A stretch of DNA of 64,000 nt, taken from contig CAZVRA010000001.1 of NCBI GenBank assembly GCA_964630055.1, positions 174,483 through 238,482 of the forward strand, written 5' to 3'. The translations under genes were made by a program, and so were the position numbers. The notes beneath the pieces are model-generated. The model saw nothing but the letters and a program-made list of their open reading frames with translations, was not told where the DNA came from and did not search any database. Below are positions 1 through 64,000 of this stretch, one piece after another. This stretch comes from an uncultured Candidatus Saccharibacteria bacterium. GTDB lineage: Bacteria > Patescibacteriota > Saccharimonadia > Saccharimonadales > CAZVRA01. The number at the start of each line of letters is the position of its first letter. The stretch's first letter is position 1.

Positions 1-362
1 CCGTACAGCGAGGTAATCACATTACCACAGATGCCTTTGCTGGGTACCATGACCTAGAGTTCTATGGCTACTCTCATGAACGCTGTAACCATAGCAATGG
101 CCATTTTGGTCCCACCAACATGATCGAGAACTTCTGGGGCGTACTGAAACGCTCACTCAGAAGACTGTACGGCAAGCTAATGCTTGCCGACCTACCAAAC
201 ATACTAAAGGAATGGGAACAAAGTGTTAGACCGCTCGATGTCTATCTCCGACCACTTCCGAAATTTTTTGGTTGGCTGCAGCACGAGCCTATTTTTAGTG
301 GCTGGAATTATTATTGTACGTTACAGATTTTTAAAGTTTTTGATAAGCCTTTAAGCAGGTGA
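1..362 (+). mobile_element. Truncated IS1595-family (ISXO2-like) DDE transposase, C-terminal fragment; the 5' part lies outside the window
   Basis: The frame of the 120..362 ORF is open back to nt 3. The translation ...TDAFAGYHDLEFYGYSHERCNHSNGHFGPTNMIENFWGVLKRSLRRLYG matches the conserved C-terminal part of ISXO2-like transposases (HxxVNHS ... NxIExFWSxLKR). No terminal inverted repeat was identified. Confidence 0.45.
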
Positions 363-381
363 GCAACCAGTGGCCGGTAGT

Positions 382-1227
382 TTAACTCTTCCTCCGATTG
401 CTCCAGAGCTCGGCGGCCATTGAAACGGCTGCCACACCCAGCCACAAGCGGCTATCGCCTACAAAGTTTTGAACATCTAGGGCTAGTTCTGGGTGCCCAG
501 AGCTGGCTAGCTGCATTACGGATTCAGCTGCGCCTCCTGCTACCACTGCAGCTAGTGCTCCACCGTCAGCAGAGGCCACGGCGTTAATTTTTAAAACATC
601 TTTAGGGGTGTGGCCATTAACGGCCGCGGTGCCTGCGTAAGCCGTAGTGCCTATCCCCATCACAGAAAAAGATCGCCTTATGTGAGTCATAAAACGCCCA
701 AACCGAGACGATTTTTGATCAAAGGTTTGGTCTATAGGGTCAATAATTTTCTGCTCTTGAGCAGGCTTTTCCATACCAGGGAGGGCATTGTTAAAAGTAT
801 CTATCAAGCGAGGGAAACTTTCGGTAACAGTTTGGTTGGTGCGAGGAAAACGCGATATGCCTTGACCAAATGCCGAACCTACAACTACGTTCCAGGCTGT
901 AAATGCTGCGCCCGTGACAGCAGCTGTGGCCAGGCTGTTGTGAGTTTGCTCCATAACCTCAACTGCCATGGGGGGTATCAATACAACACCTAGACGTAAC
1001 CTGTCTATGATCTGTGTACCGGCAGTAAGTGCGCCCCAGCTAGCCGTACCAATCTTGCTATATTCGTCGCTTCTGTAATCTGCAGCCACTGAGCCGCATA
1101 AAAGTCGGCCAGTTTGTTTGAGCCTGCTAAGTCTAGAACTGCTCAAGCTGCCCACATGGGGCGTAGACTTATCTGTTACTTCAGTTAAATCTACAGATTC
1201 TTTGCCAGAATTAATGATTTTCATCAT
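382..1227 (-). CDS. Hypothetical Ala/Gly-rich protein (281 aa)
   Basis: Long ORF with an AT-rich promoter-like region upstream (1228-1347). No recognisable motifs. Confidence 0.3.
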   Translation of the reverse strand: MMKIINSGKESVDLTEVTDKSTPHVGSLSSSRLSRLKQTGRLLCGSVAADYRSDEYSKIGTASWGALTAGTQIIDRLRLGVVLIPPMAVEVMEQTHNSLATAAVTGAAFTAWNVVVGSAFGQGISRFPRTNQTVTESFPRLIDTFNNALPGMEKPAQEQKIIDPIDQTFDQKSSRFGRFMTHIRRSFSVMGIGTTAYAGTAAVNGHTPKDVLKINAVASADGGALAAVVAGGAAESVMQLASSGHPELALDVQNFVGDSRLWLGVAAVSMAAELWSNRRKS

Positions 1228-1347
1228 ATAATTATAGCATAATTTAGTATATTATACAATATTTAAATTTATCTAGATCTACTATAAACTAATAGCGCAG
1301 CGCTATAATGGACAGTATAATCTAAATTTAGTGGTTAATATAAAATT

Positions 1348-1839
1348 ATGAAGAAATTTACTCAAAAATATACCATTGTTCAGTTTTTCGATCCCATTGA
1401 CGAAGGGTACGAGTATTCATCAGACAGTTGGCCGCTTCACTCTACAATTGTTGATACATTTGCGATTGATTGGTCTGTTGATGAGATGGTTGCAAAACTA
1501 AGAGAGCAGTTAGGTAGTCACGCACCAGCTGAGTCGGTAGCGGAAGACGATAGATTCTTCGGTGAAAATGGACAAGTTCAAGTAGTTCTTCTTAACCGAT
1601 CAGAGAGCCTAGTTAACCTGCACCTCGATGTATTAACAGCGCTAGTGGACGGCGGGCTTACACTCAATGATCCACAATTTGCGCGTAATGGATTTCTGCC
1701 ACATGCAACCGTACAGAAGCACTCACGCCTCAATAAAGGTGACGAGGTTAAATTCACGGCTCTAAGTATCGTAGACATGTTCCCAGACGAGGATGCATAC
1801 AAGCGGAAGGTACTTAAGACCATCAAGATCGGCGTCTAG
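1348..1839 (+). CDS. 2H phosphoesterase superfamily protein (LigT / 2'-5' RNA ligase-like)
   Basis: Two H-x-T/S-x motifs (PLHSTIV and LPHATVQ) about 80 aa apart in a 163-aa protein, as is typical of the 2H fold. Confidence 0.4.
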   Translation: MKKFTQKYTIVQFFDPIDEGYEYSSDSWPLHSTIVDTFAIDWSVDEMVAKLREQLGSHAPAESVAEDDRFFGENGQVQVVLLNRSESLVNLHLDVLTALVDGGLTLNDPQFARNGFLPHATVQKHSRLNKGDEVKFTALSIVDMFPDEDAYKRKVLKTIKIGV

Positions 1840-1843
1840 AAAA

Positions 1844-2789
1844 CTATAGTTCTTTTTGACCTCGAGAAGTAAGCATTGTAGCAGTTGAACGATGCGCCGA
1901 GCATACTGACTGTTCTGGTGACACTCCTTCAGATAGCTTGATCGTAAACTCTGCACTGAACATATCCCCAGCCCCTAAGGGGTTAATGATCTCTCTATCA
2001 CTCAATGGTCTATCTGTTGGTATGTCTGTGGATTCTCCATCCTGAACTAGAGTGGCTCCATGCTTTGCTCTCGTAACAGCAACTGCCGTGTTTGGACATT
2101 GTTTACTCCAAGACACAGTCGTCTCTAGAGCGTCATCGATATCCTCATCTGAAATAATGACCGCATCAAACAAGTTCAGGATATTCGGATTAGTTAATGT
2201 TCCCCGTGTGATACGAGCATCGTCCATCTTCCTTAGCAATCCTTGTGGTATAAGTATCTTTTTACATTCCATACTTGTGTGACTCACCGTTTCACTGATA
2301 TATGCGTCCGAATAATTAGGAATGTCGGGTGCTACAATAAGAATGTCAGCACTCGCTATAAGTGCACTTATAGTCCTGTCTATATGAACGGGTAGGCTGT
2401 TCTTAGGGTTTGGACATAGGGTTTGGACAGTATTGCGTGCGATGGCCATTCTCGACGATATTTCTGTAGATAAGGGTACTATCGCCTCTAGGCCTAGTCG
2501 CCATCACTGTAAGGTCACGAATATACTCTAAAAAATCTGTGCCGTGTTCAGTGATGATACGAGTCTTCAACCTGTACTGACGGGCGCAGTACGTCGCAAT
2601 ATATATCGGAGGAGGTCCCATGAGCGATGCGGCACACCCTCTATTATGATTGTTATCGGTGTATACATGGCCAATAGTAACGACAGTAGGAGTGTGCGCT
2701 ACTTGCATCTGGTTACCAATGTCGTCCATCCTCCTCAATCTCTGCGATGACAACACGGTGATCTGAGACCTTGTCTTCAAGGCGAACAA
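1844..2789 (-). pseudogene. PfkB-family carbohydrate kinase split by a frameshift (ORFs 2403..2789 and 1844..2449 overlap by 47 nt in different frames)
   Basis: The downstream ORF carries the PfkB C-terminal signature (INPLGAGDMFSAEF, compare DTxGAGD). The upstream ORF has an N-terminal GG-type region (TIGHVYTDN...GCAAS). The two frames overlap at CPNP. Confidence 0.35.
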
Positions 2790-3414
2790 CTGACCTAAAA
2801 GAGAATTTTTTAGGTATAGCGATGTAATCTAGCGTGATATTATTTTTCGGAATTGATATACTCCAGTTCGTCTGAAGACAAGGCATAACTCTTCAGCAGC
2901 TAGCTTGAACATGCTGAAGTCACTCGTGATTACTGGCTAAACATCCTTCGCTATGCAAAGCTCGACCAGCTCCCCTGAGTGCTCGCTCGACTCTTGATCG
3001 ATGTTACCAAAGTGTATATTACATACACTCGTTATCTGGCCATCAATATCGATGACTGCGAATAGTGCAAAACATGGCTCACTGAAGTTAGTTCCTTGCG
3101 AAAGAAGGTATAATTCACTTGAGACTACAGGATGTCTGGATAGTAAGGCTAGTCCATGTGAGTGGCCTTTTGTTAAGGTTCGTCGTCTTGGGTGTCGATC
3201 TTTTCGAAACGAAGGCGTGTATATTATATAAGGAAAGCTACCTTCTCTTGTTAAGTAAGTGGCTTGCGAGATAGGTGACCTCGCCACATCAAATTGGACC
3301 TCCTGTAGCGCAACGACATCTGGCGACTGTCTATCAAGGAGAGGGCCGCTTTTTTACAAGCACCCTATTGCTCGTACCCCCCAAAAAAAATTTAGCGTCA
3401 TCAATTTGGTCATG

Positions 3415-4770
3415 CTAGATGATTATCTCCTTGTCTCCGTAGTACTGAATGGCCTTACTCCTAGTCTCGGGGGATGTGTTGGTGTTACGTGTAACAAGTT
3501 TTGTAAGGTATGCCCCTTTTTCGTTTTCATACAACCAATCAGCCAATGATGACAGTATAGAGTCGAATACGTAAGGGCAGCAGGCAACCGCCATTAATGC
3601 GCCCCATGAGCGATCGAGCGATTGTTCCATCAACTCGTTGGCGATCTTCCTCATACCCTCCCCGTCTACTCGGCCTGTAGATGCATACCACACACAAAAG
3701 GAAGCTATGGAATGAGGATATTCAGACTCTCCGCGAATCAGTTCGAGGCAGAGTTCTGGCAATTCTTCGGGCGTAGCTTGTAAGACTTTATTAAAAGATG
3801 TTGCAGCAGGATGTTCAGAGAGCACCTTAGTTAACATAGTGTCGACGGTATATTCAAGCTCTTGTCGTGCAGCTGAGTATGCTTCGATAAACTGTTTACT
3901 ATCGTTGATACCCCACGCCTGGAACTTGTCTTTACAGAATTCGTAAATAGCCTCTAGGCTCACTGGGGATACGTACCGGTTGCGCACATCACCGGTCATA
4001 TCATAGACAGATATTGCCGCGTTCTTGACCGTAAATAGTAAATTAGTTGCCTCAAATGGAGCGCGCAGGCCATATCGCTCCTTGGCGTCCATCATGACTT
4101 CTGGCAGTTCTGGGCTTTCACCTCTTATGGCGGGAAAATTACCAGTACTCATGCGTGAGATCATATTAAAGAAAATAGTATCTCTGCTAGACCCAGTACT
4201 GTATTTTAGATTTGGCCCCATGTTTGTCGTTTTATTCGGAAAGTCAAAATAACGATAGAAGAAATATTCACTAATATTGTTTGCAAGCTGATGGTCAGCC
4301 GTATTCGCCTCAAGAATCATCTCGCTTATATCGTCAGCCGGAACATGCCCGACCATTCGTCCATCAATGAAGCGATTGGCATCTACGAGCGAGTAGTTTA
4401 ATAAATTGTGCAGCCGCTCCTTATTAATATGCCCCACCTCAAACTTATCAACGCCGTCAACTCTAATATCACTCTCAACATAATTATCGTCGTTATATAC
4501 AACAAAGAGGTCGATATCAGAATTCGGCAACATCTCACGACGCCCAAGTGAGCCTCCGACCCATAGCTTCAAGCCAGGATACTGATTTGAAAGCTTATTG
4601 ATATACTCTTCGGCTGCGGTAGACATCTCTGCCATTGCATCGAATGTCGTGTAAGACGGATCTTTAAAAAGGCGCTCAGCAACATCTCGCCGTATCTCGC
4701 CAAAATCACCCGGTACTTCCTGAGCGTGTTCAATATCAAAAGTAGTCGACGGTTTTTCAATTCCATTCAT
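3415..4770 (-). CDS. Pol-beta superfamily nucleotidyltransferase with a large C-terminal helical domain (451 aa)
   Basis: GSLGRREMLPNSDIDLFVV fits the GS-x9-DxD nucleotidyltransferase motif. Confidence 0.5.
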   Translation of the reverse strand: MNGIEKPSTTFDIEHAQEVPGDFGEIRRDVAERLFKDPSYTTFDAMAEMSTAAEEYINKLSNQYPGLKLWVGGSLGRREMLPNSDIDLFVVYNDDNYVESDIRVDGVDKFEVGHINKERLHNLLNYSLVDANRFIDGRMVGHVPADDISEMILEANTADHQLANNISEYFFYRYFDFPNKTTNMGPNLKYSTGSSRDTIFFNMISRMSTGNFPAIRGESPELPEVMMDAKERYGLRAPFEATNLLFTVKNAAISVYDMTGDVRNRYVSPVSLEAIYEFCKDKFQAWGINDSKQFIEAYSAARQELEYTVDTMLTKVLSEHPAATSFNKVLQATPEELPELCLELIRGESEYPHSIASFCVWYASTGRVDGEGMRKIANELMEQSLDRSWGALMAVACCPYVFDSILSSLADWLYENEKGAYLTKLVTRNTNTSPETRSKAIQYYGDKEIII

Positions 4771-5479
4771 TACAGAGCCTCTCTATAATGTTTTCATAAT
4801 CCGTAAGAAGATGAGCCATCTCTTCACGCGTGTAGTTTTTGTCATATTTAGTAATTTCTATCAGTGCAGCTCGCGAACCCTTACTGAAAGGATAAAGTCG
4901 TTTTATGTCATCCTGAGCAGACCTATTAGTGATGTGCGAGATGTTCTCGGCTTTTTCTTCACCAAGATAGACAAGAACGTCCTTGAATAATTTGAGACTG
5001 TACTTCTTGAACCCAAGCGTATCGTTCGTCTGCTGGATGGCCATTACGCGAAGTCTCGATAGGTATTCTCGTGTCGTAATTAGCAATGATGGACGTATGT
5101 CCTCTAGCTTCAGCCGACTTACGATATTTTCATAGACATTTTCCCCGTACAGAACCTCTCCAGCGGCGAGTACGTACATAAAGAAAAGGCTCTTCGTACC
5201 ATCATGGAATATAATGTCGCCATTCTGATTGTATATGTCTTGCATATACATAATGCTTAGGTCGAGACTTGGATAATCCTCTAGGATTGTGTTTATTGCA
5301 ACTGTGAGCGCATACGAGGGTTTATCAAGTACAATCTGCAAGTCGCAGTCTGAACGACTATGTACATCTTGATTATTCCTAACAGAGCCAAAATAAATAA
5401 CTGATTTAAGGCTTGCTTTAACAAGCGCATTAGCCGTTAGGCGAGACGTGATCTCTTTAGGGAGTCCTCTATTTGCCAT
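4757..5479 (-). CDS. Nucleotidyltransferase-domain protein (ANT/LinB-like, 240 aa)
   Basis: FGSVRNNQDVHSRSDCDLQIVLD fits the GS...SDxD NTase motif. The gene overlaps the upstream gene by 14 nt, so the two are probably co-transcribed. Confidence 0.45.
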   Translation of the reverse strand: MANRGLPKEITSRLTANALVKASLKSVIYFGSVRNNQDVHSRSDCDLQIVLDKPSYALTVAINTILEDYPSLDLSIMYMQDIYNQNGDIIFHDGTKSLFFMYVLAAGEVLYGENVYENIVSRLKLEDIRPSLLITTREYLSRLRVMAIQQTNDTLGFKKYSLKLFKDVLVYLGEEKAENISHITNRSAQDDIKRLYPFSKGSRAALIEITKYDKNYTREEMAHLLTDYENIIERLCNEWN

Positions 5480-6094
5480 TTAATTAATCTTCTCCACGTT
5501 TTTTCCTACATACTGCAATGCCCAGCCATCCCTGCTACGAGTAAACAAACTTATTGATGTATTATCAGGGCGTGTTTGATATGTCTGTGGGTGTGACCAA
5601 AATTCGATTTTTGATGCAAGGCAGCGTATAGCACCTCCATGTGTGAAAGCAAACACGCGCCCACTGTCTGATATTGAGTTAGCCCATTCATACATTCGAT
5701 TACCTACATCGTTAAACGACTCGCCGCCAGGAGACCTAAATTCTTTTCCTAGCCTGTCAATCTCGGCAACTTGTTCATCTGTAAACACCTCGGTCGCTAC
5801 GCGTCCGACCCATTCACCGACATGCTGTTCCTGTAGACGATCGTCTTCAGTGATTGGAATATCGGTCATCATAGCATCGAGTGTATAGCGAGCTGTCTGG
5901 GCGGCTCGTACTGCTGGCGAAGCATACACTACATCAGGGAGTAGCTCGGCTCTTAGCAAGGCCGCGCCTAGTCTGCGTGACTGTTCAACGCCTCTTTCTG
6001 TCAGTGGAAAGTGATTACTACGGCCCGCAATGTAGTTATGACGAACATTATTTGCCGCCTCTCCATGTCGTATGAGATATAGCTCCGTACCCAT
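5480..6094 (-). CDS. Histidine phosphatase (phosphoglycerate mutase family)
   Basis: N-terminal LYLIRHGEAANN carries the RHG catalytic motif. A second His lies in the C-terminal FTHGGAIR segment. Confidence 0.6.
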   Translation of the reverse strand: MGTELYLIRHGEAANNVRHNYIAGRSNHFPLTERGVEQSRRLGAALLRAELLPDVVYASPAVRAAQTARYTLDAMMTDIPITEDDRLQEQHVGEWVGRVATEVFTDEQVAEIDRLGKEFRSPGGESFNDVGNRMYEWANSISDSGRVFAFTHGGAIRCLASKIEFWSHPQTYQTRPDNTSISLFTRSRDGWALQYVGKNVEKIN

Positions 6095-6099
6095 GGTTG

Positions 6100-7104
6100 T
6101 TAGATAAGTCGTCCTAAATTAGTAACGCCCAGCACCTTGCGATCCTCGAAGGACTGTCGAGCTAGCAGGGCAAGATGAAGTGCGATTCGAGCATCTTCAA
6201 TATCTGGTGCTGGTTGAGTGTTGTTCTTGATGGCAAGCGCGAATGCATCTATCTCTGCGGCATATGAGTCGCGAAATATGTCGATCACCCCGGGTGCTAG
6301 CTTATTACGAAGTTTGAGCGTTACGCCATCATCTTGTCCATGACCTATTTGTATAATTCCATCAGTTCCAATAATCTCAGCGGCTATATCGTATCCGTAT
6401 GAAGCGTAGCGACTCCATTCGGTGATCGCCATAGTATCATTGGTCATATATAAGGTAGTAGAGCAAGTATCTATATCGCTATACTCTCTTAGGCCAGTGT
6501 GAACTAGCGCTGCACCCGTTGCAGAGATTTCCAAAACCTCTTGACCTAGCAAGAACCTAGCCGCATCATAATCATGAATAGCTGCGTTCAGGAAAAGGCC
6601 ACCATTCTTACCTAAGCCCCAGTTTGCTGCGTTCGATGCGTTCGGGTCGCGGCCGTGGGCCTTAAAAAGAACAGGCTTGCCAATCTTACCGTTGACAATA
6701 GCTTCTTTTGCAGCTAGGTAGCGAGGATCCCAGCGACGCTGGAAGCCAATCTGAAACTTAACTCCAGCATCTACGACATATTGCAATGCGTCATCAGTTT
6801 CTCGCATCGTGAGACCAATCGGCTTCTCGGTAAATATATGCTTACCTGCTCTAGCTACTGATTTTATATGCTCAACATGAAGGTAAGTGTTTGATGCAAT
6901 CACAACACCGTCAATTGGTTGGTTCAGGAAATTGTCCAAGTTGTCGCAAGTAAGTGTATCGTATTGTTCTTTAACGCTATTTAACGATTCAGGATTCGTG
7001 TCGCACACGGCAAAAAGTTCAGAGTACTTTGAATTGTTGATATTCTTCGCGTGGATGGAGCCAAGACGACCGTATCCAATTAACCCAAGACGAACCCCAC
7101 TCAT
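6100..7104 (-). CDS. Gfo/Idh/MocA-family NAD(P)-dependent oxidoreductase
   Basis: N-terminal Rossmann segment VRLGLIGYGRLGS and the family EKP motif (IFTEKPIGL). Confidence 0.65.
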   Translation of the reverse strand: MSGVRLGLIGYGRLGSIHAKNINNSKYSELFAVCDTNPESLNSVKEQYDTLTCDNLDNFLNQPIDGVVIASNTYLHVEHIKSVARAGKHIFTEKPIGLTMRETDDALQYVVDAGVKFQIGFQRRWDPRYLAAKEAIVNGKIGKPVLFKAHGRDPNASNAANWGLGKNGGLFLNAAIHDYDAARFLLGQEVLEISATGAALVHTGLREYSDIDTCSTTLYMTNDTMAITEWSRYASYGYDIAAEIIGTDGIIQIGHGQDDGVTLKLRNKLAPGVIDIFRDSYAAEIDAFALAIKNNTQPAPDIEDARIALHLALLARQSFEDRKVLGVTNLGRLI

Positions 7105-7215
7105 CTACCCGACCTCCGTACCATTAACTTTAATACTTGTTTCTGTGGACTTGATATTTTCGCTATTATAGCATATCATTGTACTATATACAACCCCTGA
7201 CAGAGAAGGAAAACT

Positions 7216-8433
7216 ATGGCTGGACCAGGTGCATACAGCTTTGGTGACGAAGAGCGAAAAGAAGTAATAGATGTCCTCGAAAGCGGACACTTATCTCGTT
7301 ATGGCAGCCTCGACGATCCAAAGTTTAAGCATAAGGTCTACTCTTTAGAGCAAGAGTTTGCCAGCTATATTGGCGTGCAACATGCTATAGCAAATAGCTC
7401 GGGGACGGGCTCGCTGTTCATATCACTACTTGCACTTGGACTACAGGAGGGTGACGAGGTACTGGTTCCTGGATATACATTTGTAGCATCGATCGGATCA
7501 ATAATTTATTCTCGTGCTACACCCGTATTGGTTGAAGTAGATGAATCACTCACAATGGATCCGATCGATCTCGAGGAGAAGATTACAGAGAGGACAAAGG
7601 CGATTATGCCCGTCCATATGCTCGGTAATCCTTGCGATATGAATGCTATTATGCATATTGCCGAGAAACATAATCTCTTTGTGATCGAAGATGGTTGCCA
7701 GGCTGCTGGAGGATCATTCAAAGGGAAGAAGCTTGGCACCTTTGGTGATATAGGCGCATTTTCTCTGAATCAGCACAAGAATATCGCTGCTGGCAGTGGA
7801 GGTATAATCGTTACCAACGACAATGCTCTGTACGAGAAGGCATTTGCCATTAGCGACCAAGGTCACATGCCAAACAGAAGTGGCAAGGAAGTTGGTAGCA
7901 GGAGTATTGTAGGTCTCAATTTCCAAATGAATGAACTATCTGGTGCAGTTGCGTTAGCTCAAGTAAGAAAACTAGACGGCATGCTTCAGGTTTTGCGCGA
8001 CAAGAAGTGCCAACTGAAAAATCTCATCAAGGAAGCAGACATCCCCGGCGTTGCCTTTAGAAAAATTAACGATATCAATGGTGAATGTGCGACAATGCTG
8101 ACTATAATTTTCGACACCAAAGAAATGGCGGATAGAGTCAGTAAACAGCTTGGCAGCATGCCCTTGTCAGAATCTGGCTGGCATGTCTATAGCAACATGG
8201 AGCAAATTAGCGGGCATAAAACACCTACAGATGGCTGGTCTTCTCGAGGAAGGTTTGTCAATGCAGGCGATCTGCCTAAAACAGATGATATTCTAAGTCG
8301 TAGCATTAATATTAGCGTAGGTGTTGTTGACGGAGGACTTGGATCAGCATTTGGCATCAATATTCATTCAAGTGATGACGATATAAGAAGTGTAGCAAAC
8401 AGCTTTATAGCCGCATGTCGGTATTCGTTATAA
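7216..8433 (+). CDS. DegT/DnrJ/EryC1/StrS-family PLP-dependent sugar aminotransferase
   Basis: Family-typical GDIGAFSLNQHKNIAAGSGGIIVTND segment with the PLP lysine. The overall length is about 405 aa. Confidence 0.7.
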   Translation: MAGPGAYSFGDEERKEVIDVLESGHLSRYGSLDDPKFKHKVYSLEQEFASYIGVQHAIANSSGTGSLFISLLALGLQEGDEVLVPGYTFVASIGSIIYSRATPVLVEVDESLTMDPIDLEEKITERTKAIMPVHMLGNPCDMNAIMHIAEKHNLFVIEDGCQAAGGSFKGKKLGTFGDIGAFSLNQHKNIAAGSGGIIVTNDNALYEKAFAISDQGHMPNRSGKEVGSRSIVGLNFQMNELSGAVALAQVRKLDGMLQVLRDKKCQLKNLIKEADIPGVAFRKINDINGECATMLTIIFDTKEMADRVSKQLGSMPLSESGWHVYSNMEQISGHKTPTDGWSSRGRFVNAGDLPKTDDILSRSINISVGVVDGGLGSAFGINIHSSDDDIRSVANSFIAACRYSL

Positions 8434-8472
8434 ATAGACTTAAGTGGGTGAGCTAGTTTATAATAATATCCA

Positions 8473-10167
8473 ATGGTAAATTTAATACAAATTGACAAAC
8501 TCTATAAGAAGTATATAGATACCTACTCGGATGATGCAAATAAACTGAACTTGTTAGCGGAACAACTTCAACAAGCCGATGAAGATATAGTGTCTCGCAA
8601 GAACTTTGTCGGACACGTTACTGCCAGTGCTTTTGTTGTCAATAAATACACTCGTCAAGTACTGTTACTTCGTCATAAATCACTTGGTAAATTACTACAG
8701 CCAGGAGGACATATTGATGAGAGTGATGGGTCGCCCCTCGAAGCAGCGTTACGTGAGGTTGAAGAAGAAACTGGTTTAAAGAGTGAAGATTTGGAACTAA
8801 GAACCGTTTTCAAACACTTTCCTAACGTGCCTTGTCACATTGACACGCATTTTATCCCCGAGAATCACCGCAAGAATGAGCCGGGGCATTATCATCATGA
8901 CTTTCGTTACTTATTTGTGACAGAAAAATCCGATATAACAGTAGATATTAGAGAGTCGAGTGGTTTTCGGTGGATTGATTGGGGTGTTTTTGTTGATGAC
9001 CCACATTTTACTACTGTTGTTGATAGGATTGAAGGATTGCTTGAGTCAAATCCTCGTGAATTTTTCAGATCAATAGTCGATAGAAGTGGTAAAAATATAT
9101 CTGTGATAGCCGTATCTCACATTATACCAAGCTCAGAGAACTACATCCTTGCTTTACAGGAAAATTTTAACCTCATAGGTATTATCCCGAAGCCAAATTC
9201 AATAAATAAAAAAACTTTATCTTTATTAAAAGATCATGATGTAGCTATACTAGATCAATTTACGCGTCAAAACATAGCTGATAACTCCGGGGAGCTAACA
9301 GACATGCTTATAAGTTACAATAATATATGCATGATAGATATTGGGGGGTATTTTAGTGAAAGTATTAGAGTGATCAAGAAGAGACTGGGCAAGAGGCTCA
9401 TTGGGATTGTGGAAGACACCGAGAATGGACATCAAAAGTATGAAAAGAGTATGACAGACGGTATTCGTATTATATCTGTTGCACGTAGCCCCCTGAAAAG
9501 CTTTGAAGACCAACTCGTTGGTAATGGAGTTGCTCATGCTGCTGAGACTGTCTTACGTAATCTAAACATCCTAATTAATTATAGAACCTGCGGTATCATA
9601 GGTTATGGTAAAATCGGAAGGGGCATATTTCAATACCTACAACAGCGTGGTATACGTCCTTATATATGCGAAATCAATCCGATGCGTGCCGTGCAAGCAT
9701 CTTGTGACGGTGCGATAGTGGTATCAATTCATCGCCTTTTGAGAAATAGTGATGTTGTTTTTTGCGCTACAGGATCTAGAGCCATCAATATCCTTAAATT
9801 TCGTGACTTGAAAAGGGGTGCATTCTTGGCATCAGTAACATCCTCGGATGATGAATTTGATTTACGATTTATTGATAGCGAATATGTTAATGAAAAGATA
9901 ACAAGTGATATCACAAAATATTCAAAACTTGGTCATCATTTTCATATCATTAATGACGGAAATGCTATAAATTTCTTGTATTCTGCGGCCGTTGACCAAT
10001 ATATTTATTTAGTTCAAGGTGAATTAGTCGCTAGTATAGTAAGTTTATTCCAGGATAAAAATAAAAAACCAAGGATAAAAAGTATCCTAACTAATCCTAT
10101 AGAAGTTCAGTATCATATAGCAGATAACTGGTTTAGTCATATCATCAAAGGAGACAAGGCATCTTAA
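8473..10167 (+). CDS. Fusion protein: N-terminal Nudix hydrolase plus C-terminal S-adenosylhomocysteine-hydrolase-like (NAD-binding) domain
   Basis: Nudix box GGHIDESDGSPLEAALREVEEETGL. The C-terminal GIIGYGKIGRGIFQYLQQRGIRPYICEINPMRAVQASCDGAIVV aligns with the AdoHcyase NAD domain (GYGDVGKG...ITEIDPINALQA). The mid-region IVEDTENGHQKYEK / SVARSPLKSFEDQLVGNGVAHAAE resembles AdoHcyase VSEETTTGVHRL / [21 protein letters not shown]. Confidence 0.5.
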   Translation: MVNLIQIDKLYKKYIDTYSDDANKLNLLAEQLQQADEDIVSRKNFVGHVTASAFVVNKYTRQVLLLRHKSLGKLLQPGGHIDESDGSPLEAALREVEEETGLKSEDLELRTVFKHFPNVPCHIDTHFIPENHRKNEPGHYHHDFRYLFVTEKSDITVDIRESSGFRWIDWGVFVDDPHFTTVVDRIEGLLESNPREFFRSIVDRSGKNISVIAVSHIIPSSENYILALQENFNLIGIIPKPNSINKKTLSLLKDHDVAILDQFTRQNIADNSGELTDMLISYNNICMIDIGGYFSESIRVIKKRLGKRLIGIVEDTENGHQKYEKSMTDGIRIISVARSPLKSFEDQLVGNGVAHAAETVLRNLNILINYRTCGIIGYGKIGRGIFQYLQQRGIRPYICEINPMRAVQASCDGAIVVSIHRLLRNSDVVFCATGSRAINILKFRDLKRGAFLASVTSSDDEFDLRFIDSEYVNEKITSDITKYSKLGHHFHIINDGNAINFLYSAAVDQYIYLVQGELVASIVSLFQDKNKKPRIKSILTNPIEVQYHIADNWFSHIIKGDKAS

Positions 10168-10248
10168 TGATAGTAGGCGGGATATCCCACAAATTATGCT
10201 CTAAAACCTTTCAAGCCATAAGAGTAAACCAATACCACAGTATAAAAT

Positions 10249-11328
10249 ATGAGTATAGATCAACACTACCGACCAACTCCCGAAAAAGAATTAGGTAAAT
10301 TTGACCAAGACCCACAGCTTCTAGGCCTTATAGACCAAGAGAGTCTTGAAGTATCTATGCAGGATCCGTCATCAATTCTTAATGAGCGCTCAGGTTTTCC
10401 TGCTATAGTCCCCCTGAAGTACGCTACTGAAGCCAACCAGGTTTTTTTGCAAGATGGCTATGAACCATTTTTTATCGACTTCTACAACTCTGGGCTTAGC
10501 GAAGACGCAGAAGGTTTGAAGGGGGTTTTGAGCAAAATTACTCCTAAATCATCAATTGCGATCGAACTTAGGCATGAAGACACCGGGAAAGTGGAAGAGA
10601 TAAAGCAGGCCATGATTAGTATGGATCGACGTGCTGTGGTGAGCCCGGGTGTTTACGATGCAGAGTACGGCACTTTGGCGTCGGTTACTCACTTTTTTAG
10701 CGATTTAAACTTTGAAGATAGGCCAGGTCCGGATTTCGAGAGCTTGGATCAATCTTATGAGCATTTAGGATCGTCTGGCGAATGGCAGAAAATGTTCGGT
10801 GACAGTGTTAAATATGTGAGCGGAGATAAGATTGATCCAGATCTGCTGGAAAAACTGTGGTATACATACGACAAAACATTCGATAAACTTACACAAAACC
10901 ATCCTTCGGCACAGAAGCAGCCTCGAGAATATTTTGATCAGCAGATCTTACTACCCGAGTCCAAGATCATATATGTAGAGAAGGAAGGACGAGTAGTTAG
11001 CGAGCTCTTTTTAATAGATGGCCTAGAAGTTTGCCCATGGTTAAATAAAGACTACTTCGACAAGCTAAACCCTAGAGGCAGGACAGTTTTTAGCCCAGGA
11101 ATATCTACAACCTTAGACATGCAAGGTATGAACTTTAGCGAACTTACCATTCGAGCCATGTCTGAACTTGGCCGCAGAGTACCAGGCTTGACGGGCTTTG
11201 CAACGCAATGCACTAATCGCTCAGAGAATTACGTACCCGTTTTAGCCAACAAATTCACTGAAGGAAGTGCCAACTTGCAACTTAAAGAGACGGCTTGCTA
11301 TGACTATCCAGTGCTACTTATTGACTGA
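10249..11328 (+). CDS. Hypothetical protein (359 aa)
   Basis: Long ORF with no recognisable motif. Confidence 0.3.
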   Translation: MSIDQHYRPTPEKELGKFDQDPQLLGLIDQESLEVSMQDPSSILNERSGFPAIVPLKYATEANQVFLQDGYEPFFIDFYNSGLSEDAEGLKGVLSKITPKSSIAIELRHEDTGKVEEIKQAMISMDRRAVVSPGVYDAEYGTLASVTHFFSDLNFEDRPGPDFESLDQSYEHLGSSGEWQKMFGDSVKYVSGDKIDPDLLEKLWYTYDKTFDKLTQNHPSAQKQPREYFDQQILLPESKIIYVEKEGRVVSELFLIDGLEVCPWLNKDYFDKLNPRGRTVFSPGISTTLDMQGMNFSELTIRAMSELGRRVPGLTGFATQCTNRSENYVPVLANKFTEGSANLQLKETACYDYPVLLID

Positions 11329-12262
11329 GATTAACAGTATACATTTTATGAATTTCTACTGGTTTCAATAGTTCTTTGTGCCTGCGTATACCAGGAATAT
11401 TCGCGTCACGCTCAAAGTTTATATAGTCAATTCCTTCTTTCTCCATCTCTTTAGAGAGCAAATGCCAAAAATAGTCACTTGCATTCTTAAACTTGTATCC
11501 TGATCGAGCATGGTGAATATTTATATACTTTTTACCACCGTTATTTAAGTATGAAAATATATAAATATATTGAGGTTCATCATCAATCTTTCCTATTAAT
11601 GCACTAACGTTATACTCTTCTGAGAAAGCTACAATGTTAGCAAGTACGTTACCTTCCGCCCGGTCTGGGTCATTACCAAATATAAAAGTACTATCCCACA
11701 GATGATGCGCGTTAATGATTTCTACTTTACCTCTATGTGAATGTATGTCAATCTTATCCAGTCTTATGTCTGTTTCAGGGTTGTCGCGTTTAAACAGATT
11801 TATCTCACGTCTTATTCTGCGGTAGCTCGGGTCCGCAAGAGACGAATGTTCTTTAACGCTATAGATATAGTCACATAAACCCAAGTCATATTTTACTTGA
11901 GCATTATCCCCTAACATGGTTTGGATTTTATCCAAATGAGGCTCTGATATAACAAGCTGAGTTCTGGGTACGATTAGTAAATTTCTTACAAACAATAAGG
12001 CTTCAGGTGTTAATTCGCCTATGTTGCCAATAGTTGTTAGGTTGACAACATCGGTGTCACTACCGAGTATATCTCTGAAGTATACTAAAAGTAAATTTTT
12101 TGAAAGGGAACAAACTTTAGCTGGCTCCAAATAAGATAGCCATGTATTTAGTTCTGCAAAAGAATAGTCTGCACTAGGATGGGGATGCTTAGAATAATAA
12201 TGCATATACGCGTCATAATCATTCTTAGAAATATCTTTAAAATATGGATATTTTGGCAACAT
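11318..12262 (-). CDS. Hypothetical protein (314 aa)
   Basis: Long ORF that converges on the previous gene. No motif recognised. Confidence 0.3.
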   Translation of the reverse strand: MLPKYPYFKDISKNDYDAYMHYYSKHPHPSADYSFAELNTWLSYLEPAKVCSLSKNLLLVYFRDILGSDTDVVNLTTIGNIGELTPEALLFVRNLLIVPRTQLVISEPHLDKIQTMLGDNAQVKYDLGLCDYIYSVKEHSSLADPSYRRIRREINLFKRDNPETDIRLDKIDIHSHRGKVEIINAHHLWDSTFIFGNDPDRAEGNVLANIVAFSEEYNVSALIGKIDDEPQYIYIFSYLNNGGKKYINIHHARSGYKFKNASDYFWHLLSKEMEKEGIDYINFERDANIPGIRRHKELLKPVEIHKMYTVNLSQ

Positions 12263-12301
12263 CTTTGCTATGTTTAACTTTTAAGTTAAGCTAATAATAA
12301 C

Positions 12302-14500
12302 ATGATAAGTTTATTAATATACATTACCTCTATATTTCTGATACTCATTTTGAGTTTCTTCATATTTTCTAGACGTTACGATAAGTCAGGTTTTTACTTC
12401 AGTATAATGACGGCTCTATTAGCTGTCTGGCAAGCAATACAAATAATTGCTATAAAATTCCCAAATTTAGCCCATCAAGTTGTAGCAATGGGGCTAATTG
12501 TTTTTTCTATGCTACCTGTATTACTAGTGCTATTTGTTATCGAATTCATAAAATACCAGCCCAATAAAACTAAATTTAGACCAGTCTTTCTAAGTATTTT
12601 GTGGTCGATACTACTAATTCTAGGAATATTCCCTGGTACATTAAAAAGTGTCCGAGTAGTCGAAGGTAATCTAGCGATTAGTGCAGGCATTACCTATACC
12701 CTCCAATCAGTTCTAGCTGTAATAATCTCTATCTTTGCGTTAGGGCTATTAGTTGCCAATTATAGGTCATTAGATAGGTTAAAGCGTCAATCTGTAAGAT
12801 ATTTATTTTTAGGAATGGCCATAGTAATTGCTGTAGGCTTTGTCACAGGCTTTGTGTTCGCAAATAATCCTAATATTCAAGTTCTAGCCCCTATAAGTAT
12901 GCTTATTATGACTGCTCTGACTGCATATACAATAACTCGACATAAGCTGTTTGATATTAGGTTGCTAGCTGTGCGCTCCTTAGGTTACATTTTAACTCTA
13001 AGCGCTGTTGGTATGCTTTATTCTTTGGTGGTTTTTGGAGTCTTTGCTAGCAATTTAGGCACAAAAGATCTAAGTGGTGTACAGCGCATGAGCTATGCCG
13101 TTTTGGCGATTGGGTTTGGACTGAGCTTGACTCCTCTGAAACGCTTTTTTGATCGTCTAACCAACAAATTATTTTATAAAGACGCCTACGATGCCGCCAA
13201 CTTCCTAGACCATTTTAACAAAACTCTAGTTAGTAATATCCAAATTGAGCCGTTATTGCAGCAGTCCGCTGAACATATTAATAACACTTTAAAATCAGAA
13301 TATTGTTTATTTTCTATAAAAGAAACCGCCCATAATCCTAAAAGAACCTTTGGAACAAAAAACTTCAAATTTACAGAGGAAGATATTAGTAACGCTGCCT
13401 CACAGTCTCCAAAAATTCATCAAAAGTTGATAAAAGTCGACGAATTGGAAGATAGATATGCCAAGTTACGGGACAGTTTAAATATCAATGAGGTGGCTGT
13501 CTTAGGTAGACTAATATCGACTCTAGACCAAGAAAATGGGCAAGGTTATTTGATTCTGGGTCAAAAAAAGAGCGGTAACCCTTACAACAAACAGGACCTT
13601 CAGGTTTTAGAAATCGTTATTAATGAGCTGGTAATCGCCATCCAAAATGCCTTGCGGTTCGAGGAGATCCAGGCCTTCAATGTCACCCTGCAAAAGAAGG
13701 TCGACGACGCTACGCGGCAGCTGCGGGTGACCAACGACAAGTTGCGCAAGCTGGATGCTACCAAGGATGAGTTTATCAGCATGGCTAGCCATCAGTTGCG
13801 GACGCCGCTGACGGCGATTAAGGGTTACGTTAGCATGATGGCCGAGGGCGACGCTGGCAAGGTTACGCCGCAGCAGAAGGACATGCTGGGCCAGACCTAC
13901 GTTAGTACGCAGCGGATGGTTTACCTGATTGCCGACCTGCTCAATGTGTCGCGGCTGCGTAGCGGCAAGTTTGTGATCGAAAACAAGCCAACTCAGCTGG
14001 CTGCCGTCATAGAGGGCGAGGTGGCTCAGTTAACAGAGGCGGCAAGGGGCAAAAAGCAGACTCTAACCTACAAAAAACCGGCTAACTTCCCGATGCTTAT
14101 GCTAGACGAAAACAAAATCCGCCAAGTAATCATGAACTTCGCCGACAACGCCATTTACTACACGCCCCGCGGCGGCACAATTGACCTGATCCTAGAAGAC
14201 AAGGGCTCAAGCATCGAATTTAGGGTTGTAGACAACGGCATTGGCGTGCCCAAAACCGAGCGGCACCACATGTTTACCAAGTTTTACCGCGCCCGCAACG
14301 CCCAGCGCGCCCGCCCCGACGGCACCGGCCTGGGCCTGTTTATGGCCAAAAAGGTTATCATTGCCCAGGGTGGCTCGGTAATTTTCGACAGCACCGAAGG
14401 CAAGGGCAGCACCTTCGGCTTCACCTTCCCCAAAGCCAAACTGGCCGTGCTGGCCGGTAAGGCTTCTGTTGGCAAGGCCGCAAGCAAAGCCGCCAAATAG
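12302..14500 (+). CDS. Sensor histidine kinase with a multi-pass N-terminal membrane domain (orphan; no response regulator adjacent)
   Basis: Multiple hydrophobic helices across the N-terminal half. HisKA H-box ISMASHQLRTPLTAIKGY. HATPase G-boxes DNGIGVP and GTGLGLFMAKKV. Confidence 0.7.
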   Translation: MISLLIYITSIFLILILSFFIFSRRYDKSGFYFSIMTALLAVWQAIQIIAIKFPNLAHQVVAMGLIVFSMLPVLLVLFVIEFIKYQPNKTKFRPVFLSILWSILLILGIFPGTLKSVRVVEGNLAISAGITYTLQSVLAVIISIFALGLLVANYRSLDRLKRQSVRYLFLGMAIVIAVGFVTGFVFANNPNIQVLAPISMLIMTALTAYTITRHKLFDIRLLAVRSLGYILTLSAVGMLYSLVVFGVFASNLGTKDLSGVQRMSYAVLAIGFGLSLTPLKRFFDRLTNKLFYKDAYDAANFLDHFNKTLVSNIQIEPLLQQSAEHINNTLKSEYCLFSIKETAHNPKRTFGTKNFKFTEEDISNAASQSPKIHQKLIKVDELEDRYAKLRDSLNINEVAVLGRLISTLDQENGQGYLILGQKKSGNPYNKQDLQVLEIVINELVIAIQNALRFEEIQAFNVTLQKKVDDATRQLRVTNDKLRKLDATKDEFISMASHQLRTPLTAIKGYVSMMAEGDAGKVTPQQKDMLGQTYVSTQRMVYLIADLLNVSRLRSGKFVIENKPTQLAAVIEGEVAQLTEAARGKKQTLTYKKPANFPMLMLDENKIRQVIMNFADNAIYYTPRGGTIDLILEDKGSSIEFRVVDNGIGVPKTERHHMFTKFYRARNAQRARPDGTGLGLFMAKKVIIAQGGSVIFDSTEGKGSTFGFTFPKAKLAVLAGKASVGKAASKAAK

Positions 14501-14501
14501 C

Positions 14502-15185
14502 TTAGTCCTGAGACCGCATTTTTGGGGTGCAGATCAGAATGGCCAAATCATTATGCTCGGTAACTCTGAGATCAAGGTAGCGACTTATACGATCCGCCTC
14601 ACTGGACACATCAATGGCGGTATTGATTTTATTTTTGGCGACTCTATCTACTGTGGGGGTGACAATAATGAGCTTACCAGCGGGCTTTAGTAATTCTGCT
14701 ACGTCTTGTAAAAATGCGTCTTTATTTTTTACAAAAGCATATACCAGCCTGCATATGACCAGGTCATATTTTGCTGTTTTTGGCATATCTTCTGCACTGC
14801 AAACCCAAAATTCTGCTCCCGTCACTGGGGTTGACCGAGCTAAACTTATTGCTTCTATGCTCCAATCGATCCCGTCACTGCGAATTCCTTTAGATGCAAG
14901 TTTTTTGACTAATTGACCATCACCGCAGCCAATATCTAGAGCACAGCAAGTTTTCTTGCATCCAGGCTGCACATCTAGCGCCGTAAGGTATATCTGTAAT
15001 TCCTCGTTCGACACCGGCCTAAAGCGGCCACCTTTGGCGAAAAAGTCATCCCATTTTTCTTTCTTTATCACAAATACCATTGTATAGTAAAAATACATAA
15101 ATAAGGAGGTGCGCATGTCAAATATTGAGCGGCTAGGAGGCCTATCTAACAGATAGATTTGACCAAAAACTGAATAATTCGCCAC
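14502..15185 (-). CDS. Class I SAM-dependent methyltransferase (true start probably internal, near 15080)
   Basis: Motif I ALDIGCGDGQLV and post-motif LLKPAGKLII. Confidence 0.5.
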   Translation of the reverse strand: MANYSVFGQIYLLDRPPSRSIFDMRTSLFMYFYYTMVFVIKKEKWDDFFAKGGRFRPVSNEELQIYLTALDVQPGCKKTCCALDIGCGDGQLVKKLASKGIRSDGIDWSIEAISLARSTPVTGAEFWVCSAEDMPKTAKYDLVICRLVYAFVKNKDAFLQDVAELLKPAGKLIIVTPTVDRVAKNKINTAIDVSSEADRISRYLDLRVTEHNDLAILICTPKMRSQD

Positions 15186-15354
15186 ACAAAAATATCGTTA
15201 GCAATGAGAGTAGGAGAATTTGTACTACTAGACAATCGAAATGTTTTGCATGGGAGGACAGCTTTTTCTGACACTCAGAGAAAAATTCTACGCGTGCGCG
15301 CGTGGTAGAAGCTGATATACCTTATAAAAACCGAAATATTTTACTCACATATTA

Positions 15355-16179
15355 TTACTGTTTTTCCAATATTGTCTCCCACTGCGCCCAGTTGGTGCCA
15401 TTGGCTCTGGGTATAAATTCTTCACGCAGGGGTAGAATTACCCTATATTTACCTCTTGTTAGTGCACAGATTTCTTCGGCCGAATAGAAGTGTATACGCT
15501 GACCCTTTTTTGCCCCTGTGGAGTAGCAAATGTCAAAACCACCTTCCGGATTGGTCCGTTTGTCTTGGAACTCTTCGACCACTTGCGTGTGAATCGAATT
15601 TACCCTTAACGCAAAAATACCACCGGGCCTTAATAGATTAAAAGCATGATCAAATAGTTGCATGGGCGATTGACTGCCAATATGTTGGAAAAGCTGCAAA
15701 GAAATTAAAAAATCATACTGGTTACTTGCTGAATAAGCCAAAAAATCACCTTGCCATGCCTTTAAGCCCGAACATTTTGCGTGCAACTGTTGGATCGCCT
15801 CGGCCGATATGTCGATTGCCTCAATATTTAACCCTGTAGCCAGCAGGGGCAAGAGGTTACGGCCATTACCGCATCCAGGGTAAAAGCCGAGACCTTTGTG
15901 AAGCTTTTTGCTACGTAGGGTGTTGACAATATCACTAACAAAAGCCACCGGATCCTCCTGCTCGTACTTACCGCTCCGATAGGCCTTGTCCCAGTTGGAC
16001 CTAGCTATGTCGTAGTCGTAGCCATGGCCGTATTCGGTCATCTTTTGATCTGCAGAGCCTTGTCTCGAAGCTTGTTTCATATCTGTAATAATTGTAGCAC
16101 TTTCATTAAAACTCGACCCAGTAGCCATAAGCAAAATAATCTTGACAAAAGCACACTTTTGATGTATTATTGCACCCAT
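15355..16179 (-). CDS. Class I SAM-dependent methyltransferase (TehB-like)
   Basis: Motif I GFYPGCGNGRNL and LLRPGGIFAL. Confidence 0.5.
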   Translation of the reverse strand: MGAIIHQKCAFVKIILLMATGSSFNESATIITDMKQASRQGSADQKMTEYGHGYDYDIARSNWDKAYRSGKYEQEDPVAFVSDIVNTLRSKKLHKGLGFYPGCGNGRNLLPLLATGLNIEAIDISAEAIQQLHAKCSGLKAWQGDFLAYSASNQYDFLISLQLFQHIGSQSPMQLFDHAFNLLRPGGIFALRVNSIHTQVVEEFQDKRTNPEGGFDICYSTGAKKGQRIHFYSAEEICALTRGKYRVILPLREEFIPRANGTNWAQWETILEKQ

Positions 16180-17143
16180 GAATCAGATTGTTCAGACCAT
16201 TGGTGAAAATGCTTCTTACATCGGTGCAGCCGTCGGCTACACCGCTGGATTAGTGGCCGAATCGCGTGCTGCTGCTCAGGTGGCAGCCAACGAACAGCAG
16301 CTTGCTGCTGTTTGGGGCGCCGAAGTTGTTGGCCAAAGCACCCATCAGGCAAGTCGCTTGCGTCGCCTAGGCGTAGCAGCCGTTAGCGCATTGGCACTTG
16401 GTGGTGGCATTGCTGGCGCCCTAAACGGCGAAGCCTGGGCAACCCAAACAGAGCAGGCCGCTCCGCCTTTTGTTGGTGTGGTGGTCGACCGCTCAGGCGC
16501 AACTGCTTTTAGCGGCCCAGACGCCAATGCTCAAGCTCCAAACCAGCAAATTGATCGTATTGCCGGTATTTTTACCGAAGAAGATGGCATAAAGACCGAA
16601 GGTTTTGTGGCTGTTGCTGGCGAAGTTCGCCCAACACGCGTTGATCAGCTTAACAGTGTGTCACCCAGTGGCGATGCACCTATTGGCCAGGCACTAACCG
16701 TTGCTATGGGTCGAATAGGCGAGCAACGAGCCAAGGCTGGAGCGATTGCGCCTAAAAGCGCTATAGTTGTGACCACCAATGGCAACACATTGGGCGACCC
16801 GGCTACTATTGCCGCCGCTGCCAAAGCCAATAACACCCCTGTTTATGTGGTTAATGTCGAAGGCGCTAGCGACCCCACAGCCGTCACCCAGCTGCAAGAG
16901 GTGGCCAAGCAAACCGGTGGTCAGTATTGGGATGTGAATAGTCAGAATACAGATAAAATGCGCGGAACAATTCAGAAAAAGCTAGAAGATAGCGAAGTTT
17001 TTGATACTGGTAACAGCCGGAGTTCATGGCCAAAGCGAGTAGCTTATGCTGCCGCGAGCGCCGCCTTCTTGGGCGTTGGCTACCAGGGCCGCCGCAAAAT
17101 GACCTTGCGCCACACAAGCACCAGCCGTAAGGCACAGGGCTAA
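16178..17143 (+). CDS. vWA-domain protein with a C-terminal membrane anchor
   Basis: VVVDRSGAT (MIDAS DxSxS-like), SGDAPIGQAL, VVTTNGNTLGD and VYVVNVEG follow the vWA strand pattern. Ala-rich. Confidence 0.4.
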   Translation: MNQIVQTIGENASYIGAAVGYTAGLVAESRAAAQVAANEQQLAAVWGAEVVGQSTHQASRLRRLGVAAVSALALGGGIAGALNGEAWATQTEQAAPPFVGVVVDRSGATAFSGPDANAQAPNQQIDRIAGIFTEEDGIKTEGFVAVAGEVRPTRVDQLNSVSPSGDAPIGQALTVAMGRIGEQRAKAGAIAPKSAIVVTTNGNTLGDPATIAAAAKANNTPVYVVNVEGASDPTAVTQLQEVAKQTGGQYWDVNSQNTDKMRGTIQKKLEDSEVFDTGNSRSSWPKRVAYAAASAAFLGVGYQGRRKMTLRHTSTSRKAQG

Positions 17144-17174
17144 TCAGGAATTTTAGGAGTTAAAGGAGATAATT

Positions 17175-18167
17175 ATGAGTGAATTTGCATACGGACGAGA
17201 ATTTACCAACGAAGCCATGCACCAGTTAAACGGTGTTATTGCCGGCCGAGAAGACGCCAAAATTGCCGCCATTACTGGTATGGTTGCTGGCGTAAACACT
17301 GTTTTTAGCGGTGGTACTGGTCGTGGTAAGACCGAGCTTATGCAGGCATTGCCTCGCTTGGTTCATGACATTTACCCCGAAAACGTGGCTAACGTGCCAA
17401 TTATGAACGACCTCACCGGCATGCAGTTAATTGGTGGTTCGGCTTCTATAGAAAAAACTACTGTTAGCCCCGATGGCACAAGCACAACCGAGCGTACTCT
17501 AACACAGGTCCCCGGTATTGTTAAGCCAGATACCCAGGTTATTAATATAGACGAGTTTAACCGAATGCCACCCCAGGCTATGAACAGTTTGGTAGATGCG
17601 CTGGAGCACCGACGAGTAACTACTCTGGATGGCGCTAGGGAGCTGCCAAGCCTAGAATATGTTTTGGCTGGTATGAACGCCCGCGAAAGTTACGAATCGA
17701 CGCGCCCAGTGGCGCATGCCCTGATTTCTCGATTTGCTATTGGCGCTATATTTAACAGAGGTACAATCGAGCAACGGACCGACAGGCTAGCTGCTATACA
17801 AGCTATTCGACCAGGCAAGGTTGAACCAATTACCGATGTCAATGCTTTGCACGCCATGCGTAATGCTGCCGATCATAAGGCTATTCCAGCCTCTTTGGAC
17901 GACAAAATTGCTCGAATGACCATTGATGCTTCCGACCGTTTGTGGGAAATAGCTAAGCTGGACGACGGTGAAGAGCGTATGTTTAGCCAGGTGCGCCGAA
18001 TTGCTCGTGTATTAACTGTTTTGGCCAACGAACAATCTGTTAACGAAGTAGCTGTAAACAACGCTATGGCGATGGTGGTGAGTGCTCGTATTGGTATGGC
18101 CGACGCCGATGCCGTTAACACCGGCCCAGCAACAGTTAAGCAGATATTGAGTGCCAACCAGGCCTAA
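17175..18167 (+). CDS. MoxR-like AAA+ ATPase
   Basis: Walker A FSGGTGRGKTELM, with a Walker B-like INIDEFNRMP. Sits between a vWA protein and a DUF58-like protein, as is usual for MoxR operons. Confidence 0.5.
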   Translation: MSEFAYGREFTNEAMHQLNGVIAGREDAKIAAITGMVAGVNTVFSGGTGRGKTELMQALPRLVHDIYPENVANVPIMNDLTGMQLIGGSASIEKTTVSPDGTSTTERTLTQVPGIVKPDTQVINIDEFNRMPPQAMNSLVDALEHRRVTTLDGARELPSLEYVLAGMNARESYESTRPVAHALISRFAIGAIFNRGTIEQRTDRLAAIQAIRPGKVEPITDVNALHAMRNAADHKAIPASLDDKIARMTIDASDRLWEIAKLDDGEERMFSQVRRIARVLTVLANEQSVNEVAVNNAMAMVVSARIGMADADAVNTGPATVKQILSANQA

Positions 18168-18206
18168 TTTAGAGTCAAAAAGTAGTTAGCAGAGGTTGTT
18201 AGCACT

Positions 18207-19034
18207 ATGAACTATCCAAATACAATACAAGCATTTAAGACATTACCGCCCAATCGTGATTTTGGGTCTGGCGGTCACACCGATCGCCGAGAGCAGGCTG
18301 GTTGTAGTGGCTCTGTGGCCGAGGATGTGCGTTTTACCCCTGGCAGGCATACGGCGGCCGATGTTAATCCGTTGTCGTTCTTGGGTGCTATGATGGGTGA
18401 TGATTACGTCCGGCAGGTTCAGCCTGACCGGCCGCTGCACACTAATGTGGTGCTCGACTCGTTGGGTGAGGGCGATGGCCTAGCCTTGGCTCGTGTTAAG
18501 CGTGTAGCTGCTAATGCTTTGGCTTTTGGGCTGTTTAGCGACTTGGCGCAAACTTCTGGCTCGGTGCGAATGTTTACTATGAACGGAGCCGTTGAAACCA
18601 GCTTAACAGGGGTAGAACGAGCCTCTACTTTGTTTAGTAGTGGCGAAATGCTAGATATTTGCCGCAATGGCCTAACAGTAGTGGTTAGCGATTTTAAGGC
18701 TACGGCCGATGAGTTTGCTGCCGCTGGGCGCCTGGGCGGCGACGTGGTTGGCGTGAAGCTGTATCATCCTGCCGAACGACGCCTACCTGGCAATGTGGGA
18801 ACCATCAGCCTGGGCTCTGGAATAGAGGTCGACACCAACAATAGCCGCTTGTTAGCCTCTGTAAATAGTCGTTTAGAAGCTTGTCATCAGCGGATAGTAG
18901 GTGATTTAAGCGGTGTTGGTATGAGTTTGGCCGAAGTGGAATTGACCCCGCAAGTACAGGGTAATTGTGCGAGCATGCTACCCCAAGAGACTGCCGATGC
19001 CGTCATGGCTCAAGCAGTAAAAAGCTTACGCTAA
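18207..19034 (+). CDS. DUF58-like protein
   Basis: VVVSDFKAT resembles the DUF58 hallmark (L/V)xSDF. Genomic context supports the call. Confidence 0.35.
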   Translation: MNYPNTIQAFKTLPPNRDFGSGGHTDRREQAGCSGSVAEDVRFTPGRHTAADVNPLSFLGAMMGDDYVRQVQPDRPLHTNVVLDSLGEGDGLALARVKRVAANALAFGLFSDLAQTSGSVRMFTMNGAVETSLTGVERASTLFSSGEMLDICRNGLTVVVSDFKATADEFAAAGRLGGDVVGVKLYHPAERRLPGNVGTISLGSGIEVDTNNSRLLASVNSRLEACHQRIVGDLSGVGMSLAEVELTPQVQGNCASMLPQETADAVMAQAVKSLR

Positions 19035-19179
19035 AAACAAGCATAAAAACAATATTGACATTTTACGTAATTAGTGATATCATGTAGCGGTAATTATTGG
19101 AAGATCACTCTTCGGGTTAATTCATCAGAATTGACAGGGGTGGGGATCAACCAATAAGGAGTAATAAGGAGTTTATTTT

Positions 19180-20517
19180 ATGACAAATCCAGAAATGACT
19201 GCCGGTGTTATGCCTTCTATTGAGGCTGCTAACGCTCCAGAGCAGGCTGGTCGTAGCCACAAGCTGCGTGCAGCTCTTGCAGGAGTAGTAATATTGGCTA
19301 CTGGTGGTAGTGTTTACGCTTGCAGCGGCGACAGCGACAAGGCTGGCCGCGAAGCAGCAGCCAACGCTAACACTATCGAGATGTGTGCTAACAGCACATT
19401 TAGCGAAGTGTCTACCAATGCCGAGCATTACGCTACCGAGGCATTTTTGCCAAAGGGCGAAATTAAGGACGCTAAATCGGCCGATGCTTATGTTAACACT
19501 TTGTTCGACAAAGACGGCCCATTGGCTGGCGAACAAGACCAAGTAAGTTTGGGCGCCTTTATGGCAACAATTGTTAACCCTGCCCACGACGGCGCAGCTG
19601 TTAACCCCAACTACGACTACCTAGGCACTTTTAAGAGTAATGTTGCAGCTTATCGCGCACCTGGTGGTGACGCAAAAGCCAAAGAAGACTGTAAAACTGC
19701 TTTCCAGACTGCCAAGCAAACTGTTCAGTACAATGGTGACTGGGCCCAAGCTGGCGAGACTGTAACTCAGTTCACAGCAGTCCGCAACGAAGCTAACAAA
19801 ATTACTGGCATGAAGCTAGACCAAGTTGTTACTAACGACAAATTGGCCGGTGCAGCTATGGCTCTTCGAGCAACAGCTAAAGGCCTGGACGGCTTTACCG
19901 AAGTTTTGATTACCCCAGATGGCAAAATGTACGTCAAGGGTGTAACTGCCGGTAATGGTGGTTCGGTAAGTCTAGAGGGCGAAAACCCAGAGCAGGTTAA
20001 TCCTGATGCTCAAACTTCTATTGCTCCTACTCCTGAAGACCAGGCTCCTGCTGGTGGCGCAAATGCTGCCGAGGCGAATAGCCAGGACAGTAAAGATGGA
20101 CAAGCCCAAACTAACGACAACAAGGGTACTAACAAGAGCCAGGCCAGCGCAGGCGCTGGCGGCGGCTCGACTGGTGGTGCCAGCAATGGTGCTGCTAGCG
20201 GTTCGGGCAGCAGTAACGGTAACGGACCTAGCGGTTCGGCCGGTACTTGCGGCACGGCTGGTAGCGGCTGCGTAGGCACAACCCCTGGTGGTTCTGGTGC
20301 CGGCGGCGGTTCAGGTGGTGGCAGTAACGGTAACGGCGGTGGTAACGGCGGCGGCAGTGGTACAACTGCTCCAAAGCCAACCAATCCTCCTGTAACTCAG
20401 GCTCCAACAACTCGACCCCCACAGACTACTATTCCTGCAACAACTCGACCCCCACAGACTACTATTCCTCCAATTAAACCCCCCATTGAGTGCGATCCAG
20501 CGATCGATGCTTGTTGA
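19180..20517 (+). CDS. Secreted or membrane-anchored protein with a Gly/Ser/Asn low-complexity C-terminal region and Pro/Thr repeats
   Basis: N-terminal hydrophobic segment. C-terminal GGSGAGGGSGGGSNGNGGGNGGGSG, then TTRPPQTTIPATTRPPQTTIPP. Confidence 0.45.
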   Translation: MTNPEMTAGVMPSIEAANAPEQAGRSHKLRAALAGVVILATGGSVYACSGDSDKAGREAAANANTIEMCANSTFSEVSTNAEHYATEAFLPKGEIKDAKSADAYVNTLFDKDGPLAGEQDQVSLGAFMATIVNPAHDGAAVNPNYDYLGTFKSNVAAYRAPGGDAKAKEDCKTAFQTAKQTVQYNGDWAQAGETVTQFTAVRNEANKITGMKLDQVVTNDKLAGAAMALRATAKGLDGFTEVLITPDGKMYVKGVTAGNGGSVSLEGENPEQVNPDAQTSIAPTPEDQAPAGGANAAEANSQDSKDGQAQTNDNKGTNKSQASAGAGGGSTGGASNGAASGSGSSNGNGPSGSAGTCGTAGSGCVGTTPGGSGAGGGSGGGSNGNGGGNGGGSGTTAPKPTNPPVTQAPTTRPPQTTIPATTRPPQTTIPPIKPPIECDPAIDAC

Positions 20518-20546
20518 GTAAGAGAAAGTATTAAGGAGATAAGACA

Positions 20547-21683
20547 ATGAAATTTGCAAAATTCATCAAAAATACAGTACTTGCTCTTGCAGTAACTACT
20601 GTATCTATGGCGGCTATGACTGGCCGCGTTGCAGCCGGTGTGCCTTATGGTGCGAATGGTACTACAACTAGCGCTACGCCAATATTTAACAACTTCTATG
20701 ACGTGCCAAATGCTGTAGGTAACGAGGCTGACTTTGTTCGCGTTAAGCCAAAAGCTGGTGGTAACGCCGACTATGTAGACACACTAAATTCTGCTTGTAA
20801 CAACGGTGATTCGTACAACGTTCGTACTTATGTGCACAACAGTGCCAGTCCAGACTACAACAATAACGGTTCTGGTAGCGCTGTAGCGCACAACGTAGTT
20901 GTGGCTATGACTGCTCAGCTTGGTAGCGGTAGCACCTTCCGTTTTGGTAGCACAATTAGTGCTAGCAATGCTGGTAGCGTTAACGACAGCGGTTTCCTGA
21001 AATGTGGTGACAAAACCGTTAAGCTAACTCTAGTTCCAGGCACTGTTCAGACTTACAGCAAGCCAATTGGCTTTCAGACTGTGGCCGACAGTTCAGTTAA
21101 CGGCTCGCTAAAAGTTGGTAGCCGCGCACAAGGTAGTGGCGACCAGTGGGCCTGCTGGGAAGATCGCATAATTGTTGTTTACGAAGTAAAAGTTGAGGAA
21201 GTAAAAACACCTCCTCCTACACCAGTTAGCGAAGCTATTTGTAAAGTAGCAGATGGCGACATTGTGGCCAGCGATAACCGCACAATTAAGGTAACTGCCA
21301 AGGGAGAAACTACCAACGCAACGGTTATTGGCTACGAAATTAACTGGGGTGATGGTAGCAAGGTTAGCACCAAGCAGACCGATACTCACACCTATGCCAA
21401 GGATGGTAGCTACACTATAAAAGTTCGGGTTCAGGTCAAAATGGCCGACGGTACTACTAAGTGGGTAGACGGCGGTAGCTGTACTCGCCAGGTAACCTTT
21501 AAGCCAGGCGAGAAGCCAGAAATCCCCGTTACTCCAACAACACCTACTACTCCTAGCCAGCCAACACCAACTCGTTTGGTTAACACTGGTCCTGGTAACT
21601 TGTTTGGTATCTTTACAGTCGTAAGCGTTTTGGGTGCAATTTTGCATCGTCGTTTTGCAGCTGTTCGTAACCTAATCGGTTAA
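20547..21683 (+). CDS. Cell-surface protein with a PKD-like domain and an LPXTG-type (LVNTG) sortase sorting signal
   Basis: Signal peptide. INWGDGSKVSTKQTDTHTYAKDGSYTIKVRV matches the PKD pattern WxxGDG...HxY..GxYxV. C-terminal LVNTG, then a hydrophobic stretch, then HRRF. Confidence 0.55.
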   Translation: MKFAKFIKNTVLALAVTTVSMAAMTGRVAAGVPYGANGTTTSATPIFNNFYDVPNAVGNEADFVRVKPKAGGNADYVDTLNSACNNGDSYNVRTYVHNSASPDYNNNGSGSAVAHNVVVAMTAQLGSGSTFRFGSTISASNAGSVNDSGFLKCGDKTVKLTLVPGTVQTYSKPIGFQTVADSSVNGSLKVGSRAQGSGDQWACWEDRIIVVYEVKVEEVKTPPPTPVSEAICKVADGDIVASDNRTIKVTAKGETTNATVIGYEINWGDGSKVSTKQTDTHTYAKDGSYTIKVRVQVKMADGTTKWVDGGSCTRQVTFKPGEKPEIPVTPTTPTTPSQPTPTRLVNTGPGNLFGIFTVVSVLGAILHRRFAAVRNLIG

Positions 21684-21755
21684 CAATCCTAGCTGTGACG
21701 GCTGCATTGGCCCCGCTCTATACCTGCATAGGGTAAAAGGAGCGGGGCTTTTTGC

Positions 21756-23255
21756 TTGTCATTGCGCTGCCAAGCACGCATAATTAAAGGTATGGGCAAG
21801 GTTAAAAGAGGTGTGGCCTGGTTATTGGGGCGCTGTAAACACAGTGTTTGGCTGTGGCTGAGCGGCGTTTTGGTGGGCCTGTGCATGGTGTTGTACCGGA
21901 GCGAAGGGCTACTATTTTGGTGTTTGTGGCCCTGTTTTTGGTATTTGCTGCGGGTGTCGCGGAGTTGGCCCAAAAATCGTCATCGCTTGCCGGCCGATTT
22001 GTACGTTCTTGGACTTATCATTTGCTTTTTTGGTAATTTCTTTATTTTACAGGTTTCGGCTGGCAATTGGACCATGAATCTAAGCAGTTGGCTAGCAGTA
22101 TGGGCGCCCCGGCTGTCGCTGTTGCTGATTTGCTTGTTTTGCGCGCTTAGTTTTTGGCTGATAGGTTGGTTGTTGCAACATATTAACAACTCATGGCACA
22201 GAATTGCTAGCTTAGTTTTTTTGTGGCCGTTGGCCGAGCTGCTACGTAGTTATTTGTTTGCCATCATGGCTTATGCGCCGCATGGCAGCCTAAGTCCAAA
22301 TTTTAATTGGGGTGCTTTGGCAGTTCCGGCCGCTGGCACTGATCTGGTTTATGCTTCGACCTTGGTTGGATTTTTTGGTTTGTCGGCAGTGGTCGTAGCT
22401 GTTAACCTGGGACTTTGGATTTTTTTGCAATCAGCTGTTGGCTGGGTGTGGCACAGGTTTAGGCCAGCTGTAAAAAATGAATCAACACCTTTAGGTCCTG
22501 TATCCCGCGTTTACATATTGAAGCTGGGCATGGTACTTTTGGCCACCAGTGGTCTGCTGACGCTTGGCGGACGGAGCCTTTTCCGCCATAGATTTCCGGC
22601 CAAAACCAACGACCTAAAAATTGTGGTGGTGCCGCTAAACGAGGACCAGGCTCTAAACGACTGGCCAGAATCGGACTGGCCGCCTGTGGGCACTGATCTG
22701 TTGGTGACGCCGGAGTATTCGGAGCTAATGTCCAATCCTCGCTACAAAGAAATTTTGAGCCGTTTGTCCGAAAACGGGGTTGCCATAACCACTATTCGAG
22801 CTGGCCGTTCGCCGGGTGGTACTAACCAGCTGGTATTTTTGAACCGCCAGGGCGAGGTGGTCGAGCGACAAGACAAAACCTTTTTAATACCCACCGGCGA
22901 GACATTACCGTATAGCTTGCAGATTAGTTTTAGAGCGCTGCACAAATCTCATACGAGCCAGAGTTTTCGCTACATCCAGCAAGTGACGGCTGGCAAGCAG
23001 CCCGAGCGGCCCTACGATACCGGCAAGTTTAAGGTGGGCGCTTTGGCCTGCAGTGGTGTTAGTGCACTGAGCGAATATAGTCGTTTAACAAAAGAAGGCG
23101 CTGATGTTTTGGTCAACAGCGCCTCTTTGTCCTTTTTGCAGCCCGACAGTTTTTACCATGTTTATGCCGGCAACATGGCCCGCTTTCAGGCGGTGTCGAA
23201 CAGCCGGCCACTAGCTCAGGCCAGCCGCAGCGGCCAGAGCTATGTTATCTACTAG
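21756..23255 (+). CDS. lnt: Apolipoprotein N-acyltransferase-like protein (CN-hydrolase domain, multi-pass N-terminus); true start may be the internal Met near 21792
   Basis: N-terminal TM helices. LLVTPE, DKTFLIPTGE and GALACSG correspond to the Lnt Glu/Lys/Cys triad motifs (LVIWPE, KxxLVPFGE, ICYE). Confidence 0.45.
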   Translation: MSLRCQARIIKGMGKVKRGVAWLLGRCKHSVWLWLSGVLVGLCMVLYRSEGLLFWCLWPCFWYLLRVSRSWPKNRHRLPADLYVLGLIICFFGNFFILQVSAGNWTMNLSSWLAVWAPRLSLLLICLFCALSFWLIGWLLQHINNSWHRIASLVFLWPLAELLRSYLFAIMAYAPHGSLSPNFNWGALAVPAAGTDLVYASTLVGFFGLSAVVVAVNLGLWIFLQSAVGWVWHRFRPAVKNESTPLGPVSRVYILKLGMVLLATSGLLTLGGRSLFRHRFPAKTNDLKIVVVPLNEDQALNDWPESDWPPVGTDLLVTPEYSELMSNPRYKEILSRLSENGVAITTIRAGRSPGGTNQLVFLNRQGEVVERQDKTFLIPTGETLPYSLQISFRALHKSHTSQSFRYIQQVTAGKQPERPYDTGKFKVGALACSGVSALSEYSRLTKEGADVLVNSASLSFLQPDSFYHVYAGNMARFQAVSNSRPLAQASRSGQSYVIY

Positions 23256-23261
23256 GCTGTT

Positions 23262-24845
23262 TTATCTAATTTGTTTGCCGTCCCATTTTGCATGGTAATT
23301 GGTTGCCTCCGCTTCGAAAAATCCTCTTTTAACGTACATAGATTGATTTGTGAAATAAGTATTGCACTCACTTAATGTTGTGTTGTGGTATATGGTTGAT
23401 CTATTGCCACCACCTCCTAGTGCGTTATAGAGACCTGCATCTTGTTTCCAGCTTATCACGCAATCAGCTCTTTTTTCTGGCGCCTTGACTACGCCGTTAT
23501 TAATCTCACCAGTTGACACGGTAGTGCTTGTTCGGCCACTAACACTATCGGCATTTAATGCGCCTGGAGCGCCGTTCTTGGCTTTAACACGTCGCTCATT
23601 TGCTGCACTGGTTCTTTCTTTCTCCGCTGCTTGAGCAGGGGCGCTGTTATTATCGGCATTTTGGAAGCCTGGAGGGCCGTTATTTTTAGCGTTGATTCGG
23701 CGTAGGGCAGCTCCGCCGTCGTTGGCTGGAGGCGCAATCGTGGTTTTAGGCGCGACCGTGGGATTTACTGGCTTAGCCGTGGCAGAACTAGCTGCTTTTG
23801 CGGCTGCTGCGGGGTCGTTTGGGTTAGCCTTAACGGCTGCTTGAGCGGCAATTATTTTAGCATTTTCGTTAGCTTTAGCCTGTCTTTCGGCCACACAGGT
23901 CGGTCGGTTCATGATTTCTGGTGCGGAACAGTCACGCATGTAGGCGTTCCATCTATCGTTACAGGCTTGGTCAAACTGTGATGGCTGGGCTTTTTGGTAA
24001 TCTGTTAGGTTGTTAGGGCAGGTGGGACCAACAGGCATGCCGTTAGCGATGGATTTATTGAGGTTTGCCCACTGGGCGGTGCATCTTGAGGCGTTCTCTA
24101 ATAAAGAGCAGTCATAGAGATCAGGCTTGGGCTGTTCGTTTGGAGGGGTCTTGACCTGGTAGTTAGGCGGGTATGCCCAAAAAGCTATACCAGGCATGAC
24201 GGCATCTATTCTCCAGCCATCAGGCTCGGTGGCGCCTTCGGCCAACCTTTGATCAATCCAGGTTTTATCTACAGAATAGATAGACTTAGACTTTGCGCCG
24301 CCCGAAGTTATTCGATAAACTGGTACAGTACCGGGGCGGTGGCCATCGGTCCAGGCAAAGAAGGCAACTCCTTCTTGCTGTATGTCGCCATTACCGTTAT
24401 ATTTGGCTTCTTTTTGGCTTTTTTGGTCGGCGGTTGCCCATTCATGCCAAGTAAGCTTGGCATTGTACAGTCTGTAAACCGGCACTGCGCCATCTAACGG
24501 AGTGGTCGGTGCTTTAAAAATAGCGCCATATGCTTCACCCCATCCCTGCTCGCCAAGCGCCTTGTACTCGCCATCAACACTCAGAACTGAATCATAGGCT
24601 TGGTAGACGAGGTTGACATGGCAAATATTGGCTCCATCTTCCACTTGACAGTAATTTGGCTCTGCTCCGGCAAAAAACATAAAGTAGGCACCAATGCCGG
24701 CAACCAGGGCAGCGGCAATTAGTATAACTTTTTTGCTAAATTTGGGACGCGATGACAAGAGTGTCCCAATACCGCCACTACGCACAGCTGGGCTGGACGA
24801 CACCTTGCGGACGGGCTTATTTTTTATTGGGCGAGATGAAGGCAT
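23262..24845 (-). CDS. Membrane-anchored extracytoplasmic protein of unknown function (527 aa)
   Basis: N-terminal basic region plus a TM helix. Repeated VPVYR(L/I) motifs. Ala/Pro-rich linker. Confidence 0.4.
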   Translation of the reverse strand: MPSSRPIKNKPVRKVSSSPAVRSGGIGTLLSSRPKFSKKVILIAAALVAGIGAYFMFFAGAEPNYCQVEDGANICHVNLVYQAYDSVLSVDGEYKALGEQGWGEAYGAIFKAPTTPLDGAVPVYRLYNAKLTWHEWATADQKSQKEAKYNGNGDIQQEGVAFFAWTDGHRPGTVPVYRITSGGAKSKSIYSVDKTWIDQRLAEGATEPDGWRIDAVMPGIAFWAYPPNYQVKTPPNEQPKPDLYDCSLLENASRCTAQWANLNKSIANGMPVGPTCPNNLTDYQKAQPSQFDQACNDRWNAYMRDCSAPEIMNRPTCVAERQAKANENAKIIAAQAAVKANPNDPAAAAKAASSATAKPVNPTVAPKTTIAPPANDGGAALRRINAKNNGPPGFQNADNNSAPAQAAEKERTSAANERRVKAKNGAPGALNADSVSGRTSTTVSTGEINNGVVKAPEKRADCVISWKQDAGLYNALGGGGNRSTIYHNTTLSECNTYFTNQSMYVKRGFFEAEATNYHAKWDGKQIR

Positions 24846-25121
24846 ATTAATTACCTGCGATTCTTTCGTATTTATCTTTTAGTTTATGTTAATAATTTAA
24901 GCGTAAGCGGGGGGGTGACTTTGTCAATAGCTAACCTTACGAAAAAGCGCGCAAAAGCTTGCAAAAAGCAGAGAAAACACAGATTAGCTGTGGATAACTG
25001 CTGGTAAAATGTTAGTGTTTGTGCTAGAGTGCCTGTAGAGTTATCGTGACTGACCGCTCGCATGTTTAAATAAAAAAACAAAAGTTGACACCATTACGAT
25101 TAACTGATCAACGGGTGTTAA

Positions 25122-25754
25122 TTATTCTGTTGCCAGATTATATAGCTGGTCTAATATTTCTTTGGTGACTTTTGCTACGCTGCCGGAGCCGTCGACCTCT
25201 AATAGTAGGCCTTTGCTGCGATAGTAATCTATAACTGGACCGGTGCCATTTTGGAATTCTTGTAGTCTGGTGCTAAGAGTTTCTGGCGTGTCATCGGTCC
25301 GGCTGCCGCGTGAATTGTTGCCAGCTGCCGCTCGCAGCCTTTTTAAAGCCTCTTGGTGATTGATCTTGATTAATATAGCTGACTTAATAGGGTGGTTGGA
25401 TTTTTGAGCGGCTTCTGTAACGGCGTCTTCTTCGCCACTTAAGCGCCCGATAGAGCTCAGTATAAGAGGCTGCTTATTAAATTTACTCTGCGAAAAATAG
25501 GGCAAAACGGCTTGTAAATAATATTCGGTAGGAATAAGTTTTCCCTGACCTTGAACAGCAGATATTTCTGTAGGAACTGCCTGATTACGCAGAATGTCGC
25601 CGCCACTAATTAGCGGCCCATTAAACATTGCCGCCAGTATGGCCCCCTGGGTATCCTTGCCCGCTAGCGGCATACCAAACAGGTTAATCGAACCGGTCCC
25701 AAGCCATTTTTTAATCACCTCAATGGCCTTTTTTTGCTCCGCGGACTCTTCCAT
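25122..25754 (-). CDS. Adenylate kinase-family protein with a deviant P-loop
   Basis: GMPLAGKDTQG (compare GxPGxGKGTQ), LISGGDILR (NMP-binding ISTGDxLR) and GKLIPTEYYL. Confidence 0.5.
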   Translation of the reverse strand: MEESAEQKKAIEVIKKWLGTGSINLFGMPLAGKDTQGAILAAMFNGPLISGGDILRNQAVPTEISAVQGQGKLIPTEYYLQAVLPYFSQSKFNKQPLILSSIGRLSGEEDAVTEAAQKSNHPIKSAILIKINHQEALKRLRAAAGNNSRGSRTDDTPETLSTRLQEFQNGTGPVIDYYRSKGLLLEVDGSGSVAKVTKEILDQLYNLATE

Positions 25755-25921
25755 GTGCGGATTATAACATATTTACATCAGCCAAACTTGAATGTTGGTG
25801 GCTTGCCCCAAAATCACTGATAGTAACTAACCATAACTAGTATGTTAATATATACAAGAACAACAGGATCTAATTTTGTTGAGGTAAATGGCAATAGAAT
25901 TATCATAGGGAGGGGCAAAAA

Positions 25922-28291
25922 ATGTATAAGTACTTAAGGTTTTTTGATGAGGTAACTATAAAGGATATTCCTCAGGTGGGTGGCAAAAATGCTTCGCTCG
26001 GTGAGATGCGCCGTACTCTGGCGCCGAAGGGCGTTAACTTGCCTGATGGTGTGGCCACAACTGCCGATGCCTATAGGTATTTTTTACAACATACCGGTTT
26101 AGACCAACGTATTCGCGAAACTATTGAGGGTCTAGATGTTAAAGATGTGCGCGAGCTAGCGCGGCGCGGGGAGATTATCCGCGATATGATCACTGACGCC
26201 GAATTTCCCGACGATTTTAGGGACGAAATTTTGCGAGGCTACCATGAACTTAGCGAGCGTTGCGGTCGCAAAAACCTGGTTGTGGCTGTTCGATCTAGCG
26301 CTACTGCCGAGGACTTGCCTGATGCCTCGTTTGCTGGCCAACAGGCGACCTTCCTAAATATTAAGGGTGACCACGACGTTTTGATGGCCACCAAAGAATG
26401 TATCGCCTCACTTTTTACCGACCGAGCAATTGTTTATAGGGACCAAAATGGTTTTGACCACATGAAGGTGGCCTTGAGCGTGGGGATTCAGCAGATGGTG
26501 GCGGTTCGCAGCGAATGCGCTGGCGTAATGTTTACTATCGACACCGAAAGCGGCTTTAATAACGCCGTTGTAGTCAGCTCTATTTATGGACTGGGCGAAA
26601 ATATTGTGCAGGGCCACGTTAGCCCAGACGAATTTATTGTTTTTAAGCCTACAATGGCTATTTTAAAGCGCAAAATAGGCACTAAAAAGCTTAAAATGGT
26701 GCCAATTTCGGGCAGCCGCACCAAAAACATGCCGGTATCACCCGGCGACCAGAAGCGGTTTTCTATAACTGACGATCAGGTAAAAACACTGGCCAGCTGG
26801 GGCATAGCAATCGAAAAACACTACGGTCATCCGATGGATATAGAATGGGCCCTGGACGAAGACGACGGCAAGCTGTATATCGTGCAGGCGCGCGCCGAAA
26901 CGGTGCAATCGCGCCGCGACACCAATGTCATAGAAGAATACAAGCTGACCGAGACCGGCGATTTGTTGGCCACGGGAACCAGCGTGGGCAGCAAAATTGG
27001 TGTTGGCCGAGCCAACAAAATTATGAGCGTCAAAGACATCCACGACTTTAAAAAGGGCCAAGTATTGGTAACCGAAATGACCGACCCGGACTGGGTACCA
27101 ATCATGAAGCTAGCCAGCGCTATTGTGACCGACAAAGGTGGCCGCACATGCCACGCCGCTATTGTGTCGCGCGAGCTGGGAATTCCTTGCGTGGTTGGCA
27201 CGGGCGACGCTAGCGAGCATATAGACGATGGAGCGCCGTTGACTGTCCACTGTAGTGGTAGCGACGAAGGCTATGTTTACGCCGGAGAATTAAAATACGA
27301 ACTAAAGACCACCAATATTAGCAACCTTGAACGACCCAAAACCAAAATAATGCTCAACGTTGGCTCGCCTGATCAGGCTTTTGCGTATTCGCACCTGCCT
27401 AACGACGGTGTTGGCCTGGCCCGCGAGGAGTTCATTATTAATGAGCACATCAAGATTCATCCTTTGGCGCTGCTGCACTTTGACAAGGTCAAGGACAAAA
27501 AGACGCGCGCTGCCATTTTGGACCTAACAACTGGTTACAGCCAAAAAGACCTGGGGCAATATTTTGTCGACAAGTTGGCCGAAGGCATCGCCATGATTGG
27601 CGCCGCCTTTTACCCCAACGACGTGATTATTCGTTTTAGCGACTTTAAAACCAACGAGTACGCCAACCTAATTGGTGGCAAGCAGTTTGAGCCAAGCGAG
27701 GAAAACCCGATGATTGGCTGGCGCGGCGCCAGCCGCTACTACAGTGATGCCTACAAGGAAGCCTTTGCGCTCGAATGTCAGGCGTTTAAAAAGGTCCGCG
27801 ACGAAATGGGCATTGTTAATGTCAAGGCAATGGTGCCATTTTGCCGAACCCTGGAAGAGGCGCACAAGGTGCTTAGCATTATGTCCCAAAACGGCCTCAA
27901 GCGCGGGCATAACGGTTTTGAGGTTTATGTCATGGCCGAAATACCATCTAACATTATTTTGGCCGAGCAATTTGCCGACTTGTTCGACGGCTTTTCGATT
28001 GGCAGTAACGACCTGACCCAGTTGATGCTGGGTGTTGACCGCGACAACTACATGGTGGCCCACGACTACAACGAAAACAACGACGCCGTGAAAGCCATGA
28101 TTAGTCATCTAATACATATAGGCAAGCGTAAGCGTGTTAAGGTTGGCATTTGCGGCCAAGCACCATCCGACTACCCTGAGTTTGCCCGATTTTTGGTTGA
28201 ACAGGGTATAGACAGCGTATCGCTGGCGCCCGATACCATCATTAAAACCACAATTGACCTAAAAAAGACCGAAGACAAACTGGGGCGATAA
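25922..28291 (+). CDS. ppsA: Phosphoenolpyruvate synthase (pyruvate, water dikinase)
   Basis: N-terminal VGGKNASLGEM. PEP-utilising phospho-His domain GGRTCHAAIVSRELGIPCVVG. C-terminal PEP/pyruvate domain. 789 aa. Confidence 0.9.
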   Translation: MYKYLRFFDEVTIKDIPQVGGKNASLGEMRRTLAPKGVNLPDGVATTADAYRYFLQHTGLDQRIRETIEGLDVKDVRELARRGEIIRDMITDAEFPDDFRDEILRGYHELSERCGRKNLVVAVRSSATAEDLPDASFAGQQATFLNIKGDHDVLMATKECIASLFTDRAIVYRDQNGFDHMKVALSVGIQQMVAVRSECAGVMFTIDTESGFNNAVVVSSIYGLGENIVQGHVSPDEFIVFKPTMAILKRKIGTKKLKMVPISGSRTKNMPVSPGDQKRFSITDDQVKTLASWGIAIEKHYGHPMDIEWALDEDDGKLYIVQARAETVQSRRDTNVIEEYKLTETGDLLATGTSVGSKIGVGRANKIMSVKDIHDFKKGQVLVTEMTDPDWVPIMKLASAIVTDKGGRTCHAAIVSRELGIPCVVGTGDASEHIDDGAPLTVHCSGSDEGYVYAGELKYELKTTNISNLERPKTKIMLNVGSPDQAFAYSHLPNDGVGLAREEFIINEHIKIHPLALLHFDKVKDKKTRAAILDLTTGYSQKDLGQYFVDKLAEGIAMIGAAFYPNDVIIRFSDFKTNEYANLIGGKQFEPSEENPMIGWRGASRYYSDAYKEAFALECQAFKKVRDEMGIVNVKAMVPFCRTLEEAHKVLSIMSQNGLKRGHNGFEVYVMAEIPSNIILAEQFADLFDGFSIGSNDLTQLMLGVDRDNYMVAHDYNENNDAVKAMISHLIHIGKRKRVKVGICGQAPSDYPEFARFLVEQGIDSVSLAPDTIIKTTIDLKKTEDKLGR

Positions 28292-28358
28292 ATTGGTGCG
28301 CTAGCCTGGTATTGACGGCCATAATGTGTTAAAATTATACCTGTTTTTTAGCATTTAT

Positions 28359-28433
28359 GGCCTCATCGTCTAACGGTTAGGACACCAGGTTTTCATCCTG
28401 GCAATCGGGGTTCGATTCCCCGTGAGGTCACCA
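28359..28433 (+). tRNA. tRNA-Glu (anticodon TTC), CCA encoded
   Basis: Cloverleaf folded by hand. Acceptor stem 7 bp with one G-T pair, D-stem 4 bp, anticodon stem CCAGG/CCTGG, loop TTTTCAT, T-arm CGGGGTTCGATTCCCCG, discriminator A then CCA. Confidence 0.85.
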
Positions 28434-30126
28434 TAAGGTCTTTATGACCGGCCATCAAGTCTAGCAGCGAATTCACCCCTGTAAAAAGGGGTGTTTTCGT
28501 GTTTCCAGTTTTTAAATCTTCGTAAGTTGGCATTTTGTTGAAAAGTGCTCGGAATAACAGCGATTTTTTAACCTGTGACCCCTGTTTTAACAGTAGTTCA
28601 TCGAGGTTTTCCAGGAAATATTGGACTCTGGTTATCGCACGCTCAATTTTTTGGTCCTTTTCGTCTTCTGTACCAGCGACTTTTTTGGCCTCCAGCGCCA
28701 GTACTTGTTTTTCTATACGCTCCAGATCCTGCTCTAAATATGTCAGTGCTGTTCGGTTTGTTAGGACTTTGAGTTTGTTAATAACCATCTCTGCCTCGGT
28801 ACGTAATGCAGCTATTCGGTCATCTGTGTTCTGTATTTCTTCCAAGGCCTCTTCGCGGTGTTTCTCGTACAGTTTTCTAACCAGCGCCATAACGTTCTCT
28901 ACGTGCTCCTTGGGTACAGTGAACTGTTTTATAAACGCATCGACACTGTCCTCAAGCTCGTTTTTCGACACCCTAAAGTAGTGGCCGTGGTTACTGCAGT
29001 GGTAGGCTGGGTAATACTTACCGTTACGACCTTTTGATGCACTGCCCAGCAGGGGTCGCTCACACTCAGGACACAAAACAAAGCGTCTGAACGCGAATTC
29101 ATCCGACTTCTTGCCACGATTTATGACATTCTGTGGAGCTTTGGCCTTGGAGATGACATAATCTCCTTGCTCGTCCACTGCAATAATTTTTTTGCCACGA
29201 TTAGCCTTATTGAATAGAGATATGCTGACCAGGCTATCGAAGGCACTTTTTATAGGTTTGCCATCAGTCCACTTCTCACAAAGTATCCCAGCATATAAGG
29301 GGTTATTGAGCAGTTTATGCATAGCTTTAATGGTAAGGGGATCACCACCTATATGCCTGACTATTTTTGTCTTGTCGTGTTTGTCACGAATGTTCCGAGT
29401 GCGCGTCTTGAAGCCCAGGTTGTTTAGTTTGTCCACAATTTGCTGGTCAGTTAGGTAGTTCTCGGCACGCATTGTAAACATCTTTGTTATAAACTTCGCC
29501 TCATCTGGATGTGGTCTGAGCACCGTTCGTTTGCCGTGCTGCGTATCTACTTTTTCACTAGTAAAACCATAGGGCGATTGGCGCATCCAATAACCAAGTT
29601 GGGTGTAGCGTATTTCTGCACCTATGACTCGGCTCAATATGTCTCTGAGCTCATCCTTAGACCGCTCAGCCTCCAGTATCTCCGACTTCTTGGTGGGAGA
29701 ATACACGCTCCAGTTGTACTCAAAGCCCAAGTGGTCTAGGGTATTTACCTTCTGGTTACTTATGACTCCATAGATGTCTACCAGCGATACGCCGGCACGC
29801 TCCAATTGCAGTTTGAGCGGGTTATACGTATCCGAGCCGCCACGCGTGAACCTGTCGATTGATTTGATGATAAATAGGTTTATACCGTTCTTTGGGTTCT
29901 TGCAGTAATCTATAGCCTGCTGTATGGGTTGCTGTTCTTTGCTGGCCGACTCCAGGAACACGAAATACTGCTTAATGGTAATGCCGCGGCTTTCAGCAAA
30001 ACGTTCTATCTGCTCACGTTGGGCCTCGGGCGAGTCTCCATCGGTGCCTTGTTTGGTGGTTGAAACTCGGATTGCCGCTACCGCGTTTACGTTAGCCTTC
30101 TGCAACATGCCCAGCCTCCAGTTCAT
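28393..30126 (-). CDS. Large serine recombinase (integrase); the last 13 codons lie inside tRNA-Glu
   Basis: N-terminal resolvase catalytic motif AIRVSTTKQ...SPEAQ. About 577 aa with a Cys-rich zinc-ribbon segment (CPECERP...CSNHGH) and a C-terminal coiled coil. The C-terminal ...MVTSRGIEPRLPG* is the reverse translation of the tRNA T-arm and acceptor region. Confidence 0.8.
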   Translation of the reverse strand: MNWRLGMLQKANVNAVAAIRVSTTKQGTDGDSPEAQREQIERFAESRGITIKQYFVFLESASKEQQPIQQAIDYCKNPKNGINLFIIKSIDRFTRGGSDTYNPLKLQLERAGVSLVDIYGVISNQKVNTLDHLGFEYNWSVYSPTKKSEILEAERSKDELRDILSRVIGAEIRYTQLGYWMRQSPYGFTSEKVDTQHGKRTVLRPHPDEAKFITKMFTMRAENYLTDQQIVDKLNNLGFKTRTRNIRDKHDKTKIVRHIGGDPLTIKAMHKLLNNPLYAGILCEKWTDGKPIKSAFDSLVSISLFNKANRGKKIIAVDEQGDYVISKAKAPQNVINRGKKSDEFAFRRFVLCPECERPLLGSASKGRNGKYYPAYHCSNHGHYFRVSKNELEDSVDAFIKQFTVPKEHVENVMALVRKLYEKHREEALEEIQNTDDRIAALRTEAEMVINKLKVLTNRTALTYLEQDLERIEKQVLALEAKKVAGTEDEKDQKIERAITRVQYFLENLDELLLKQGSQVKKSLLFRALFNKMPTYEDLKTGNTKTPLFTGVNSLLDLMAGHKDLMVTSRGIEPRLPG

Positions 30127-30358
30127 TTTCTATGGTTTCAATTAGGAGTTCGGCCAGTATATTAAGTCGCTCTTCTAGCGAAAGCTCTGGTGGCGGCTGG
30201 TTGATTGACCCTTTTTTACGACCCATTTTATCCTCAATATACCTACCTATATAAGTATAGTTTACTACCTTGTGTAGTATTGTTTCAAGGATAATATGTT
30301 GTAGTTTTTTATAATTACGAAATTATAAGTTTTTATATATTTTCTATCTGTTAATGCT

Positions 30359-31099
30359 TTGTTTTACTGTTCTCTCTTTATATACTACGTAGAGAGTATG
30401 AGTGGAAGAAGACTAAATAAGAAACAAACTGACCTACTCGCTATTGTGTGTAAGTTTAGATATGTCACGACAGATAATGTAGCCAAACAAAAAAGTATAA
30501 CTAGTAATGCAGCTTACAGTGCCTTAGAGATTCTACATAGTAATGGTTATCTGGGTAAAATTCATAAAAAGAGCTATCGGTTACAGAACAAATCAGCTCG
30601 TTATTATTTGGATCCCAAGGCCATTAAATATATCAAACAGGCTATGCCAGATATTGACCCAGAAAGCCTACAAAACCGCGCAAGGGACAGGCAGAAGTCA
30701 GAAGACTTCATAGACCAGCAGGTGGCCATACACGCGGCCTACATCGCCCTGCAGGGCAAGTATGGGGCTAAGGCAGCTATTATGACCGGTGCCGAGATGC
30801 AGAGCATGGAGGGCATTATTAAGCCGCTGCCAAGCCTATACATAAAACCTGCGGGCAAGAAACATTTCTTTGTCGAGCTGACTGACGGACAGCACCTGTT
30901 TATTGTTAAAAAGCGCATTAGAAAATACATAGATAATCACGAAGCCGGTGAATGGGATTGGGAACACTACCCGGATGTCCATATTGTTCGCAGCTCCAAG
31001 GCCGATAGACACAAGTTAGAGGCCTATGTGGAAGAAAAAATGGACGATGCTTACCTGGATAATGATGATTTTTCTTTTAAGATGTTAGATGAGTTGTAG
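30359..31099 (+). CDS. Replication-relaxation-family-like winged-helix protein (hypothetical)
   Basis: KKQTDLLAIVCKFRYVTTDNV and AAYSALEILHSNGYLGKIHKKSYRLQNKSARYYL fit the pattern of the replication-relaxation family found on plasmids and ICEs. The similarity is weak. Confidence 0.35.
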   Translation: MFYCSLFIYYVESMSGRRLNKKQTDLLAIVCKFRYVTTDNVAKQKSITSNAAYSALEILHSNGYLGKIHKKSYRLQNKSARYYLDPKAIKYIKQAMPDIDPESLQNRARDRQKSEDFIDQQVAIHAAYIALQGKYGAKAAIMTGAEMQSMEGIIKPLPSLYIKPAGKKHFFVELTDGQHLFIVKKRIRKYIDNHEAGEWDWEHYPDVHIVRSSKADRHKLEAYVEEKMDDAYLDNDDFSFKMLDEL

Positions 31100-31130
31100 A
31101 GCAGTTTTTAGTCTTACTCAGGACTGACGC

Positions 31131-31346
31131 CTACTCGGTGTCCAGTATCCAGTCTTGGGTTAGGCCCTCATACGAAATGCTATCCGCGACTTCACCGTCC
31201 TGGTCAACCCAGACCTGAATGAAAAACGGCTGGGTGTACCAGCCGTGTTCTTTTGCGATTTTCGCCCACCATTTCCGGTGTTCCTCGATTTGTATTTCTG
31301 TCGGAACGCTTTCGGCAGTTGCTACCGCTGGTGCTGTTGGGTTCAT
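31131..31346 (-). CDS. Small hypothetical acidic protein (71 aa)
   Basis: ORF that starts 1 nt after the upstream ORF ends, so the two are co-directional. Confidence 0.25.
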   Translation of the reverse strand: MNPTAPAVATAESVPTEIQIEEHRKWWAKIAKEHGWYTQPFFIQVWVDQDGEVADSISYEGLTQDWILDTE

Positions 31347-31347
31347 G

Positions 31348-31641
31348 TCAGACCTCCTGATCTGCTACGTGACTAGTTACTATTGCGATCCAGTCAATAC
31401 GGTCAAAAGCCGTACCAAGTAAGTCCTGCCAGATGCTGGCGGTGTCTATCTCGTCCTCAAGCTGCCACCTGAGTTCCTGCTCGATGTATTGAGCTGTCTC
31501 CCAGATGGTGTTGTTCTCTTTGATGGCACGACAGAGCAGATCGTACATACCCTCATCGTTGTTAAGCCAGAGATTGCCTAACCACGTTTCACGGTTTGTC
31601 CAACCGTTGTACGTTTGAGTTTGTATTGTTGCTTCAGACAT
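31348..31641 (-). CDS. Small hypothetical protein (97 aa)
   Basis: ORF abutting the previous one on the same strand. Confidence 0.25.
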   Translation of the reverse strand: MSEATIQTQTYNGWTNRETWLGNLWLNNDEGMYDLLCRAIKENNTIWETAQYIEQELRWQLEDEIDTASIWQDLLGTAFDRIDWIAIVTSHVADQEV

Positions 31642-31867
31642 ATGCTGTCCTCCTCTTTACTTTTAGTAACGAGGTTCAAGCACGGAGCCGCACGGCCGGG
31701 CTGTCAGGGTGGAGATTCCCCTTAAGAGTTCCTTTAGAAGATTTTTATTTCTTAAGGGCGAATACTACCTTGATAGTTCGGCTCGGCTCGTACACTTAAG
31801 AACCTACGGAAAGTAAAGCCCTCCAATCCTGCGTGTCTTTTGTCTTTTACAGGGATATAATGTACCT

Positions 31868-32365
31868 ATGGGCGTTAGATATTCGTTTGACGACTTCTCT
31901 ACAAAAGGACACGGCGTTATTGAGTACGCCGATCCGCATTATTACGAAGACGGCCAGAAACCTAAGCGCCGCACTAAATCCAAATCAAAGTTCGCTACTC
32001 GCTGGCCCGGTCCAGCACCGATGAAGTTTAAGGCTTCAAAGAGTAAGGCCGAATCAAAATTATTAGCACAGGCAGAGGCGCAGAAAATCTTTAAGCGGCG
32101 TTATCCAGGCCAGAAGCCGAAAAAGGGTCAGATTAAAGAAATTATGCGCGAACTGCAAGCGAAACCTCAAAAGCAAAAGGTCAAAAAGACCAAAACAGGT
32201 AGCATAACCAGTGTCAAAGTGAAAAAGCCCAACCCTAACCAGAAGATTGATGAGCTGACACTAGCAGTCTTTAAGCGGCGTTACCCTGGACAACAACCCC
32301 AAGCTGGACAGATCCAAGAAATCAAACAAGAGGTTATTAACGCAAGAAACAAATTGGGCGTATAA
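31868..32365 (+). CDS. Lys-rich basic protein with an internal duplicated motif (probably nucleic-acid binding)
   Basis: Two copies of (I/V)FKRRYPGQ-P--GQI-EI. A high K/R/Q content. Confidence 0.35.
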   Translation: MGVRYSFDDFSTKGHGVIEYADPHYYEDGQKPKRRTKSKSKFATRWPGPAPMKFKASKSKAESKLLAQAEAQKIFKRRYPGQKPKKGQIKEIMRELQAKPQKQKVKKTKTGSITSVKVKKPNPNQKIDELTLAVFKRRYPGQQPQAGQIQEIKQEVINARNKLGV

Positions 32366-32486
32366 TTTGGCTTAAGAGGTTTGTGTCGGGAGTCGCCGTT
32401 TGCGAGAGGACGCAAGCCTCTTTAATGTTTATAATGTTTATGCATATCTTGTAACTTTATATACTTTGTGATAACATTATAAAGTT

Positions 32487-33407
32487 ATGACAGTAAAGCA
32501 GCGCCTTAATGCTATTCAGAAAGCCTCTGGTTGGTCACAAGAACAGCTAGCATCCAAGCTAGGGGTTAGCTTTGCTACGCTCAACGCCTGGATAAACGAA
32601 CGCTCAGAACCACGCACCAAAGCTGAGCAGAACATAGAGCGTTTATACCTGGATATTGTTGGCGTAGACGCAGTAGATGCCGAGGTGCTTAAGAAGTCTA
32701 AGCAAGCAGCCCTGAAACTAAAAGCCAGTGCCAAAACAATCGCCAAAAATAAAGAACAACTTGACGCACTGACTTTGCACCTGACGTACCACACCAATAC
32801 CATTGAGGGCAGTACCATGACCCTGTCGGACGTTGAAGAGGTACTGTTTGACCACAAGGTACTAAGTAACCGTACCGCCATAGAGCAAGCTGAGGCACGT
32901 AATCACCAAGCGACACTGTATTGGCTACTAGACGAACTAGCCAGCAAGGGCAAAGACTTCGTTATAGATGAGCAACTTATTTTAGGTATCCACCTGCGTC
33001 TTATGAACGGCATTATTGGTACTGCCGGACAATACCGCACGCACTCAGTACGGATCATGGGTGCGAACGTGCCGCTCGTAAACTGGCAAAAAGTACCAGA
33101 ACGAGTAAAAGAGCTGGTAGGACACATAGCTAATCAATCTGACGATACTATTGCTGACATAGCCAAGATTCATGCGGAGTTTGAACAGATTCACCCATTC
33201 GCCGACGGCAACGGCCGTACCGGGCGGCTTATTATGCTAGCACAAGCACTAAAAGCCGGCATACTACCACCACTGGTAGTCAAGGAGCGCAAATATGCTT
33301 ATTACAAATACCTGGAGCTGGCGCAGACCAAACGGGATTTTTCGCCACTGGAGCTATTCGTGGCTGAAAGCATTGAGTTCTCTGGCGAGCTATTCGCTGG
33401 CCCATAG
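32487..33407 (+). CDS. Fic/Doc-family protein with an N-terminal XRE-type HTH
   Basis: Fic motif HPFADGNGRTGR. N-terminal QEQLASKLGVSFATLNAWINERSEP is a helix-turn-helix. Confidence 0.75.
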   Translation: MTVKQRLNAIQKASGWSQEQLASKLGVSFATLNAWINERSEPRTKAEQNIERLYLDIVGVDAVDAEVLKKSKQAALKLKASAKTIAKNKEQLDALTLHLTYHTNTIEGSTMTLSDVEEVLFDHKVLSNRTAIEQAEARNHQATLYWLLDELASKGKDFVIDEQLILGIHLRLMNGIIGTAGQYRTHSVRIMGANVPLVNWQKVPERVKELVGHIANQSDDTIADIAKIHAEFEQIHPFADGNGRTGRLIMLAQALKAGILPPLVVKERKYAYYKYLELAQTKRDFSPLELFVAESIEFSGELFAGP

Positions 33408-33424
33408 GCTGAGTACGCGCATTG

Positions 33425-33461
33425 TTTTCGCGCCATATATGCGCCGCTTTTCGCGCCATAT
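33425..33461. repeat. Two 14-bp direct repeats, ttttcgcgccatat, at 33425-33438 and 33448-33461
   Basis: Read directly from the sequence. The repeats lie in the Fic / defence-operon intergenic region, 23 bp apart start to start. Confidence 0.6.
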
Positions 33462-33696
33462 TTTCAAATCCTGTTTCTGCCAGAAACGGAAGTTGGTTAC
33501 ATGTGCAGTTTTGGACTTATGTTGAATAGTTCTCAGTATATGGACCACGCCCAACCACTAAAGGTGTCTGGGGCTCAATAATATCGTAGCTGGTATTGCG
33601 TATGTAGGTTCATAACATAAGTTTTTTGACCGGTGTTAGATTTCTAATGATTGGTATTAACAGAGGTCAAGAATATACAAAACAGATGTAAAAAAG

Positions 33697-33702
33697 TATA
33701 AT
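33697..33702 (+). promoter_or_regulatory. Candidate -10 box (TATAAT) for the 33723-43211 operon
   Basis: Perfect TATAAT 21 nt upstream of the ATG. A weak -35 (tataca) lies 17 bp upstream. An AGGA RBS lies 8 nt before the ATG. Confidence 0.25.
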
Positions 33703-33722
33703 CTACCTTAGCAGGAACACAT

Positions 33723-36311
33723 ATGTCCATAGTAATAGACGATATCCGCACTGATTTTCGTGAGTTTTGGAATCTTCCTATTGTTAAGGGCGGCGTGAAT
33801 TATAAGAAATCCTACTTTGATGAACTAAACGCATCCTTGCTATTTGAGAGGCTGGCTGAATCATCCACGTCAGATGATCTGGCCATTGTGCTCCCTCAAG
33901 ACTCGACAACACTACCACTGGTAATAATAGAGAGCCTGCTATCGCTATTCAAATACGATTTAATGAGTTCTAGTGGGTCACTAGACAACCTAGAGCCTGA
34001 AGAATCGGTAGGCCTAATGCGTGATCGTACGATGACACCTGGCATTTACAAAGGCACCGAGTATAGGGATGGCAAGAAGTTCTATCGAGTTTGGGATATT
34101 TCTGAAAAGGGTCATGTGCTAATACCTGAGGAGAGAAAATGGAGGATACAGCCGTATAACACAGAAATCTCAGCTAAGCGCAAGCTGACGACTGAAGTAC
34201 GCGGAAAAGTTTTAGAGGAACTGGCAGGAGTGGAAGCTGGGGGTCTGTTTGCATATCAGAATACAAAAGGGCTACTAGTCACATCTAACAAAGGTAAGCT
34301 CAAGGACGACATACAGGAAATATCCTTGGGTGGTGACCCTATAGAATCTATATTCCCAATAGCAGACTATTCAGATGTAGAAAACTATAAACCTTTGCTT
34401 ACAGACAGCCTACGAAGAGACTTTGTGCTTGGCTTGGTCTCTTATGCCGACACAGCGGTTGATATAGCCCTACGAGATCCAAAATATAGGCTCTTAATTA
34501 TAGAAGGTGCAGCTAAGGTACGCTCTGCGTATGGCAGTATAGAGCGTCTCAATGCAGATAATAATCCACGTAAAATAATCTGCGTCCTAAATAGTTCAGA
34601 TGAAGAAGAAATAAGTACACTTTCCCGTATGGGCTTCCGTTGCTGGGTGTGGAAGAGAGATGACTTCAAGCGCATGCACATTGACGATACGCTCGATAGT
34701 GAATTGTCCGGTAACAATTTTGAACTACACGACTCAATCATTAGCGCATTGTCTGAATCCAATTCCGTTACTCACACAATTGATGGTAGCGAAGAACTTG
34801 ATGGGCTATTCACCGTGCTATTCCAGAGCATACGTAAAATTGCTAAAGCCACGCCCGTGAATGAAGACGCCGGTATTATCATCCGAAGGCTATACGCATA
34901 CTTAAAATTCTTTATGCAGCTACCTGTGACCGTAAAGGAGTATGAGCAGTATTTGTTTCTTAACCAGCGCACATTACTTACTGATCAAATTGATGAACTC
35001 GCAGCCAGGATGCAAGCTGGGTACGGTGTTATATTCCCGCGCGATATACAGCAGGACTGCACAAAAATAATAGAAACAATAAAAAGCATCTACTCTTACC
35101 TTGAGCAGAGTAATCCGAGGAAAAATCAATTAATGCAGCTCCTGGGTGACAAGACGCATAAAAAGACAACGATAGTCTGCTCACGTTCCGAGTTCGCCGA
35201 AATACTACGGGAACAAAAGTCCATATCCCAAAACACTACTATTATCAGTGCTAACGAGATAAAGTGGGTTCCAAGCGACAGGGTCATAGTTTGCGGCCAC
35301 TTTACTAAACTCTTTGTGTCAAAGACTTTTCTAGCACCTTTCAAAAGCTTGGAGTTCCAGCTGTATAAAGATGAAAAACGTGCGTATGAGTATGTGCTTG
35401 CAAGGCACCCAGCCTCCCCACGCAGTAGGATAGACACAAGCTTACGCAAACAATACATACCGGAACAGGATCAAGTAGTCGATCCTAGTGCTGTCACCAA
35501 AGATAACTCCACGGGCGATGATCTCGAGAATCTTATTAAGTCTGTGAATGAGCGTTTTGGCGAGACCACAGATTTTAGCGGCACATTCTCTAGCGGTTAC
35601 AGACCCTCCGCTGATTATGTGGATGCCAGGAGAATCATATTTGATAACGAATCGTTCACATATTTGAACTCCGGTCACCAAGTCAACAGAATAGACCGTA
35701 TTAAGAACGAGATCGAACGTTGTTCTATTGGTGAGCTTGAGACTGGTGATGAGCTAATTTTTACACATAACTCAAGAGATCTTTTCGATGACTTAATGAA
35801 TAGTATGAAGGAAGCTGACACGTATAAGCTACTCGAGCAAGAGTCTTCAGTATGGTGGAGGGCACTCAGGGACTACGCAAGGGACAACAATATGGATGAG
35901 GATAAGCTTGCAGAAAAACTTGAAGATCTTGGCTGTAAACGACATCCCTTTACCATTAAGCAATGGACTAACGGCAAGATGATAAGTCCGACCCATATTT
36001 CCGAAACGCTTACTGCCATAGCATCACTAACTGGGGACAAAAGACTTGAGGGCGACCATGCCTCTATTATTGCCGCCTGTAAGACGCTTTTCGCTCTTCA
36101 TATCCAGACCGGACGACTGCTCATTAGAAGAATAGTTAGCTCAGCCGTGACCACAGAAGAGGACGAGGAAATCGATGAAGAAACCAAAGGTAGAATAGAT
36201 GCTTATGCGAAGCAGGCAATACTTGTGAATGTCGCGTATATATCTGATAACACTGCATCTGTACCTGACAATGCTATTGGACAGCTTTTTACGGCACAGG
36301 GGCAGCTATGA
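33723..36311 (+). CDS. Large protein of unknown function (862 aa), first gene of the defence-like operon (possible DrmE analogue)
   Basis: Long ORF. Its stop overlaps the next gene's ATG (ATGA). No motif recognised. Confidence 0.45.
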   Translation: MSIVIDDIRTDFREFWNLPIVKGGVNYKKSYFDELNASLLFERLAESSTSDDLAIVLPQDSTTLPLVIIESLLSLFKYDLMSSSGSLDNLEPEESVGLMRDRTMTPGIYKGTEYRDGKKFYRVWDISEKGHVLIPEERKWRIQPYNTEISAKRKLTTEVRGKVLEELAGVEAGGLFAYQNTKGLLVTSNKGKLKDDIQEISLGGDPIESIFPIADYSDVENYKPLLTDSLRRDFVLGLVSYADTAVDIALRDPKYRLLIIEGAAKVRSAYGSIERLNADNNPRKIICVLNSSDEEEISTLSRMGFRCWVWKRDDFKRMHIDDTLDSELSGNNFELHDSIISALSESNSVTHTIDGSEELDGLFTVLFQSIRKIAKATPVNEDAGIIIRRLYAYLKFFMQLPVTVKEYEQYLFLNQRTLLTDQIDELAARMQAGYGVIFPRDIQQDCTKIIETIKSIYSYLEQSNPRKNQLMQLLGDKTHKKTTIVCSRSEFAEILREQKSISQNTTIISANEIKWVPSDRVIVCGHFTKLFVSKTFLAPFKSLEFQLYKDEKRAYEYVLARHPASPRSRIDTSLRKQYIPEQDQVVDPSAVTKDNSTGDDLENLIKSVNERFGETTDFSGTFSSGYRPSADYVDARRIIFDNESFTYLNSGHQVNRIDRIKNEIERCSIGELETGDELIFTHNSRDLFDDLMNSMKEADTYKLLEQESSVWWRALRDYARDNNMDEDKLAEKLEDLGCKRHPFTIKQWTNGKMISPTHISETLTAIASLTGDKRLEGDHASIIAACKTLFALHIQTGRLLIRRIVSSAVTTEEDEEIDEETKGRIDAYAKQAILVNVAYISDNTASVPDNAIGQLFTAQGQL

Positions 36312-38029
36312 GACTTATACCGAATTACATAGATGAAAAGAACTCTAGTAACGCCGAGAAAAAACTGTTTAAGCTGTTTTCTAAGACAGACAGGCTGAAT
36401 GACTGGGTATGTCTACATTCATTGGGTGTTAGCCAACATATAAACAAACGAGAAGGTGAAATAGACTTTTTATTGATCGGCCCAGCGGGTATCTTTGCTT
36501 TAGAGGTGAAGGGCGGACGAGTTGAGAGACGCAATGGCATCTGGTACTTCACCGACAGATTTAGCAGGGTTAGCAAAAAGCACGAATCTCCATTCACTCA
36601 AGCAAAAACTGCGCTTTACTCAATCAGATCTGATGTTACAGAGCGATTCGGTAAAACATTATACAGTTCGGTATTCGGATATGGGGCTATGTTTCCAGAT
36701 ATTCAATTTGGAGTAGAGTCCCCCGAGTGGCATGCTGATATGGTTTTTGACCATAATGATATGCAGTCAGATATTGCTGACTATGTAGAACGATTGAGTG
36801 AGTATTGGACGTTACAGCAGCGGTCTAGGAGACAGTTAACTCGCCGAGAGATCAGTGAGGTCGTTAATTATCTACGCGGTGACTTTGAGATCATTAGACC
36901 ACTCTCTGAAACTATAGAGGAAACCGAGGACTCTATTATACGACTCACTGAAGAACAATATACTTGCTTGGACGCAATGGAACTCAACCCAAGAACCATT
37001 TTCTTTGGCGCTGCAGGAACCGGTAAGACACTGTTGGCAGTAGAGAAGGCTAGGCGAAATAAAATCAAAGGAATCCCTACACTATTCCTATGTTTCAATC
37101 GCTTACTAGCGGATTATGTTAATGATTTACTCTCGCGTGAACCTGGTAGCGGAGTGCAAGTATATTCACTGCATAGTTTTCTAAATAAGTTGATTAAACA
37201 GGCCGATCTTGAAGGTGGCTTAAACACTGGCGTATCTAGTCAGAGTGAGTTATATGAACGTATCTATCCCCATCTAGCATTACAAATAAAGGAGTTGCCG
37301 AAGTTTGAAGAACTCATCATAGACGAGGCTCAGGACGTGTTGTCGGAGCAGTACCTAAAGGTTCTGGATCGTCTAGTCGACGGTGGTGTTGATCATGGTA
37401 AGTGGCTTATGTGTATGGATCCAGAAAACCAAGACATATATCAAAAAGCTGACAGTAAGATGCTGGGCGATGTAAAAAGCCTCGCTTCATCATATGTGCT
37501 GACGATAAACTGTAGAAACACCAAACCTATCGCTATTCAGACTGAACTCATCACCGGTATATCAGCCGGTGCTACAACTAGGATCGAAGGAGTACCCGTT
37601 AATTACATATGGTACGAAGACCAGCAAGACCAAGCCAGACAACTTAGCGACAAGATAAATGTCATGCTCAAAGAAGGTGTAGAGCCTGACGATATTACTA
37701 TACTGTCGCACAAAAGTGGAACCCCATCCTTAGCAGGTAGTGGCAGGTTGCGTATCGATGCACCTACTCATCTCATAGATACAAGGAGCGGTTCCATAAA
37801 GATTAACGGGCATATAGGATACTGCACCATATCATCATTCAAAGGATTGGAAAGCAAGGTCATTGTCATTACTGATACGGCTGAGCTAGAAGGAGATGCG
37901 TACAGGTTGCTAAACTATGTGGGCTTCACGAGGGCACGCGCCCTACTTGTCGTGTGCATGAACAAAGAGCTGAAGAAGCAGTACAAAGCAAAAATTGCTA
38001 AACTTACTATAGCCGACGGTAAACTATGA
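36308..38029 (+). CDS. NERD-domain plus UvrD/PcrA-like SF1 helicase
   Basis: N-terminal ...HSLGVSQHINKREGEIDFLLIGPAGIFALEVKGG matches the NERD pattern. Walker A FFGAAGTGKT, Walker B LIIDEAQD. C-terminal ...LNYVGFTRARALLVV is UvrD_C-like. Both junctions with its neighbours are ATGA overlaps. Confidence 0.6.
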   Translation: MRLIPNYIDEKNSSNAEKKLFKLFSKTDRLNDWVCLHSLGVSQHINKREGEIDFLLIGPAGIFALEVKGGRVERRNGIWYFTDRFSRVSKKHESPFTQAKTALYSIRSDVTERFGKTLYSSVFGYGAMFPDIQFGVESPEWHADMVFDHNDMQSDIADYVERLSEYWTLQQRSRRQLTRREISEVVNYLRGDFEIIRPLSETIEETEDSIIRLTEEQYTCLDAMELNPRTIFFGAAGTGKTLLAVEKARRNKIKGIPTLFLCFNRLLADYVNDLLSREPGSGVQVYSLHSFLNKLIKQADLEGGLNTGVSSQSELYERIYPHLALQIKELPKFEELIIDEAQDVLSEQYLKVLDRLVDGGVDHGKWLMCMDPENQDIYQKADSKMLGDVKSLASSYVLTINCRNTKPIAIQTELITGISAGATTRIEGVPVNYIWYEDQQDQARQLSDKINVMLKEGVEPDDITILSHKSGTPSLAGSGRLRIDAPTHLIDTRSGSIKINGHIGYCTISSFKGLESKVIVITDTAELEGDAYRLLNYVGFTRARALLVVCMNKELKKQYKAKIAKLTIADGKL

Positions 38030-41000
38030 GCGATATTAAGACAAAAGATTATATTGAGTTCCGAACCCAAATCCTGGACTTTGTGCGAAGAGATCTTCAG
38101 GGTCCTTATGAAGAATCCGAACTTATAGACGAGTCTCCAGCGTCCAAGTACTCCACGGGGATAATTTTCCCTCAGATTTCTCTAGAAGTGCCAGACGACG
38201 GCTCTCTTGATACGCGCGAACAAGACGACGAGGAAGTCGGTGCCATTGAGCAGGCGTCTTCCTTCTATCCATCGGCAACCGGCCTTAGCTTCGCGGTAAG
38301 TAATGGTGTAAATACGATAAATATAAAGCTTCGCTATGGTAAGTATAGGAAGATCACTGCGAAAGACTACGGTGATGTGGTGGTCAAAGTGTCCGGTTTT
38401 GAAGCAACATATCAAGGAAACCTTACAGTACAGAGCTTCTTTGATTTAGGCGACGGGTACCTTACTTTAAAGCGACCTATGGAAATGCACGACAGGGACA
38501 CACTGCTATCTATGGCCGAGGACAATCAGCAGTTCAAAGATGTTATTTATAGAGCCTTTAAGTTATGTAAATCTGGGTGGATTCGAACTCAGCACGAACA
38601 AGATATAAAACTCAGCCCAGATAGCGATTTAAAAGAACAGATTATTGAGGGCGAAACACTAAAGTTGGTTCTGGCAGTAAAAAATATACCAAAATCACAG
38701 AAGAAAATCTGTACTATCTCTGTAGTCAACACTTCGAAAACAACCAAACCTCAAAGCGACTCAGATAAGGCATACTACCAACTACATCTAGCCTTAACGT
38801 TAGATAACGGCAGACCGTTTGAAGATTTAAACGACAAATCTTTTGAGGAATCATGGTTTGACGATTTCGAGGAGGAGTCTCTTCATCTCTTATACCATAA
38901 GAGGAAACTCTATGGTGTGGGGCATGGTATCTCCGTGGACTGGAAAACCAATACGGAGTCAGATGATGCCGTGGAAGTTTATACCACAACTCTGCCAAGC
39001 TATATTGTCCCGCAAATGGAATTTACCCTTGCGGGTTCTAGCCAGAAACCAGATCTTTCCATTGCGACATATGCATATAAAGAGAGAGGCGAGATTATCG
39101 ATAACCTGCGGCTTCTCACCAGTAGCTACAGTGAGTGGATTGAAGCGATTGAGCAAGAATCTAAAGCTCTGCCAAGCAATTTACAGAATATAGCCGCCAA
39201 GCACGTAGAAAAGTGCAAGGACTCACTGACAAGAATGCTAAATGGTATAGAGATTGTGTCTAAGAATGACGATGTGTTTAGAGCATTTCAGCATGCAAAT
39301 GAAGCGATGTTAATGCAAAGAAGTCATACACGACTTCAAAACACAAAATCATTTGCTGATGAGAATGTATCCATGCCAGAAAGCTATAGAAATGAGAAAG
39401 ATGAATGGCGACCATTTCAGATTGCATTCATCATCATGAATTTGGTCTCCATGTCAGACACCGATTCATCAGAGAGGGACATAGTAGACTTAATTTGGTT
39501 CCCTACGGGTGGCGGAAAGACGGAGGCATATCTCGGGCTAACTGCGTTCACCATATTTTTTAGGCGTATCAAATACAAAGACAGAGCTGGAGGCACCACT
39601 GTTATTATGCGCTATACCCTCCGACTGCTTACGTCACAACAGTTTCAGCGAGCATGCACACTTATATGTGCATGCGAAAATATCAGAAAGTCTACGAGTC
39701 TATACGGAGACGAGCCCATAACTGTTGGGCTTTGGCTAGGTAGCGCATCAACTCCTAATACGCTTGAGGATGCAAAATATCGTGTTGGCGAACTCCACAG
39801 GGGAGGTAGTCAGGCAGAAAATCCGTTCCAAGTTATTGATTGCCCGTGGTGTGGCACCCACATGACGAAGGTTGATAGAAGAGGCATCTTTTGCTACGAA
39901 ATTAAGAGTAGGCCTAAACAATTCTATATGTGGTGTCCCAATGGTAACTGCACCTTTTCGGATAAACAAGGCGGGCTTCCTATAATTGTAGTGGATGATG
40001 ATATCTATAACAGACCGCCAACTCTATTGTTTGGAACCGTAGATAAGTTTGCTATGTTGCCGTGGAAGAAGGAGGCATCCTCTCTATTCGCCCTGAATAA
40101 TGGTAACCAGAATATATCCCCCTCGCTTATTATTCAGGATGAGTTACATCTTATATCTGGGTCTCTGGGTACGGTTGTAGGGCTTTATGAAACAGCTATA
40201 GATATCTTATGTTCCGCCAAGAGCATTAAGCCAAAAATTATAGCTTCAACGGCAACTATTAGAAAGGCACAGGAGCAATGCAAATCACTATATGCAAGGG
40301 ACGTTGCACAGTTTCCATCGCCTGGCATAGATGCCTCTGACTCATTCTTTGCCAGAGAAGCCCCAGTGGACGACAACACGCCGGGACGTTTATACGTCGG
40401 TGTAATGCCATCAGGTAAAACATCTACTACCATGCAGGTACGCCTCATGGCTGACGTTATTCAGGGGGTAGAAATATTAGATACAGATGACGCAGTGAAA
40501 GATACGTACTGGACGCAGGTCGTTTATTGTAACAGCATTAGGGAGTTGGGTTCATCAAAAAGCATAGTCTTTGACGACGTAAAGGAATACTCGAAGTCAC
40601 TGGCCAAGTATTATGGCAAAAAACCAAGATTCTATGGTGACCGTAACGTTCAAGAACTGACATCCAGAATTAGTGCCGAAAATATACCAGAGATACTTAG
40701 GATGCTTGAGAATAGTTATCCAAGTAAAGATGCTGTGGATGTTTTGCTGGCAACGAATATGATATCGGTCGGCGTGGACATAAACCGTTTTGGCATCATG
40801 ACAGTTCTTGGTCAACCCAAAACTACCTCGGAGTACATACAGGCGTCTAGTCGTGTCGGTCGTAAAAACCCGGGGCTAGTACTTACTCTGTATAGTCCAG
40901 TGAAAAGCCGTGACCGATCACACTATGAGCAATTCTTGAGATATCACCAGTCTCTTTATAGATTTGTTGAGCCTACGAGCGTTACCCCATTCTCCGCACC

Positions 41001-41391
41001 CGTGCGTGACAAGGCACTACATGCGGTAGTTATCATACTCATAAGACATTACCTCGGCCTACATGATAGTGAGGACTTAGAGAGTATAGATATAAATTCG
41101 CCGGAAGTCAGACAAGTAGTTGGGCTTATTCTTGATAGAACCAGGATAGTGGATTCTGTGGAGGCAAACAGTACGGATGAAGAGATTAACAAGATTTTGG
41201 CCAGAATAGACGAATTGAAGCGAGAGACTGCCGGTATAACCTATGGAACACAATCGCACGTAAAATCTGCAACGGATAAGCTTCCATTAATGCGACCTGC
41301 GCAAGACAAAAAAGGCCTTGGGGAGTACCCCACACTACAGTCGATGAGAAGTACTGACTCTGAATGCTATGTAACTTTGGATCACTCGTAA
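38026..41391 (+). CDS. Large SF2 DEAH-box helicase with an inserted Zn ribbon (DrmA-like)
   Basis: Motif I FPTGGGKTEAY, motif II IIQDELHLISG, motif III IIASTAT, motif VI QASSRVGRKNPG. The Zn-ribbon insert is CPWCGTH...CPNGNC. 1121 aa. Confidence 0.6.
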   Translation: MSDIKTKDYIEFRTQILDFVRRDLQGPYEESELIDESPASKYSTGIIFPQISLEVPDDGSLDTREQDDEEVGAIEQASSFYPSATGLSFAVSNGVNTINIKLRYGKYRKITAKDYGDVVVKVSGFEATYQGNLTVQSFFDLGDGYLTLKRPMEMHDRDTLLSMAEDNQQFKDVIYRAFKLCKSGWIRTQHEQDIKLSPDSDLKEQIIEGETLKLVLAVKNIPKSQKKICTISVVNTSKTTKPQSDSDKAYYQLHLALTLDNGRPFEDLNDKSFEESWFDDFEEESLHLLYHKRKLYGVGHGISVDWKTNTESDDAVEVYTTTLPSYIVPQMEFTLAGSSQKPDLSIATYAYKERGEIIDNLRLLTSSYSEWIEAIEQESKALPSNLQNIAAKHVEKCKDSLTRMLNGIEIVSKNDDVFRAFQHANEAMLMQRSHTRLQNTKSFADENVSMPESYRNEKDEWRPFQIAFIIMNLVSMSDTDSSERDIVDLIWFPTGGGKTEAYLGLTAFTIFFRRIKYKDRAGGTTVIMRYTLRLLTSQQFQRACTLICACENIRKSTSLYGDEPITVGLWLGSASTPNTLEDAKYRVGELHRGGSQAENPFQVIDCPWCGTHMTKVDRRGIFCYEIKSRPKQFYMWCPNGNCTFSDKQGGLPIIVVDDDIYNRPPTLLFGTVDKFAMLPWKKEASSLFALNNGNQNISPSLIIQDELHLISGSLGTVVGLYETAIDILCSAKSIKPKIIASTATIRKAQEQCKSLYARDVAQFPSPGIDASDSFFAREAPVDDNTPGRLYVGVMPSGKTSTTMQVRLMADVIQGVEILDTDDAVKDTYWTQVVYCNSIRELGSSKSIVFDDVKEYSKSLAKYYGKKPRFYGDRNVQELTSRISAENIPEILRMLENSYPSKDAVDVLLATNMISVGVDINRFGIMTVLGQPKTTSEYIQASSRVGRKNPGLVLTLYSPVKSRDRSHYEQFLRYHQSLYRFVEPTSVTPFSAPVRDKALHAVVIILIRHYLGLHDSEDLESIDINSPEVRQVVGLILDRTRIVDSVEANSTDEEINKILARIDELKRETAGITYGTQSHVKSATDKLPLMRPAQDKKGLGEYPTLQSMRSTDSECYVTLDHS

Positions 41392-43211
41392 TGGCGTACA
41401 GCTCTGACAAAAAACCAACTCTAAGACGTAGTCAAACCATAACCACATTTGGCGTGGGCGCAATAGTAGACTTGCCCGATGCATCTGCGATGGTATGTGG
41501 AATTGAGAAATGGAATACTAAAGGTTGCATACCCCTGCACGATGCTCGGCTAGAAACAAAACTTAATGCCAGCCATTTTTATATGCCTCCTAGCACAGAG
41601 GAGTCGGCAGAGGGTGTTATAGCTGTAAGATTCCCGAGATATTTGAGATGCCGCAAATGTAACTACATTAGAGATATAAATGTATGGCGTGATAGAGCCG
41701 CTGCCGGTAATTTCTACAAAGACTTTGACGTACAACCTTACTGTGACATAGATAAGATACAGCTCATACCTTCCAGGTTTGTTGTTGCCTGTCGTAGGGG
41801 TCATATAGACGATTTTCCTTATGAACAGTGGGTTCATGGTGATGCCTTATGTAACAACCCATCTCTAAAATACATCGAAACAGCTAGCACAGTTGGGCTT
41901 GGCGGTATCCTAATAAAATGTGACTGTGGGAAGAGCCAAAGCATGGCAGCTTCATTTAATAAGGATAAGTTGGCTAACATAGCCTCTTGTAGAGGCGCAA
42001 AACCTTGGGTTATGGAATGGAGTTCGCAGTGTGGGGAGCAGCTGGTTGCGCTACAGCGTGGTGGCACTAACGTACACTTCCCCATACTCCGTAGTTCAAT
42101 ACTCATCCCACCCTACAGTTCTGAGGGGTTGAGGAAGAAGATAGTATCATCAGATTTATGGGGCGTATATGAATCCCAAAGCGGAGGCATAGAGATAGAT
42201 ACTTTGATACCTGCAATTGCCCAGGAAATAGGCGAATCCACTGAAGATGTGCGGACAGAAATTGGTTCTATGCTCAATACAGAAGAACAAGACGATAAGG
42301 CGATACCTGAAGAAGAGTATAGATTTGAAGAGTATGAAGCGTTTACCGGTAATGTGACGATAGACAAACAATACGAAAAAGATTTTCTTATTGAGAAAGT
42401 TCCGACAGAGGGATACAAGATACCACTGATAAAGAACGTGGTTCTTGCTAAGCGTCTGAGGGAGGTCAGGGTGCAGGTTGGGTTTTCGCGCATTAAACCT
42501 CCTACATCTCACGATGAGACGGGGCAAGCTATCCCAGACGAAGAAAAGATTGATGCTGTACCAGTATCACAAAACCGAAGGATTCGTTGGTATCCAGGCT
42601 ATGAGGTTCGTGGGGAAGGTATATTCTTGGAGTTTGATACAAAGGAGTTAAAATCGTGGGCTGCAACAGCCCCAGTGCAGAAACGCCTAAAAGATATGCT
42701 AGACAGGAGCAGCAAGCACCCAGACTCTTTTGGCGTATTAGATACCCTAACTCCAGAGTATCTTGCCCTACACACACTATCTCATTTGCTCATAAAACAA
42801 CTTAGTTTTGAGTGTGGCTACTCGAGTTCTGCACTTAGAGAGCGAATATACGCATCATCGCCACGTAACAGTAGTGTGAAACCTATGTCTGCAATTCTGA
42901 TATACACAGCCGAGGGGGACTCTGACGGTACTCTTGGTGGACTCGTGCGTCAGGGTAAAGCTGATTTATTTAATGACACTTTCAGAAAGGCCATACACCA
43001 AGCCGAATGGTGTGCATCAGATCCATTGTGCATTGAGTCCGATGGTCAGGGTTATCTAGGTATGAACCTTGCAGCATGTCATGCATGCACTATGTTACCC
43101 GAAACCTCATGCGAGATGCTGAACAGATATCTAGACCGAGGTACTATCGTTGGCACCCTAACTTACCCCAATACTGGGCTGTTTTCTGGAATGACACGTG
43201 GCGCAAAGTGA
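41391..43211 (+). CDS. DUF1998-like protein with Cys clusters (DrmB-like); start taken at the TAATG overlap (the ORF track gives 41364)
   Basis: C-terminal WCASDPLC...LAACHACTMLPETSCEM four-Cys cluster as in DUF1998 / MrfB-like domains. A second cluster in the middle, CRKCNY...CDC. Genetically linked to the upstream helicase. Confidence 0.45.
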   Translation: MAYSSDKKPTLRRSQTITTFGVGAIVDLPDASAMVCGIEKWNTKGCIPLHDARLETKLNASHFYMPPSTEESAEGVIAVRFPRYLRCRKCNYIRDINVWRDRAAAGNFYKDFDVQPYCDIDKIQLIPSRFVVACRRGHIDDFPYEQWVHGDALCNNPSLKYIETASTVGLGGILIKCDCGKSQSMAASFNKDKLANIASCRGAKPWVMEWSSQCGEQLVALQRGGTNVHFPILRSSILIPPYSSEGLRKKIVSSDLWGVYESQSGGIEIDTLIPAIAQEIGESTEDVRTEIGSMLNTEEQDDKAIPEEEYRFEEYEAFTGNVTIDKQYEKDFLIEKVPTEGYKIPLIKNVVLAKRLREVRVQVGFSRIKPPTSHDETGQAIPDEEKIDAVPVSQNRRIRWYPGYEVRGEGIFLEFDTKELKSWAATAPVQKRLKDMLDRSSKHPDSFGVLDTLTPEYLALHTLSHLLIKQLSFECGYSSSALRERIYASSPRNSSVKPMSAILIYTAEGDSDGTLGGLVRQGKADLFNDTFRKAIHQAEWCASDPLCIESDGQGYLGMNLAACHACTMLPETSCEMLNRYLDRGTIVGTLTYPNTGLFSGMTRGAK

Positions 43212-44197
43212 GAGAATGATTCTTCCTCGCTAATTGTAGGAACTCGCGGAATCTGCGTCATCAGTGCTTTAGCCATTTCGTTCACTAGCGGCACACATAC
43301 AGAATTGCCGAACTGCCTATAAGCAGGCGTTTTAGTATCTGGGAGGATGAAGGTTTCAGGGAAGCCCATCAACCTGGCGCACTCCCTAGGTGTAAGCATG
43401 CGAGGATTTTTACCCTTCTGCTCTATGAGGTTCTCCCTACCATCCTTACCGTAACGTGACGTGAGTGTACTTGCAATACCGTTGATATCAACAATATGAT
43501 GTCTAAATCCATTGCCTTTTAGTCTATTACGTTCAGAGCGGGCTTTATGCGACTCCCAAAGTCGATCACTAATCGTGTATTGTTCGTCAGGCTTATCTTC
43601 AAGGATATCTTTTAGCCTATGCTTTCTCTGCTTTACCATAGGGAATTTGAAAACAATATCATCACGCATAGCTACCATGAATATTCTTTTTCTTCTGTGG
43701 GGTACCATTAGGGATGCATCAAACACCTGTGAGTTAAACGAATATCCAAGTTTTGTTAGCTCGTCTTTTACTATGGCGAGACTTCTACCCCCGTCATGCC
43801 GTTCGAAGTTGGCTACATTTTCAAGAAATATAACTTTTGGTTTGTGGTACTTAGCTATCCTAACTATCTCGTAGAATAGGTTGCCCTGTTTTTCATCCTG
43901 GAAACCATGTTTTCTTCCAAGTCCTGAGCGTGCCGACACCCCAGCCCTTGAGAATGGCTGACAAGGAAACCCAGCACATAGTATGTCGTGCGAAGGTATC
44001 TCGCTGGCTTTTACCTGCCTTATGTCGCGTGTATCTATTTCATTGCCGTGGTTGCGGCGGTAAGTAGCGACAGCAGAACTATCCACTTCGTTTGTGTACA
44101 CACAGTTAAAACCAGCCTGTTCAAATCCCAGTCTAATACCGCCTATGCCGGCGAATAGATCTATAAAGGTCAGCTTTTGGTCGTCGTCCTGTGTCAT
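43163..44197 (-). CDS. DNA cytosine-5 methyltransferase
   Basis: Motif I FIDLFAGIGG, motif IV GFPCQPFS, motif VI FLENV, motif VIII PHRRKRIF, motif X QFGNSV. Converges on the DUF1998 gene and overlaps it by 49 nt. Confidence 0.85.
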   Translation of the reverse strand: MTQDDDQKLTFIDLFAGIGGIRLGFEQAGFNCVYTNEVDSSAVATYRRNHGNEIDTRDIRQVKASEIPSHDILCAGFPCQPFSRAGVSARSGLGRKHGFQDEKQGNLFYEIVRIAKYHKPKVIFLENVANFERHDGGRSLAIVKDELTKLGYSFNSQVFDASLMVPHRRKRIFMVAMRDDIVFKFPMVKQRKHRLKDILEDKPDEQYTISDRLWESHKARSERNRLKGNGFRHHIVDINGIASTLTSRYGKDGRENLIEQKGKNPRMLTPRECARLMGFPETFILPDTKTPAYRQFGNSVCVPLVNEMAKALMTQIPRVPTISEEESFSHFAPRVIPENSPVLG

Positions 44198-44297
44198 ATG
44201 TGTTTAGGTCTTAAACCATTCTAGCATTAGTAGCGGCTCTCATGGAACATAAGCTCTACCAATTTTTAATAGCCGTAAATAGTTATAAAATTGGGCT

Positions 44298-45068
44298 ATG
44301 AAGCAAGGGCAACGGGCTTGGACGCGTGAAGAACTGATTCTGGTAGTAAACCTATATCTAAAACTACCCTTTGGGAGACTACATAAGCTTAATCCGGAAG
44401 TTGTCGAACTTGCTAGCCTCCTCAACAGAACAACCAATTCAATTGCGCTCAAGTTAGTTAATTTTGCCAGCCTTGACCCCAGTATCAAGGCTCGTGGTTT
44501 CAGCGGTATGAAAAACGCAAGCAAGCTTGATGTCCAGGTATGGCATGAATTCTTCGATAACTGGGAATCCCTTCCTTTCGAAAGCGAAGAACTTCTCGCT
44601 AAACATAGACACACTACTGTTGAGGAGCTGAATCACATCTCGGAGGAAGAATTGCCGAAAGAAGGAATTGATAGAGAACGAATTGTTAAGACTAGGGTCA
44701 ACCAATCACTCTTCAGAAGTTCAATTCTAGCCGCCTACAACAATACATGCTGTATCACCGGTATTAACAAGCCTGAGCTGTTAGTGGCTGGGCATATACG
44801 ACCGTGGGGCATTGATGAAAAAAACAGATTAAATCCGCGAAACGGTTTGGCAATTAACGCACTTCACGACAGGGCATTTGAGTCTGGGCTTCTTACGGTA
44901 ACTCCAGACTATAGAGTACATATATCCTCCGCACTCCTTAAACAGAAAGATGAATTTATTAAAGAATACTTTGGCAGGTACGATAATCAACCAATTATTC
45001 TTCCATCAAGATTCTTACCAGACATCAAGTTCCTTGAATACCATAACAAAGAGAGGTTTATTGCCTAA
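44298..45068 (+). CDS. HNH endonuclease-family protein (HNH_2-like putative restriction endonuclease)
   Basis: CCITGINKPELLVAGHIRPW...NGLAINALHDRAFESGLLTV is the HNH core. Divergent from the C5-MTase. Confidence 0.6.
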   Translation: MKQGQRAWTREELILVVNLYLKLPFGRLHKLNPEVVELASLLNRTTNSIALKLVNFASLDPSIKARGFSGMKNASKLDVQVWHEFFDNWESLPFESEELLAKHRHTTVEELNHISEEELPKEGIDRERIVKTRVNQSLFRSSILAAYNNTCCITGINKPELLVAGHIRPWGIDEKNRLNPRNGLAINALHDRAFESGLLTVTPDYRVHISSALLKQKDEFIKEYFGRYDNQPIILPSRFLPDIKFLEYHNKERFIA

Positions 45069-45148
45069 AGTTTTCCATAAGTTTATACAGAAAAGTCATC
45101 TTATCATCTAGTTCCGGCGAGGTTTGATGAACCAAAAACAAGGGTAGC

Positions 45149-47524
45149 TCAGAGAACTAACGTCTCACCACTCGTTGGTTCGCTAATTTTGGTGCCAGAG
45201 ATACGGCAGTAGAAGTTGTAGGCAGGCAGGTTGCTAATCTCGCCCTTTTCTATGTACGGCTCAAACAATGGTAGCAGCAACTCCTCGTCCTTAGGACTAC
45301 CAGTCCTAAAGGTAACAATTGTCCCTACATTAGCTAGGATGATATCAATCAACTTTTGATTATCCTGTTGCTGGGTGCTTTGTTCTGCCATGGTGACGTA
45401 AACCTTATATTTTCTGGCCTCGCTGAGCATCTGAGTAAACGAAACCGTCGCAAAGTTCTGGAACTCATCTACGTACAGGTGGAACGGCTTGCGCGTAGTC
45501 TGTTTTTGTTCTGAACGCTTCAATGCCGCTAGCTGGAGCTTGGCTAGTATGGTCGTTCCAAATAATGACGATGTGTCCTCTCCCAGGCGTCCTTTAGAAA
45601 AGTTGCACACCAGTATCTTGCCGTCCAACACCTCGCTGAAGTCTATGTCTGATTTTTCTTTCTCTAACATAGTGCGTGCACTGGCTGAGAACAGGAATCG
45701 ACCTATTTTGGCCGTGATACCAGCCGCCATCTTTACCTTCTGCATACTACCAGCCTTGCCCAGCTCGTTCTTCCAAAATGCCTTGAGGTCTTCATTCTTG
45801 AGATCTTTGATGACCTTCTTGGCATACTTGCCGTCGTTTAGTAACCGGAAAATAGTAAACAGTGTAGGATTATCAGTAGTGAATGCCGTATGTATGGTGT
45901 TGCGCAGTATGTACTCTATCCTGTGACCGCCGGTGTCATCATCTGAAAACACTTTGCGCATAACAGATATAACCGACTCCGTAACCCTATCTTTCTCGCG
46001 CAGTAGGTCGTTGCCGCTCAAGCCCTCTGGTAACTCCAGTAGGTTCACACCAATGGGGTGGTCTAGGTCGTCGGGGTTGAGGTAGATTAAATCTTTTTCG
46101 CGCTCTTTTGGAACATACTCGAGCAATTCTTCTGCCAGATCACCGTGTGGATCAATAATAGCCACGCCTTTGCCAGCACGTATATCCTGTACAATCTGGT
46201 ATTTGAGCATAGTGGTCTTGCCGCTGCCGGTGCCACCGACTATGTACATGTGCCGTTCTCGCTCTGCCGCAGTTAGCCCAATGGGTGTTTCTTCTTCGTG
46301 ATGTTTGTTTACCCCAATGATTACATCAAAGTTTTGATTGCTCCTCAGGCTCATAGGAGCCGCTAGCGTCTTGTTGTGCGAGCGCACCATACCCTCTACC
46401 TTCATAACACCGTGCGGAAAATGGTATAGACTGCCCAACTCCGCGGCACTAAGTATCAGGGAGTTTTTGTTAATGATTGCTGACAGGCGACTATTGAACA
46501 GTTTGTTTTTGTAGTTTTGCCAACCATTACCACCAAACGGGTTGAACAAGATAATTGACTGAAAACCAGGCCTGTCTAGGACCTTAAGTGATCCGACAAA
46601 GTCATCGACTATTTCCTGGCTATCTCGGGCATTTATGCTCAAGCGCATGTCTACCTTAGCCAGTGGCTGGTCAAGCTTCTGGATAATCTCTTCGTATAGC
46701 TTCTCTTCTGCCTGAGTCAAAGGTGCTGGCGGTTCGTTATTGCTAAAATAGCCAATCGCTCCAATAACCAGCGCTGATATAAGTCCTAGAGCCCAGTTCT
46801 TTGCCAAAATACCAATAATTGCACCAGGCAACCACACCCATGCATACGCCAGCAGATAATACTTAATGCCGCCTCCTACGTGGGTGCGACCATCTTTGAG
46901 AAGCCTGTTATACAGGCGACCAACACCCCTTGAGCCAAACGGCCTCACTACAAGCTGGAGCGACACATTGTCCTTACCGCCAAGCCGAGTGAAGGTGCTG
47001 GCGATAAAGCCTATGGGGTCGGTTTTGGCAGCGTCAGTGTAAGTCTTGAGCGGATATGCAAAGTGCTGCCTAAGCTTGAATGTGTAGACTCGTGAGTTGG
47101 TGTTTATCTGCGGAACCTCTGTGGTAGATATCCTAACCTCGGGCATATATGAACTGATTTGTTTCTTGATGCCCTTAGCCGAGTGCTTTTCGGCAATTAT
47201 CAGATACCTGACACCTTTAGACTTGTTGCTGGTTATCTCTAGCGATAGACGCTCTTTTGCGTATATGCGCTGTAATACGCGCATAAAGTTCTGGGTATGC
47301 TCGGGATCGACCTGATTCTTATGAGGCGGCGTTATTTCTATGCAGACTAGCTCACGCCCTTTGAATAATGCCAGAATGTCTTGGAGCAAAGAGTAGGTTG
47401 GTATCAGTACGTATTTGTACAAAATATACGCCAGAATAGATATCACTACCGCATTCACGATAACCTCGGTGGTCGTATCACCGAATATTCTAGTGAATAG
47501 TGAGGTAGAAAATATGCCGTACAT
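45149..47524 (-). CDS. Membrane-anchored FtsK/HerA/TraD-superfamily P-loop ATPase (type IV coupling protein-like)
   Basis: N-terminal TM helices. Walker A YIVGGTGSGKTT, then IIDPHGD. Walker B LYVDEFQNF. 791 aa. Confidence 0.5.
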   Translation of the reverse strand: MYGIFSTSLFTRIFGDTTTEVIVNAVVISILAYILYKYVLIPTYSLLQDILALFKGRELVCIEITPPHKNQVDPEHTQNFMRVLQRIYAKERLSLEITSNKSKGVRYLIIAEKHSAKGIKKQISSYMPEVRISTTEVPQINTNSRVYTFKLRQHFAYPLKTYTDAAKTDPIGFIASTFTRLGGKDNVSLQLVVRPFGSRGVGRLYNRLLKDGRTHVGGGIKYYLLAYAWVWLPGAIIGILAKNWALGLISALVIGAIGYFSNNEPPAPLTQAEEKLYEEIIQKLDQPLAKVDMRLSINARDSQEIVDDFVGSLKVLDRPGFQSIILFNPFGGNGWQNYKNKLFNSRLSAIINKNSLILSAAELGSLYHFPHGVMKVEGMVRSHNKTLAAPMSLRSNQNFDVIIGVNKHHEEETPIGLTAAERERHMYIVGGTGSGKTTMLKYQIVQDIRAGKGVAIIDPHGDLAEELLEYVPKEREKDLIYLNPDDLDHPIGVNLLELPEGLSGNDLLREKDRVTESVISVMRKVFSDDDTGGHRIEYILRNTIHTAFTTDNPTLFTIFRLLNDGKYAKKVIKDLKNEDLKAFWKNELGKAGSMQKVKMAAGITAKIGRFLFSASARTMLEKEKSDIDFSEVLDGKILVCNFSKGRLGEDTSSLFGTTILAKLQLAALKRSEQKQTTRKPFHLYVDEFQNFATVSFTQMLSEARKYKVYVTMAEQSTQQQDNQKLIDIILANVGTIVTFRTGSPKDEELLLPLFEPYIEKGEISNLPAYNFYCRISGTKISEPTSGETLVL

Positions 47525-47631
47525 TTTTGTCCTCTAGTCTCATTTTATGCCACCCCTGTAACAATTACGAGCATGAGCAATATGAGGCCCGGAAATCTCC
47601 TATACTTTTCTTGAGGTAACAAGGAGTTTTT

Positions 47632-49080
47632 ATGGCAAAAATTAACACCAATGCAGTGATACTTGCGAGAGTATCCAGTAAAGCCCAGGAAGACGGTTAT
47701 TCGTTGGACGCCCAGACCAAACTGATACGTGCTTACTGTGCGAGAAACAAACTAGACATAATCAAAGAGTTTCGTATATCCGAAACAGCCTCTAAAAATG
47801 AGCAGAGGAACATATTCAGAGAGATGCTGGCCGAGATTAACCGCAGGGGCATAAACCACCTTGTAGTGGAGAAAACTGACCGCCTAACACGTAACTTCAA
47901 AGACGCTGTCGTGGTAGATGACTGGCTGGAACAGGACGAGAATCGGCGGCTACATATGGTCAAGGAGAGCCTGATCATCCATAAACACGCCAAGTCTGAC
48001 ACGAAGCTAATGTGGAACATATTCTTAGCCATCGCCAAGAAATACACTGATAATCTCAGAGAAGAAGTCATGAAAGGCTGGGATGAAAAGCTGGCGCAAG
48101 GATGGATGCCAGCAGTGCCTCCGCCTGGCTATAAAACTATCACAGAGAATGGTAGGAAGATTCACGTTATAGATGAAGACACAGCGTTTATGGTCGAGAG
48201 GGCCTTTAAGTATTTTCTGTTGCCCGAGGGTTGCGTACGAACTGTTGCAGAAGAATTAAGGAGGTGCGGCTTAACAACTGGCAAGGGTAATCCGCACTCC
48301 AAAAGTGCCGTACACAAAATACTTACCAATAAGTTTTATGTGGGGACAATACAATTCAACGGCAATGAGTATCCGGGTGCTCACGAGCCACTGATAGATA
48401 AAGCTCTTTTCAGCAGGGTGCAGAAAAAGATGAATAGAAGAAACGGCATTAAATCTAGTGACTTAAAGTTCTTGTTCAAGGGGTTTATAAGATGTTCAAC
48501 ATGCGGTGCTTTAGTGACTTGGCAGAGGCAAAAAGGACGCCACTACGGCTCCTGCCAGCGCAGAAGTGAGGCATGCAAAAAAGGCTTCATGAGAGAAGAT
48601 CGGGTCGAAGAAATCATCATAGATAGGCTGGGCAAAATTGACGACAAAGACGGTGTACTGTTTGAATCTGTAAAGACAACGTTACTCGAGTACAGGAATC
48701 CATTCTCGGGTACTGATGTGACCAAAATGGAGAGGCTACTCACTGCTCAACTAAGGCGGCTCAAGATGATGGATACAGCCTTGTATGACGATAAGCTTAC
48801 GGGGCTAATTGACCAATCTGTCTACGTGCAAAAAGCTGAGCGCATCAAGCTAAGGGTAGATAGAGTCGAGGCAAGGCTCAGCGAGCTAGAGCTACATGTA
48901 AAAAATATTGAGGACATAACAACGCGCAAAAAATCCAGGTATGCGATGAGAAAACTATATATGCAGTCTGGTTTTGCCGAAAAGCGGCTGATTATCGATA
49001 ATCTGCTCCGTCTAACCTCAAAAGACAATGAAGTGCATATTGACTTGCTACCTATGACAAAGGCCGCCTCTGGAGTATAA
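47632..49080 (+). CDS. Large serine recombinase
   Basis: N-terminal AVILARVSSKAQEDGYSLDAQ catalytic Ser motif. Recombinase domain, Cys-rich zinc ribbon (CSTCGAL...CQRRSEAC) and a C-terminal coiled coil. 482 aa. Confidence 0.8.
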   Translation: MAKINTNAVILARVSSKAQEDGYSLDAQTKLIRAYCARNKLDIIKEFRISETASKNEQRNIFREMLAEINRRGINHLVVEKTDRLTRNFKDAVVVDDWLEQDENRRLHMVKESLIIHKHAKSDTKLMWNIFLAIAKKYTDNLREEVMKGWDEKLAQGWMPAVPPPGYKTITENGRKIHVIDEDTAFMVERAFKYFLLPEGCVRTVAEELRRCGLTTGKGNPHSKSAVHKILTNKFYVGTIQFNGNEYPGAHEPLIDKALFSRVQKKMNRRNGIKSSDLKFLFKGFIRCSTCGALVTWQRQKGRHYGSCQRRSEACKKGFMREDRVEEIIIDRLGKIDDKDGVLFESVKTTLLEYRNPFSGTDVTKMERLLTAQLRRLKMMDTALYDDKLTGLIDQSVYVQKAERIKLRVDRVEARLSELELHVKNIEDITTRKKSRYAMRKLYMQSGFAEKRLIIDNLLRLTSKDNEVHIDLLPMTKAASGV

Positions 49081-49089
49081 TATTAGACA

Positions 49090-49305
49090 ATGATTGATAA
49101 GGAAATTAAAGCTTCGCTGAAAACGACACTCCGCAAGGCGCGTAGAATTGTTGACATGAGCCAGCGTGAAGTTGCCGAAAAGATTGGCACAAGCGAAGTT
49201 TATTACGCCAAGATAGAACGTGGCGAGGCTGTGCCATCACTAAGAATGCTTGGTAAGATCGTGCGTGCCATTGGCGTATCGTCAAAAGATGTACTGCCGT
49301 TTTAG
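49090..49305 (+). CDS. XRE-family HTH transcriptional regulator (71 aa)
   Basis: MSQREVAEKIGTSEVYYAKIERGEAVPS is a helix-turn-helix. Confidence 0.55.
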   Translation: MIDKEIKASLKTTLRKARRIVDMSQREVAEKIGTSEVYYAKIERGEAVPSLRMLGKIVRAIGVSSKDVLPF

Positions 49306-49306
49306 G

Positions 49307-49504
49307 CTATTCTTCAGTTTCTTTGTGTAGATTTTCCAGCATATTTTCCAGCTGGTCGGGGTCGGTTTGAGCTAGCTCACGGACTTCCATTTTGGTCTTG
49401 AGTAGCAGGTTGATTGCATCCTCACGGGTTGCATCAGGCTGTACGCGCTGGAGGCTCTCCAGCACGGTTTCTATATCTTTGTCGTTCAACTCATATCCAC
49501 TCAT
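49307..49504 (-). CDS. Small acidic hypothetical protein (65 aa)
   Basis: ORF converging on the XRE gene. Confidence 0.3.
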   Translation of the reverse strand: MSGYELNDKDIETVLESLQRVQPDATREDAINLLLKTKMEVRELAQTDPDQLENMLENLHKETEE

Positions 49505-49646
49505 GTATGCTCCACGATATACTTACGGTTCAAAATTTCCCCTGTTAGTATAGCAGTCCTCGATGCGTAAACCAGCATCCTCAAGCAACCTGTCCATTTC
49601 CTCTATAGAAGACGCAAGATGTTTCCAGTATAATCCCCTAGAGCTC

Positions 49647-49689
49647 ACCAAATTAAGATACCCACCATAGGTGGGTATCTTAATTTGGT
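49647..49689. repeat. Perfect 20-bp inverted repeat (accaaattaagatacccacc / ggtgggtatcttaatttggt) with a 3-nt spacer
   Basis: Read directly from the sequence. Three further hairpins follow (49691-49710, 49715-49728, 49781-49806). Confidence 0.75.
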
Positions 49690-49780
49690 AGGTTTCGCTC
49701 TGGCGAAACCAAAGCGAACTCCGGTTCGAAGAACAAGGCAGCGCGCAGGAGCTTGCTGCGAGCACTGCTGAAGTTCGCAA

Positions 49781-49806
49781 GCCCAAAATACTAAAGTATT
49801 TTGGGC
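49781..49806 (+). terminator. Terminator-like hairpin gcccaaaatact-aa-agtattttgggc followed by TTATT
   Basis: 12-bp perfect stem. The T-rich tail is only on the + strand. Confidence 0.35.
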
Positions 49807-49837
49807 TTATTCCCATCCCGTGGCTGGCTATTAATTT

Positions 49838-50959
49838 TTAGCCGCTGCAGGTGCCGGTGCTGATGAGTTCCATGTAGACATTGCGGTCGGCGCCGGTGTC
49901 GGAATCGGCTCCGCTGGGCCTTGGTGCTTGTAGATCAATTTTGGCTGCTGGGGTGCCTTGGGCTAGTAGCTGATCGTAAATTAACTTGGCGCGGGCTACC
50001 GACAGTTTGTAGCCGCTGGCTGTTGGTGTGACGTCTCGGGCTTTGCCAGATATTGTGATTTTAAAATCTTTGCTAGCAAAATTTTTGGCAAACCTGGAGT
50101 ACTTGGCGGTTATATCTGCTGTTTGACTGGGGTACGAGTCCTTGGTGCTGTCTGGCTCAAAAAAGAATGTCTGATGGTCGTATACTTTGTAGCCGCTTAA
50201 GTTTTTACTGTCCGAAAAACCTAAACTTTGGGAGCTGGTGTCGGCCTGAGCCACGCAGTTGCCGGCCGGCGTGCTGGCCACTGATGGGGCTGATTGGGGC
50301 TGCGGGGTTGTTTTGGTATCGGTGCTGGCGCCAGCGCCGGGCACTAAAGCTAGCTCGTTTTGGCTATAAACTATGTTGGTGACTCTGTATTTGCCGTCCT
50401 TTTTTTCGACTATTGTGCGGGCAAACTTGGATTTGGCACCACTTAGGGTATACAAATAGTAGTATTTACTGTCTTTTAAGGTCGAATCTTTTTGCTGGAA
50501 GTTGCCTTTGAGGTTGTCGGCCACATCTTTCATGAATGATTTGTCTTCTTCGGTCGAGGATTCGTTCAGTTTATTAAGCGTGTTGGTGTCGCCGGCAGCG
50601 GCTGCGTTCATGAAGGTTCGTGACGCTCCATTGGCCTGAAGACCGGGCAAAGCCGTAAGCACGATAAAGCCAATGATTGCCAGCAAACAGGCCACGGCAA
50701 TGCCAATAAATAGCGGCGCTTTTGATTTTTTAACTGTTGCCGGTGGCACGACTTGGCTATTAAGCGGTGCGCCTGGCTGCTGCATGGTTGGTCCAGCTGG
50801 GCTGGGCTCTGTGCCAAAACCAGTGCCTGCAGTGTTTGTATTGCCTGGCTGGCTATTTATGCCGCTGGGGTTGTTGGTGTCTGCCGGCCTTGTTTGCTCG
50901 TCCATAAAATTCCTTAATAATTGCTTAGCGTTTATGTTTATAAGATAAATATAGCACAT
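49838..50959 (-). CDS. Membrane-anchored extracytoplasmic protein, possibly with an OmpA-like C-terminus (true start probably the internal Met near 50905)
   Basis: Pro/Gly/Thr-rich N-terminal region, then a TM helix. C-terminal LSVARAKLIYDQLLAQG weakly resembles the OmpA/MotB motif. Confidence 0.35.
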   Translation of the reverse strand: MCYIYLININAKQLLRNFMDEQTRPADTNNPSGINSQPGNTNTAGTGFGTEPSPAGPTMQQPGAPLNSQVVPPATVKKSKAPLFIGIAVACLLAIIGFIVLTALPGLQANGASRTFMNAAAAGDTNTLNKLNESSTEEDKSFMKDVADNLKGNFQQKDSTLKDSKYYYLYTLSGAKSKFARTIVEKKDGKYRVTNIVYSQNELALVPGAGASTDTKTTPQPQSAPSVASTPAGNCVAQADTSSQSLGFSDSKNLSGYKVYDHQTFFFEPDSTKDSYPSQTADITAKYSRFAKNFASKDFKITISGKARDVTPTASGYKLSVARAKLIYDQLLAQGTPAAKIDLQAPRPSGADSDTGADRNVYMELISTGTCSG

Positions 50960-51014
50960 TCAGACTTGTTTTGTTGGTTTGCTATGGCGCCATTAGTAGT
51001 GGTATAGTAATGAA

Positions 51015-51257
51015 ATGAGTATTCCTATTATCCACGGTGCGATTGGTTTGGTAAGCTTGTCGGCTGCTTTTGGCACTTATAAGATTAAGTCCTCGTCATA
51101 TTATTGGCTGGCTGTGGTGCTGACGGCACTAATGGTAATTAGTGGTTTTGCGATTAAATTTATTGGCAAAACGACTTGGTTGCGAATTGCTATGGAAACC
51201 ACGGCCACGGCTTTGGTGTATGGTCTAATTTTGTACAAAAACGCACCAAAAGCATAG
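51015..51257 (+). CDS. Small membrane protein (80 aa, two helices)
   Basis: Hydrophobic ORF. Confidence 0.3.
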   Translation: MSIPIIHGAIGLVSLSAAFGTYKIKSSSYYWLAVVLTALMVISGFAIKFIGKTTWLRIAMETTATALVYGLILYKNAPKA

Positions 51258-51423
51258 CAGCTTTTGGTTAGGCAAACAGTAGTGCGCCCTAATGGTGTCG
51301 AGATTTAGCTGACTGATTTTTTTGGAAATCAGCGATATTCTTGACTTAATCCGTGAACTTATGTTAGGTTCAGGATAGGATATTATTAAAAATAAAAACA
51401 ATCATAAAAATAAAACAATCACA

Positions 51424-53130
51424 ATGAAAAAAATAAATACAAAAAATGAAAACTTTGCTCAAAAATATTTAAAACCAAAAATAATTTTTCCGGTATTGTT
51501 TGCGGTTATTGGGGTCGGCTTGCTTGTGAAAAGTTTTGCCGCCACATCAATATTTTCGGACAATTTCAACAGCTATGCTGCCAACTCTTGCCCTGGCTAC
51601 TCCGATGGCAAAACATTCAATAAGTGGCAGACGGTTTTTTCTAGTTATGGTTGTGTTAATATTAAGCGTTCATCTACCAATCGCTGGCTAAATTTGGCAC
51701 CCAGAGCTGCAACTAGTGATAACGATACGGCATCGGCGCTGGTTGTTGGCCCCAGCTTTACTCAGCCGTTTAGCTTTAGCGCCAAAACTTATACCAATAA
51801 ACAGTTGCGCCAAAATTCAGCGCCAAACGCTTGGGAGACGTCGTGGTTTGTTTGGAACTATACCGACAACGAACATTTTTATTATTTTATACCCAAGGCC
51901 AACGGCTGGGAGCTAGGCAAGCGTGATCCGGCCTATCCTGGTGGGCAGCGGTTTTTAGCTACGTCTGATGTGCAAAAGTATGGTTTGAACACATGGAAAA
52001 AGTTTAAGGTTGACCAACTCGTCGATAACACCATGAAGGTTTATGTTAATGGCGCTTTATTGACCACATTTAAGGATACAGAGCGCCCATACTCGGGCGG
52101 CCGGATCGGCTTTTACACCGAGGATGCCGATGTGCGATTCGACGATGTTGACGTGTCGATTCCTGACGCTACTCCTGCGCTAACTCCCCCCCCGACCCCA
52201 ACTTCTAGACCAGCACCAACGCCTACTCCAACTCCATCGCCAACGACATTTAACACCGCTCCGGGCCGCGCGCTGCCCGACACCTTGTACGGTGTTACCA
52301 CCGAGTCGGTAGGAAATTTGACTTCACTCAGCGATTCTCTAACCAGGCACGCCAAGCGGCCAACGACACGCATCGTTTTTCAACAGGGGACAAATCCTGC
52401 CGACTACACATCGGCCATCAGTAATCTTAGGAACACTAGTTACGTAATGGGCGAAATTTTGGACTCGACTGCGCTCAAAAACACATCGGTCGATAACTAC
52501 CGAACCAGGACTCGCAGCTTTGTTAACCAGTTCAAAAACAACATCGATATTTACGAAATCGGCAACGAGCTCAACGGTGAATGGGTGGGCACGCCGGCTG
52601 ATATTAACGCCAAGGTTCAGGCGGCCTACGATGTTGTCGAGAAAGAAAACGCCTCACTTAACTTAAAGTCGGCGGTGACGCTGAACTATTGGCCCAGCAG
52701 CAATTGCTATTCTTACCCCTGGGAGGCGACCGAAAGTTTTGCGCAGCAGATGCCTGCCGAGGTTAGAAACGGCGTCGATTACGCGCTACTTAGTTTCTAT
52801 GAAACGGCTTGTTCGCCGCGCGCCAAGCCTACCGATCAGCAGTTTATCGACATTTTTAGCAAGCTAAAGACGATTTTCCCAAATGCCAAGATTGGCATGG
52901 GCGAGGTTGGAGCCCAGGGCAAAGCCGATGGTCTGCCTGCCGACCCAACATTGGCCGAAAAGCAACAGCTAATTAGCCGATATTACGGTATGCACAACAG
53001 CCTTAAAAGCGCTCTAGGCCCACGCTATGTTGGTGGCTACTTCTGGTGGTATTACTACCAGGATGCGGTTCCATACAACCGATCGGGCTCTATCTGGCCA
53101 GCGCTAGAAGACGCCTTCAACAAGTACTAA
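51424..53130 (+). CDS. Secreted protein: lectin-like (DUF1080/LamG-like) domain, Pro/Thr linker, clan GH-A (GH5-like) glycoside hydrolase domain
   Basis: Signal peptide. GRIGFYTEDADVRFDDVDV resembles the C-terminal strand of DUF1080. Linker PTPTSRPAPTPTPTPSP. YEIGNELNGEW (NE acid/base) and IGMGEVGA (nucleophile-like). Confidence 0.4.
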   Translation: MKKINTKNENFAQKYLKPKIIFPVLFAVIGVGLLVKSFAATSIFSDNFNSYAANSCPGYSDGKTFNKWQTVFSSYGCVNIKRSSTNRWLNLAPRAATSDNDTASALVVGPSFTQPFSFSAKTYTNKQLRQNSAPNAWETSWFVWNYTDNEHFYYFIPKANGWELGKRDPAYPGGQRFLATSDVQKYGLNTWKKFKVDQLVDNTMKVYVNGALLTTFKDTERPYSGGRIGFYTEDADVRFDDVDVSIPDATPALTPPPTPTSRPAPTPTPTPSPTTFNTAPGRALPDTLYGVTTESVGNLTSLSDSLTRHAKRPTTRIVFQQGTNPADYTSAISNLRNTSYVMGEILDSTALKNTSVDNYRTRTRSFVNQFKNNIDIYEIGNELNGEWVGTPADINAKVQAAYDVVEKENASLNLKSAVTLNYWPSSNCYSYPWEATESFAQQMPAEVRNGVDYALLSFYETACSPRAKPTDQQFIDIFSKLKTIFPNAKIGMGEVGAQGKADGLPADPTLAEKQQLISRYYGMHNSLKSALGPRYVGGYFWWYYYQDAVPYNRSGSIWPALEDAFNKY

Positions 53131-53142
53131 CAAACGACCAAA

Positions 53143-53625
53143 CTACTGTTTTTGAGCCGGGTTCTTGATGGCCTTAACAACCTGAGAATCGTCCTTGAGA
53201 TTTTCCCAGAATAGAACTTGTTTGCTTTCTATATACATAGCATTTTCGGGGCCATGAAGTTCGTTGCCTAGCTTGGCCAAAGACAAACTTTGCGGTTGAT
53301 TTTGGTTCTGATTTTGAGCTTGGTTTTTGTTGGTGTCGGGTTGTACGCTTTGTTGAACTTGCAAATAATAGATGTCGCTCAGCTTGTAGCCATTGCCGGT
53401 AATGGCATTGATTTTGCCAAAATAAACCTGGCCGTTTGTTAGGAATACAGCCTGGTATCTGTCTGCCTGAACGGCGCTGGCAAAGCTGCTTTGGCGCTGC
53501 ATGAAATATCGCGTAACGGCCAACCCCAGCAGGGCAGCTATAAGTAGCATTATTAGGATGGTTCGCCCAGAGGCAGCGGTTAGGGCATTGCGCCTTCGAT
53601 TGGTACGAATATTAGCTTGATCCAT
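53143..53625 (-). CDS. Membrane protein with a Q/N-rich segment (160 aa)
   Basis: One TM helix. QNQNQNQPQ low-complexity stretch. Confidence 0.3.
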   Translation of the reverse strand: MDQANIRTNRRRNALTAASGRTILIMLLIAALLGLAVTRYFMQRQSSFASAVQADRYQAVFLTNGQVYFGKINAITGNGYKLSDIYYLQVQQSVQPDTNKNQAQNQNQNQPQSLSLAKLGNELHGPENAMYIESKQVLFWENLKDDSQVVKAIKNPAQKQ

Positions 53626-53835
53626 AGTTATAAAATCCCCTCTCTTATTGTGTCTTATTTTGTTTACAAAACCCCTAATGGTCAGAGTTTAGTTTACCCG
53701 ACGAGGCCGACTAATGCAACCAAAGTAAGTTAAAAAAAGGTGCGCCGTTTCCTTTATTAGTCGGCAACAATTATGGTATATTTATGAGCATAAGCATCAT
53801 GTTTTCAGATAGAAGAAGGGCGTGCAAAAAAGCAA

Positions 53836-54666
53836 ATGAAATTTTTAACTAAGCGTCTATGGTTATATGCAGTAGTCGCCACAGCTTTTATTTTTGCTTT
53901 GTCGCCAGTGGCGCTAGCTCGTCAGCAAACATCTCAGGGCTATGTTGCCACCGAAAAGCTTAAGGACGGCTCTTTGGTCAGCCTTGGTCAGGGTAGTAGC
54001 CAAAATGTTGAGCATAGTACCGTAGACAATCGAGGCCGTCTGTTGGGAGTTGTTGTAAATCCTACACAGACTGTTGTAAATTTTGCTGAAGGCCAAAATA
54101 AGGTACAAGTTGCAACAACGGGCGAAGCGCCGCTCTATGTTTCGGATGTAAATGGTGTTATTAATGCCGATGACCCGCTGACGGTGTCGCCAGTTAGCGG
54201 AGTGGCCATGAGAGCGAGCACTGCCGGTAAGATTATTGGTTTTGCGCGGCAAAATTTTGATAGCACCAAAGCAAACAATATTCAAGATGTTGAACTGATG
54301 TCCAATGATGGCCAAAAAAAGACCACCAAAGTAGGCCTGATTCAGGCTCAAATAAATGTCCAAGATTGGGTGCCAAGCGGTACTCAAAACAGTGCTATAT
54401 TGAACGGTCTGCGGGGTGTGGTTGGCAACATGGCTGGCCGACCGGTGTCTAATATTCAGGCTACAGCAGTAGTGGTTATGGTGCTTTTTGCGCTCATTGC
54501 GTCAAGTATTATTTTGTATAGCTCAGTATCGTCTAGTATTCATTCTATTGGTCGCAATCCGCTGTCCAAGGGTATTATCCGCCGCAGCTTGGTGCTTATG
54601 GTTGGGCTTGCTATTATGTTATGGATAGGTACTGCATTAGCAGTTTATGCAATTTTAGGAGGGTAA
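53836..54666 (+). CDS. Membrane protein: secreted N-terminal domain plus a C-terminal two-helix hairpin resembling ATP-synthase subunit c but lacking the carboxylate; first gene of the atp operon
   Basis: Signal peptide. C-terminal ...SIGRNPLSKG (compare the c-subunit RQP loop), then LMVGLAIMLWIGTALAVYAILGG, which aligns with E. coli c helix 2 ([22 protein letters not shown]) with Ala at the Asp61 position. Lies 5 nt upstream of atpF. Confidence 0.35.
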   Translation: MKFLTKRLWLYAVVATAFIFALSPVALARQQTSQGYVATEKLKDGSLVSLGQGSSQNVEHSTVDNRGRLLGVVVNPTQTVVNFAEGQNKVQVATTGEAPLYVSDVNGVINADDPLTVSPVSGVAMRASTAGKIIGFARQNFDSTKANNIQDVELMSNDGQKKTTKVGLIQAQINVQDWVPSGTQNSAILNGLRGVVGNMAGRPVSNIQATAVVVMVLFALIASSIILYSSVSSSIHSIGRNPLSKGIIRRSLVLMVGLAIMLWIGTALAVYAILGG

Positions 54667-54671
54667 GGTAA

Positions 54672-55292
54672 ATGTATTTTGAAATGTTGGTTTTGGTGGC
54701 ACTGTTACTGCTTAACTCTGGTTTGCTTGTTGTGTGGTTGTCTGTGCGTTCGCATAAGTCCAAGTTAGAAGCCGACTACAAGCGGCAGTTGGAGGCAGCC
54801 ATCCTTAAACCAGAGTTTGTAGCTGGTTTGCGCCGCGAGCTAGAACAACAAATGCAAGATAAATTCACTACTGCACTTAAGCCTATCGACACCGAGACCA
54901 AACGATTTATCGAGGCAGTCAACAAAGAAGCGGCTTCGTCGCTTAAAACATCGACCGAATCGAACCGCAGTTTAATAGAACAGTCTTTGCAGAAATATAC
55001 TCAAGAAATACAGGCATTGCTCAAAGAGGATATTGCTAGTTTGCAAGCCGGTGTTAGCAACGCCCAAAATTCCTTAAACGGCATAGAGCGCGATTACAAA
55101 ACGGCGTTGGACCAGCAGCGGCAGGTTTTGGTGGCGCGGGCGCAAACATTGGCCAGGGATCAATTGGCTGATCTTTTGGTAGAATATTTGCACGCCAGTG
55201 TAGCCGGGCTAGAAATTGGTGATCAACAGGAGTTTATACTAAGTAAGCTCGAAGAAAACAAACAGACGCTACTACAGGAGCTAGCACAGTGA
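54672..55292 (+). CDS. atpF: F-type ATP synthase subunit b-like (N-terminal TM plus a long coiled coil)
   Basis: Single N-terminal TM helix, Q/L/E-rich helical remainder. Positioned ahead of the delta gene. Confidence 0.45.
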   Translation: MYFEMLVLVALLLLNSGLLVVWLSVRSHKSKLEADYKRQLEAAILKPEFVAGLRRELEQQMQDKFTTALKPIDTETKRFIEAVNKEAASSLKTSTESNRSLIEQSLQKYTQEIQALLKEDIASLQAGVSNAQNSLNGIERDYKTALDQQRQVLVARAQTLARDQLADLLVEYLHASVAGLEIGDQQEFILSKLEENKQTLLQELAQ

Positions 55293-55753
55293 AAAAGAGT
55301 GAGTCTAGAGCTGACTGCAATCTGCCTTGGCAGCTAGCTAGTCGGGAGACATGCAGTCGCTTGTTGTTAGAAATCGACGAGAGGCTGGCGGGCATAGTAG
55401 ATAGCGATACACCTGTTAGCGATGAAATGTTGCAACTGCTAAGCGCCAACGGTCTAGCATCTAGCGCTAAAACTAATTTAACAGAACTGAGCCGATGCTT
55501 GTCGCAAACCACACGCCATCGCAGTTATCTAAAAATAACAACAGCAACGCCCTTAACAGTTGAATCCCAGCAATCAATTTTGCAATGGGTGGATCGTAAT
55601 ATCGGCAACAACCAAATTTTAGTAAGCTTTATAACCGATAGTAGCGTCATTGGCGGAGCCATCATACAAACCCCAACTAAACGGCTTGACTATACTATAG
55701 ACGGCAATAGCTCTAGTGGGCGGCAGCGTATTGCGGCAATGGTGGCGGCATGA
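55289..55753 (+). CDS. atpH: F-type ATP synthase subunit delta (OSCP), GTG start
   Basis: C-terminal VIGGAIIQTPTKRLDYTIDGN resembles the delta LIGGVVIRIGDRVIDGS. Coupled to its neighbours by GTGA/ATGA overlaps. Confidence 0.5.
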   Translation: MKKSESRADCNLPWQLASRETCSRLLLEIDERLAGIVDSDTPVSDEMLQLLSANGLASSAKTNLTELSRCLSQTTRHRSYLKITTATPLTVESQQSILQWVDRNIGNNQILVSFITDSSVIGGAIIQTPTKRLDYTIDGNSSSGRQRIAAMVAA

Positions 55754-57165
55754 GTCAGTTATTTAAGACTTTGGCCAAACAGAACAACCAAGTCGGCGAA
55801 GTTCGGCTAGTAAAAAGTTTTTTGATAACAGTAGTTGGTTTGGGCAATGCTCAGGTAAGAGCTCGAGTTTTGTTTGATAACGGCGCCATAGGCATGGTCC
55901 GCTCATTTAGTGGTGACGAAACAATTGTTTACTTGCTATCATCCGACGATGACACCATAACTGTTGGTCAGCAGGCGGTCATACAATCTGATGATATGAC
56001 TATTCATCCTAGTACTAAGTTAAAGGGCAGAGTTGTAGACCCGCTGCTAAGGCCCCTAGATGATGGCCCGGAGATTGTTGCTAAGTCTAGTCAGCAGATT
56101 TTTGGCGAGGCTCCGCGGTTTGACCAGCGCCTGCTATTAGACCAGCAGCTGGAAACTGGTGTGACTATTATCGATACGCTATTTCCAATTGTAATGGGTC
56201 AGCGTATTGCGCTAATGGGGGACCCTAAGTCGGGTAAAACAACCTTTGCTGCTCAGTTGGCAATTCATCAGGCAAAATTTGGCCGAACAGTTGTGTTTGT
56301 GCTGATTGCCAAGCGCCGTACCGATGTTGAACGACTAATTGGTATTTTGACTAGGGCTGGCACTATGGACAAAGTGGTTCTAGTAGTGGCAGATAGTTTT
56401 GCAGCTTTGCCAATGGCCTATCTGGCACCGTACAGCGGTTGTTCGGTGGCCGAGTATTTTTGGCAGCATGGAGAAGACGTGGTAATAATTTACGATGATC
56501 TAACCAACCATGCCAAAATTTACCGAGAAATGTCATTGCTGGAAGGTGCTTCGCCGGGCCGAGAGTCTTACCCAGGAGACATGTTCTATCGGCATTCGTC
56601 ACTTTTGGAACGAGCCGGAAGGCTAGCGTCCAATCAGCGAACCCTGACGGCTTTACCTATTATAACTATTGCCAACAACGATATAACTAGCTTTTTGTCT
56701 ACTAGTATTATATCGATTACTGACGGGCAATTGGTGTTCGATACCGAAGAAATGCAGCGTGGAGCTGCGCCGCCGATTAATACGGGTATATCGGTATCGC
56801 GTGTTGGTGGGCGGGCTCAGCAGATGCTGCAAAAACAGATGGCCCAGGATATTTTTAAGGCTTTGGCCGACTACCGACAAGCCAGCCAATTTTCGCACTT
56901 CGGCCAAGAGCTACCCGAGCATTACCGTGAAGCGCTGCGTTTGGGCGAGCGTTTGCAGCAGATGTTTAACCAGGAACCGAACGAATTTTTCTCGCTGGCT
57001 GAACAGCAAATCATACTCAAAACGGCCTTTTTGGCTGGCGAGTCTTCGCTGGATATACCCGAAATTAAGAGGCGGGTGCGGGCAACTATGGATGCGGCCT
57101 TGGCCACTCAGACTCACGAAGATATGGCTAACGAATTAATAAAAATGCAACGAGGTAAAAAATAA
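55750..57165 (+). CDS. atpA: F-type ATP synthase subunit alpha (divergent P-loop GDPKSGKT)
   Basis: N-terminal beta-barrel region, P-loop, and overall alpha-like length and topology (471 aa). Confidence 0.75.
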   Translation: MSQLFKTLAKQNNQVGEVRLVKSFLITVVGLGNAQVRARVLFDNGAIGMVRSFSGDETIVYLLSSDDDTITVGQQAVIQSDDMTIHPSTKLKGRVVDPLLRPLDDGPEIVAKSSQQIFGEAPRFDQRLLLDQQLETGVTIIDTLFPIVMGQRIALMGDPKSGKTTFAAQLAIHQAKFGRTVVFVLIAKRRTDVERLIGILTRAGTMDKVVLVVADSFAALPMAYLAPYSGCSVAEYFWQHGEDVVIIYDDLTNHAKIYREMSLLEGASPGRESYPGDMFYRHSSLLERAGRLASNQRTLTALPIITIANNDITSFLSTSIISITDGQLVFDTEEMQRGAAPPINTGISVSRVGGRAQQMLQKQMAQDIFKALADYRQASQFSHFGQELPEHYREALRLGERLQQMFNQEPNEFFSLAEQQIILKTAFLAGESSLDIPEIKRRVRATMDAALATQTHEDMANELIKMQRGKK

Positions 57166-58028
57166 TGTTTAATGATCCGCGGGTTTTAAAACGCGAGCTA
57201 CAAACTATCCGCGATATCAGTACTTTAACAGAGGTATTCGAACACACTGCTAGTATAAAAATTAAAGCTGTGCGTCAGCGAGTTTTGAGCGCAAAAGTGT
57301 TTTTTAATGATTTGTGGCAAATTTATAGTCAGCTTCGGGTTGATGTACCGCACGGTTTGCATGACCGAGTAAATCGCAAAGATCTATTGATTTTTATTGC
57401 TTCGCCGGCGGGGCTGTCGGGACAACTGGACCAGCAAAACTTTGAAGAAATGATGCGAGTTTACAAACAGGATGAGCACGACGTGCTGGTGATTGGCTCG
57501 CATGGGGCGCAGCTGCTTAGGCAGGCTGGCATAAAACCAGTGCGAGCTTTTGAGACGCCCGATACGGCTGGCGCCTTTACGGTTCAGCCCATAGTGGAGG
57601 CAATTGCTAACTATAACTTTGCAACTGCTTTTTACCAGTCTTATGTGTCGCTAACAGTTCAGCACGGCGCAAAGTTACAGCTACTGCTTAACGCGCTAGA
57701 ACTAAGCCAAGAAGAACGAGACATGCTCGATAGGGGAGATGTAGAGATAATCTCGCCAGAAAACTTTTTGTTTGAGCCGTCAATTGGCGAGGTGGTTAGG
57801 GCCATGGAGCGTGTTATGCTCAACACCTCGATTGATCATTTGCTTCAGGAGTCGCGTCTTGCTCAACTGGCTGGTAGATTTACGACCATGACACTGGCTA
57901 ATCAGCGAGCCGAGGAGGCCACAAAGCGCACGTTCTTGCGTTATCTGAGCGCTAAAAGGTCTAAACGCGATGAAATGACTCGCCAAATTATGGCCGCAAC
58001 TATGGCCACAAAAGGAGCCGCAGCATGA
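57165..58028 (+). CDS. atpG: F-type ATP synthase subunit gamma
   Basis: N-terminal LKRELQTIRDISTLTEVFEHTASIKIKAVRQR matches the gamma N-helix pattern. C-terminal ...MTRQIMAATMATKGAAA matches the gamma C-helix. Confidence 0.6.
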   Translation: MFNDPRVLKRELQTIRDISTLTEVFEHTASIKIKAVRQRVLSAKVFFNDLWQIYSQLRVDVPHGLHDRVNRKDLLIFIASPAGLSGQLDQQNFEEMMRVYKQDEHDVLVIGSHGAQLLRQAGIKPVRAFETPDTAGAFTVQPIVEAIANYNFATAFYQSYVSLTVQHGAKLQLLLNALELSQEERDMLDRGDVEIISPENFLFEPSIGEVVRAMERVMLNTSIDHLLQESRLAQLAGRFTTMTLANQRAEEATKRTFLRYLSAKRSKRDEMTRQIMAATMATKGAAA

Positions 58029-59344
58029 GCACCACCAAAGCCATCAATGCTAATCAACTTGGATTTGTCATAGCCGTAAATGGCCTAGTGGTGACTGTTC
58101 GGCTGTCTGGGCGTCAACCAGCCGTTGGCGAAATGCTTACCATCAACGAAAAACCGGGCGTAGTACTTTTTGTGGAATCGGTCAATGATACCGAAGCCGA
58201 ATGCCTGAATATCCGCGGCAGTAACAGCATCTGCCGTGGAGACAAAATTTCTGGTCAGGGCATCAGCCTAGGCCTGCCTGCTGGCAAGCCGGTTCTGGGG
58301 CGAGTTTTTAATGCGCTTGGTGAAGTTATGGATGGCCAAGCCACACTTAAAAAAACCGACTTAGTGCCATACAATGCGCCAATTCAGCAAAAGCTGCGCA
58401 AACTGCATAAGCCAGAAGTTTTAGAGACTGGTATTAAGGTGATCGATTTTTTGGCACCTTTTGTAAAAGGCCGCCGAATAGGCATTATTGGTGGTGCCGG
58501 TGTTGGCAAGACTGTTCTGACAACCGAAATGATCCACAACGTAGCCGACAAAAAAACCGCACTCAACTTTTTTGTTGGTATTGGTGAGCGTATCCGCGAA
58601 GGTCACGAGTTATTTCATGCTCTGCAAAAACGAGGTCTAGTCGACAACACGGTTATGTATATGGGTCAAATGAACGACAATGCTGCGCTGCGTTCTATGG
58701 TTGGCCCTTCTGCGGCGACAGTGGCGCGTAGTTTTAGCGACGAAGGCAAAGATATTTTGTTTTTCATAGACAATATTTTTCGTTTTGTTCAGGCTCGCAA
58801 TGAGCTGGCCGCTATGCGTGGTGGTATCCCGTCGGAGGGTGGTTACCAGGCGAGCATGTTTTCGGATCTGCATTGCTTTGAGGACTCGTTAGTCAGTAGC
58901 GGCAAGGGATCTATTACGAGCATTCAGTCTATTTACATTCCGGCCGATGATTTAGGCGACCCAGCCGTGGTTGAAATTAGTCAGCAGTTAGATTCGACCA
59001 TTGTGCTGTCGCGCGATATTTTTGAGCGAGGTGTCTTCCCGGCAGTTGATTTGCTGGCTACTACTAGCACACTGATTACTCCGGAGGTTTTGGGTGAGCG
59101 GCACTATCGACTAGTGGGCAGAGTTAAGGCAATTATGCGCAAATATTACAATTTACGAACCATTACGGCCATTGTTGGCGAAAATGAATTATCGCCAGAG
59201 GATCGTGCCGACTTCTTGCATGCTCAGGAAATAACCAAGTTTTTCTCGCAGGATATGTTTGTAACCGAAGATCTAACTGGCAAAAAAGGCCAGTATTTTA
59301 CCCGAGAGCAAACACTAAAAGGTCTCGAAGCAATTTTGCAGTAG
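58025..59344 (+). CDS. atpD: F-type ATP synthase subunit beta
   Basis: P-loop GGAGVGKT. Catalytic GIGERIREG. DELSEED-like ENELSPEDR. 439 aa. Confidence 0.85.
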   Translation: MSTTKAINANQLGFVIAVNGLVVTVRLSGRQPAVGEMLTINEKPGVVLFVESVNDTEAECLNIRGSNSICRGDKISGQGISLGLPAGKPVLGRVFNALGEVMDGQATLKKTDLVPYNAPIQQKLRKLHKPEVLETGIKVIDFLAPFVKGRRIGIIGGAGVGKTVLTTEMIHNVADKKTALNFFVGIGERIREGHELFHALQKRGLVDNTVMYMGQMNDNAALRSMVGPSAATVARSFSDEGKDILFFIDNIFRFVQARNELAAMRGGIPSEGGYQASMFSDLHCFEDSLVSSGKGSITSIQSIYIPADDLGDPAVVEISQQLDSTIVLSRDIFERGVFPAVDLLATTSTLITPEVLGERHYRLVGRVKAIMRKYYNLRTITAIVGENELSPEDRADFLHAQEITKFFSQDMFVTEDLTGKKGQYFTREQTLKGLEAILQ

Positions 59345-59355
59345 GATAGACCAAA

Positions 59356-59625
59356 GTGAAGCATTTTACCGCAACGCCAGAATTGACCGTCCGGGCTCAT
59401 AGTATGAGGGGTATGCTGTACGAAGGCCAGGCTTTTTCGGTTTCGGCCAAAAACAAGCTGGGACCCTTTGATATACTGCCCGGACATGCAAATTTGATAT
59501 CTATTCTGCTAGATTGCAGTATAAATATAGAAACCCCAACCGGCTCTAAGCAATTTGCTATTGACAGCGGGCTGATTAAAGTTTCGGATAATGCTATCGA
59601 TTTGTTTGTTGATACCACCGTTTAA
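59356..59625 (+). CDS. atpC: F-type ATP synthase subunit epsilon (short form, beta-sandwich only)
   Basis: GPFDILPGHANLISIL matches the epsilon GIYPGHAPLLTAI. 89 aa, lacking the C-terminal helical hairpin. Confidence 0.6.
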   Translation: MKHFTATPELTVRAHSMRGMLYEGQAFSVSAKNKLGPFDILPGHANLISILLDCSINIETPTGSKQFAIDSGLIKVSDNAIDLFVDTTV

Positions 59626-59716
59626 ACTGTGGATAACTGCTTGCTACATAAGCGTATTGTAGCTACAATAAGCGTAAGCTAACTAGAGCTAACTTGGCCG
59701 AACATTGGGAAAATAA

Positions 59717-62700
59717 ATGGATATCAAAAAAAGTGGGGCCGATAAAGGCACCGATAACTACGGTTTAGAAAGTCTACAGGTCACGCCCAATCAGTCAGGG
59801 CGCTCTTTTACTTCTACTCCAGATAGCGAAGCCTTTATACCTAGGCGACCGCCGGTTTGGAAAAATCGGCTATTTTTGGGCGCGCTGTTGCTGCTGATAG
59901 TTTTATTTTTTTTGCTTGGCTTGTGGCTATTTGGTCGCCGTATCAAGCAGGGTGGCACTCAGTCGGGCGATATACTAGGCACATATAAGCAAACTTCTGC
60001 ACCTGTTTTGGGCGATACCGCTAACAAACCAGCCCAATCTTTGCTAGACGACAAAGTGTCTATTAACGGCAGTTTGTTACTAAATGGCGATTTAGCGTTA
60101 TCGAACCAGGCGGTTCAAAGCCTGGCTAACCGTCTGCGACCAGTTTTGTTGGGGCCGCCGGCTGGTGGAGCGCAGCAAGTTGGTAGTATTAATTTGTCTG
60201 GACGGATTGTCGCTAACAATTTTCAGGGCAATGGTTCGGCGTTGACTAGCCTAAACGCCAACAATATAAATTCCGGTACGCTTAGCAATGATCGGCTTGA
60301 TCCAAGTGTTACGCGGCTAGGCCAGAACATTCCGGTTGCGGCTATTCAGGGTAACGTACTGGGGTCAATTAATAATATTACGTCTAATTCGGGCGGGAAT
60401 GTCAATGTAGTTGGTGGCTTTGGCATAGATATACTGAACGATTCTGCTACCAAAACCATTACCATTTCTAACTCAAGCACCGGGGGCGATATAACAGCGG
60501 TTATCGCCGGCACGGGCTTAACGGGTGGCGGGACGTCTGGCGACGTGACGCTTAGCATGGATGCTTCCACGGTCACCTTGCAAGGTAACAATTTTAATGG
60601 CGCCAATCAGCTGGTTCAGCTAGATGGTTCGAACAAGCTGCCGGTGGCCGATGGCTCTAATTTAACCAATCTAAATGCTAGCAACATTTCTGCTGGCACC
60701 TTGGCTGATGCTCGGTTGAGCAGCAATGTCGCCAGGTTAAATGCTAGCCAAACCTTTACTGGCAACAATACATATTCTGGAAATACTAAGTACCAAAACA
60801 GCGCTAATTCCACATCAGCCTTCCAAATCCAAAATGCCACTGGCACTAGCAACCTGTTTGTGGCCGACACTACCAACACTCGCATTGGCATTGGCACGGC
60901 TGCACCGGCTTACGCCCTAGATGTGGCGGGCGACATAAATTCCAGTACCGCCCTTAAGGTGGGCGGCAACACTGTTTGTACCTCTAGCGGCTGTGCCGTG
61001 GCGAGCGGATCTAGCTATTATATTCAGAATGGCACAGGCGTGCAGTCTAATGCCAACTTAAATATTCAGTCGGCCGCTGCTGGCAGCACGGTGGCCGTGC
61101 TCCAAGGTGCGGCTGGCCAAACCGCCGACATCTTAGAGGCTAAAAATTCTACGGGTACGGTTATGGCCAGTATCGACGCCGCTGGCAACATCAACACCAC
61201 TGGCCAGTACCGAGTTAATGGCAGCCAAATATCCAGCGCTAATCTTAGTAATAACTCTAATTTGGCTAAACTGAACGGTAACGAAACCTACACCGGCAAC
61301 AACACTTTTACTGGTACTGTAAAACAACAAAACGCTACCAACTCTACCTCGGCATTCCAGATCCAAAACGCTGCTGGTACCGGCACAGCACTAGTAGTTG
61401 ACACCACCAATCTTAGGCTTGGCGTTGGCAACAATACTCCCGCCTATGCCCTAGACGTTACCGGAGATGTTAACGCTAGCACTAGCCTTAAGGTTGGTGG
61501 TACTACTGTTTGTACCTCCACTGGCTGTACTATTAGCAGTGGCTCTGGCTACTATATCCAGAACGGCACTACCAAACAAGCGGCTAACTTTAACATTCAA
61601 AGTGCGGCGGCGAGTAGCGTGGCTGGCGTGCTGCAAGGCGCCACCAGCCAAACCGCCGACCTGCTCCAAGCCAAGAACGCCTCTGGCACGACTCTGGCTA
61701 GTATCGACGCTGCTGGCAACATTAATACCACTGGCCAGTACAAAGTCAACGGTAGTCAAATCGCTTCTAGTAACCTGTCAGATAGTTCTAATCTAGCTAA
61801 ACTGGATGCTAACCAAACCTTCACTGGCAACAATGCTTTCACTGGCACTGTAAAACAACAAAATACTACCAACTCTACATCAGCCTTCCAAATCCAAAAC
61901 GCTGCTGGCACTAGCAACCTCTTCGTGGCTGACACCACCAACACTCGCATTGGTATCGGCACGGCTGCTCCCGCCTACGCTCTGGACGTAACCGGAGACA
62001 TCAACGCTAGCAATAGTCTTAAGGTTGGTGGCACAACTGTTTGTACCTCCACTGGCTGTACTGCTGCTGGTGGTTCTGGCAGCTACATCCAAAACGGCAC
62101 TGCTAGCCAAACGGCTAACTTTAACATTAAATCTGCTGCCGCCGCCAGCACAGTAGCTGTACTGCAAGGTGCCACTAGCCAAACCGCCGACCTGCTTCAA
62201 GCCAAGAACTCTACCGGCACAACCCTAGCTAGCATTGATGCTGCTGGCAACATAAACACCACTGGTCAGTACAAAGTCAACGGCAGCCAAATTAGCTCAT
62301 CTGCCCTAAGCAACGACAGTAACCTAGCCAAGCTAAATGCTAGCCAGACGTTTAGTGGTGTCAATACGTTTAGCGGCGGAATCGTGACCAACAGTTTAAC
62401 GCCAACTGCGGCCTTAACAATTGGCGACAGCAGCCAGTCGTTTACTTTGCAGGGCACAGCGGCCTCTACTTTGACCGCCGCAGCCAGCGGCTTTAGTACT
62501 ACGGTTGGTTTTGCCGGAACCCCCGTAGCCAACTTGCAGTACAACTTTGACATGGCGGCGCCCTCGGGAACATACACTATTTGTACTACTTATGGTAACT
62601 GTGCTGGCACCGGTGGAGGCGTGACCACTACCGGCGGAACGGCCAACAAAGTGGCTAAATTCCAAAATGGCTCCGGTATAACCGACTCCAACATTACAGA

Positions 62701-64000
62701 TACTGGCAGTTTGATCACTCTTGGGTCGCGGTCGTTGGTCCAGCCGTCGGCCAACTCGACAACCGCCTTCCAAATCCAAAACGCTGCTGGCACTAGCAAT
62801 CTGTTTGTGGCTGACACCACCAATAACCGTGTTGGCATTGGCACGGCCAGCCCCGGCTACACGCTGGACGTTAATGGCACGGTCAATGCCAGCACCAACA
62901 TTTATGTTAACGGTACGGCTGTTTGTACGGTAACGGTCTGCGCCTCGTCGGTTGGCTCCGGCAATTATATTCAAAACAGTACGACTACTCAGACGGCCAA
63001 TCTGAGTATTCAGTCAGCCAACAACGCTTATGTTGCAGCTACTTTGCAAGGCGCCACCAGCCAAACCGCCGACCTGCTCCAAGCCAAGAACGCCTCTGGC
63101 ACGACTCTGGCTAGTATCGACGCTGCTGGCAACATTAATACCACTGGCCAGTACAAAGTCAACGGTAGTCAAATCGCTTCTAGTAACCTGTCAGATAGTT
63201 CTAATCTAGCTAAACTGGATGCTAACCAAACCTTCACTGGCAACAATGCTTTCACTGGCACTGTAAAACAACAAAATACTACCAACTCTACATCAGCCTT
63301 CCAAATCCAAAACGCTGCTGGCACTAGCAACCTCTTCGTGGCTGACACCACCAACACTCGCATTGGTATCGGCACGGCTGCTCCCGCCTACGCTCTGGAC
63401 GTAACCGGAGACATCAACGCTAGCAATAGTCTTAAGGTTGGTGGCACAACTGTTTGTACCTCCACTGGCTGTACTGCTGCTGGTGGTTCTGGCAGCTACA
63501 TCCAAAACGGCACTGCTAGCCAAACGGCTAACTTTAACATTAAATCTGCTGCCGCCGCCAGCACAGTAGCTGTACTGCAAGGTGCCACTAGCCAAACCGC
63601 CGACCTGCTTCAAGCCAAGAACTCTACCGGCACAACCCTAGCTAGCATTGATGCTGCTGGCAACATAAACACCACTGGTCAGTACAAAGTCAACGGCAGC
63701 CAAATTAGCTCATCTGCCCTAAGCAACGACAGTAACCTAGCCAAGCTAAATGCTAGCCAGACGTTTAGTGGTGTCAATACGTTTACGGGCACAGTCTTGC
63801 AGCAAAACGCCACCAACTCCACCAGCGCCTTCCAGATCCAGAATGCCACTGGCACTAGCAACCTGTTTGTGGCCGACACCACCAACACCCGAATTGGCAT
63901 TGGCACGGCTGCACCGGCTTACACCTTGGATGTGGCAGGCGATTTAAATGTGTCTAGCGGCTCAACTATCAGGATTGGTGGCACGGCTATTTGTGGCCCA
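59717..64000 (+). CDS. Giant repetitive Asn/Thr/Gly/Ala-rich surface protein, partial (runs off the window); absent from the ORF track because no stop falls within the window
   Basis: ATG at 59717, then an open frame to 64000. N-terminal TM helix (LFLGALLLLIVLFFLLGLWLF). Repeating roughly 140-aa units containing STSAFQIQNAAGTSNLFVADTTNTRIGIGTAAPAYALDV-GDINAS, LKVGGTTVCTSTGC, and VLQGATSQTADLLQAKN-SGTTLASIDAAGNINTTGQYKVNGSQI. Confidence 0.7.
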   Translation, partial: MDIKKSGADKGTDNYGLESLQVTPNQSGRSFTSTPDSEAFIPRRPPVWKNRLFLGALLLLIVLFFLLGLWLFGRRIKQGGTQSGDILGTYKQTSAPVLGDTANKPAQSLLDDKVSINGSLLLNGDLALSNQAVQSLANRLRPVLLGPPAGGAQQVGSINLSGRIVANNFQGNGSALTSLNANNINSGTLSNDRLDPSVTRLGQNIPVAAIQGNVLGSINNITSNSGGNVNVVGGFGIDILNDSATKTITISNSSTGGDITAVIAGTGLTGGGTSGDVTLSMDASTVTLQGNNFNGANQLVQLDGSNKLPVADGSNLTNLNASNISAGTLADARLSSNVARLNASQTFTGNNTYSGNTKYQNSANSTSAFQIQNATGTSNLFVADTTNTRIGIGTAAPAYALDVAGDINSSTALKVGGNTVCTSSGCAVASGSSYYIQNGTGVQSNANLNIQSAAAGSTVAVLQGAAGQTADILEAKNSTGTVMASIDAAGNINTTGQYRVNGSQISSANLSNNSNLAKLNGNETYTGNNTFTGTVKQQNATNSTSAFQIQNAAGTGTALVVDTTNLRLGVGNNTPAYALDVTGDVNASTSLKVGGTTVCTSTGCTISSGSGYYIQNGTTKQAANFNIQSAAASSVAGVLQGATSQTADLLQAKNASGTTLASIDAAGNINTTGQYKVNGSQIASSNLSDSSNLAKLDANQTFTGNNAFTGTVKQQNTTNSTSAFQIQNAAGTSNLFVADTTNTRIGIGTAAPAYALDVTGDINASNSLKVGGTTVCTSTGCTAAGGSGSYIQNGTASQTANFNIKSAAAASTVAVLQGATSQTADLLQAKNSTGTTLASIDAAGNINTTGQYKVNGSQISSSALSNDSNLAKLNASQTFSGVNTFSGGIVTNSLTPTAALTIGDSSQSFTLQGTAASTLTAAASGFSTTVGFAGTPVANLQYNFDMAAPSGTYTICTTYGNCAGTGGGVTTTGGTANKVAKFQNGSGITDSNITDTGSLITLGSRSLVQPSANSTTAFQIQNAAGTSNLFVADTTNNRVGIGTASPGYTLDVNGTVNASTNIYVNGTAVCTVTVCASSVGSGNYIQNSTTTQTANLSIQSANNAYVAATLQGATSQTADLLQAKNASGTTLASIDAAGNINTTGQYKVNGSQIASSNLSDSSNLAKLDANQTFTGNNAFTGTVKQQNTTNSTSAFQIQNAAGTSNLFVADTTNTRIGIGTAAPAYALDVTGDINASNSLKVGGTTVCTSTGCTAAGGSGSYIQNGTASQTANFNIKSAAAASTVAVLQGATSQTADLLQAKNSTGTTLASIDAAGNINTTGQYKVNGSQISSSALSNDSNLAKLNASQTFSGVNTFTGTVLQQNATNSTSAFQIQNATGTSNLFVADTTNTRIGIGTAAPAYTLDVAGDLNVSSGSTIRIGGTAICGP
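61632..62372 (+). repeat. 741-bp direct repeat copy 1 (identical at every position compared by eye to 63045-63785)
   Basis: A base-by-base comparison at several points shows identity from tgcaaggcgccaccagcc to gtgtcaatacgttta. Divergence follows immediately after. The offset is 1413 bp, which keeps the reading frame. Confidence 0.8.
63045..63785 (+). repeat. 741-bp direct repeat copy 2
   Basis: See copy 1. Identical minus-strand shadow ORFs at 61756..61962 / 63169..63375 and 61880..62200 / 63293..63613 confirm the match. Confidence 0.8.

Follow-up and report, generated by a model that had tools for sequence, protein, structure and literature searches.

A rare, mobile gene block of Saccharibacteria and Actinobacteria with a predicted hydroxyl-to-amine module and two Pol-beta nucleotidyltransferases

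The window, a stretch of 64,000 nucleotides from an uncultured Candidatus Saccharibacteria bacterium, carries a copy of a rare, mobile block of 7–10 genes that occurs in Saccharibacteria and Actinobacteria, and of which we found no description in the literature. Within it, a histidine phosphatase, a Gfo/Idh/MocA dehydrogenase and a DegT-family aminotransferase are predicted from their sequences to form a conserved, co-transcribed hydroxyl-to-amine module, an assignment that is supported; the start and stop codons of the module genes abut or overlap. All three genes lie where the preliminary description had placed them, and each is intact, with its catalytic motifs and strong family matches. 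Tentatively, and with slightly less than even confidence, we regard the trio as the part of a dedicated small-molecule pathway, itself horizontally mobile, that replaces a hydroxyl by an amine.

Composition and distribution of the block

The longer, 451-residue nucleotidyltransferase was traced to 26 non-redundant lineages, and the 17 with enough flanking sequence are the base for all membership counts. A core of four genes, encoding the dehydrogenase, the aminotransferase and two Pol-beta nucleotidyltransferases, is kept from Saccharibacteria to Actinobacteria: the first two and the shorter, 240-residue nucleotidyltransferase are present in all 17 lineages, and the histidine phosphatase in 16 of the 17 loci. 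Low-GC (Saccharibacteria-type) copies additionally retain a fusion of a Nudix hydrolase to an enzyme resembling S-adenosylhomocysteine hydrolase (SAHH), and a 2H phosphoesterase. The window has the minimal set of this type, namely, seven intact genes: the four-gene core with the phosphatase, the Nudix–SAHH-like fusion and the 2H phosphoesterase. A PfkB kinase, an EEP phosphoesterase and a P-loop kinase resembling nucleotide kinases are optional members, which in the window are frameshifted, pseudogenised and absent, respectively. High-GC (Actinobacteria-type) copies have extra 2OG oxygenases and adjoin CHAT/TPR-S genes. Additionally, in Actinomadura, the same dehydrogenase–aminotransferase pair is accompanied by a PAP2 phosphatase, of a different superfamily, and a DMT-family transporter.

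The block genes are tightly packed, and in three loci (L089, L012 and L107) their order is shuffled while the membership is retained. The flanks vary by genome, containing resolvase, Mrr, relaxase or IS66 genes; because the flanking genes differ between genomes, the block is taken to be horizontally mobile. The preliminary description had made its reading depend on conservation of the genes as a block in relatives and, when this was run as a check, the block proved to be conserved. It had also set the locus apart from central metabolism, a view that holds, and the module is likewise no cell-wall or UDP-sugar locus: none of the related copies contains glycosyltransferase, flippase, polymerase or polysaccharide genes. 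The neighbours that it listed (the two nucleotidyltransferases, the Nudix–SAHH-like fusion, the frameshifted PfkB gene and two methyltransferases at 14502–15185 and 15355–16179) all exist, and all belong to the unit except the methyltransferases, which, like a histidine kinase gene, are missing from every related copy. Its placing of the genes in an AT-rich segment is wrong for the trio (GC 0.453 versus 0.459 for the window); the only AT-rich parts are the Nudix fusion (GC 0.371) and the ORF at 11318–12262 (GC 0.352).

The dehydrogenase, aminotransferase and phosphatase

The NAD-dependent dehydrogenase (6100–7104, reverse strand) is a complete ORF that matches three Gfo/Idh/MocA domains, each at about 1e-23, and has the motifs GYGRLG, D35, EKP (residues 93–95) and H177. 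Sequence comparison assigns it to the inositol-2-dehydrogenase clade: its six top PDB matches are all inositol dehydrogenases (including 3ezy, 4hkt, 4mkx and 4n54), it is colinear with TM0414 and S. meliloti IdhA, and on TIGR04380, the model for inositol 2-dehydrogenase, it reaches 289 bits (E = 3.5e-86), under the curated IolG cut-off of 355. Models for sugar 3-dehydrogenases are far weaker, at 113 bits for UDP-GlcNAc 3-dehydrogenase and 28–52 bits for glycoside 3-dehydrogenases. Moreover, GFxRRxD and YGY, which mark myo- and D-chiro-inositol dehydrogenases and include substrate contacts (PMC9603128), are retained as GFQRRWD and YGYD. The catalytic Asp is replaced by Asn173 (FLNAAIHDYD in place of FLDxxIHDxD), and the Asn is shared by every orthologue with a readable motif; C. 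glutamicum paralogues with Ile or Glu at this position gave no growth on the inositols tested (PMC9603128). Given the score below the IolG cut-off, the invariant Asn and the result for the C. glutamicum paralogues, inositol itself may not be the substrate.

The aminotransferase (7216–8433, forward strand) is a complete ORF of the DegT/DnrJ/EryC1/StrS family (PF01041, E = 8.7e-78) with its PLP lysine at K188. Its nearest solved relative is KdnA (PDB code: 5k8b; 255 bits, E = 1.3e-74, residues 4–368), with which it is colinear over 365 residues, the PLP lysines being aligned; the substrate of KdnA is a free sugar rather than a nucleotide-sugar. The partner of KdnA is the metal-dependent alcohol oxidase KdnB, acting on the terminal C8 of Kdo, whereas the block has neither a KdnB-type partner nor a Kdo gene and supplies a Gfo-family dehydrogenase instead. 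The window enzyme is ~60% identical to its counterparts from Actinomadura, Blastococcus and Rhodococcus, which partner the same dehydrogenase. A divergent intergenic region (7105–7215) separates the dehydrogenase operon from the aminotransferase gene; it contains a sigma-70-like site (TTGATA-17-TATCAT, 7151–7179), which is weak evidence because promoter-like sites are no commoner in this region than in shuffles, and a GAAGG ribosome-binding site ahead of the ATG at 7216.

The phosphatase (5480–6094, reverse strand), a complete ORF of histidine phosphatase branch 1 (His_Phos_1, E = 9.4e-39), has the catalytic motifs RHG (residues 9–11) and THGG (at 151). It falls under every NCBIfam cut-off, the top model being a CobC-type alpha-ribazole phosphatase (94.5 bits versus a cut-off of 163). 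Its stop codon directly adjoins the start of the 240-residue nucleotidyltransferase, to which it is fused at L004, L012, L102, L118 and P0317 (four lineages).

The preliminary description had likened the trio to NtdC/NtdA/NtdB, which would make this a kanosamine-type pathway (by NtdC/NtdA/NtdB or RifL/RifK/RifM logic) to a 3-amino-3-deoxy-hexose from glucose-6-phosphate or UDP-hexose, with a histidine phosphatase replacing the HAD enzyme. The three-step logic survives: as in NtdABC, KabABC and RifLKM, a Gfo-family enzyme would oxidise, a DegT-family enzyme transaminate and a phosphatase dephosphorylate; the aminotransferase shows recognisable kinship to NtdA (119 bits) and to the AHBA synthase RifK (126 bits), and a nucleotide-sugar is, in principle, within reach of Pol-beta or other nucleotidyltransferases. 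At the sequence level, however, the analogy fails: NtdA is matched only by residues 43–253 of the query (NtdA residues 105–310) and has an extra N-terminal region missing from the window enzyme, which is far closer, over its full length, to KdnA; the dehydrogenase is of the inositol type; the phosphatase superfamily is not that of NtdB, no HAD phosphatase being present; and the genomic partners are entirely different. A kanosamine-type route is, therefore, unlikely.

The two nucleotidyltransferases

The 451-residue protein (3415–4770, reverse strand; NTP_transf_2, E = 7.6e-8) is the rarest and most diagnostic gene product of the block: a search of 5.8 billion proteins yielded only 76 homologues. 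It bears the motif GGSLGRREMLPNSDIDL at residues 72–88 and a long helical domain; with GlnE/DrrA, ANT(4'), AadA and AAD(9), it has in common G[GS]-x(9-13)-DxD and a large helical domain, the motif taking the GlnD/GlnE-like form GSLGRxEMxPxSDIDL. The top Foldseek match of its AF2 model (pLDDT 91) is the GlnE N-domain (PDB code: 1v4a; E = 2.9e-5, TM 0.43/0.45), followed by ANT(4'), HalB, DrrA and AadA, although the likeness to the GlnE/DrrA/ANT enzymes is modest (TM 0.2–0.45) and sequence comparison links it significantly to none of them (PDB profile E ≥ 0.008). All of GlnE, DrrA, ANT(4'), AadA and AAD(9) put AMP on hydroxyl groups. The structural matches are weak (TM 0.43–0.45 for the model), and the acceptor could also be a protein. 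The 240-residue enzyme (4757–5479, reverse strand) is of MNT/ANT size, with a Polbeta match (E = 2e-4) that recurs in all five orthologues scanned and GS-x10-DCD at residues 31–46. It has 84 representative clusters among 1.84 billion, and its gene always lies immediately upstream of the 451-residue one.

The resemblance to the aminoglycoside resistance enzymes ANT(4'), AadA and AAD(9) would also suit breakdown or detoxification, with the dehydrogenase and aminotransferase, both of which catalyse reversible reactions, deaminating an amino-cyclitol or aminoglycoside from the environment or host, as in rhizopine (moc) catabolism, and the ANT-like enzymes conferring resistance. The Gfo/Idh/MocA family is partly named after a rhizopine-catabolism protein, and Saccharibacteria live on Actinobacteria, a major source of aminoglycosides. 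The sequences by themselves would suit either direction, synthesis or breakdown. Nonetheless, the block has no transporter, no regulator and none of the downstream inositol-catabolic genes iolC, iolD, iolE and iolB; resistance nucleotidyltransferases need no co-conserved dehydrogenase, aminotransferase, phosphatase, Nudix–SAHH-like fusion or 2H enzyme; the 2OG oxygenases added in high-GC copies are typical tailoring enzymes; and the DMT-family transporter beside the Actinomadura pair is read as a putative exporter. Breakdown, thus, appears improbable, at about one-tenth likelihood in our judgement.

Nucleotide-related members and neighbours

The Nudix–SAHH-like fusion (8473–10167, forward strand; NUDIX, E = 2.4e-13; AdoHcyase_NAD, E = 8e-18) is fixed in the low-GC block and remains in it after rearrangement (L089, L012, L107 and L109); outside Saccharibacteria, it has no neighbours conserved across taxa. 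The Nudix box lies at residues 78–102. The C-terminal 370 residues share with SAHH the full fold (AF2 pLDDT 83.5; target-normalised Foldseek TM 0.75), the NAD site and the set of residues responsible for binding and oxidising the 3'-OH of ribose: the alignment shows H216, D289, EDTENG (314–319), K342, D346 and GYGKIGRG to be kept. Against this, H301 and H353 are replaced, the score is 91 bits versus a cut-off of 275, and the domain is fused to a Nudix hydrolase (in Streptomyces, it is adjacent to one). SAHH homologues can be self-sufficient NAD-dependent dehydratases in nucleoside natural-product pathways, as is AgmF in the angustmycin pathway (PMC8599513).

Two members had been overlooked in the preliminary description. 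The 2H (2'-5' RNA ligase/LigT-like) phosphoesterase (1348–1839, forward strand; 2_5_RNA_ligase2, E = 1.9e-7), also fixed in the low-GC block, keeps both HxT motifs (H31-S-T and H119-A-T) and is found in most low-GC lineages, rearranged L089 included. The EEP (exo/endonuclease/phosphatase) pseudogene (about 2734–3401, reverse strand), located by tblastn with the intact orthologue of locus L001, has two in-frame stops and two frameshifts (three frames), and its remnant ORF (2937–3287) matches Exo_endo_phos_PGAP2IP. A tblastn search with the L001 orthologue likewise recovered the PfkB-family gene (1844–2789, reverse strand) as two colinear pieces in frames -1 and -2, 58–59% identical, with one frameshift near 2418. 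It is intact in L001, L004, L007 and L010 and absent in L089, L103 and L109; its top model is a nucleoside kinase.

Two further genes are possible lineage-specific add-ons. One encodes a 359-residue protein (10249–11328, forward strand) that matches nothing in Pfam, NCBIfam or PADLOC and has a homologue, 43% identical, near the nucleotidyltransferase pair in L113. The other encodes a 314-residue LPG_synthase_C/DUF2156-like (tandem GNAT) protein (11318–12262, reverse strand; Pfam E = 4.8e-4), which aligns over its full length with PDB 2hqy at E = 0.03, a weak match in the window; a homologue beside the 2H gene in L107 scores above the LPG_synthase_C cut-off (67 bits), and another adjoins the 240-residue nucleotidyltransferase in L113.

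Perhaps these enzymes serve a pathway of the puromycin/3'-amino-3'-deoxyguanosine type, in which an NTP would be oxidised at its 3'-OH (Gfo-type enzyme) and aminated there (DegT enzyme), then shortened to the monophosphate by the Nudix domain and dephosphorylated to the nucleoside by the phosphatase; alternatively, the 3'-amino-NTP would itself be a chain-terminating donor for the nucleotidyltransferases. Pur10 (Gfo-family), Pur4 (aminotransferase), Pur7 (Nudix) and Pur3 (phosphatase) are the same four enzyme types, and such sets make the aminonucleoside core of puromycin, A201A, cystocin and 3'-amino-3'-deoxyguanosine (PMC9239236, PMC11641026); they and AdgB–E are encoded in compact operons, with a low-GC island in Photorhabdus. 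The block is, moreover, rich in nucleotide enzymes, including the 2H enzyme, the P-loop kinase and PfkB, its SAHH-like domain retains the ribose 3'-OH residues, and the DUF2156-type putative aminoacyl transferase beside three low-GC copies would allow an aminoacyl-aminonucleoside. However, the dehydrogenase falls well inside the inositol-dehydrogenase clade and keeps its inositol-contact motifs, whereas Pur10, compared by description only, is said to resemble RifL over its N-terminus. The phosphatase comes from a superfamily other than that of the IMPases; the Nudix domain forms one protein with the SAHH-like enzyme and is missing from the high-GC core copies; neither an MFS exporter nor an acetyltransferase-type self-resistance gene is present; and the known systems have no nucleotidyltransferases, whereas two are obligatory here. 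We judge an aminonucleoside product unlikely, with roughly a one-in-seven chance.

Genomic context

A conflict or anti-phage role, in which the enzymes would produce a toxin or second messenger derived from a nucleotide and, in Actinobacteria, would act together with a neighbouring CHAT protease and TPR-S sensor, concerns biological role; it overlaps both the cyclitol proposal set out below and the aminonucleoside alternative. Each high-GC locus with sufficient flank, four in total (Actinomadura L008, Blastococcus L091, Rhodococcus L092 and metagenomic L114), encodes a CHAT-domain protein and a homologous TPR-S/TPR_10 protein within a few kb, in varying order; RES, OLD-TOPRIM, AbiEi and TCAD9 genes are nearby, Mrr, resolvase and relaxase genes adjoin low-GC copies, and the 451-residue enzyme is weakly like the Hailong enzyme HalB. 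The window also contains a DISARM-like island 20 kb from the block, which counts on the same side, although closeness within defence islands is weak evidence alone. Moreover, Saccharibacteria-type copies have no CHAT or TPR-S genes; the dehydrogenase, aminotransferase, phosphatase, Nudix fusion and 2H enzyme have no significant match to any PADLOC model, and those of the nucleotidyltransferases are merely marginal; and neither the block nor the 451-residue enzyme was found in viral contigs or plasmids. A role in conflict is, on balance, unlikely, and we rate it level with the aminonucleoside pathway.

A possible pathway to a nucleotide-linked amino-cyclitol

A close parallel to the trio is the scyllo-inosamine route (IolG/IdhA with MosB), together with the aminocyclitol openings, in which an inositol-dehydrogenase-type Gfo/Idh/MocA enzyme likewise stands beside a PLP aminotransferase, a phosphatase being the third partner. 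Phosphatase, dehydrogenase and aminotransferase also catalyse the first three steps on the way to streptomycin, spectinomycin and hygromycin A. To convert myo-inositol to scyllo-inosamine, an inositol dehydrogenase and one aminotransferase suffice, both in vitro and in planta (PMC6668481). The GFxRRxD and YGY signatures of myo/D-chiro-inositol dehydrogenases are retained in the window enzyme, which departs from this route in its Asn and sub-threshold IolG score; the aminotransferase is closest to KdnA, and the phosphatase is a histidine phosphatase, not one of the IMPase type. No aminocyclitol pathway is known to contain the fixed partners seen here, namely, two Pol-beta nucleotidyltransferases and, in Saccharibacteria, a Nudix–SAHH-like fusion and a 2H enzyme, and the block has no glycosyltransferases or amidinotransferase. 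Nor was an inositol-phosphate synthase or inositol transporter seen in the block. The evidence favours a cyclitol (inosamine-type) substrate over glucose-6-phosphate, both being putative; against it, the nucleoside and nucleotide partners (the Nudix, 2H, PfkB and P-loop kinase enzymes and the SAHH-like domain, whose ribose-binding residues are intact) would suit a ribose substrate equally well.

In the cyclitol pathway that we propose, the histidine phosphatase would free a phosphorylated precursor of cyclitol or sugar type, in the simplest case an inositol phosphate, the kinases, where present, supplying phosphorylated precursors. The inositol-dehydrogenase-like enzyme would then oxidise one ring hydroxyl with NAD+, and the KdnA-like aminotransferase would convert the ketone to an amine, giving an inosamine-type amino-polyol. 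Onto this, or onto an intermediate, the GlnE/ANT-like pair would transfer an NMP and, in Saccharibacteria, the Nudix–SAHH-like enzyme and the 2H phosphoesterase would trim or remodel the nucleotide half. This sequence of amination followed by nucleotidylylation is our preferred reading, held at somewhat under even likelihood; its predicted product, a nucleotide-linked or nucleotide-activated amino-cyclitol or amino-sugar, would be a specialised metabolite that may serve these bacteria as a weapon, a signal or a defence.

Organization of the gene block

The genes of the window were called by listing open reading frames and scanning them with Pfam and NCBIfam, and this confirmed the trio from which the preliminary description had proposed a kanosamine-like (NtdC/NtdA/NtdB) module: a branch 1 histidine phosphatase (5480-6094, minus strand; E 9e-39), in which both RHG and THGG are kept, a Gfo/Idh/MocA dehydrogenase (6100-7104, minus strand) and a DegT-family aminotransferase (7216-8433, plus strand; E 9e-78). 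All the catalytic residues of the trio are kept, with the exception of an Asp in the dehydrogenase that is replaced by Asn173 (codon at 6586-6588, minus strand). The minus-strand genes of the block are tightly packed in a single-operon arrangement: the stop of the dehydrogenase gene is separated by 5 nt from the start of the phosphatase gene, the stop of the latter directly abuts the start of a gene for a 240-aa Pol-beta nucleotidyltransferase (4757-5479, minus strand), and this in turn overlaps by 14 nt with the gene for a 451-aa nucleotidyltransferase (3415-4770, minus strand), downstream of which lie the remnant of an EEP phosphoesterase gene and a PfkB kinase gene. The aminotransferase gene is transcribed divergently, with a 111-bp intergenic region upstream of it, and is followed after 39 nt by a gene fusing a Nudix domain to a SAH-hydrolase (SAHH)-like domain (8473-10167); a 2H phosphoesterase gene (1348-1839, plus strand) is convergent with that for PfkB. 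Promoter and terminator scans gave no enrichment over shuffled sequence, and at the Rfam gathering threshold the window yielded one tRNA only, with no riboswitch near the block.

The frameshift that had been noted in PfkB was located by tblastn with the intact orthologues of a relative as a single event near 2418, and the same comparison revealed two in-frame stops and two frameshifts in EEP, marking it as a true pseudogene. A P-loop kinase (AAA_17/18), which in many low-GC relatives sits between the aminotransferase and the Nudix fusion, is missing from the window, and the remaining seven genes are intact. In one relative (L110; contig BNJV01000408.1, 4233-13121) the whole 10-gene block is present with each member fragmented, which, together with the broken PfkB and EEP genes of the window, indicates that the block is dispensable and is decaying in some lineages. 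Other elements of the preliminary description do not hold: the trio is not an AT-rich segment, and the two methyltransferases do not belong to the block. The histidine kinase, too, was rejected as a member.

Conservation, mobility and range

The block is firmly established as a conserved, mobile and rare gene set. Relatives were gathered through look-ups of aminotransferase homologues and by scanning genomes with the Nudix fusion and metagenomes with the 451-aa nucleotidyltransferase, and each locus was scored by phmmer for every block member. The 451-aa enzyme occurs in 26 non-redundant lineages; where there is enough flank, the 240-aa nucleotidyltransferase, the dehydrogenase and the aminotransferase are all present (17 of 17 lineages), as is the histidine phosphatase in 16 of the 17. 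The preliminary description had named a lack of block conservation in relatives as grounds for abandoning its proposal; the genes proved to be conserved as a block. In low-GC loci (GC 0.35-0.49), the named ones being Saccharibacteria MAGs, the block also includes 2H and the Nudix fusion, and it may include PfkB, EEP, the P-loop kinase or a 2-hydroxyacid dehydrogenase, none of which is obligatory. The locus L089 has the same seven intact genes as the window in another order, and L012, L107 and L109 are likewise rearranged; that the Nudix fusion and 2H are retained through such reordering gives good grounds to count both as members of the unit. The flanks vary among genomes (resolvase, Mrr, relaxase), those of the window match no other copy of the block, and in L107 an IS66 element is inserted within it.

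Both nucleotidyltransferases are scarce, with 76 homologues of the 451-aa enzyme among 5.8 billion proteins and 84 representative clusters of the 240-aa enzyme among 1.84 billion. The viral contigs scanned held no relative of the former and only four of the Nudix fusion, and a plasmid search likewise found no relative of the 451-aa enzyme. Plasmid matches to the aminotransferase were set aside, having at most 41% identity and unrelated polysaccharide or NRPS contexts.

Beyond the low-GC loci, nucleotidyltransferase homologues of ~40% identity occur in Blastococcus capsensis, a Rhodococcus sp. and high-GC metagenomic contigs, where the core lacks Nudix, 2H, PfkB and EEP and is accompanied by a 2OG-Fe(II) oxygenase, a TPR protein and an oxygenase of the PhyH type. 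In Actinomadura, the dehydrogenase-aminotransferase pair stands by itself between a PAP2 phosphatase and a DMT transporter, and in a Clostridia MAG the aminotransferase is found alone. From these differing combinations across taxa it follows that the block is modular, being built of a nucleotidyltransferase pair, an amination module in which a phosphatase accompanies the dehydrogenase and the aminotransferase, and lineage-specific additions.

The amination module

The dehydrogenase aligns with TIGR04380 (inositol 2-dehydrogenase) over model positions 2-328 of 330 (289.1 bits, E 3.5e-86), below the equivalog cut-off of 355 bits; its Actinomadura orthologue scores 296 bits, and sugar 3-dehydrogenase models score the window enzyme far lower. 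Its closest solved relatives, namely, TM0414 of T. maritima, IdhA of S. meliloti and two L. casei inositol dehydrogenases, are all colinear with it. Five motifs were tested as defined in PMC9603128 (GxGxxG, an acidic residue at position 35, EKP, GFxRR[YF]D and YGY), the last two of which mark the myo/D-chiro-inositol group and include substrate contacts (PMC9603128). Their counterparts are kept as GYGRLG (10-15), D35 (NAD+), EKP (93-95), GFQRRWD (120-126) and YGYD (236-239). The triad Lys97-Asp172-His176 (B. subtilis numbering) is incomplete: K94 and H177 are present, and Asn173 stands in place of the Asp, as it does in all orthologues with a readable motif, the stand-alone Actinomadura pair included. 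From these sequence features, we class the protein as an inositol-dehydrogenase-like enzyme and not as a certified IolG, the true substrate of which may be a modified cyclitol. Neither the window block nor any related locus contains iolB, iolC, iolD or iolE.

The aminotransferase scores 262.5 bits on PF01041 (cut-off 19.8), and K188, within SLNQHK, aligns with the PLP lysine of KdnA; it is not the histidine of the dehydratases. KdnA (5k8b), which aminates a free sugar, is also the nearest solved relative (E 1.3e-74, 254.8 bits, full length), followed by perosamine synthases, a glutamine:scyllo-inosose transaminase entry and BtrR. NtdA (4k2b) and AHBA synthase are much more distant, the match to the former reaching 118.6 bits over residues 43-253 of the query and 105-310 of NtdA, and the aminotransferase is not one whose closest relative is of the NtdA type with an N-terminal extension. 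Moreover, the block phosphatase is His_Phos_1 and not an NtdB-type HAD, and NtdC shares a superfamily with the block dehydrogenase, whereas the best matches of the latter are inositol dehydrogenases. The kanosamine idea survives as chemistry of the same type, but at the sequence level it is the least supported of the readings.

In four lineages, the phosphatase and the 240-aa nucleotidyltransferase form a single fused protein of ~430-450 aa (L004, 7481-8830; L012, 9565-10854; L102, 8632-9999; L118, 1110-2459; and the fused protein P0317), which suggests that the two act jointly or in sequence.

The nucleotidyltransferases

The Pol-beta motif G[GS]-x(9-13)-D-x-[DE] is present in both nucleotidyltransferases and is invariant among orthologues, reading G73-S74 ... 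D85-I-D87 in the 451-aa enzyme and G31-S32 ... D44-C-D46 in the 240-aa enzyme. Because PDB profile searches with either protein gave no match below E 0.008, a fold search was needed for the larger one. The top match of its AF2 model (pLDDT 91) is the N-terminal domain of GlnE (E 2.9e-5, TM 0.43-0.45), with further matches to the kanamycin nucleotidyltransferase ANT(4'), HalB, DrrA, AadA and AAD(9). GlnE, DrrA and the aminoglycoside enzymes transfer AMP onto protein or aminoglycoside hydroxyls; the similarity of the modelled 451-aa enzyme to these structures is modest.

In the low-GC locus L113 (3460-6632), the nucleotidyltransferase pair and EEP adjoin a DUF2268 protease and a YcaO-nitroreductase fusion, the latter being azoline/azole-type RiPP machinery, and this contig of 7.4 kb encodes neither a dehydrogenase nor an aminotransferase. 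From this context, the pair may serve further pathways.

The Nudix-SAHH-like fusion

The Nudix-SAHH family comprises 828 homologues over many phyla and, as far as our searches of the literature reached, there is no characterization of such an enzyme. The Nudix box is canonical, except for a one-residue insertion, and in the structural model the C-terminal 370 residues adopt the full fold of SAH hydrolase (target-normalized TM 0.75); the best SAH hydrolase NCBIfam score, 91 bits, falls short of the cut-off of 275. In the alignment, the equivalents of SAHH residues H55, D131, E156, T157, K186 and D190 are retained, together with the NAD site and the residues for binding and oxidation of the ribose 3'-OH; H301 and H353 are missing, and the HFD motif is replaced by SSDDE. 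That SAHH homologues can serve as nucleoside tailoring dehydratases is known from AgmF (PMC8599513).

Across 80 genomes, no neighbour of the fusion is conserved between taxa outside the Saccharibacteria, so the fusion cannot be used to define the block; the one exception is a recurrent, and different, cluster in Streptomyces. There, in ~39 genomes, the Nudix and SAHH-like halves are separate overlapping genes, partnered by a histidine phosphatase, two APH-type kinases, a methyltransferase, a carbamoyltransferase and a P450. L085 (2258-13813) and ~38 other Streptomyces loci (L041-L088) carry this as one conserved cluster, with carbamoyltransferase, GT-like, methyltransferase, APH, His_Phos_1, APH, SAHH-like, Nudix and P450 genes. 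It looks like an uncharacterized gene cluster of the nucleoside or aminoglycoside type with the Nudix and SAHH-like pair at its centre, and it indicates that the pairing with a histidine phosphatase and kinases recurs independently.

Candidate pathway

All the block enzymes look catalytically competent, the one reservation being the replacement of Asp by Asn in the dehydrogenase. We infer a route in which the phosphatase, oxidation of a ring hydroxyl and transamination would give an amino-polyol, which the nucleotidyltransferase pair would then nucleotidylylate. By sequence affinity and analogy, a cyclitol is the favoured substrate, since the dehydrogenase falls in the inositol-dehydrogenase clade with its motifs kept, since in Actinomadura the same two enzymes are accompanied by a non-homologous phosphatase and a transporter, and since there is experimental precedent for the production of scyllo-inosamine by IolG and a single aminotransferase (PMC6668481).

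The main rival is the logic of the puromycin and ADG pathways, in which a dehydrogenase, an aminotransferase, a Nudix enzyme and a phosphatase act on an NTP. It would account for the wealth of nucleotide enzymes in the Saccharibacteria version, and the low-GC block has all four enzyme types (those of Pur10, Pur4, Pur7 and Pur3); however, it is at odds with the affinities of the dehydrogenase (the Pur and Adg proteins being compared by the percent similarities given in the papers on them) and with the Nudix-free actinobacterial core, and its phosphatase is of the IMPase type, whereas that of the block is not. The favoured cyclitol route and this rival aside, the preliminary description was right to set the genes apart from ordinary central metabolism: the block has no link to central or polysaccharide pathways.

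In the window, the Nudix fusion is followed by genes for a 359-aa unknown protein and a 314-aa DUF2156/LPG_synthase_C-like protein (10249-12262), relatives of which lie in L113 (3-587 and 6729-7427) and L107 (14273-15199); the two recur beside the nucleotidyltransferase pair or the 2H gene on these two other low-GC contigs. The L107 homologue of the 314-aa protein scores 67 bits on LPG_synthase_C, a similarity that points tentatively to acylation dependent on aminoacyl-tRNA in some lineages.

A more far-reaching proposal, which we hold to be unlikely as a whole, is a new class of metabolite in which a nucleotide or nucleoside carries a covalently bound amino-cyclitol or amino-sugar. Through transient 3'-oxidation, the SAHH-like domain would swap the 5'-substituent of the nucleoside, and an amino acid would be attached in some lineages by a DUF2156-type transferase dependent on aminoacyl-tRNA. 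The genome-reduced Saccharibacteria would either share the block with Actinobacteria or have acquired it from them, and the product would act as a chemical weapon, as a signal to manipulate the host or against phages, wired to CHAT/TPR-S conflict systems in Actinobacteria.

Genomic context and a possible role in conflict

A defence or conflict role for the block is suggested by the surroundings of the high-GC copies of the dehydrogenase-aminotransferase module: in all four long loci (L008, L091, L092 and L114), CHAT-domain and homologous TPR-S/TPR_10 proteins lie within a few kb, in varying order, and RES, OLD-TOPRIM, AbiEi or TCAD9 genes are found near high-GC loci. Against this, no known defence model in PADLOC-DB 2.0 matches: the ten block proteins gave nothing significant, the marginal matches being confined to the nucleotidyltransferase cores (E 3e-4 or worse) and to the P-loop kinase with a dCTPase model, and the dehydrogenase, aminotransferase, phosphatase, Nudix fusion and 2H protein gave none.

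Elsewhere in the window, a serine recombinase gene (28393-30126, minus strand) directly adjoins tRNA-Glu (28359-28433), and DISARM-like genes follow, encoding DrmE_C (33723-36311), NERD/PhoH (36308-38029), a 1121-aa helicase (38026-41391) and an MZB/DUF1998-type protein (41364-43211); the region 28359-43211 looks like an integrated defence island. A 791-aa protein with TrwB/DUF87 (type IV coupling protein/HerA-like) domains (45149-47524) suggests conjugative-element remnants. Strong local AT-skew excursions (-0.18 to -0.28, and +0.23) occur at 22000-24000, 32000-33000 and 50000-51000.

Novelty and significance

Hydroxyl-to-amine modules of this kind are already well known, and if the product is a plain inosamine or kanosamine, the finding is an ordinary one. 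What is apparently new is the conjunction of the dehydrogenase subfamily, two rare nucleotidyltransferases, the Nudix-SAHH fusion and 2H, which is undescribed in the searchable literature: the block was found neither in work on Saccharibacteria with these enzyme types nor in that on anti-phage systems with aminoglycosides and inositol dehydrogenase, on CHAT/TPR-S conflict or on Nudix with SAHH-like proteins. Moreover, the nucleotidyltransferase pair and the Nudix-SAHH partners are without precedent in aminocyclitol, aminosugar or aminonucleoside pathways, and the product of the block is probably new.

Saccharibacteria have genomes of ~1 Mb and almost no biosynthetic capacity, and they live as epibionts and parasites on Actinobacteria. 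Given such tiny genomes and scant biosynthesis, a small-molecule block of 9-10 kb and 7-10 genes that is kept, moved and shared with Actinobacteria is unexpected. Knowing its product could add a nucleotide-linked compound to the known natural products, assign a first function to the Nudix-SAHH family, the conserved Streptomyces cluster included, and provide a chemical handle on epibiont-host or phage-host conflict.

Follow-up and report, generated by a model that had tools for sequence, protein, structure and literature searches.

The window, meaning the whole 64,000-nucleotide stretch of Saccharibacteria DNA that was analysed, carries an exact ATG-to-stop open reading frame at 8473-10167 (+ strand) that encodes 564 amino acids (aa). 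The gene product is a two-part enzyme, in which a Nudix domain is joined to a divergent, NAD-binding domain resembling S-adenosylhomocysteine hydrolase (SAHH). Next to it lie a five-gene module (3415-8433) with two nucleotidyltransferases (NTases) and an outer cluster. Residue conservation was judged in an alignment of 24 diverse members of the clade (A1), and SAHH residues are given in human numbering. The features are listed below.

1348-1839, + strand: 2H phosphoesterase of the outer cluster (Pfam).
1844-2789, - strand: PfkB kinase gene of the outer cluster, frameshifted (Pfam; tblastn with orthologues from locus L001).
2734-3413, - strand: EEP phosphoesterase gene of the outer cluster, with in-frame stops (Pfam; tblastn with L001 orthologues).
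3415-4770, - strand: NTase, 451 aa (Pfam, NCBIfam).
4757-5479, - strand: NTase-like protein, 240 aa (Pfam, NCBIfam).
5480-6094, - strand: His_Phos_1 phosphatase (Pfam, NCBIfam).
6100-7104, - strand: IolG-like GFO/IDH/MocA dehydrogenase (Pfam, NCBIfam, PDB).
7216-8433, + strand: KdnA-like DegT aminotransferase (Pfam, NCBIfam, PDB).
8473-10167, + strand: whole open reading frame, Nudix plus SAHH-like domain (reading frame; homologues of the same architecture; AF2 model).
8473-8613, + strand: N-terminal helical extension, aa 1-47, with an SRKNFxGH lead-in (typical of this Nudix subfamily; conserved in A1).
8614-8976, + strand: Nudix domain, aa 48-168 (PF00293, E = 2.4e-13; nearest solved structures 3fcm_A, 1jrk_A and 3f6a_A).
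8707-8778, + strand: Nudix box, G79 to L102 (GHIDESDGSPLEAALREVEEETGL; near-invariant R94, E95, E98 and E99).
8887-8901, + strand: HYHHD motif, aa 139-143 (invariant columns in A1; motif in 112 of 125 fusions).
8995-9537, + strand: substrate-binding half, aa ~175-355 (Foldseek, ~390 columns against SAHHs of 400-430 residues).
9412-9429, + strand: EDTENG motif, aa 314-319, in place of SAHH EETTTG, E155-G160 (hhalign; invariant in A1).
9496-9510, + strand: K342 to D346 (LKSFED), at the positions of SAHH catalytic K186 and D190 (phmmer to 1b3r and 7r39; hhalign; invariant).
9547-9975, + strand: NAD-binding Rossmann half, aa 359-501 (PF00670; GYGKIGRG at 377-384; E400 aligned to E243).
9832-9855, + strand: SVTSSDDE motif, aa 454-461, in place of SAHH NIGHFDVE (motif scan; invariant columns).
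9976-10164, + strand: helices at the C-terminus that lead back into the substrate domain (the hhalign alignment stops at AHCY 403-409 of 432).

The fusion gene is considered real because a homologue search returned 833 relatives (identity 75%, E = 1e-284), and these share the fused architecture down to 38% identity. The arrangement, which the earlier note had not recognised, is not rare; it belongs to a large family in which the two parts are also found split or in reverse order. Nudix domains and the SAHH fold are each of an already known kind. Neither the clade marked by EDTENG, with its Nudix coupling, nor a Nudix-SAHH fusion was found described in the full-text literature searched. The GC content of the gene is atypically low (0.371, versus 0.41-0.48), and synteny stops at its 3' end. 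Scans for promoters and terminators around the gene gave counts no higher than the shuffled expectation, and the sole match in an RNA-element scan was a distant tRNA-Glu. A TAGACT-18-TATAAT site is located nearby at 8435-8464 and carries no evidential weight.

The Nudix assignment rests on a Pfam match (PF00293, aa 48-168) of 50.7 bits, where the cut-off is 21.1, and on a Nudix box that is intact, as the earlier note had stated. The box reads G79-x5-D85-x8-R94-E95-V-E-E98-E99-T-G-L, corresponding to REUxEExGU, and R94, E95, E98, E99, G101 and L102 are all present and nearly invariant, which places the domain in the Nudix superfamily. In comparison to Gx5Ex7REUxEExGU, the first spacer has 8 rather than 7 residues and D85 replaces Glu. 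The strict pattern occurs in 107 of the 125 N-terminal fusion clusters, and the box is degenerate in a few fusions, P0073 and P0074 among them. In the AF2 model, the strands and helices of a Nudix domain are visible and the N-terminal extension is predicted to form helices at 4-17 and 26-32; this extension also aligns in PDB 3fcm. Together with H48, H80 and H126, the HYHHD motif makes up an invariant histidine cluster in A1 that may represent an additional metal site. A related HxHxD is present in 3fcm, 1jrk and 3f6a.

The remaining ~390 aa had been matched in the earlier note to both halves of AdoHcyase, and NCBIfam, Foldseek and hhalign all bear this out. Pfam AdoHcyase_NAD (PF00670) covers aa 359-501 with 65.5 bits (cut-off 27, E = 8e-18), and the next Rossmann family, 2-Hacid_dh_C, reaches merely 8e-7. 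NCBIfam SAHH models align aa 200/270-501 to both SAHH halves, a phmmer search of the PDB finds SAHH 7r39_A (E = 2e-16, aa 280-549), and a global hhalign comparison with human AHCY has a probability of 98.6. Structure prediction, which had been proposed as a check, gave an AF2 model of the 564-aa fusion with a pLDDT of 87.6; its top 50 Foldseek matches in the PDB are all SAHHs, with 380-420 aligned columns, target-normalised TM scores of 0.62-0.76, and identities of 17-22% in the structural alignments. The model thus has a complete two-domain SAHH fold at aa ~175-564, including the Rossmann NAD domain, and its substrate-binding half carries H216 (aligned to H55), KPxSI (240-244) and DIGG (289-292). 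Because the similarity is SAHH-specific by Pfam, by PDB sequence search and by fold search, the domain is not the generic Rossmann dehydrogenase that had been named as the case against this assignment.

The residues of the SAHH active site are divided into those that are kept and those that are lost, and the earlier view that no catalytic residues are obviously conserved applies to the second group only. The oxidation residues are kept, K186 as K342, D190 as D346 and, conservatively, E156 as D315, and all three are invariant in the 24 members (phmmer, hhalign). The NAD-site GYGKIGRG is also retained, and the acidic residue ending strand 2 (E400, equivalent to E243) stays E or D throughout A1. 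In contrast, D131, H301 and H353 are replaced by I290, S457 and V507, respectively (hhalign, phmmer). The His55 equivalent is probably kept as H216, an invariant residue that pairs with H55 in a low-confidence stretch of the global hhalign alignment, where the secondary-structure register agrees. The SAHH adenine-contact positions (T57, E59, T60 and H353) are not conserved in the clade; therefore, an adenosyl substrate is not specifically indicated, and the true substrate might be something other than a purine nucleotide, or even other than a nucleoside. The earlier proposal, that the protein handles a nucleoside-diphosphate-X (NDP-X) conjugate linked to an adenosyl moiety, fits the data but is unproven, and it is the adenosyl part that lacks specific indication. 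The C-terminal NAD-capping tail (K426/Y430, acting on the neighbouring subunit) is absent, as the protein stops at aa 564. Against the NCBIfam SAHH equivalogs, the fusion scores 91.3 bits versus 275 (NF004005) and 80.2 versus 497.6 (TIGR00936), below both cut-offs. Judged by its sequence, the C-terminal domain is not an SAH hydrolase.

The clade has an alternative set of invariant residues: R338, E317/N318, S454/T456/S457 and K240/S243. Within SVTSSDDE, S457 stands at the position of H301 and D303 and E305 are retained; S454, T456, S457, D459, D460 and E461 are invariant. Across all architectures, EDTENG, LKxxED and S[VC]TSxDDE are still present where identity has dropped to 30-40% (motif scan), which argues for a selected active site, and EDTENG itself was found in stand-alone, reverse-fused and STAND-fused relatives.

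SAHH-like proteins with invariant EDTENG, LKxxED and SVTSSDDE are encoded in at least 442 species genomes from many phyla. A cultured example is Paracidovorax avenae, with an orthologue of the window protein at ~1.55 Mb of CP028296. Of 84 loci, 71 pair the SAHH-like part with the same Nudix subfamily, either fused at its N- or C-terminal side or encoded by an adjacent gene: 34 loci have the N-terminal fusion, 37 have the Nudix directly downstream (30 in a separate frame, 7 in the same frame), and 13 are without this subfamily. P0142 is a confirmed fusion in the reverse order, and in Streptomyces (L084) the SAHH-like and Nudix genes overlap by ATGA. In plasmids of Lactiplantibacillus and Staphylococcus, the Nudix is replaced by an HD phosphohydrolase, whose gene immediately precedes a stand-alone SAHH-like member in L. 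plantarum and S. epidermidis. The L. plantarum operon has the composition MFS-HD-SAHH-like, and the S. epidermidis operon comprises ten genes. HD phosphohydrolase genes also adjoin the SAHH-like gene in four further loci (L010, L027, L035 and L039), and no recognisable phosphohydrolase was found among the neighbours of a stand-alone member in Aeromonas. A phage origin of the fusion was rejected, the only phage matches being two weak ones to the Nudix part.

Comparative analyses suggest that this is a bifunctional nucleotide-processing enzyme, in which Nudix cleavage would be followed by NAD-dependent ribose oxidation rather than SAH hydrolysis; we give this reading slightly less than an even chance. 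In the first step, the Nudix domain would hydrolyse the pyrophosphate of a nucleoside di- or triphosphate or NDP-X to a nucleoside monophosphate-type product, as suggested by a Nudix box that is intact and conserved family-wide. In the second, the SAHH-like domain with bound NAD+ would oxidise the product's sugar, giving a 3'-keto intermediate, since the Lys/Asp/acidic set of SAHH-type 3'-OH oxidation is kept. Substitutions affect the residues for C4'-deprotonation and water addition (D131, H301) as well as the hinge His353 and the adenine contacts, which points to a redox outcome other than thioether hydrolysis; without D131 and H301 equivalents, even the first half-reaction could differ from that of SAHH. 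Candidate outcomes are elimination or exchange at C5' with phosphate leaving, epimerisation, or a nucleotide set free in keto or otherwise modified form. The product might then be re-phosphorylated or tailored by nearby enzymes. In this Saccharibacteria genome, the tailoring enzymes may be the neighbouring dehydrogenase, aminotransferase, phosphatase and nucleotidyltransferases. The architecture, the fold, the residue pattern, the distribution and the coupling by fusion and adjacency are observed; from them we infer the substrate class, the order of the steps and the chemistry after oxidation.

A broader version is possible, although we consider it doubtful: the EDTENG clade and its phosphohydrolase (Nudix, HD or His phosphatase) could be a widespread, unrecognised two-step machine that turns ordinary nucleotides into a sugar-modified antimetabolite, toxin or signal. 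Its products would be 3'-keto, 4',5'-didehydro, epimerised, deoxy or 5'-substituted nucleotides or nucleosides. Such a machine would explain the exporter-linked plasmid operons, the biosynthetic-type operons of Streptomyces, the NTase/aminotransferase module of Saccharibacteria, and the use of the domain as an output domain of STAND (NLR-like) proteins.

The neighbourhood in the window raises the alternative that, in this genome, the fusion carries out one dedicated step in an amino-nucleoside pathway, in the style of the 3'-amino-3'-deoxy-purine pathways for puromycin and ADG. The Nudix would correspond to Pur7, the NAD-dependent dehydrogenase to Pur10, the DegT aminotransferase to Pur4 and the His phosphatase to Pur3; the pathway would yield an antimetabolite, or else a modified nucleotide on which the two nucleotidyltransferases act. 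These four enzyme classes are contiguous at 5480-10167, and the pathways to puromycin, A201A, cystocin and ADG are documented to follow the Pur10/Pur4/Pur7/Pur3 logic. Additionally, six Saccharibacteria loci show synteny between the five-gene module and the fusion (fusion identity 51-74%), even though the fusion changes sides of it among them. However, the Pur correspondence is one of enzyme class only. The aminotransferase is nearest to the Kdo8N transaminase KdnA (E = 1e-74 over the full length; PDB), and the dehydrogenase is nearest to inositol 2-dehydrogenases (NCBIfam, PDB). The 451-aa NTase has no relative among solved structures. In this copy of the cluster, the outer PfkB and EEP genes are pseudogenes and no AAA_17 kinase gene is present (tblastn with L001 orthologues); the cluster is intact in L001 and L009. 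When all cluster proteins were searched against 87 loci (tblastn), the cluster was present only in the closest Saccharibacteria, and about 75 of 84 fusion loci are without the NTase module. Conversely, in Blastococcus, Rhodococcus and a soil contig the NTase/His_Phos/GFO/DegT module is present with neither a Nudix nor an SAHH-like gene alongside. Because the module is kept without the fusion in Actinobacteria, it is independent of the fusion, and the cluster was rejected as a single unit that includes it. A dedicated step in an amino-nucleoside pathway is an unlikely role for the fusion in this genome.

Similarly improbable, in our estimate, is a role of the SAHH-like clade in conflict or immunity, as an enzyme that destroys or converts an essential nucleotide or NAD-derived molecule, or degrades a nucleotide signal, with the Nudix fusion as a constitutive or regulated effector version. 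Proteins of ~1,200 aa of the NB-ARC/STAND type begin with an SAHH-like domain that has all clade motifs, which is the usual effector position. One of these (P0194) adjoins AbiEii, and the P0116 fusion lies beside smpB, between GmrSD/N6_N4 methylase and DndB/AlkZ-related genes. Many copies of the clade are plasmid-borne, the window gene's low GC content and the end of synteny at its 3' end fit the same picture, and Nudix and 2H domains recur in NAD/ADPr conflict systems (PMC9503650). Nevertheless, no PADLOC model matches, the SAHH-like part is absent from phages, and the domain is not mentioned in the conflict-system surveys examined. Copies in reduced Patescibacteria and DPANN genomes are often found amid housekeeping genes (NDK, ribosomal protein S16, tRNA synthetases and MnmA), and STAND NTPases also drive non-immune outputs. 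A known defence system was rejected, as PADLOC-DB 2.0 gave nothing specific for the fusion or its neighbours, including the NTases; with a STAND-fused relative and a plasmid stand-alone member also searched, the best E was 2.7e-4, to generic nucleotidyltransferase models.

The neighbours of relatives in other genomes bear on the type of substrate. No fixed operon partner was found across ~35 diverse loci by de novo clustering and a Pfam scan of the 120 nearest neighbours. NDK directly adjoins the SAHH-like or fusion gene in three loci from three phyla (L029, L033 and L035) and in those alone, adenylate-kinase-like or AAA_17 kinases are adjacent in seven (L001, L007, L008, L009, L011, L013 and L027), and locus L006 has a dNMP kinase and a second Nudix. 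No homology was detected between the fusion-adjacent P-loop kinases of Saccharibacteria and Streptomyces. The Streptomyces operon encodes a TobZ/NodU-type carbamoyltransferase, two APH-family kinases, a glycosyltransferase-like protein, a methyltransferase and an SDR epimerase/dehydratase. This operon, the unconserved adenine contacts, and the IolG-like and scyllo-inosose-type or KdnA-like aminotransferase relatives in the window would suit a C-terminal domain whose substrate is a polyol or sugar other than a nucleoside (for example, an inositol, aminocyclitol or sugar phosphate), supplied by Nudix cleavage of an NDP-sugar in an aminoglycoside-like pathway. We regard this as decidedly unlikely: in other genomes, the genes that recur nearby encode nucleotide kinases, NDK, a PyrE-like phosphoribosyltransferase and a LOG-family protein, and, to our knowledge, the characterised SAHH-fold enzymes all act on nucleosides.

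The loss of several catalytic residues would also be expected of a non-catalytic NAD or nucleotide sensor that regulates the Nudix, for which inactive SAHH paralogues with N-terminal extensions (AHCYL/IRBIT) are a precedent, and the STAND fusions could equally be sensor fusions. However, more than 30 phylum-level lineages keep K342, D346, EDTENG and SVTSSDDE without variation, as do stand-alone proteins that have no partner domain to regulate, which makes a sensor role very unlikely. Finally, there is scarcely any likelihood of a genuine divergent SAH (or S-inosylhomocysteine) hydrolase of the methyl cycle with an accessory Nudix: SAHHs are the best sequence and fold matches and some relatives are annotated as adenosylhomocysteinase, but the scores are far below the SAHH models (91 bits against a 275-bit equivalog cut-off), the structural identity is only 17-22%, D131, H301 and H353 have given way to other residues, the protein has no C-terminal tail, and Streptomyces and Acidovorax, which carry clade members, have a canonical SAHH as well. 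Even AgmF, in which the canonical residues are intact, already fails on SAH (PMC8599513).

Overall, the analysis delimits a large, cross-phylum SAHH-like clade with a rewired active site that is welded, physically or genetically, to a nucleotide phosphohydrolase. SAHH is among the most conserved enzymes known, with few functional offshoots described (S-inosylhomocysteine hydrolase, AgmF and IRBIT). If the proposed chemistry of Nudix cleavage and ribose oxidation is true, it would be a new NAD-dependent nucleotide-sugar transformation and would offer a way into nucleoside natural products that are as yet unexplored in Staphylococcus, Lactiplantibacillus, Streptomyces and uncultured Saccharibacteria. 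The enzymatic output domains of bacterial NLR-like proteins could gain a new type as well. Database annotation is also corrected for relatives now labelled adenosylhomocysteinase, MutT or NAD(P)-dependent oxidoreductase.

Canonical SAHH (AhcY; 1b3r, 3x2f, 7r39) shares with the fusion the two-domain fold, the GxGxxG motif and its acidic ribose ligand, as well as Lys186, Asp190, Glu156 (Asp in the fusion) and probably His55. It differs at D131 (Ile in the fusion), H301 (Ser) and H353 (Val), at T57, E59 and T60, and in having EETTTG where the fusion has EDTENG; moreover, the fusion is without the NAD-capping tail, has new invariant basic and polar residues, and is joined to a Nudix. AHCYL1/IRBIT likewise combines the SAHH fold with an added N-terminal region and has lost SAH hydrolase function. 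However, these proteins are eukaryotic regulators with a disordered PEST extension, whereas the extension of the fusion is an enzyme and its active-site core is invariant. On the Nudix side, 3FCM (Clostridium perfringens), 3F6A and 1JRK (Pyrobaculum) belong to the same subfamily and share the N-terminal helical lead-in and the histidine motifs HxTxS, PGGH and HxHxD around the Nudix box, but they are stand-alone structural-genomics proteins without an SAHH-like partner or a known substrate.

In pathways to 3'-amino-3'-deoxy-purine nucleosides, the Nudix Pur7 works with Pur10, Pur4 and Pur3, and these core classes (Nudix, NAD-dependent sugar 3'-dehydrogenase, DegT aminotransferase and phosphatase) are all contiguous in the window, a match at the level of class. 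There, oxidation is carried out by Pur10, a separate dehydrogenase that is not SAHH-like, whereas the window enzymes look KdnA-like and IolG-like, and the Pur-like module occurs without the fusion in Actinobacteria. The likeness to AgmF, an SAHH-like, NAD-self-sufficient dehydratase of angustmycin biosynthesis, is drawn from described residues and context. In both cases there is an SAHH fold; AgmF does not use SAH, and tailors a nucleoside sugar via transient 3'-oxidation (PMC8599513). Its Lys carries out 3'-oxidation, Asp129 (human D131) abstracts the C4'-H, and His56 and His299 handle the leaving group (PMC8599513). AgmF retains H56, D129, K184, D188 and H299, whereas the fusion clade is without equivalents of D129 and H299, and, unlike the fusion, AgmF is not joined to a phosphohydrolase; a phosphatase, AgmB, acts before it (PMC8599513). 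The AgmF cluster, with its LOG-type and phosphoribosyltransferase enzymes (PMC8599513), resembles the S. epidermidis plasmid operon that carries a member of the clade.

The open reading frame reported in the earlier note was recovered exactly at 8473-10167 on the forward strand, with an ATG start and a product of 564 aa. Pfam matches above the gathering score place a NUDIX domain at aa 48-168 (E = 2.4e-13) and an AdoHcyase_NAD domain at aa 359-501 (E = 8e-18), and the latter surpasses the next Rossmann family, 2-Hacid_dh_C, by eleven orders of magnitude. That the gene is real and conserved is shown by 833 homologues (75% identity at E = 1e-284), among which the architecture is unchanged down to 38% identity. 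An AlphaFold2 model built with 24 diverse homologues (mean pLDDT 87.6, pTM 0.72) comprises the following parts:

aa 1-47: helical lead-in
aa 48-169: Nudix fold
aa ~175-564: complete fold of S-adenosylhomocysteine hydrolase (SAHH)

Judged by its sequence, the fusion is a bona fide member of the Nudix superfamily. Its Nudix box (G79-x5-D85-x8-R94-E95-V-E-E98-E99-T-G-L) is the canonical REUxEExGU with a first spacer longer by one residue, and R94, E95, E98, and E99 are nearly invariant in the family alignment, in agreement with the intact box noted previously. The strict pattern is present in 107 of the 125 protein clusters with the same domain order; truly degenerate boxes occur in few clusters (e.g., P0073 and P0074), and P0074 has a separate Nudix gene directly downstream. 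The domain belongs to a histidine-rich subfamily, the closest solved members of which (3fcm, 1jrk, and 3f6a) are structural-genomics proteins of unknown function that share its HxTxS, PGGH, and HxHxD motifs. H48, H80, H126, H139, H141, H142, and D143 are invariant in the fusion family, and this His/Asp cluster is suspected to form an extra metal site.

The C-terminal part had been described as resembling both halves of SAHH, and this is borne out. NCBIfam full-length SAHH models align with both halves over aa 200/270-501, at 91 bits against a cut-off of 275 bits, and the best 50 PDB matches of the model in Foldseek are all SAHHs (380-420 columns on targets of 400-460 residues, target-normalised TM-scores of 0.62-0.76, and 16-22% identity). 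Because these 50 matches are all SAHHs, the domain is not a generic Rossmann dehydrogenase lacking AdoHcyase-specific similarity.

Active-site residues were mapped by profile alignment to human AHCY (probability 98.2-98.6), which agrees with phmmer alignments to 1b3r and 7r39; in the AHCY sequence used, H55, D131, E156, K186, D190, H301, and H353 fall at the positions given in the literature. Kept and family-invariant are K342 (=K186), D346 (=D190), E314-D315 (=E155-E156), T316 (=T157), G319, GYGKIGRG (=GYGDVGKG), T433-G434, D459 and E461 (=D303 and E305), and N500 (=N346), and E400 (=E243, the acidic residue that binds the adenosine ribose of NAD) is E or D throughout the family. H216 pairs with H55 in a low-confidence stretch of the global alignment, where the secondary-structure register is consistent, and the H55 equivalent is probably kept as well. 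Lost are D131 (I290, adjoining an invariant D289 =D130), H301 (S457, an invariant Ser), and H353 (V507). T158/T159 and N181/D182 are replaced by E317/N318 and A337/R338, the adenine contacts T57, E59, and T60 by I218, S220, and S221, and there is no counterpart of the C-terminal tail with which SAHH tetramers cap NAD. In SAHH-type enzymes, as summarised for AgmF, the SAHH-like dehydratase of angustmycin biosynthesis, oxidation of the 3'-OH is driven by Lys, Asp131 takes up the proton from C4', and two His deal with the leaving group or water (PMC8599513). When these roles are mapped onto the kept and lost positions, the alignment indicates that the fusion retains the redox engine, with the hydrolysis-specific and adenine-recognition residues swapped for another, equally invariant set. 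The earlier note's view that no conservation of catalytic residues is obvious is thus half right: it holds for D131, H301, and H353 of the replaced hydrolysis set, but not for the equivalents of K186, D190, and E156, which belong to the kept oxidation set.

Relatives are encoded in at least 442 genomes in a scan of one genome per GTDB species. The matches listed include Saccharibacteria (the loci closest to the fusion among them being Candidatus Saccharibacteria MAGs), other Patescibacteria, a Micrarchaeota archaeon, Bacteroidota, Clostridia, Chloroflexi, Planctomycetota, Bdellovibrionales, Methylomirabilales, cultured Acidovorax and Paracidovorax, and about 45 Streptomyces and relatives. When 1.84 billion representatives were searched exhaustively with HMMER, 368 clusters were obtained at E <= 1e-30, among which are Nudix-to-SAHH-like fusions, fusions in the reverse order (confirmed by Pfam in P0142), and many stand-alone SAHH-like proteins of 365-410 aa. 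Additionally, in P0194, P0207, P0248, and P0261 (~940-1,220 aa) the SAHH-like domain lies N-terminal to an NB-ARC/STAND NTPase and DUF7779. The P0194 gene (locus L094, 5165-8659) adjoins an AbiEii gene, a gene for a 1,231-aa ankyrin-repeat protein, and Dot/Icm type IVB secretion genes. The motifs HxxP, DIGG, EDTENG, LKxxED, GYGKIG, S[VC]TSxDDE, and GNAVNF are found across all architectures, the STAND proteins carrying every one. Since this set recurs in every architecture and is absent from human AHCY, the relatives are, on their motifs, a single coherent clade separate from canonical SAHH. Database labels are inconsistent (NUDIX domain-containing protein, adenosylhomocysteinase, MutT, NAD(P)-dependent oxidoreductase), and full-text literature searches found neither the fusion nor the clade described. 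A role of this clade as a conflict or immune effector, which the STAND fusions, defence-island placements, and plasmid carriage support, is nevertheless doubtful, as there was no PADLOC match, no member was found in phages, and the neighbourhoods in reduced genomes are of a housekeeping kind.

Coupling to a phosphohydrolase was counted over 84 loci with a classifiable SAHH-like match, from 87 loci. The Nudix domain is fused N-terminally in 34 of the 84, a Nudix of the same subfamily lies directly downstream of the SAHH-like ORF in 37 (30 in another frame, 7 in the same frame), and the SAHH-like part is alone in 13. Because fusion occurs in both orders alongside adjacency, this is classical Rosetta-stone evidence, at the level of gene arrangement, that the two predicted activities cooperate. 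Where the Nudix is absent, another phosphohydrolase tends to take over the position. Operons that hold a member of the clade include the following:

L088 (L. plantarum pL1708-2), 4948-8140: three-gene operon in the order MFS transporter, HD, SAHH-like
L089 (S. epidermidis plasmid NZ_CP121498.1), 267-9418: ten-gene operon with a stand-alone SAHH-like member (LOG-family, ParB-N, flavin-monooxygenase-like [HpaB-like], Nudix, Xaa-Pro-peptidase-like, PLP enzyme, PyrE-like phosphoribosyltransferase, HD, SAHH-like, MFS)
L084 (Streptomyces sp. BBFR51), 2258-11646: long co-directional operon, syntenic in about 40 other Streptomyces loci (carbamoyltransferase, glycosyltransferase-like protein, P-loop kinase, methyltransferase, APH, His_Phos_1, second APH, SAHH-like, Nudix)

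In the L. plantarum plasmids (matches in 42 records) the HD-type phosphohydrolase overlaps the SAHH-like start, and in the S. epidermidis plasmids the HD gene is directly upstream. Similarly, HD genes adjoin the SAHH-like gene in L010, L027, L035, and L039, and the Streptomyces operon includes a histidine phosphatase. In L084 the SAHH-like gene (9794-11089) and the Nudix gene (11086-11646) share an ATGA overlap; an SDR epimerase/dehydratase was seen in L047 and not confirmed in L084. The methyltransferase of this operon is also found near the fusion in Acidovorax and Paracidovorax, and its carbamoyltransferase near the fusion in a Levyibacteriota MAG.

No fixed partner gene was found across about 35 diverse loci, and the immediate neighbours are repeatedly nucleotide enzymes. 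For instance, NDK directly adjoins in three genomes (Bacteroidetes, Micrarchaeota, and Patescibacteria), roughly 0.1 loci being expected by chance on an estimate for a single-copy gene. Adenylate-kinase-like or AAA_17 kinases adjoin in L001, L008, L009, L011, L027, L007, and L013, a dNMP kinase is present at L006, and a 2H phosphoesterase adjoins in L002 and L020. Judging from gene content, the S. epidermidis operon has the predicted logic of a nucleoside-analogue pathway, and it parallels the LOG-type AgmA, phosphoribosyltransferase AgmE, phosphatase AgmB, and SAHH-like AgmF of angustmycin biosynthesis (PMC8599513).

In the window itself, the following genes lie upstream of the fusion:

1348-1839: 2H phosphoesterase
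1844-3413: PfkB kinase and EEP phosphoesterase
3415-8433: five-gene module (451-aa nucleotidyltransferase [NTase], overlapping 240-aa NTase-like protein, His_Phos_1, IolG-like GFO/IDH/MocA dehydrogenase, DegT aminotransferase)

Relative to intact L001 orthologues, the PfkB gene is frameshifted near 2406-2419 and the EEP gene has two in-frame stops and one frameshift; these are either pseudogenes or assembly errors, and L008 has no PfkB gene. The upstream gene set accompanies the fusion in six Saccharibacteria loci (fusion identity 51-74%), the fusion lying on one side of the module or on the other, which suggests a functional link in this lineage. The core of the module also recurs in Blastococcus, Rhodococcus, and a soil contig (L091, L092, and L093; NTase identity 36-41%), with no Nudix or SAHH-like gene at these loci, and is therefore a unit independent of the fusion. 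The actinobacterial loci add 2OG-Fe(II)/PhyH oxygenases and an unknown 488-aa protein and adjoin CHAT, TPR-S, RES, OLD-TOPRIM, and AbiEi genes. The NTase family is small (76 clusters), with no solved relative and no defence-model match, and the module looks to be a separate, uncharacterised system. A puromycin-type amino-nucleoside role of the fusion in this genome is unlikely: the enzyme classes in the window match Pur7 (Nudix), Pur10 (dehydrogenase), Pur4 (aminotransferase), and Pur3 (phosphatase), but the module does not depend on the fusion, and its dehydrogenase and aminotransferase resemble IolG and KdnA, respectively, the Kdo8N transaminase KdnA being the best solved relative of the DegT protein.

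The fusion has a GC content of 0.371 against 0.41-0.48 in its neighbours and 71% DNA identity to L008 against 83% for the adjoining module, and synteny with L008 and L009 does not extend past its 3' end (region covered downstream to ~14500), suggesting that the gene has diverged faster or been replaced by recombination. An AAA_17 P-loop kinase gene lies between DegT and the fusion in L001 (7300-7893), L008 (9325-9921), and L009 (9325-9933); it is missing at this place in the window, where the gap between the two genes is 39 bp (8434-8472). Downstream are two convergent, slightly overlapping ORFs with no counterpart in related loci: one of 359 aa (10249-11328, +) with no Pfam, NCBIfam, or PADLOC match, and one of 314 aa (11318-12262, -; GC 0.352) with only a weak LPG_synthase_C/DUF2156-like match. 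Elsewhere in the 64 kb, AT skew is strongly negative at 22001-24000 (-0.229), 28001-30000 (-0.147), and 50001-52000 (-0.130) on a mostly positive background, and tRNA-Glu(TTC) at 28359-28433 is the sole RNA gene found by ARAGORN and Rfam.

The analysis establishes the fold, the pattern of residues, the coherence of the family, the coupling counts, and the gene contexts. On the best-supported reading, which is quite possible, if tentative, the fusion would be a sequential, self-contained nucleotide-processing enzyme, for which the substrate class, step order, and product are proposals. The Nudix domain would strip pyrophosphate or P-X off a nucleoside di- or triphosphate derivative, and in the resulting product the SAHH-like domain would then oxidise the 3'-OH of the ribose by means of NAD+. 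The rewired pocket, with its new invariant Arg, Lys, Ser, and acidic residues, may steer the keto intermediate away from thioether hydrolysis and towards phosphate elimination or substitution at C5', epimerisation, or release of a modified nucleotide that could be re-phosphorylated by adjoining kinases or tailored by adjoining enzymes. That the SAHH-like domain instead acts on a non-nucleoside sugar or cyclitol is rather improbable, and a non-catalytic sensor is highly improbable, since the core of the active site is invariant in stand-alone members, which contradicts such a role. A genuine SAH hydrolase can be set aside as extremely improbable given the residues and scores (D131, H301, H353, and the C-terminal tail are missing, and the scores lie below the curated cut-offs) and the AgmF precedent.

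The fusion itself is well supported and widespread, and its study could lead to new nucleotide chemistry. The fusion is also distinct from AgmF-type enzymes, the equivalents of D129 and H299 being missing. By analogy, it is proposed to couple a dephosphorylation like that of Pur7 or AgmB to an NAD-dependent sugar oxidation like that of AgmF or SAHH.

Follow-up and report, generated by a model that had tools for sequence, protein, structure and literature searches.

The window analysed here, 64,000 nucleotides of an uncultured Candidatus Saccharibacteria bacterium, most likely carries an integrative mobilisable element of this lineage. The element occupies positions 28434-49650 (21,217 bp) and is bounded by a 6-bp core, TCACCA; we hold this account with good confidence as a whole, inferred steps included. 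The element is a member of a large family specific to the Saccharibacteria lineage. Its integrase, Int, reads into the tRNA gene beside which the element lies, and the attachment site lies inside the integrase gene itself.

The element ends at the last six bases of tRNA-Glu

Four features define the target site and the two junctions.

28359-28433, plus strand: tRNA-Glu(UUC) (ARAGORN; Rfam tRNA, 62.4 bits), host gene and B arm of attB
28428-28433, plus strand: attL core TCACCA, acceptor end of tRNA-Glu (discriminator and CCA)
49645-49650, plus strand: attR core TCACCA, right end of the element
49647-49689, plus strand: terminator-like hairpin of the host, an inverted repeat with perfect 20-bp arms, outside the element; B' arm of attB

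An earlier note on this DNA had described an island of about 21 kb beside tRNA-Glu, AT-richer than both flanks. Composition bears this out: GC content is 44.6% within the element (28434-49650), compared with 48.8% on the left (13001-28433) and 47.0% on the right (49651-60600), and the tetranucleotide profile breaks near ~28.5 kb and ~49.5 kb. We compared the boundaries with two contigs from another sample (ERR14149686), L175 and L169, whose element ends are 92-93% identical to those of the window. This comparison set both ends to the base, moving the right end from 49700 to 49650. Neither an excised circle nor an empty site in a close relative was found. PpsA, whose gene adjoins tRNA-Glu, has no identical entry on record, and the best relatives by this protein are 77% identical; its identities of 74-77% to Saccharibacteria MAGs support the identity of the host.

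L175 is 93.4% identical to window positions 31840-28372. At attL, the last 100 nt before the core are the same (100/100), as is the core (6/6), the tRNA matches at 50 of 56 positions, and identity falls directly past the core. The six differing tRNA bases include a compensatory change in the T stem; since the tRNA differs beside the same element, it is host DNA. L169 is 92% identical to positions 45162-49650, where the match ends: 279 of 294 positions agree on the element side of attR and 6/6 in the core, followed by unrelated sequence on the host side (14/60). TCACCA is the only sequence common to attL and attR, and the crossover is located to within these six bases. These alignments show that the insertion by Int took place at the 3'-terminal TCACCA of tRNA-Glu and left the tRNA gene intact. 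The hairpin stood 3' of tRNA-Glu before insertion, and the reconstructed attB (tRNA-Glu plus hairpin) is built in the same way as the tRNA-Glu sites of L002, L004 and L007, which are unoccupied. After excision, the predicted attP junction would contain CCCCTAGAGCTCACCATAAGGTCTTTATG and the restored host site, attB, GTGAGGTCACCAAATTAAGATACCC.

In the classical tDNA scheme, the element would instead carry the 3' half of the tRNA, strands would cross over in the T loop or the anticodon loop, and the half displaced from the host gene would be found at the far end. The int stop codon does lie in the anticodon loop, a 17/20 match to the anticodon arm occurs at 43885-43904, and the last 17 bases of the element arm beside attR resemble the tRNA acceptor/T-stem region at 14 of 17 positions. 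However, the 3' 27-mer of the tRNA has no second copy (≤3 mismatches), the match at 43885 lies inside an intact methylase gene, and L175 and L169 contradict the scheme: identity stops at TCACCA, and the tRNA varies between hosts whereas the element does not. We consider this scheme hardly credible.

The attachment site lies within the integrase gene

Two features, one at each end, represent the integrase.

28393-30126, minus strand: Int (LSR1), integrated form, a large serine recombinase; 577-aa ORF with a likely start at 30108
49523-49651, minus strand: orphan tail, the native C-terminus of Int; its 42 codons (LVSSRGLYWKHLASSIEEMDRLLEDAGLRIEDCYTNRGNFEP) lie in frame with the core

Int matches Resolvase (PF00239), Recombinase (PF07508) and Zn_ribbon_recom (PF13408) in Pfam and an integrase family in PHROG (3e-41), and has a 100% identical homologue, P0001. 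The invariant catalytic residues (R13, S15, D84, R85, R88) and the zinc-ribbon Cys/His are present, and the AF2 model has the architecture usual for large serine recombinases, including two long coiled-coil helices. As the note had observed, the ORF crosses the 3' half of tRNA-Glu antisense and stops within the anticodon loop: the final 13 codons, MVTSRGIEPRLPG, read 28396-28434 in antisense, and its TGA stop is the complement of 28393-28395, that is, anticodon bases 35-36 and A37.

At the right end, only the last 42 codons of a '97-aa ORF' (49523-49816) are genuinely coding. This orphan tail aligns with the C-terminal ends of complete native-tail integrases and with the tails found at attR in L161 and L167, and its reading frame across TGGTGA is that of Int at attL. 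The alignments place attP inside the int ORF, ~40 codons before the natural stop and in a predicted flexible linker, the residues encoded by att having pLDDT <50 in the AF2 model; insertion thereby swaps the native 42-codon tail for 13 antisense tRNA codons.

Judging from the homologues of Int, the integrase/tRNA overlap is a family trait. The C-terminal end is a tRNA-Glu antisense peptide in 97 of 120, is derived from other tRNAs in 8/120 and is a native tail in 7/120, and the residues of the antisense peptide co-vary with the T-stem pairs of the tRNA. The int genes of L167 (integrated) and L163 (tandem junction) are near-identical and diverge directly past TTGGTGACC. An att site inside int recurs in L171 at tRNA-Leu and in L161 at tRNA-Glu(CUC). 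Family members also occur in tandem arrays at the same tRNA; native-tail integrases are tandem junctions in L163 and probably in L162.

Excision would rebuild the native int gene, and through the tail swap the Int of the integrated state may differ from that of the free state in activity, direction or stability. The native tail is a predicted amphipathic helix whose pattern, (M/L)V-x6-W(N/K)xL..L..LG, is kept among integrases merely 55-60% identical overall, and at attR, in the window as in L161 and L167, it has remained open and in frame. Both observations argue against the view that the overlap of attP with int is a neutral by-product of genome compaction, both tails being dispensable and the swap without regulatory meaning. 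For that view, the tRNA-derived peptide simply follows tRNA covariation, the native tail is modelled at a pLDDT of ~50-59 with no predicted docking, and the P0050/P0118 lineage has lost it through a frameshift before the core. Because of this frameshifted lineage and the low-confidence model, we only infer a regulatory role for the tail swap, and we see the chances of a neutral overlap, which bears on the switch alone, as evenly balanced.

A conserved backbone carries exchangeable cargo

To separate backbone from cargo, we searched related loci with the proteins of the island (tblastn) and compared the gene tables of those loci.

30092-30226, minus strand: 44-aa ORF that overlaps the start of int and may encode a directionality factor or a regulator
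30359-31099, plus strand: Replic_Relax protein (PF13814; MOB_C relaxase class), probable start 30398
31131-31641, minus strand: two small backbone ORFs, of 71 aa and of 97 aa (DUF7249; PF23907, 1.5e-12)
31868-33407, plus strand: cargo, 165-aa lysine-rich repeat protein and HTH-Fic protein (SoFic / PDC-S04 type)
33723-43211, plus strand: cargo, DISARM-like operon of DrmE, NERD/UvrD-like helicase, DrmA and DrmB
43163-45068: cargo, C5 cytosine methylase (DrmMII-like, minus strand) and HNH endonuclease (plus strand)
45149-47524, minus strand: membrane-anchored coupling-protein-like ATPase (Pfam DUF8128, DUF87, TrwB_AAD_bind, TraG-D_C)
47632-49080, plus strand: LSR2, second large serine recombinase (Pfam), optional backbone module
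49090-49504: distal backbone module, XRE regulator of 71 aa (plus strand) and conserved 65-aa ORF (minus strand)

All the genes listed in the earlier note (Replic_Relax, HTH-Fic, DrmE/NERD-helicase/DrmA/DrmB, C5 methylase, HNH, ATPase, second serine recombinase and XRE) were found. By this comparison, the backbone consists of Int, the small ORF overlapping its start, Replic_Relax, XRE and the 65-aa ORF; DUF7249, the ATPase and LSR2 occur in some members only, and the Fic gene, the DISARM-like operon and the methylase/HNH pair are exchangeable cargo.

An ORF of 44-55 aa occupies the position of the small ORF in L161, L162, L163, L167, L175 and L176; family searches (PHROG, NCBIfam) gave no match for the 44-aa ORF. 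Replic_Relax stands next to Int in all related loci. Its match to PF13814, a family equated with MobC (PMC5357655), is modest (31.8 bits; cut-off 25.3), and it has a PD-(D/E)XK fold with an N-terminal winged helix; six aligned sequences revealed no clear invariant PD-(D/E)XK catalytic residues, and no oriT was identified. DUF7249 is also present in L162 and L175. The XRE protein matches PHROG transcriptional regulators; it is kept together with the 65-aa ORF in L161, L162, L163, L167 and L169, and is also found in L168 and L173.

The ATPase has transmembrane segments at residues 17-45 and 223-260 and a Walker A motif, GGTGSGKT. Its NCBIfam matches to TraD, VirD4-like CD1115 and CedD are all below the curated cut-offs, and its PDB match is TrwB (E=0.003). 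Homologues 41-42% identical occur in L162 and L167; the gene is absent from L161 and from the second element of L163.

Among the cargo, the HTH-Fic protein matches Pfam Fic (6.8e-20) and PADLOC PDC-S04 / SoFic, with no tblastn match in L161, L162, L163 and L167, where the 165-aa ORF has none either at E ≤ 1e-3; a short DNA match (79% identical) inside the latter occurs in L175. The operon is recognised by PADLOC DrmA (3e-233), DrmB (6e-74) and DrmE and by NCBIfam DrmE_fam (3e-95), the methylase by PF00145 (3.7e-85) and PADLOC DrmMII (9e-114), and the nuclease by HNH_2 (Pfam) and PADLOC HNH (8e-93). DrmA, DrmB, DrmE and the C5 methylase recall DISARM class 2, but DrmC (PLD) is absent, the NERD/UvrD-like helicase lies between drmE and drmA, and the methylase is paired with the HNH nuclease, a pair that may be a separate type II system.

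The island had been described as bounded by two serine recombinases. This fits loosely at best: of the two, LSR1 alone is linked to the att sites, and LSR2 is an optional module of the interior, 570 bp from the right end and followed by XRE, the 65-aa ORF and the displaced Int tail. That LSR2, alone or with LSR1, sets the ends and moves the island is very improbable: L161 and L167 carry elements integrated at the same core without LSR2 (no tblastn match in L161, L162, L163 or L167), and the recombinase gene that contains the att core is that of LSR1 rather than that of LSR2. Its place near the right end would suit such a role, as would an LSR2-type gene adjoining the tRNA-Leu-overlapping recombinase in L171, further contigs that match tables suggest are shared by the two types, and a best NCBIfam similarity to CcrB, which works in pairs. 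The LSR2 family has 1393 matches in Saccharibacteria, a name borne by homologues of both recombinases, and the order ATPase(-)/LSR2(+)/XRE(+) is the same in L168, L169 and L173.

The note had also called the element possibly decayed, and one could see in the island a fixed, immobile remnant that now serves as a defence locus only, since it has no mating-pore genes, its excised form was not found and the integrated int is without its native tail. Against this, every backbone ORF is intact, and the displaced tail has stayed open and in frame. Moreover, the 92-93% identical ends in ERR14149686 adjoin different host DNA and different cargo, which argues for recent movement of this element lineage. 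The label 'decayed' is thus not sustained, and a fixed remnant appears doubtful.

Mobilisation and relation to known systems

Taken together, Int, Replic_Relax (MOB_C type), the coupling-protein-like ATPase and XRE mark the element as integrative and mobilisable. The ATPase had been taken as the sole piece of ICE/T4SS machinery; mating-pore genes are indeed lacking, but a relaxase-family protein is present as well. With these two proteins and its defence cargo, the earlier description as a mobilisable integrative element serving as a defence island fits.

Alternatively, the element could be AICE-like or plasmid-like, Replic_Relax being a replication initiator and the ATPase an FtsK/TraB- or HerA-type dsDNA translocase that moves the circle alone. 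Besides T4CP models, the ATPase matches DUF87/HerA and PADLOC HerA/mad8, and PF13814 is annotated for plasmid replication as well as relaxation and is found in Actinobacteria, the hosts of Saccharibacteria. tRNA genes are also AICE targets (PMC2440964), and AICEs such as pSAM2 and SLP1 are likewise small, with genes for an integrase, for replication/relaxation and for a single membrane ATPase resembling DNA translocases; they use TraB (FtsK-like) and mostly tyrosine integrases, whereas the ATPase of the window is closer to T4SS coupling proteins, and relatives have VirB-type genes. Its best named matches (TraD, VirD4-like CD1115, TrwB, TraG-D_C) are conjugative coupling proteins. Furthermore, L176 has the same distal module, followed directly by VirB4/VirB6/VirB3/VirB2-type genes: a native-tail Int junction precedes genes for a coupling protein, CHAP, VirB4-like, TraC-like, PrgI, TrbL/VirB6 and TrbC/VirB2, and at least one relative holds a full type IV secretion gene set. 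We therefore regard the AICE-like reading as unlikely and retain the mobilisable element.

Firmicutes serine-recombinase IMEs (Tn4451/TnpX, streptococcal IMEs; PMC5704250, PMC5357655) similarly have a single large serine recombinase, very short end repeats, their own relaxase, often their own coupling protein, and accessory cargo without mating-pore genes. They insert disruptively in protein-coding genes or with low specificity, whereas the window element uses the extreme 3' end of a tRNA gene that stays intact, has attP inside the integrase ORF and resides in a Patescibacterium. Tyrosine-integrase tRNA-gene islands (Islander definition, PMC4383910) share the intact tRNA gene, tRNA-proximal integrase, variable cargo and tandem arrays; the window element differs in having no displaced tRNA fragment and a core of only 6 bp. 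A recombination site within the integrase coding sequence and a tRNA-gene target are also described for phage Mx8 IntP/IntX and archaeal SSV-type 'suicidal' integrases (cited in PMC4383910; PMC7253208), whose genes are altered (Mx8) or split (SSV) on integration. Those enzymes are tyrosine recombinases; the serine recombinase of the window exchanges only a short C-terminal helix, its catalytic and DNA-binding domains remaining whole, and the peptide that takes the place of this helix is the tRNA itself read antisense.

In the mechanism that we propose, Int would exchange strands through a 2-bp staggered cut inside TCACCA, the excised circle would be nicked by the Replic_Relax protein, and the element's own coupling protein would bring the nicked circle to a type IV secretion system supplied in trans, by either a chromosomal Saccharibacteria system or a related conjugative element. 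Patescibacteria have a monoderm-type T4SS and 5,713 T4CP genes, most of them orphans, whereas recognised relaxases are few (PMC12102498). Transfer may proceed via a Saccharibacteria type IV secretion system. The overlap of integrase and tRNA is the key to the mechanism of the element, since attP sits inside the int ORF.

Int reads through the 3' half of tRNA-Glu

The only tRNA gene that ARAGORN calls in the window is a tRNA-Glu(UUC), which is also the sole Rfam match there (62.4 bits). The island beside it carries the genes that the earlier note had listed, and Pfam, PADLOC and ORF calls agree with that list.

28359-28433 (+), tRNA-Glu(UUC)
28393-30126 (-), Int (LSR1), first large serine recombinase
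30359-31099, Replic_Relax protein
in the island, DUF7249 protein
in the island, HTH-Fic protein (SoFic / PDC-S04)
in the island, DrmE, NERD/UvrD-like helicase, DrmA and DrmB
in the island, C5 methylase (DrmMII-like) and HNH nuclease
45149-47524, coupling-protein-like ATPase
47632-49080, LSR2, second serine recombinase
49090-49305, XRE regulator

Int (577 aa; Pfam matches to Resolvase, Recombinase and Zn-ribbon) has both the catalytic domain and the Recombinase domain plus zinc ribbon with coiled coil that define a large serine recombinase. Its N-terminal resolvase domain (PF00239, 3.3e-11) keeps the catalytic residues R13, S15, D84, R85 and R88, invariant in 51 homologues. The Recombinase domain is clear (PF07508, 2.9e-7); the zinc ribbon matches PF13408 weakly (20.1 bits against a cut-off of 25.3), and its Cys/His residues C344, C347, H368 and C369 are invariant. 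The coiled-coil region corresponds to helices 398-446 and 450-479 in the AF2 model of P0083, a homologue that retains the original C-terminal (native) tail. Int ends in HKDLMVTSRGIEPRLPG, followed by its stop. The final 13 codons are the antisense of 28396-28434, and the complement of 28393-28395 (anticodon positions 35-36 and base 37) supplies the TGA stop. This is the arrangement that the earlier note had read from the sequence: an integrase ORF running through the tRNA 3' half and stopping in the anticodon loop.

Int has 1473 matches; identity is still 58% at rank 120, and almost all matches have a length of 569-572 aa. We classified the C-termini of the best 120.

C-terminal classes among the best 120 of 1473 Int matches
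97/120: (M/L/V)V-xxxx-(I/V/F/L)E(P/L)x(L/F)(P/S/L)G-stop, antisense of the tRNA-Glu 3' half, stop in the anticodon loop
8/120: reading on through other tRNAs without that anticodon-loop stop
7/120: a different, longer tail, (M/L)V-x6-W(N/K)xL..L..L..LG (native tail)
3/120: partial sequences
5/120: oddities, including a frameshifted lineage (P0050, P0118)

Judged from these sequences, the overlap of integrase and tRNA is a trait of the family. The tRNA-derived peptides co-vary with T-stem base pairs (R..R/L, P..G, W..Q), and because their variation tracks these pairs, it is the tRNA, rather than any function of the protein, that sets the peptide sequence. The design is not limited to tRNA-Glu, since on another contig (L171) a 544-aa serine recombinase ORF (7955-9589, -) runs antisense through an entire tRNA-Leu(GAG) (7983-8066, +). 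The neighbours of that ORF are an LSR2-type recombinase, a DUF8128 ATPase, Replic_Relax, KwaA and type IIG restriction-modification (R-M) genes.

Ends of the element and the empty site

We set the boundaries from two related contigs of one other sample (ERR14149686), which have the same element ends. The first (L175) is 93.4% identical to window positions 31840-28372, matches at 100/100 positions in the 100 nt before the core and at 6/6 in the core, and differs at 6/56 positions of the tRNA, including a compensatory T-stem change. The second (L169) is 92% identical to 45162-49650, where the similarity ends: its junction matches at 279/294 positions on the element side, 6/6 in the core and 14/60 on the host side. 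Together, these comparisons show that the tRNA is host DNA, that the crossover falls within TCACCA and that the element is 28434-49650 (21,217 bp). The attL site reads ...GTGAGGTCACCA/TAAGGTC... (core TCACCA, 28428-28433) and attR reads ...TAGAGCTCACCA/AATTAAG... (core 49645-49650); the two have only TCACCA in common, which is compatible with the short att sites, 2-bp crossover and lack of long attP-attB identity typical of large serine recombinases. The predicted attP and attB junctions are CCCCTAGAGCTCACCATAAGGTCTTTATGACC and CGTGAGGTCACCAAATTAAGATACCCACC, respectively. When the tRNA is joined to the sequence right of 49650, tRNA-Glu is followed by a perfect 20-bp hairpin (inverted repeat I4), the layout that three other Saccharibacteria contigs (L002, L004, L007) show at tRNA-Glu genes without an insertion. 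Beside attR, the arm of the element mimics that of the tRNA (GTTCC-N8-CCCC-N-GAG-N-TCACCA), as expected if one protein binds both sites.

Composition agrees with the suggestion that this segment is AT-richer than both flanks: GC is 44.6% in 28434-49650, compared with flanking values of 48.8% (13001-28433, left) and 47.0% (49651-60600, right), and the tetranucleotide profile switches at ∼28.5 kb and ∼49.5 kb. A second compositionally foreign stretch lies at 1-13000, with a GC of 42% overall and 34-41% at 9-13 kb and a tetranucleotide profile nearer the island than the core. It encodes sugar-modification and nucleotide-related functions (DegT aminotransferase, GFO/IDH/MocA oxidoreductase, a NUDIX-AdoHcyase-like fusion, nucleotidyltransferases, histidine phosphatase) with no integrase seen, and is probably a variable surface-glycan locus. 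At the other end of the window, a very large ORF at 59700-64000 (+), at least 1428 aa long and still open at the window edge, combines an N-terminal membrane segment with tandem repeats of 531-bp (177-aa) period that are 60-100% identical; it probably encodes a repetitive surface protein.

The island differs from tDNA islands of the Islander type, which pair a tyrosine integrase with a displaced tRNA fragment at the far end: its integrase is a serine recombinase, and no displaced tRNA fragment was found at up to 3 mismatches. A 17/20 match to the anticodon arm at 43885-43904 was rejected, because the methylase gene around it is intact and the repeat search as a whole would give such a match by chance. 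Rfam matches only the tRNA in the window, and the hairpin-rich stretch 49650-49830 consists of host terminators.

PpsA-based scans of genome and metagenome contigs yielded no empty site in a close relative, with nothing closer than 74-77% identity, and no record of the identical PpsA protein was found. The gene for PpsA (PEP synthase) that abuts the tRNA is 74-77% identical to those of Candidatus Saccharibacteria MAGs and far less similar to anything else; with the nearest MAGs, synteny is lost beyond adk-ppsA. Homologues of both recombinases belong to Saccharibacteria or Saccharimonadia wherever they are named.

The attachment site lies inside the integrase gene

The ORF 49523-49816, at the opposite end of the island, terminates in ...L/VSSRGLYWKHLASSIEEMDRLLEDAGLRIEDCYTNRGNFEP and its stop. 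Its C-terminal part aligns with the native tails of seven long integrases and with the equivalent attR ORFs of two other integrated elements (L161, L167). The N-terminal parts of the attR ORFs are mutually unrelated and represent host DNA. Since the far-end tail aligns with native tails and the frame across the common TGGTGA is identical at both junctions, we conclude that attP lies within the int ORF. Integration thus moves the last 42 codons of Int to the other end of the element, and 13 tRNA-antisense codons take their place. Contigs carrying a 607-aa Int with native tail, examined for a circular form, share a single break point and show no terminal repeats in the sequence covered, which did not reach the far end of the 26-kb contig. 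We also considered the N-terminal half of a 97-aa ORF in L161 as a remnant of an older integrase, and rejected it because empty sites show a host tRNA terminator there.

The AF2 model of P0083 has a normal serine integrase fold (mean pLDDT 76.8). The att-encoded residues 549-570 fall in a segment with pLDDT <50, and the native tail is a low-confidence helix (562-580) that permits no reading of docking or autoinhibition. In this model the att site sits in a linker, which explains how a DNA site is tolerated inside the gene. The native-tail helix is kept in integrases that are only 55-60% identical overall, and has been lost by frameshift in one lineage (P0050, P0118).

An attP inside the int ORF, such that integration alters the gene product, is also the arrangement of the Mx8 and SSV integrases. 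These are tyrosine recombinases, whereas Int is a serine recombinase, and the resemblance is thus one of function and not of membership.

A conserved backbone with exchangeable cargo

We compared the island proteins by tblastn with four related loci (L161, L162, L163, L167). Int, Replic_Relax, XRE and a 65-aa ORF are kept in 4/4 loci, the ATPase in 2/4 (41-42% identity) and DUF7249 in 1/4, and no match to the Fic, DISARM, methylase, HNH or LSR2 proteins was found in the four. Between their conserved ends, the window element and the ERR14149686 element hold different genes. This pattern, together with the differing interior, indicates that the backbone is conserved and that the defence genes are cargo. 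Of the DISARM class 2 components, the island carries DrmA, DrmB, DrmE and DrmMII, with an extra NERD-helicase and without the usual PLD-type DrmC. The NERD and UvrD-like helicase gene (36308-38029, +; PADLOC 'RTasNERD-Hel', 4.6e-55) lies between drmE and drmA, and its stop and start codons overlap those of its neighbours, an unusual layout for DISARM class 2. Elsewhere in the island, a lysine-rich 165-aa ORF (31868-32365, +) contains an internal 180-bp duplication that encodes ..FKRRYPGQ.P..GQI.EI.. (repeat D7, 75% identical).

The relatives show how these elements are arranged. L167 holds a complete element of 10.9 kb, seen with both of its junctions in a Saccharibacteria contig of 699 kb. 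In L163, an int nearly identical to that of L167 runs into the tail of another, different element, which has its own Replic_Relax and Int; L163 is a tandem array at one tRNA. L162 is probably tandem too, because its junction layout is like that of L163 and a second integrase (P0096) occurs on an equal-sized contig. The L161 element is inserted at a tRNA-Glu(CUC). Just past this intact tRNA, at 11790-11925, a degenerate sequence resembles the 5' part of a tRNA-Glu: it has the acceptor 5' strand, D arm and anticodon stem but no T arm, and three hairpin-forming insertions of ∼20-33 nt interrupt it. An older event at that site may have left it behind. L163 carries copper/heavy-metal resistance genes at 8183-10930 (P-type ATPase, DUF305, CsoR-like repressor), so cargo in the family is not limited to defence. 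L162 has the signature of a diversity-generating retroelement at 4116-6047 (RVT_1 reverse transcriptase, bAvd, Lcl_C-type target protein).

The earlier note had the island bounded by two serine recombinases. This holds only loosely, since LSR1 alone is linked to the att sites. LSR2 belongs to another large Saccharibacteria family (1393 matches), and the order ATPase(-)/LSR2(+)/XRE(+) recurs in three loci (L168, L169, L173). Because LSR2 lies 570 bp inside the right end and the L161 and L167 elements, which do not have it, use the same core, it is an optional internal module and not a boundary. LSR2 may act as a second integrase, resolve multimers or be a helper.

Mobility functions

In having its own integrase and defined attL and attR, the island agrees with an integrative mobilisable element (IME). 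Neither a prophage nor a phage satellite describes it: no Pfam or PHROG match to capsid, tail, terminase or packaging genes was found in the island except a weak P-loop match of the ATPase, and an integrase alignment scan of IMG/VR viral contigs returned one distant (36%) match only.

Replic_Relax matches PF13814 above the Pfam cut-off. In CONJscan terms, PF13814 is the MOB_C relaxase class (PMC5357655), with a PD-(D/E)XK fold (PMC3424549). An alignment of only six sequences resolved no PD-(D/E)XK catalytic residues, and the protein has no PDB sequence match. The ATPase combines transmembrane segments with a Walker A motif, matches the Pfam families TrwB_AAD_bind (34.2 bits, cut-off 20.5) and TraG-D_C (23.6 bits, cut-off 22), and finds TrwB by PDB sequence search (E=0.003); the PDB searches gave one other match, the N-terminal domain of TP901-1 integrase (E=0.007). 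The NCBIfam matches of the ATPase (TraD, VirD4-like, CedD) are all far below cut-offs. Pfam analysis of 28434-49650 found no mating-pore genes, in keeping with an IME, which upholds the claim that the only type IV secretion system (T4SS) component is this coupling-protein-like ATPase.

A relative on another contig (L176, 3658-11537) has a junction with a native-tail Int, then PLD, a 74-aa ORF, a coupling protein, CHAP, VirB4-like, TraC-like, PrgI/VirB3, TrbL/VirB6 with a pilin domain, and TrbC/VirB2 pilin. With this full set of T4SS-type genes, L176 is an ICE-like member of the same element family. The L176 integrase occurs on 13 Logan contigs; five of them were retrieved, and each breaks off at one common position 1156 nt upstream of int.

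Patescibacteria are reported to have a monoderm-type T4SS, essential in Southlakia, and 5,713 VirD4-like genes, of which most lie far from virB4; recognised relaxases number just 109, including 58 of the MOB_C class (PMC12102498, PMC12857230). We infer that the most economical reading of the island is an IME that would supply its own relaxase and coupling protein and use a T4SS from elsewhere.

Discussion

The island as such is ordinary, an integrative element with defence cargo. What is new is that several features come together: the integrase is a serine recombinase, its target is the 3' terminus of a tRNA gene, attP lies within int, and the family is both specific to Patescibacteria and very large, with roughly a thousand detectable members or more. 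We found no description of Saccharibacteria serine-integrase/tRNA elements in the literature searched, and the TIGER/Islander catalogues may hold them undescribed. IMEs with serine recombinases are known in Firmicutes, where they insert inside genes and disrupt them (PMC5704250); the family here inserts at the tRNA 3' end and leaves the tRNA undamaged. Serine integrases have been described as inserting within protein-coding genes, whereas this family targets the last six bases of tRNA-Glu, including the encoded CCA. For an attP in a serine-integrase ORF with exchange of a C-terminal helix, we found parallels only among tyrosine recombinases (Mx8, SSV), and the tail exchange offers a natural experiment on the role of the serine integrase extreme C-terminus.

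A broader proposal is tentative and, taken as a whole, rather doubtful: that the tRNA-Glu serine-integrase elements are the main conjugative or mobilisable elements of Saccharibacteria, that the 'missing' relaxases are to be found in their divergent MOB_C-like proteins, that their ATPases account for many orphan Patescibacteria T4CPs (coupling proteins), of which there are thousands, that the essential T4SS also moves DNA, and that attP-in-int is a state switch, in which the free form would make full-length Int with the C-terminal helix and the integrated form a tRNA-tailed Int differing in activity, direction or stability.

The integrase and its short, universally present tRNA-Glu attB could serve as a genetic tool for hard-to-manipulate Saccharibacteria. 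In this family a coupling protein occurs together with a MOB_C-class protein and, in one case (L176), also with VirB-type genes, which makes the question of whether the Patescibacteria T4SS conjugates DNA directly testable. The family also shows the shuttling of defence systems (DISARM-like, Fic, R-M) between very small genomes.
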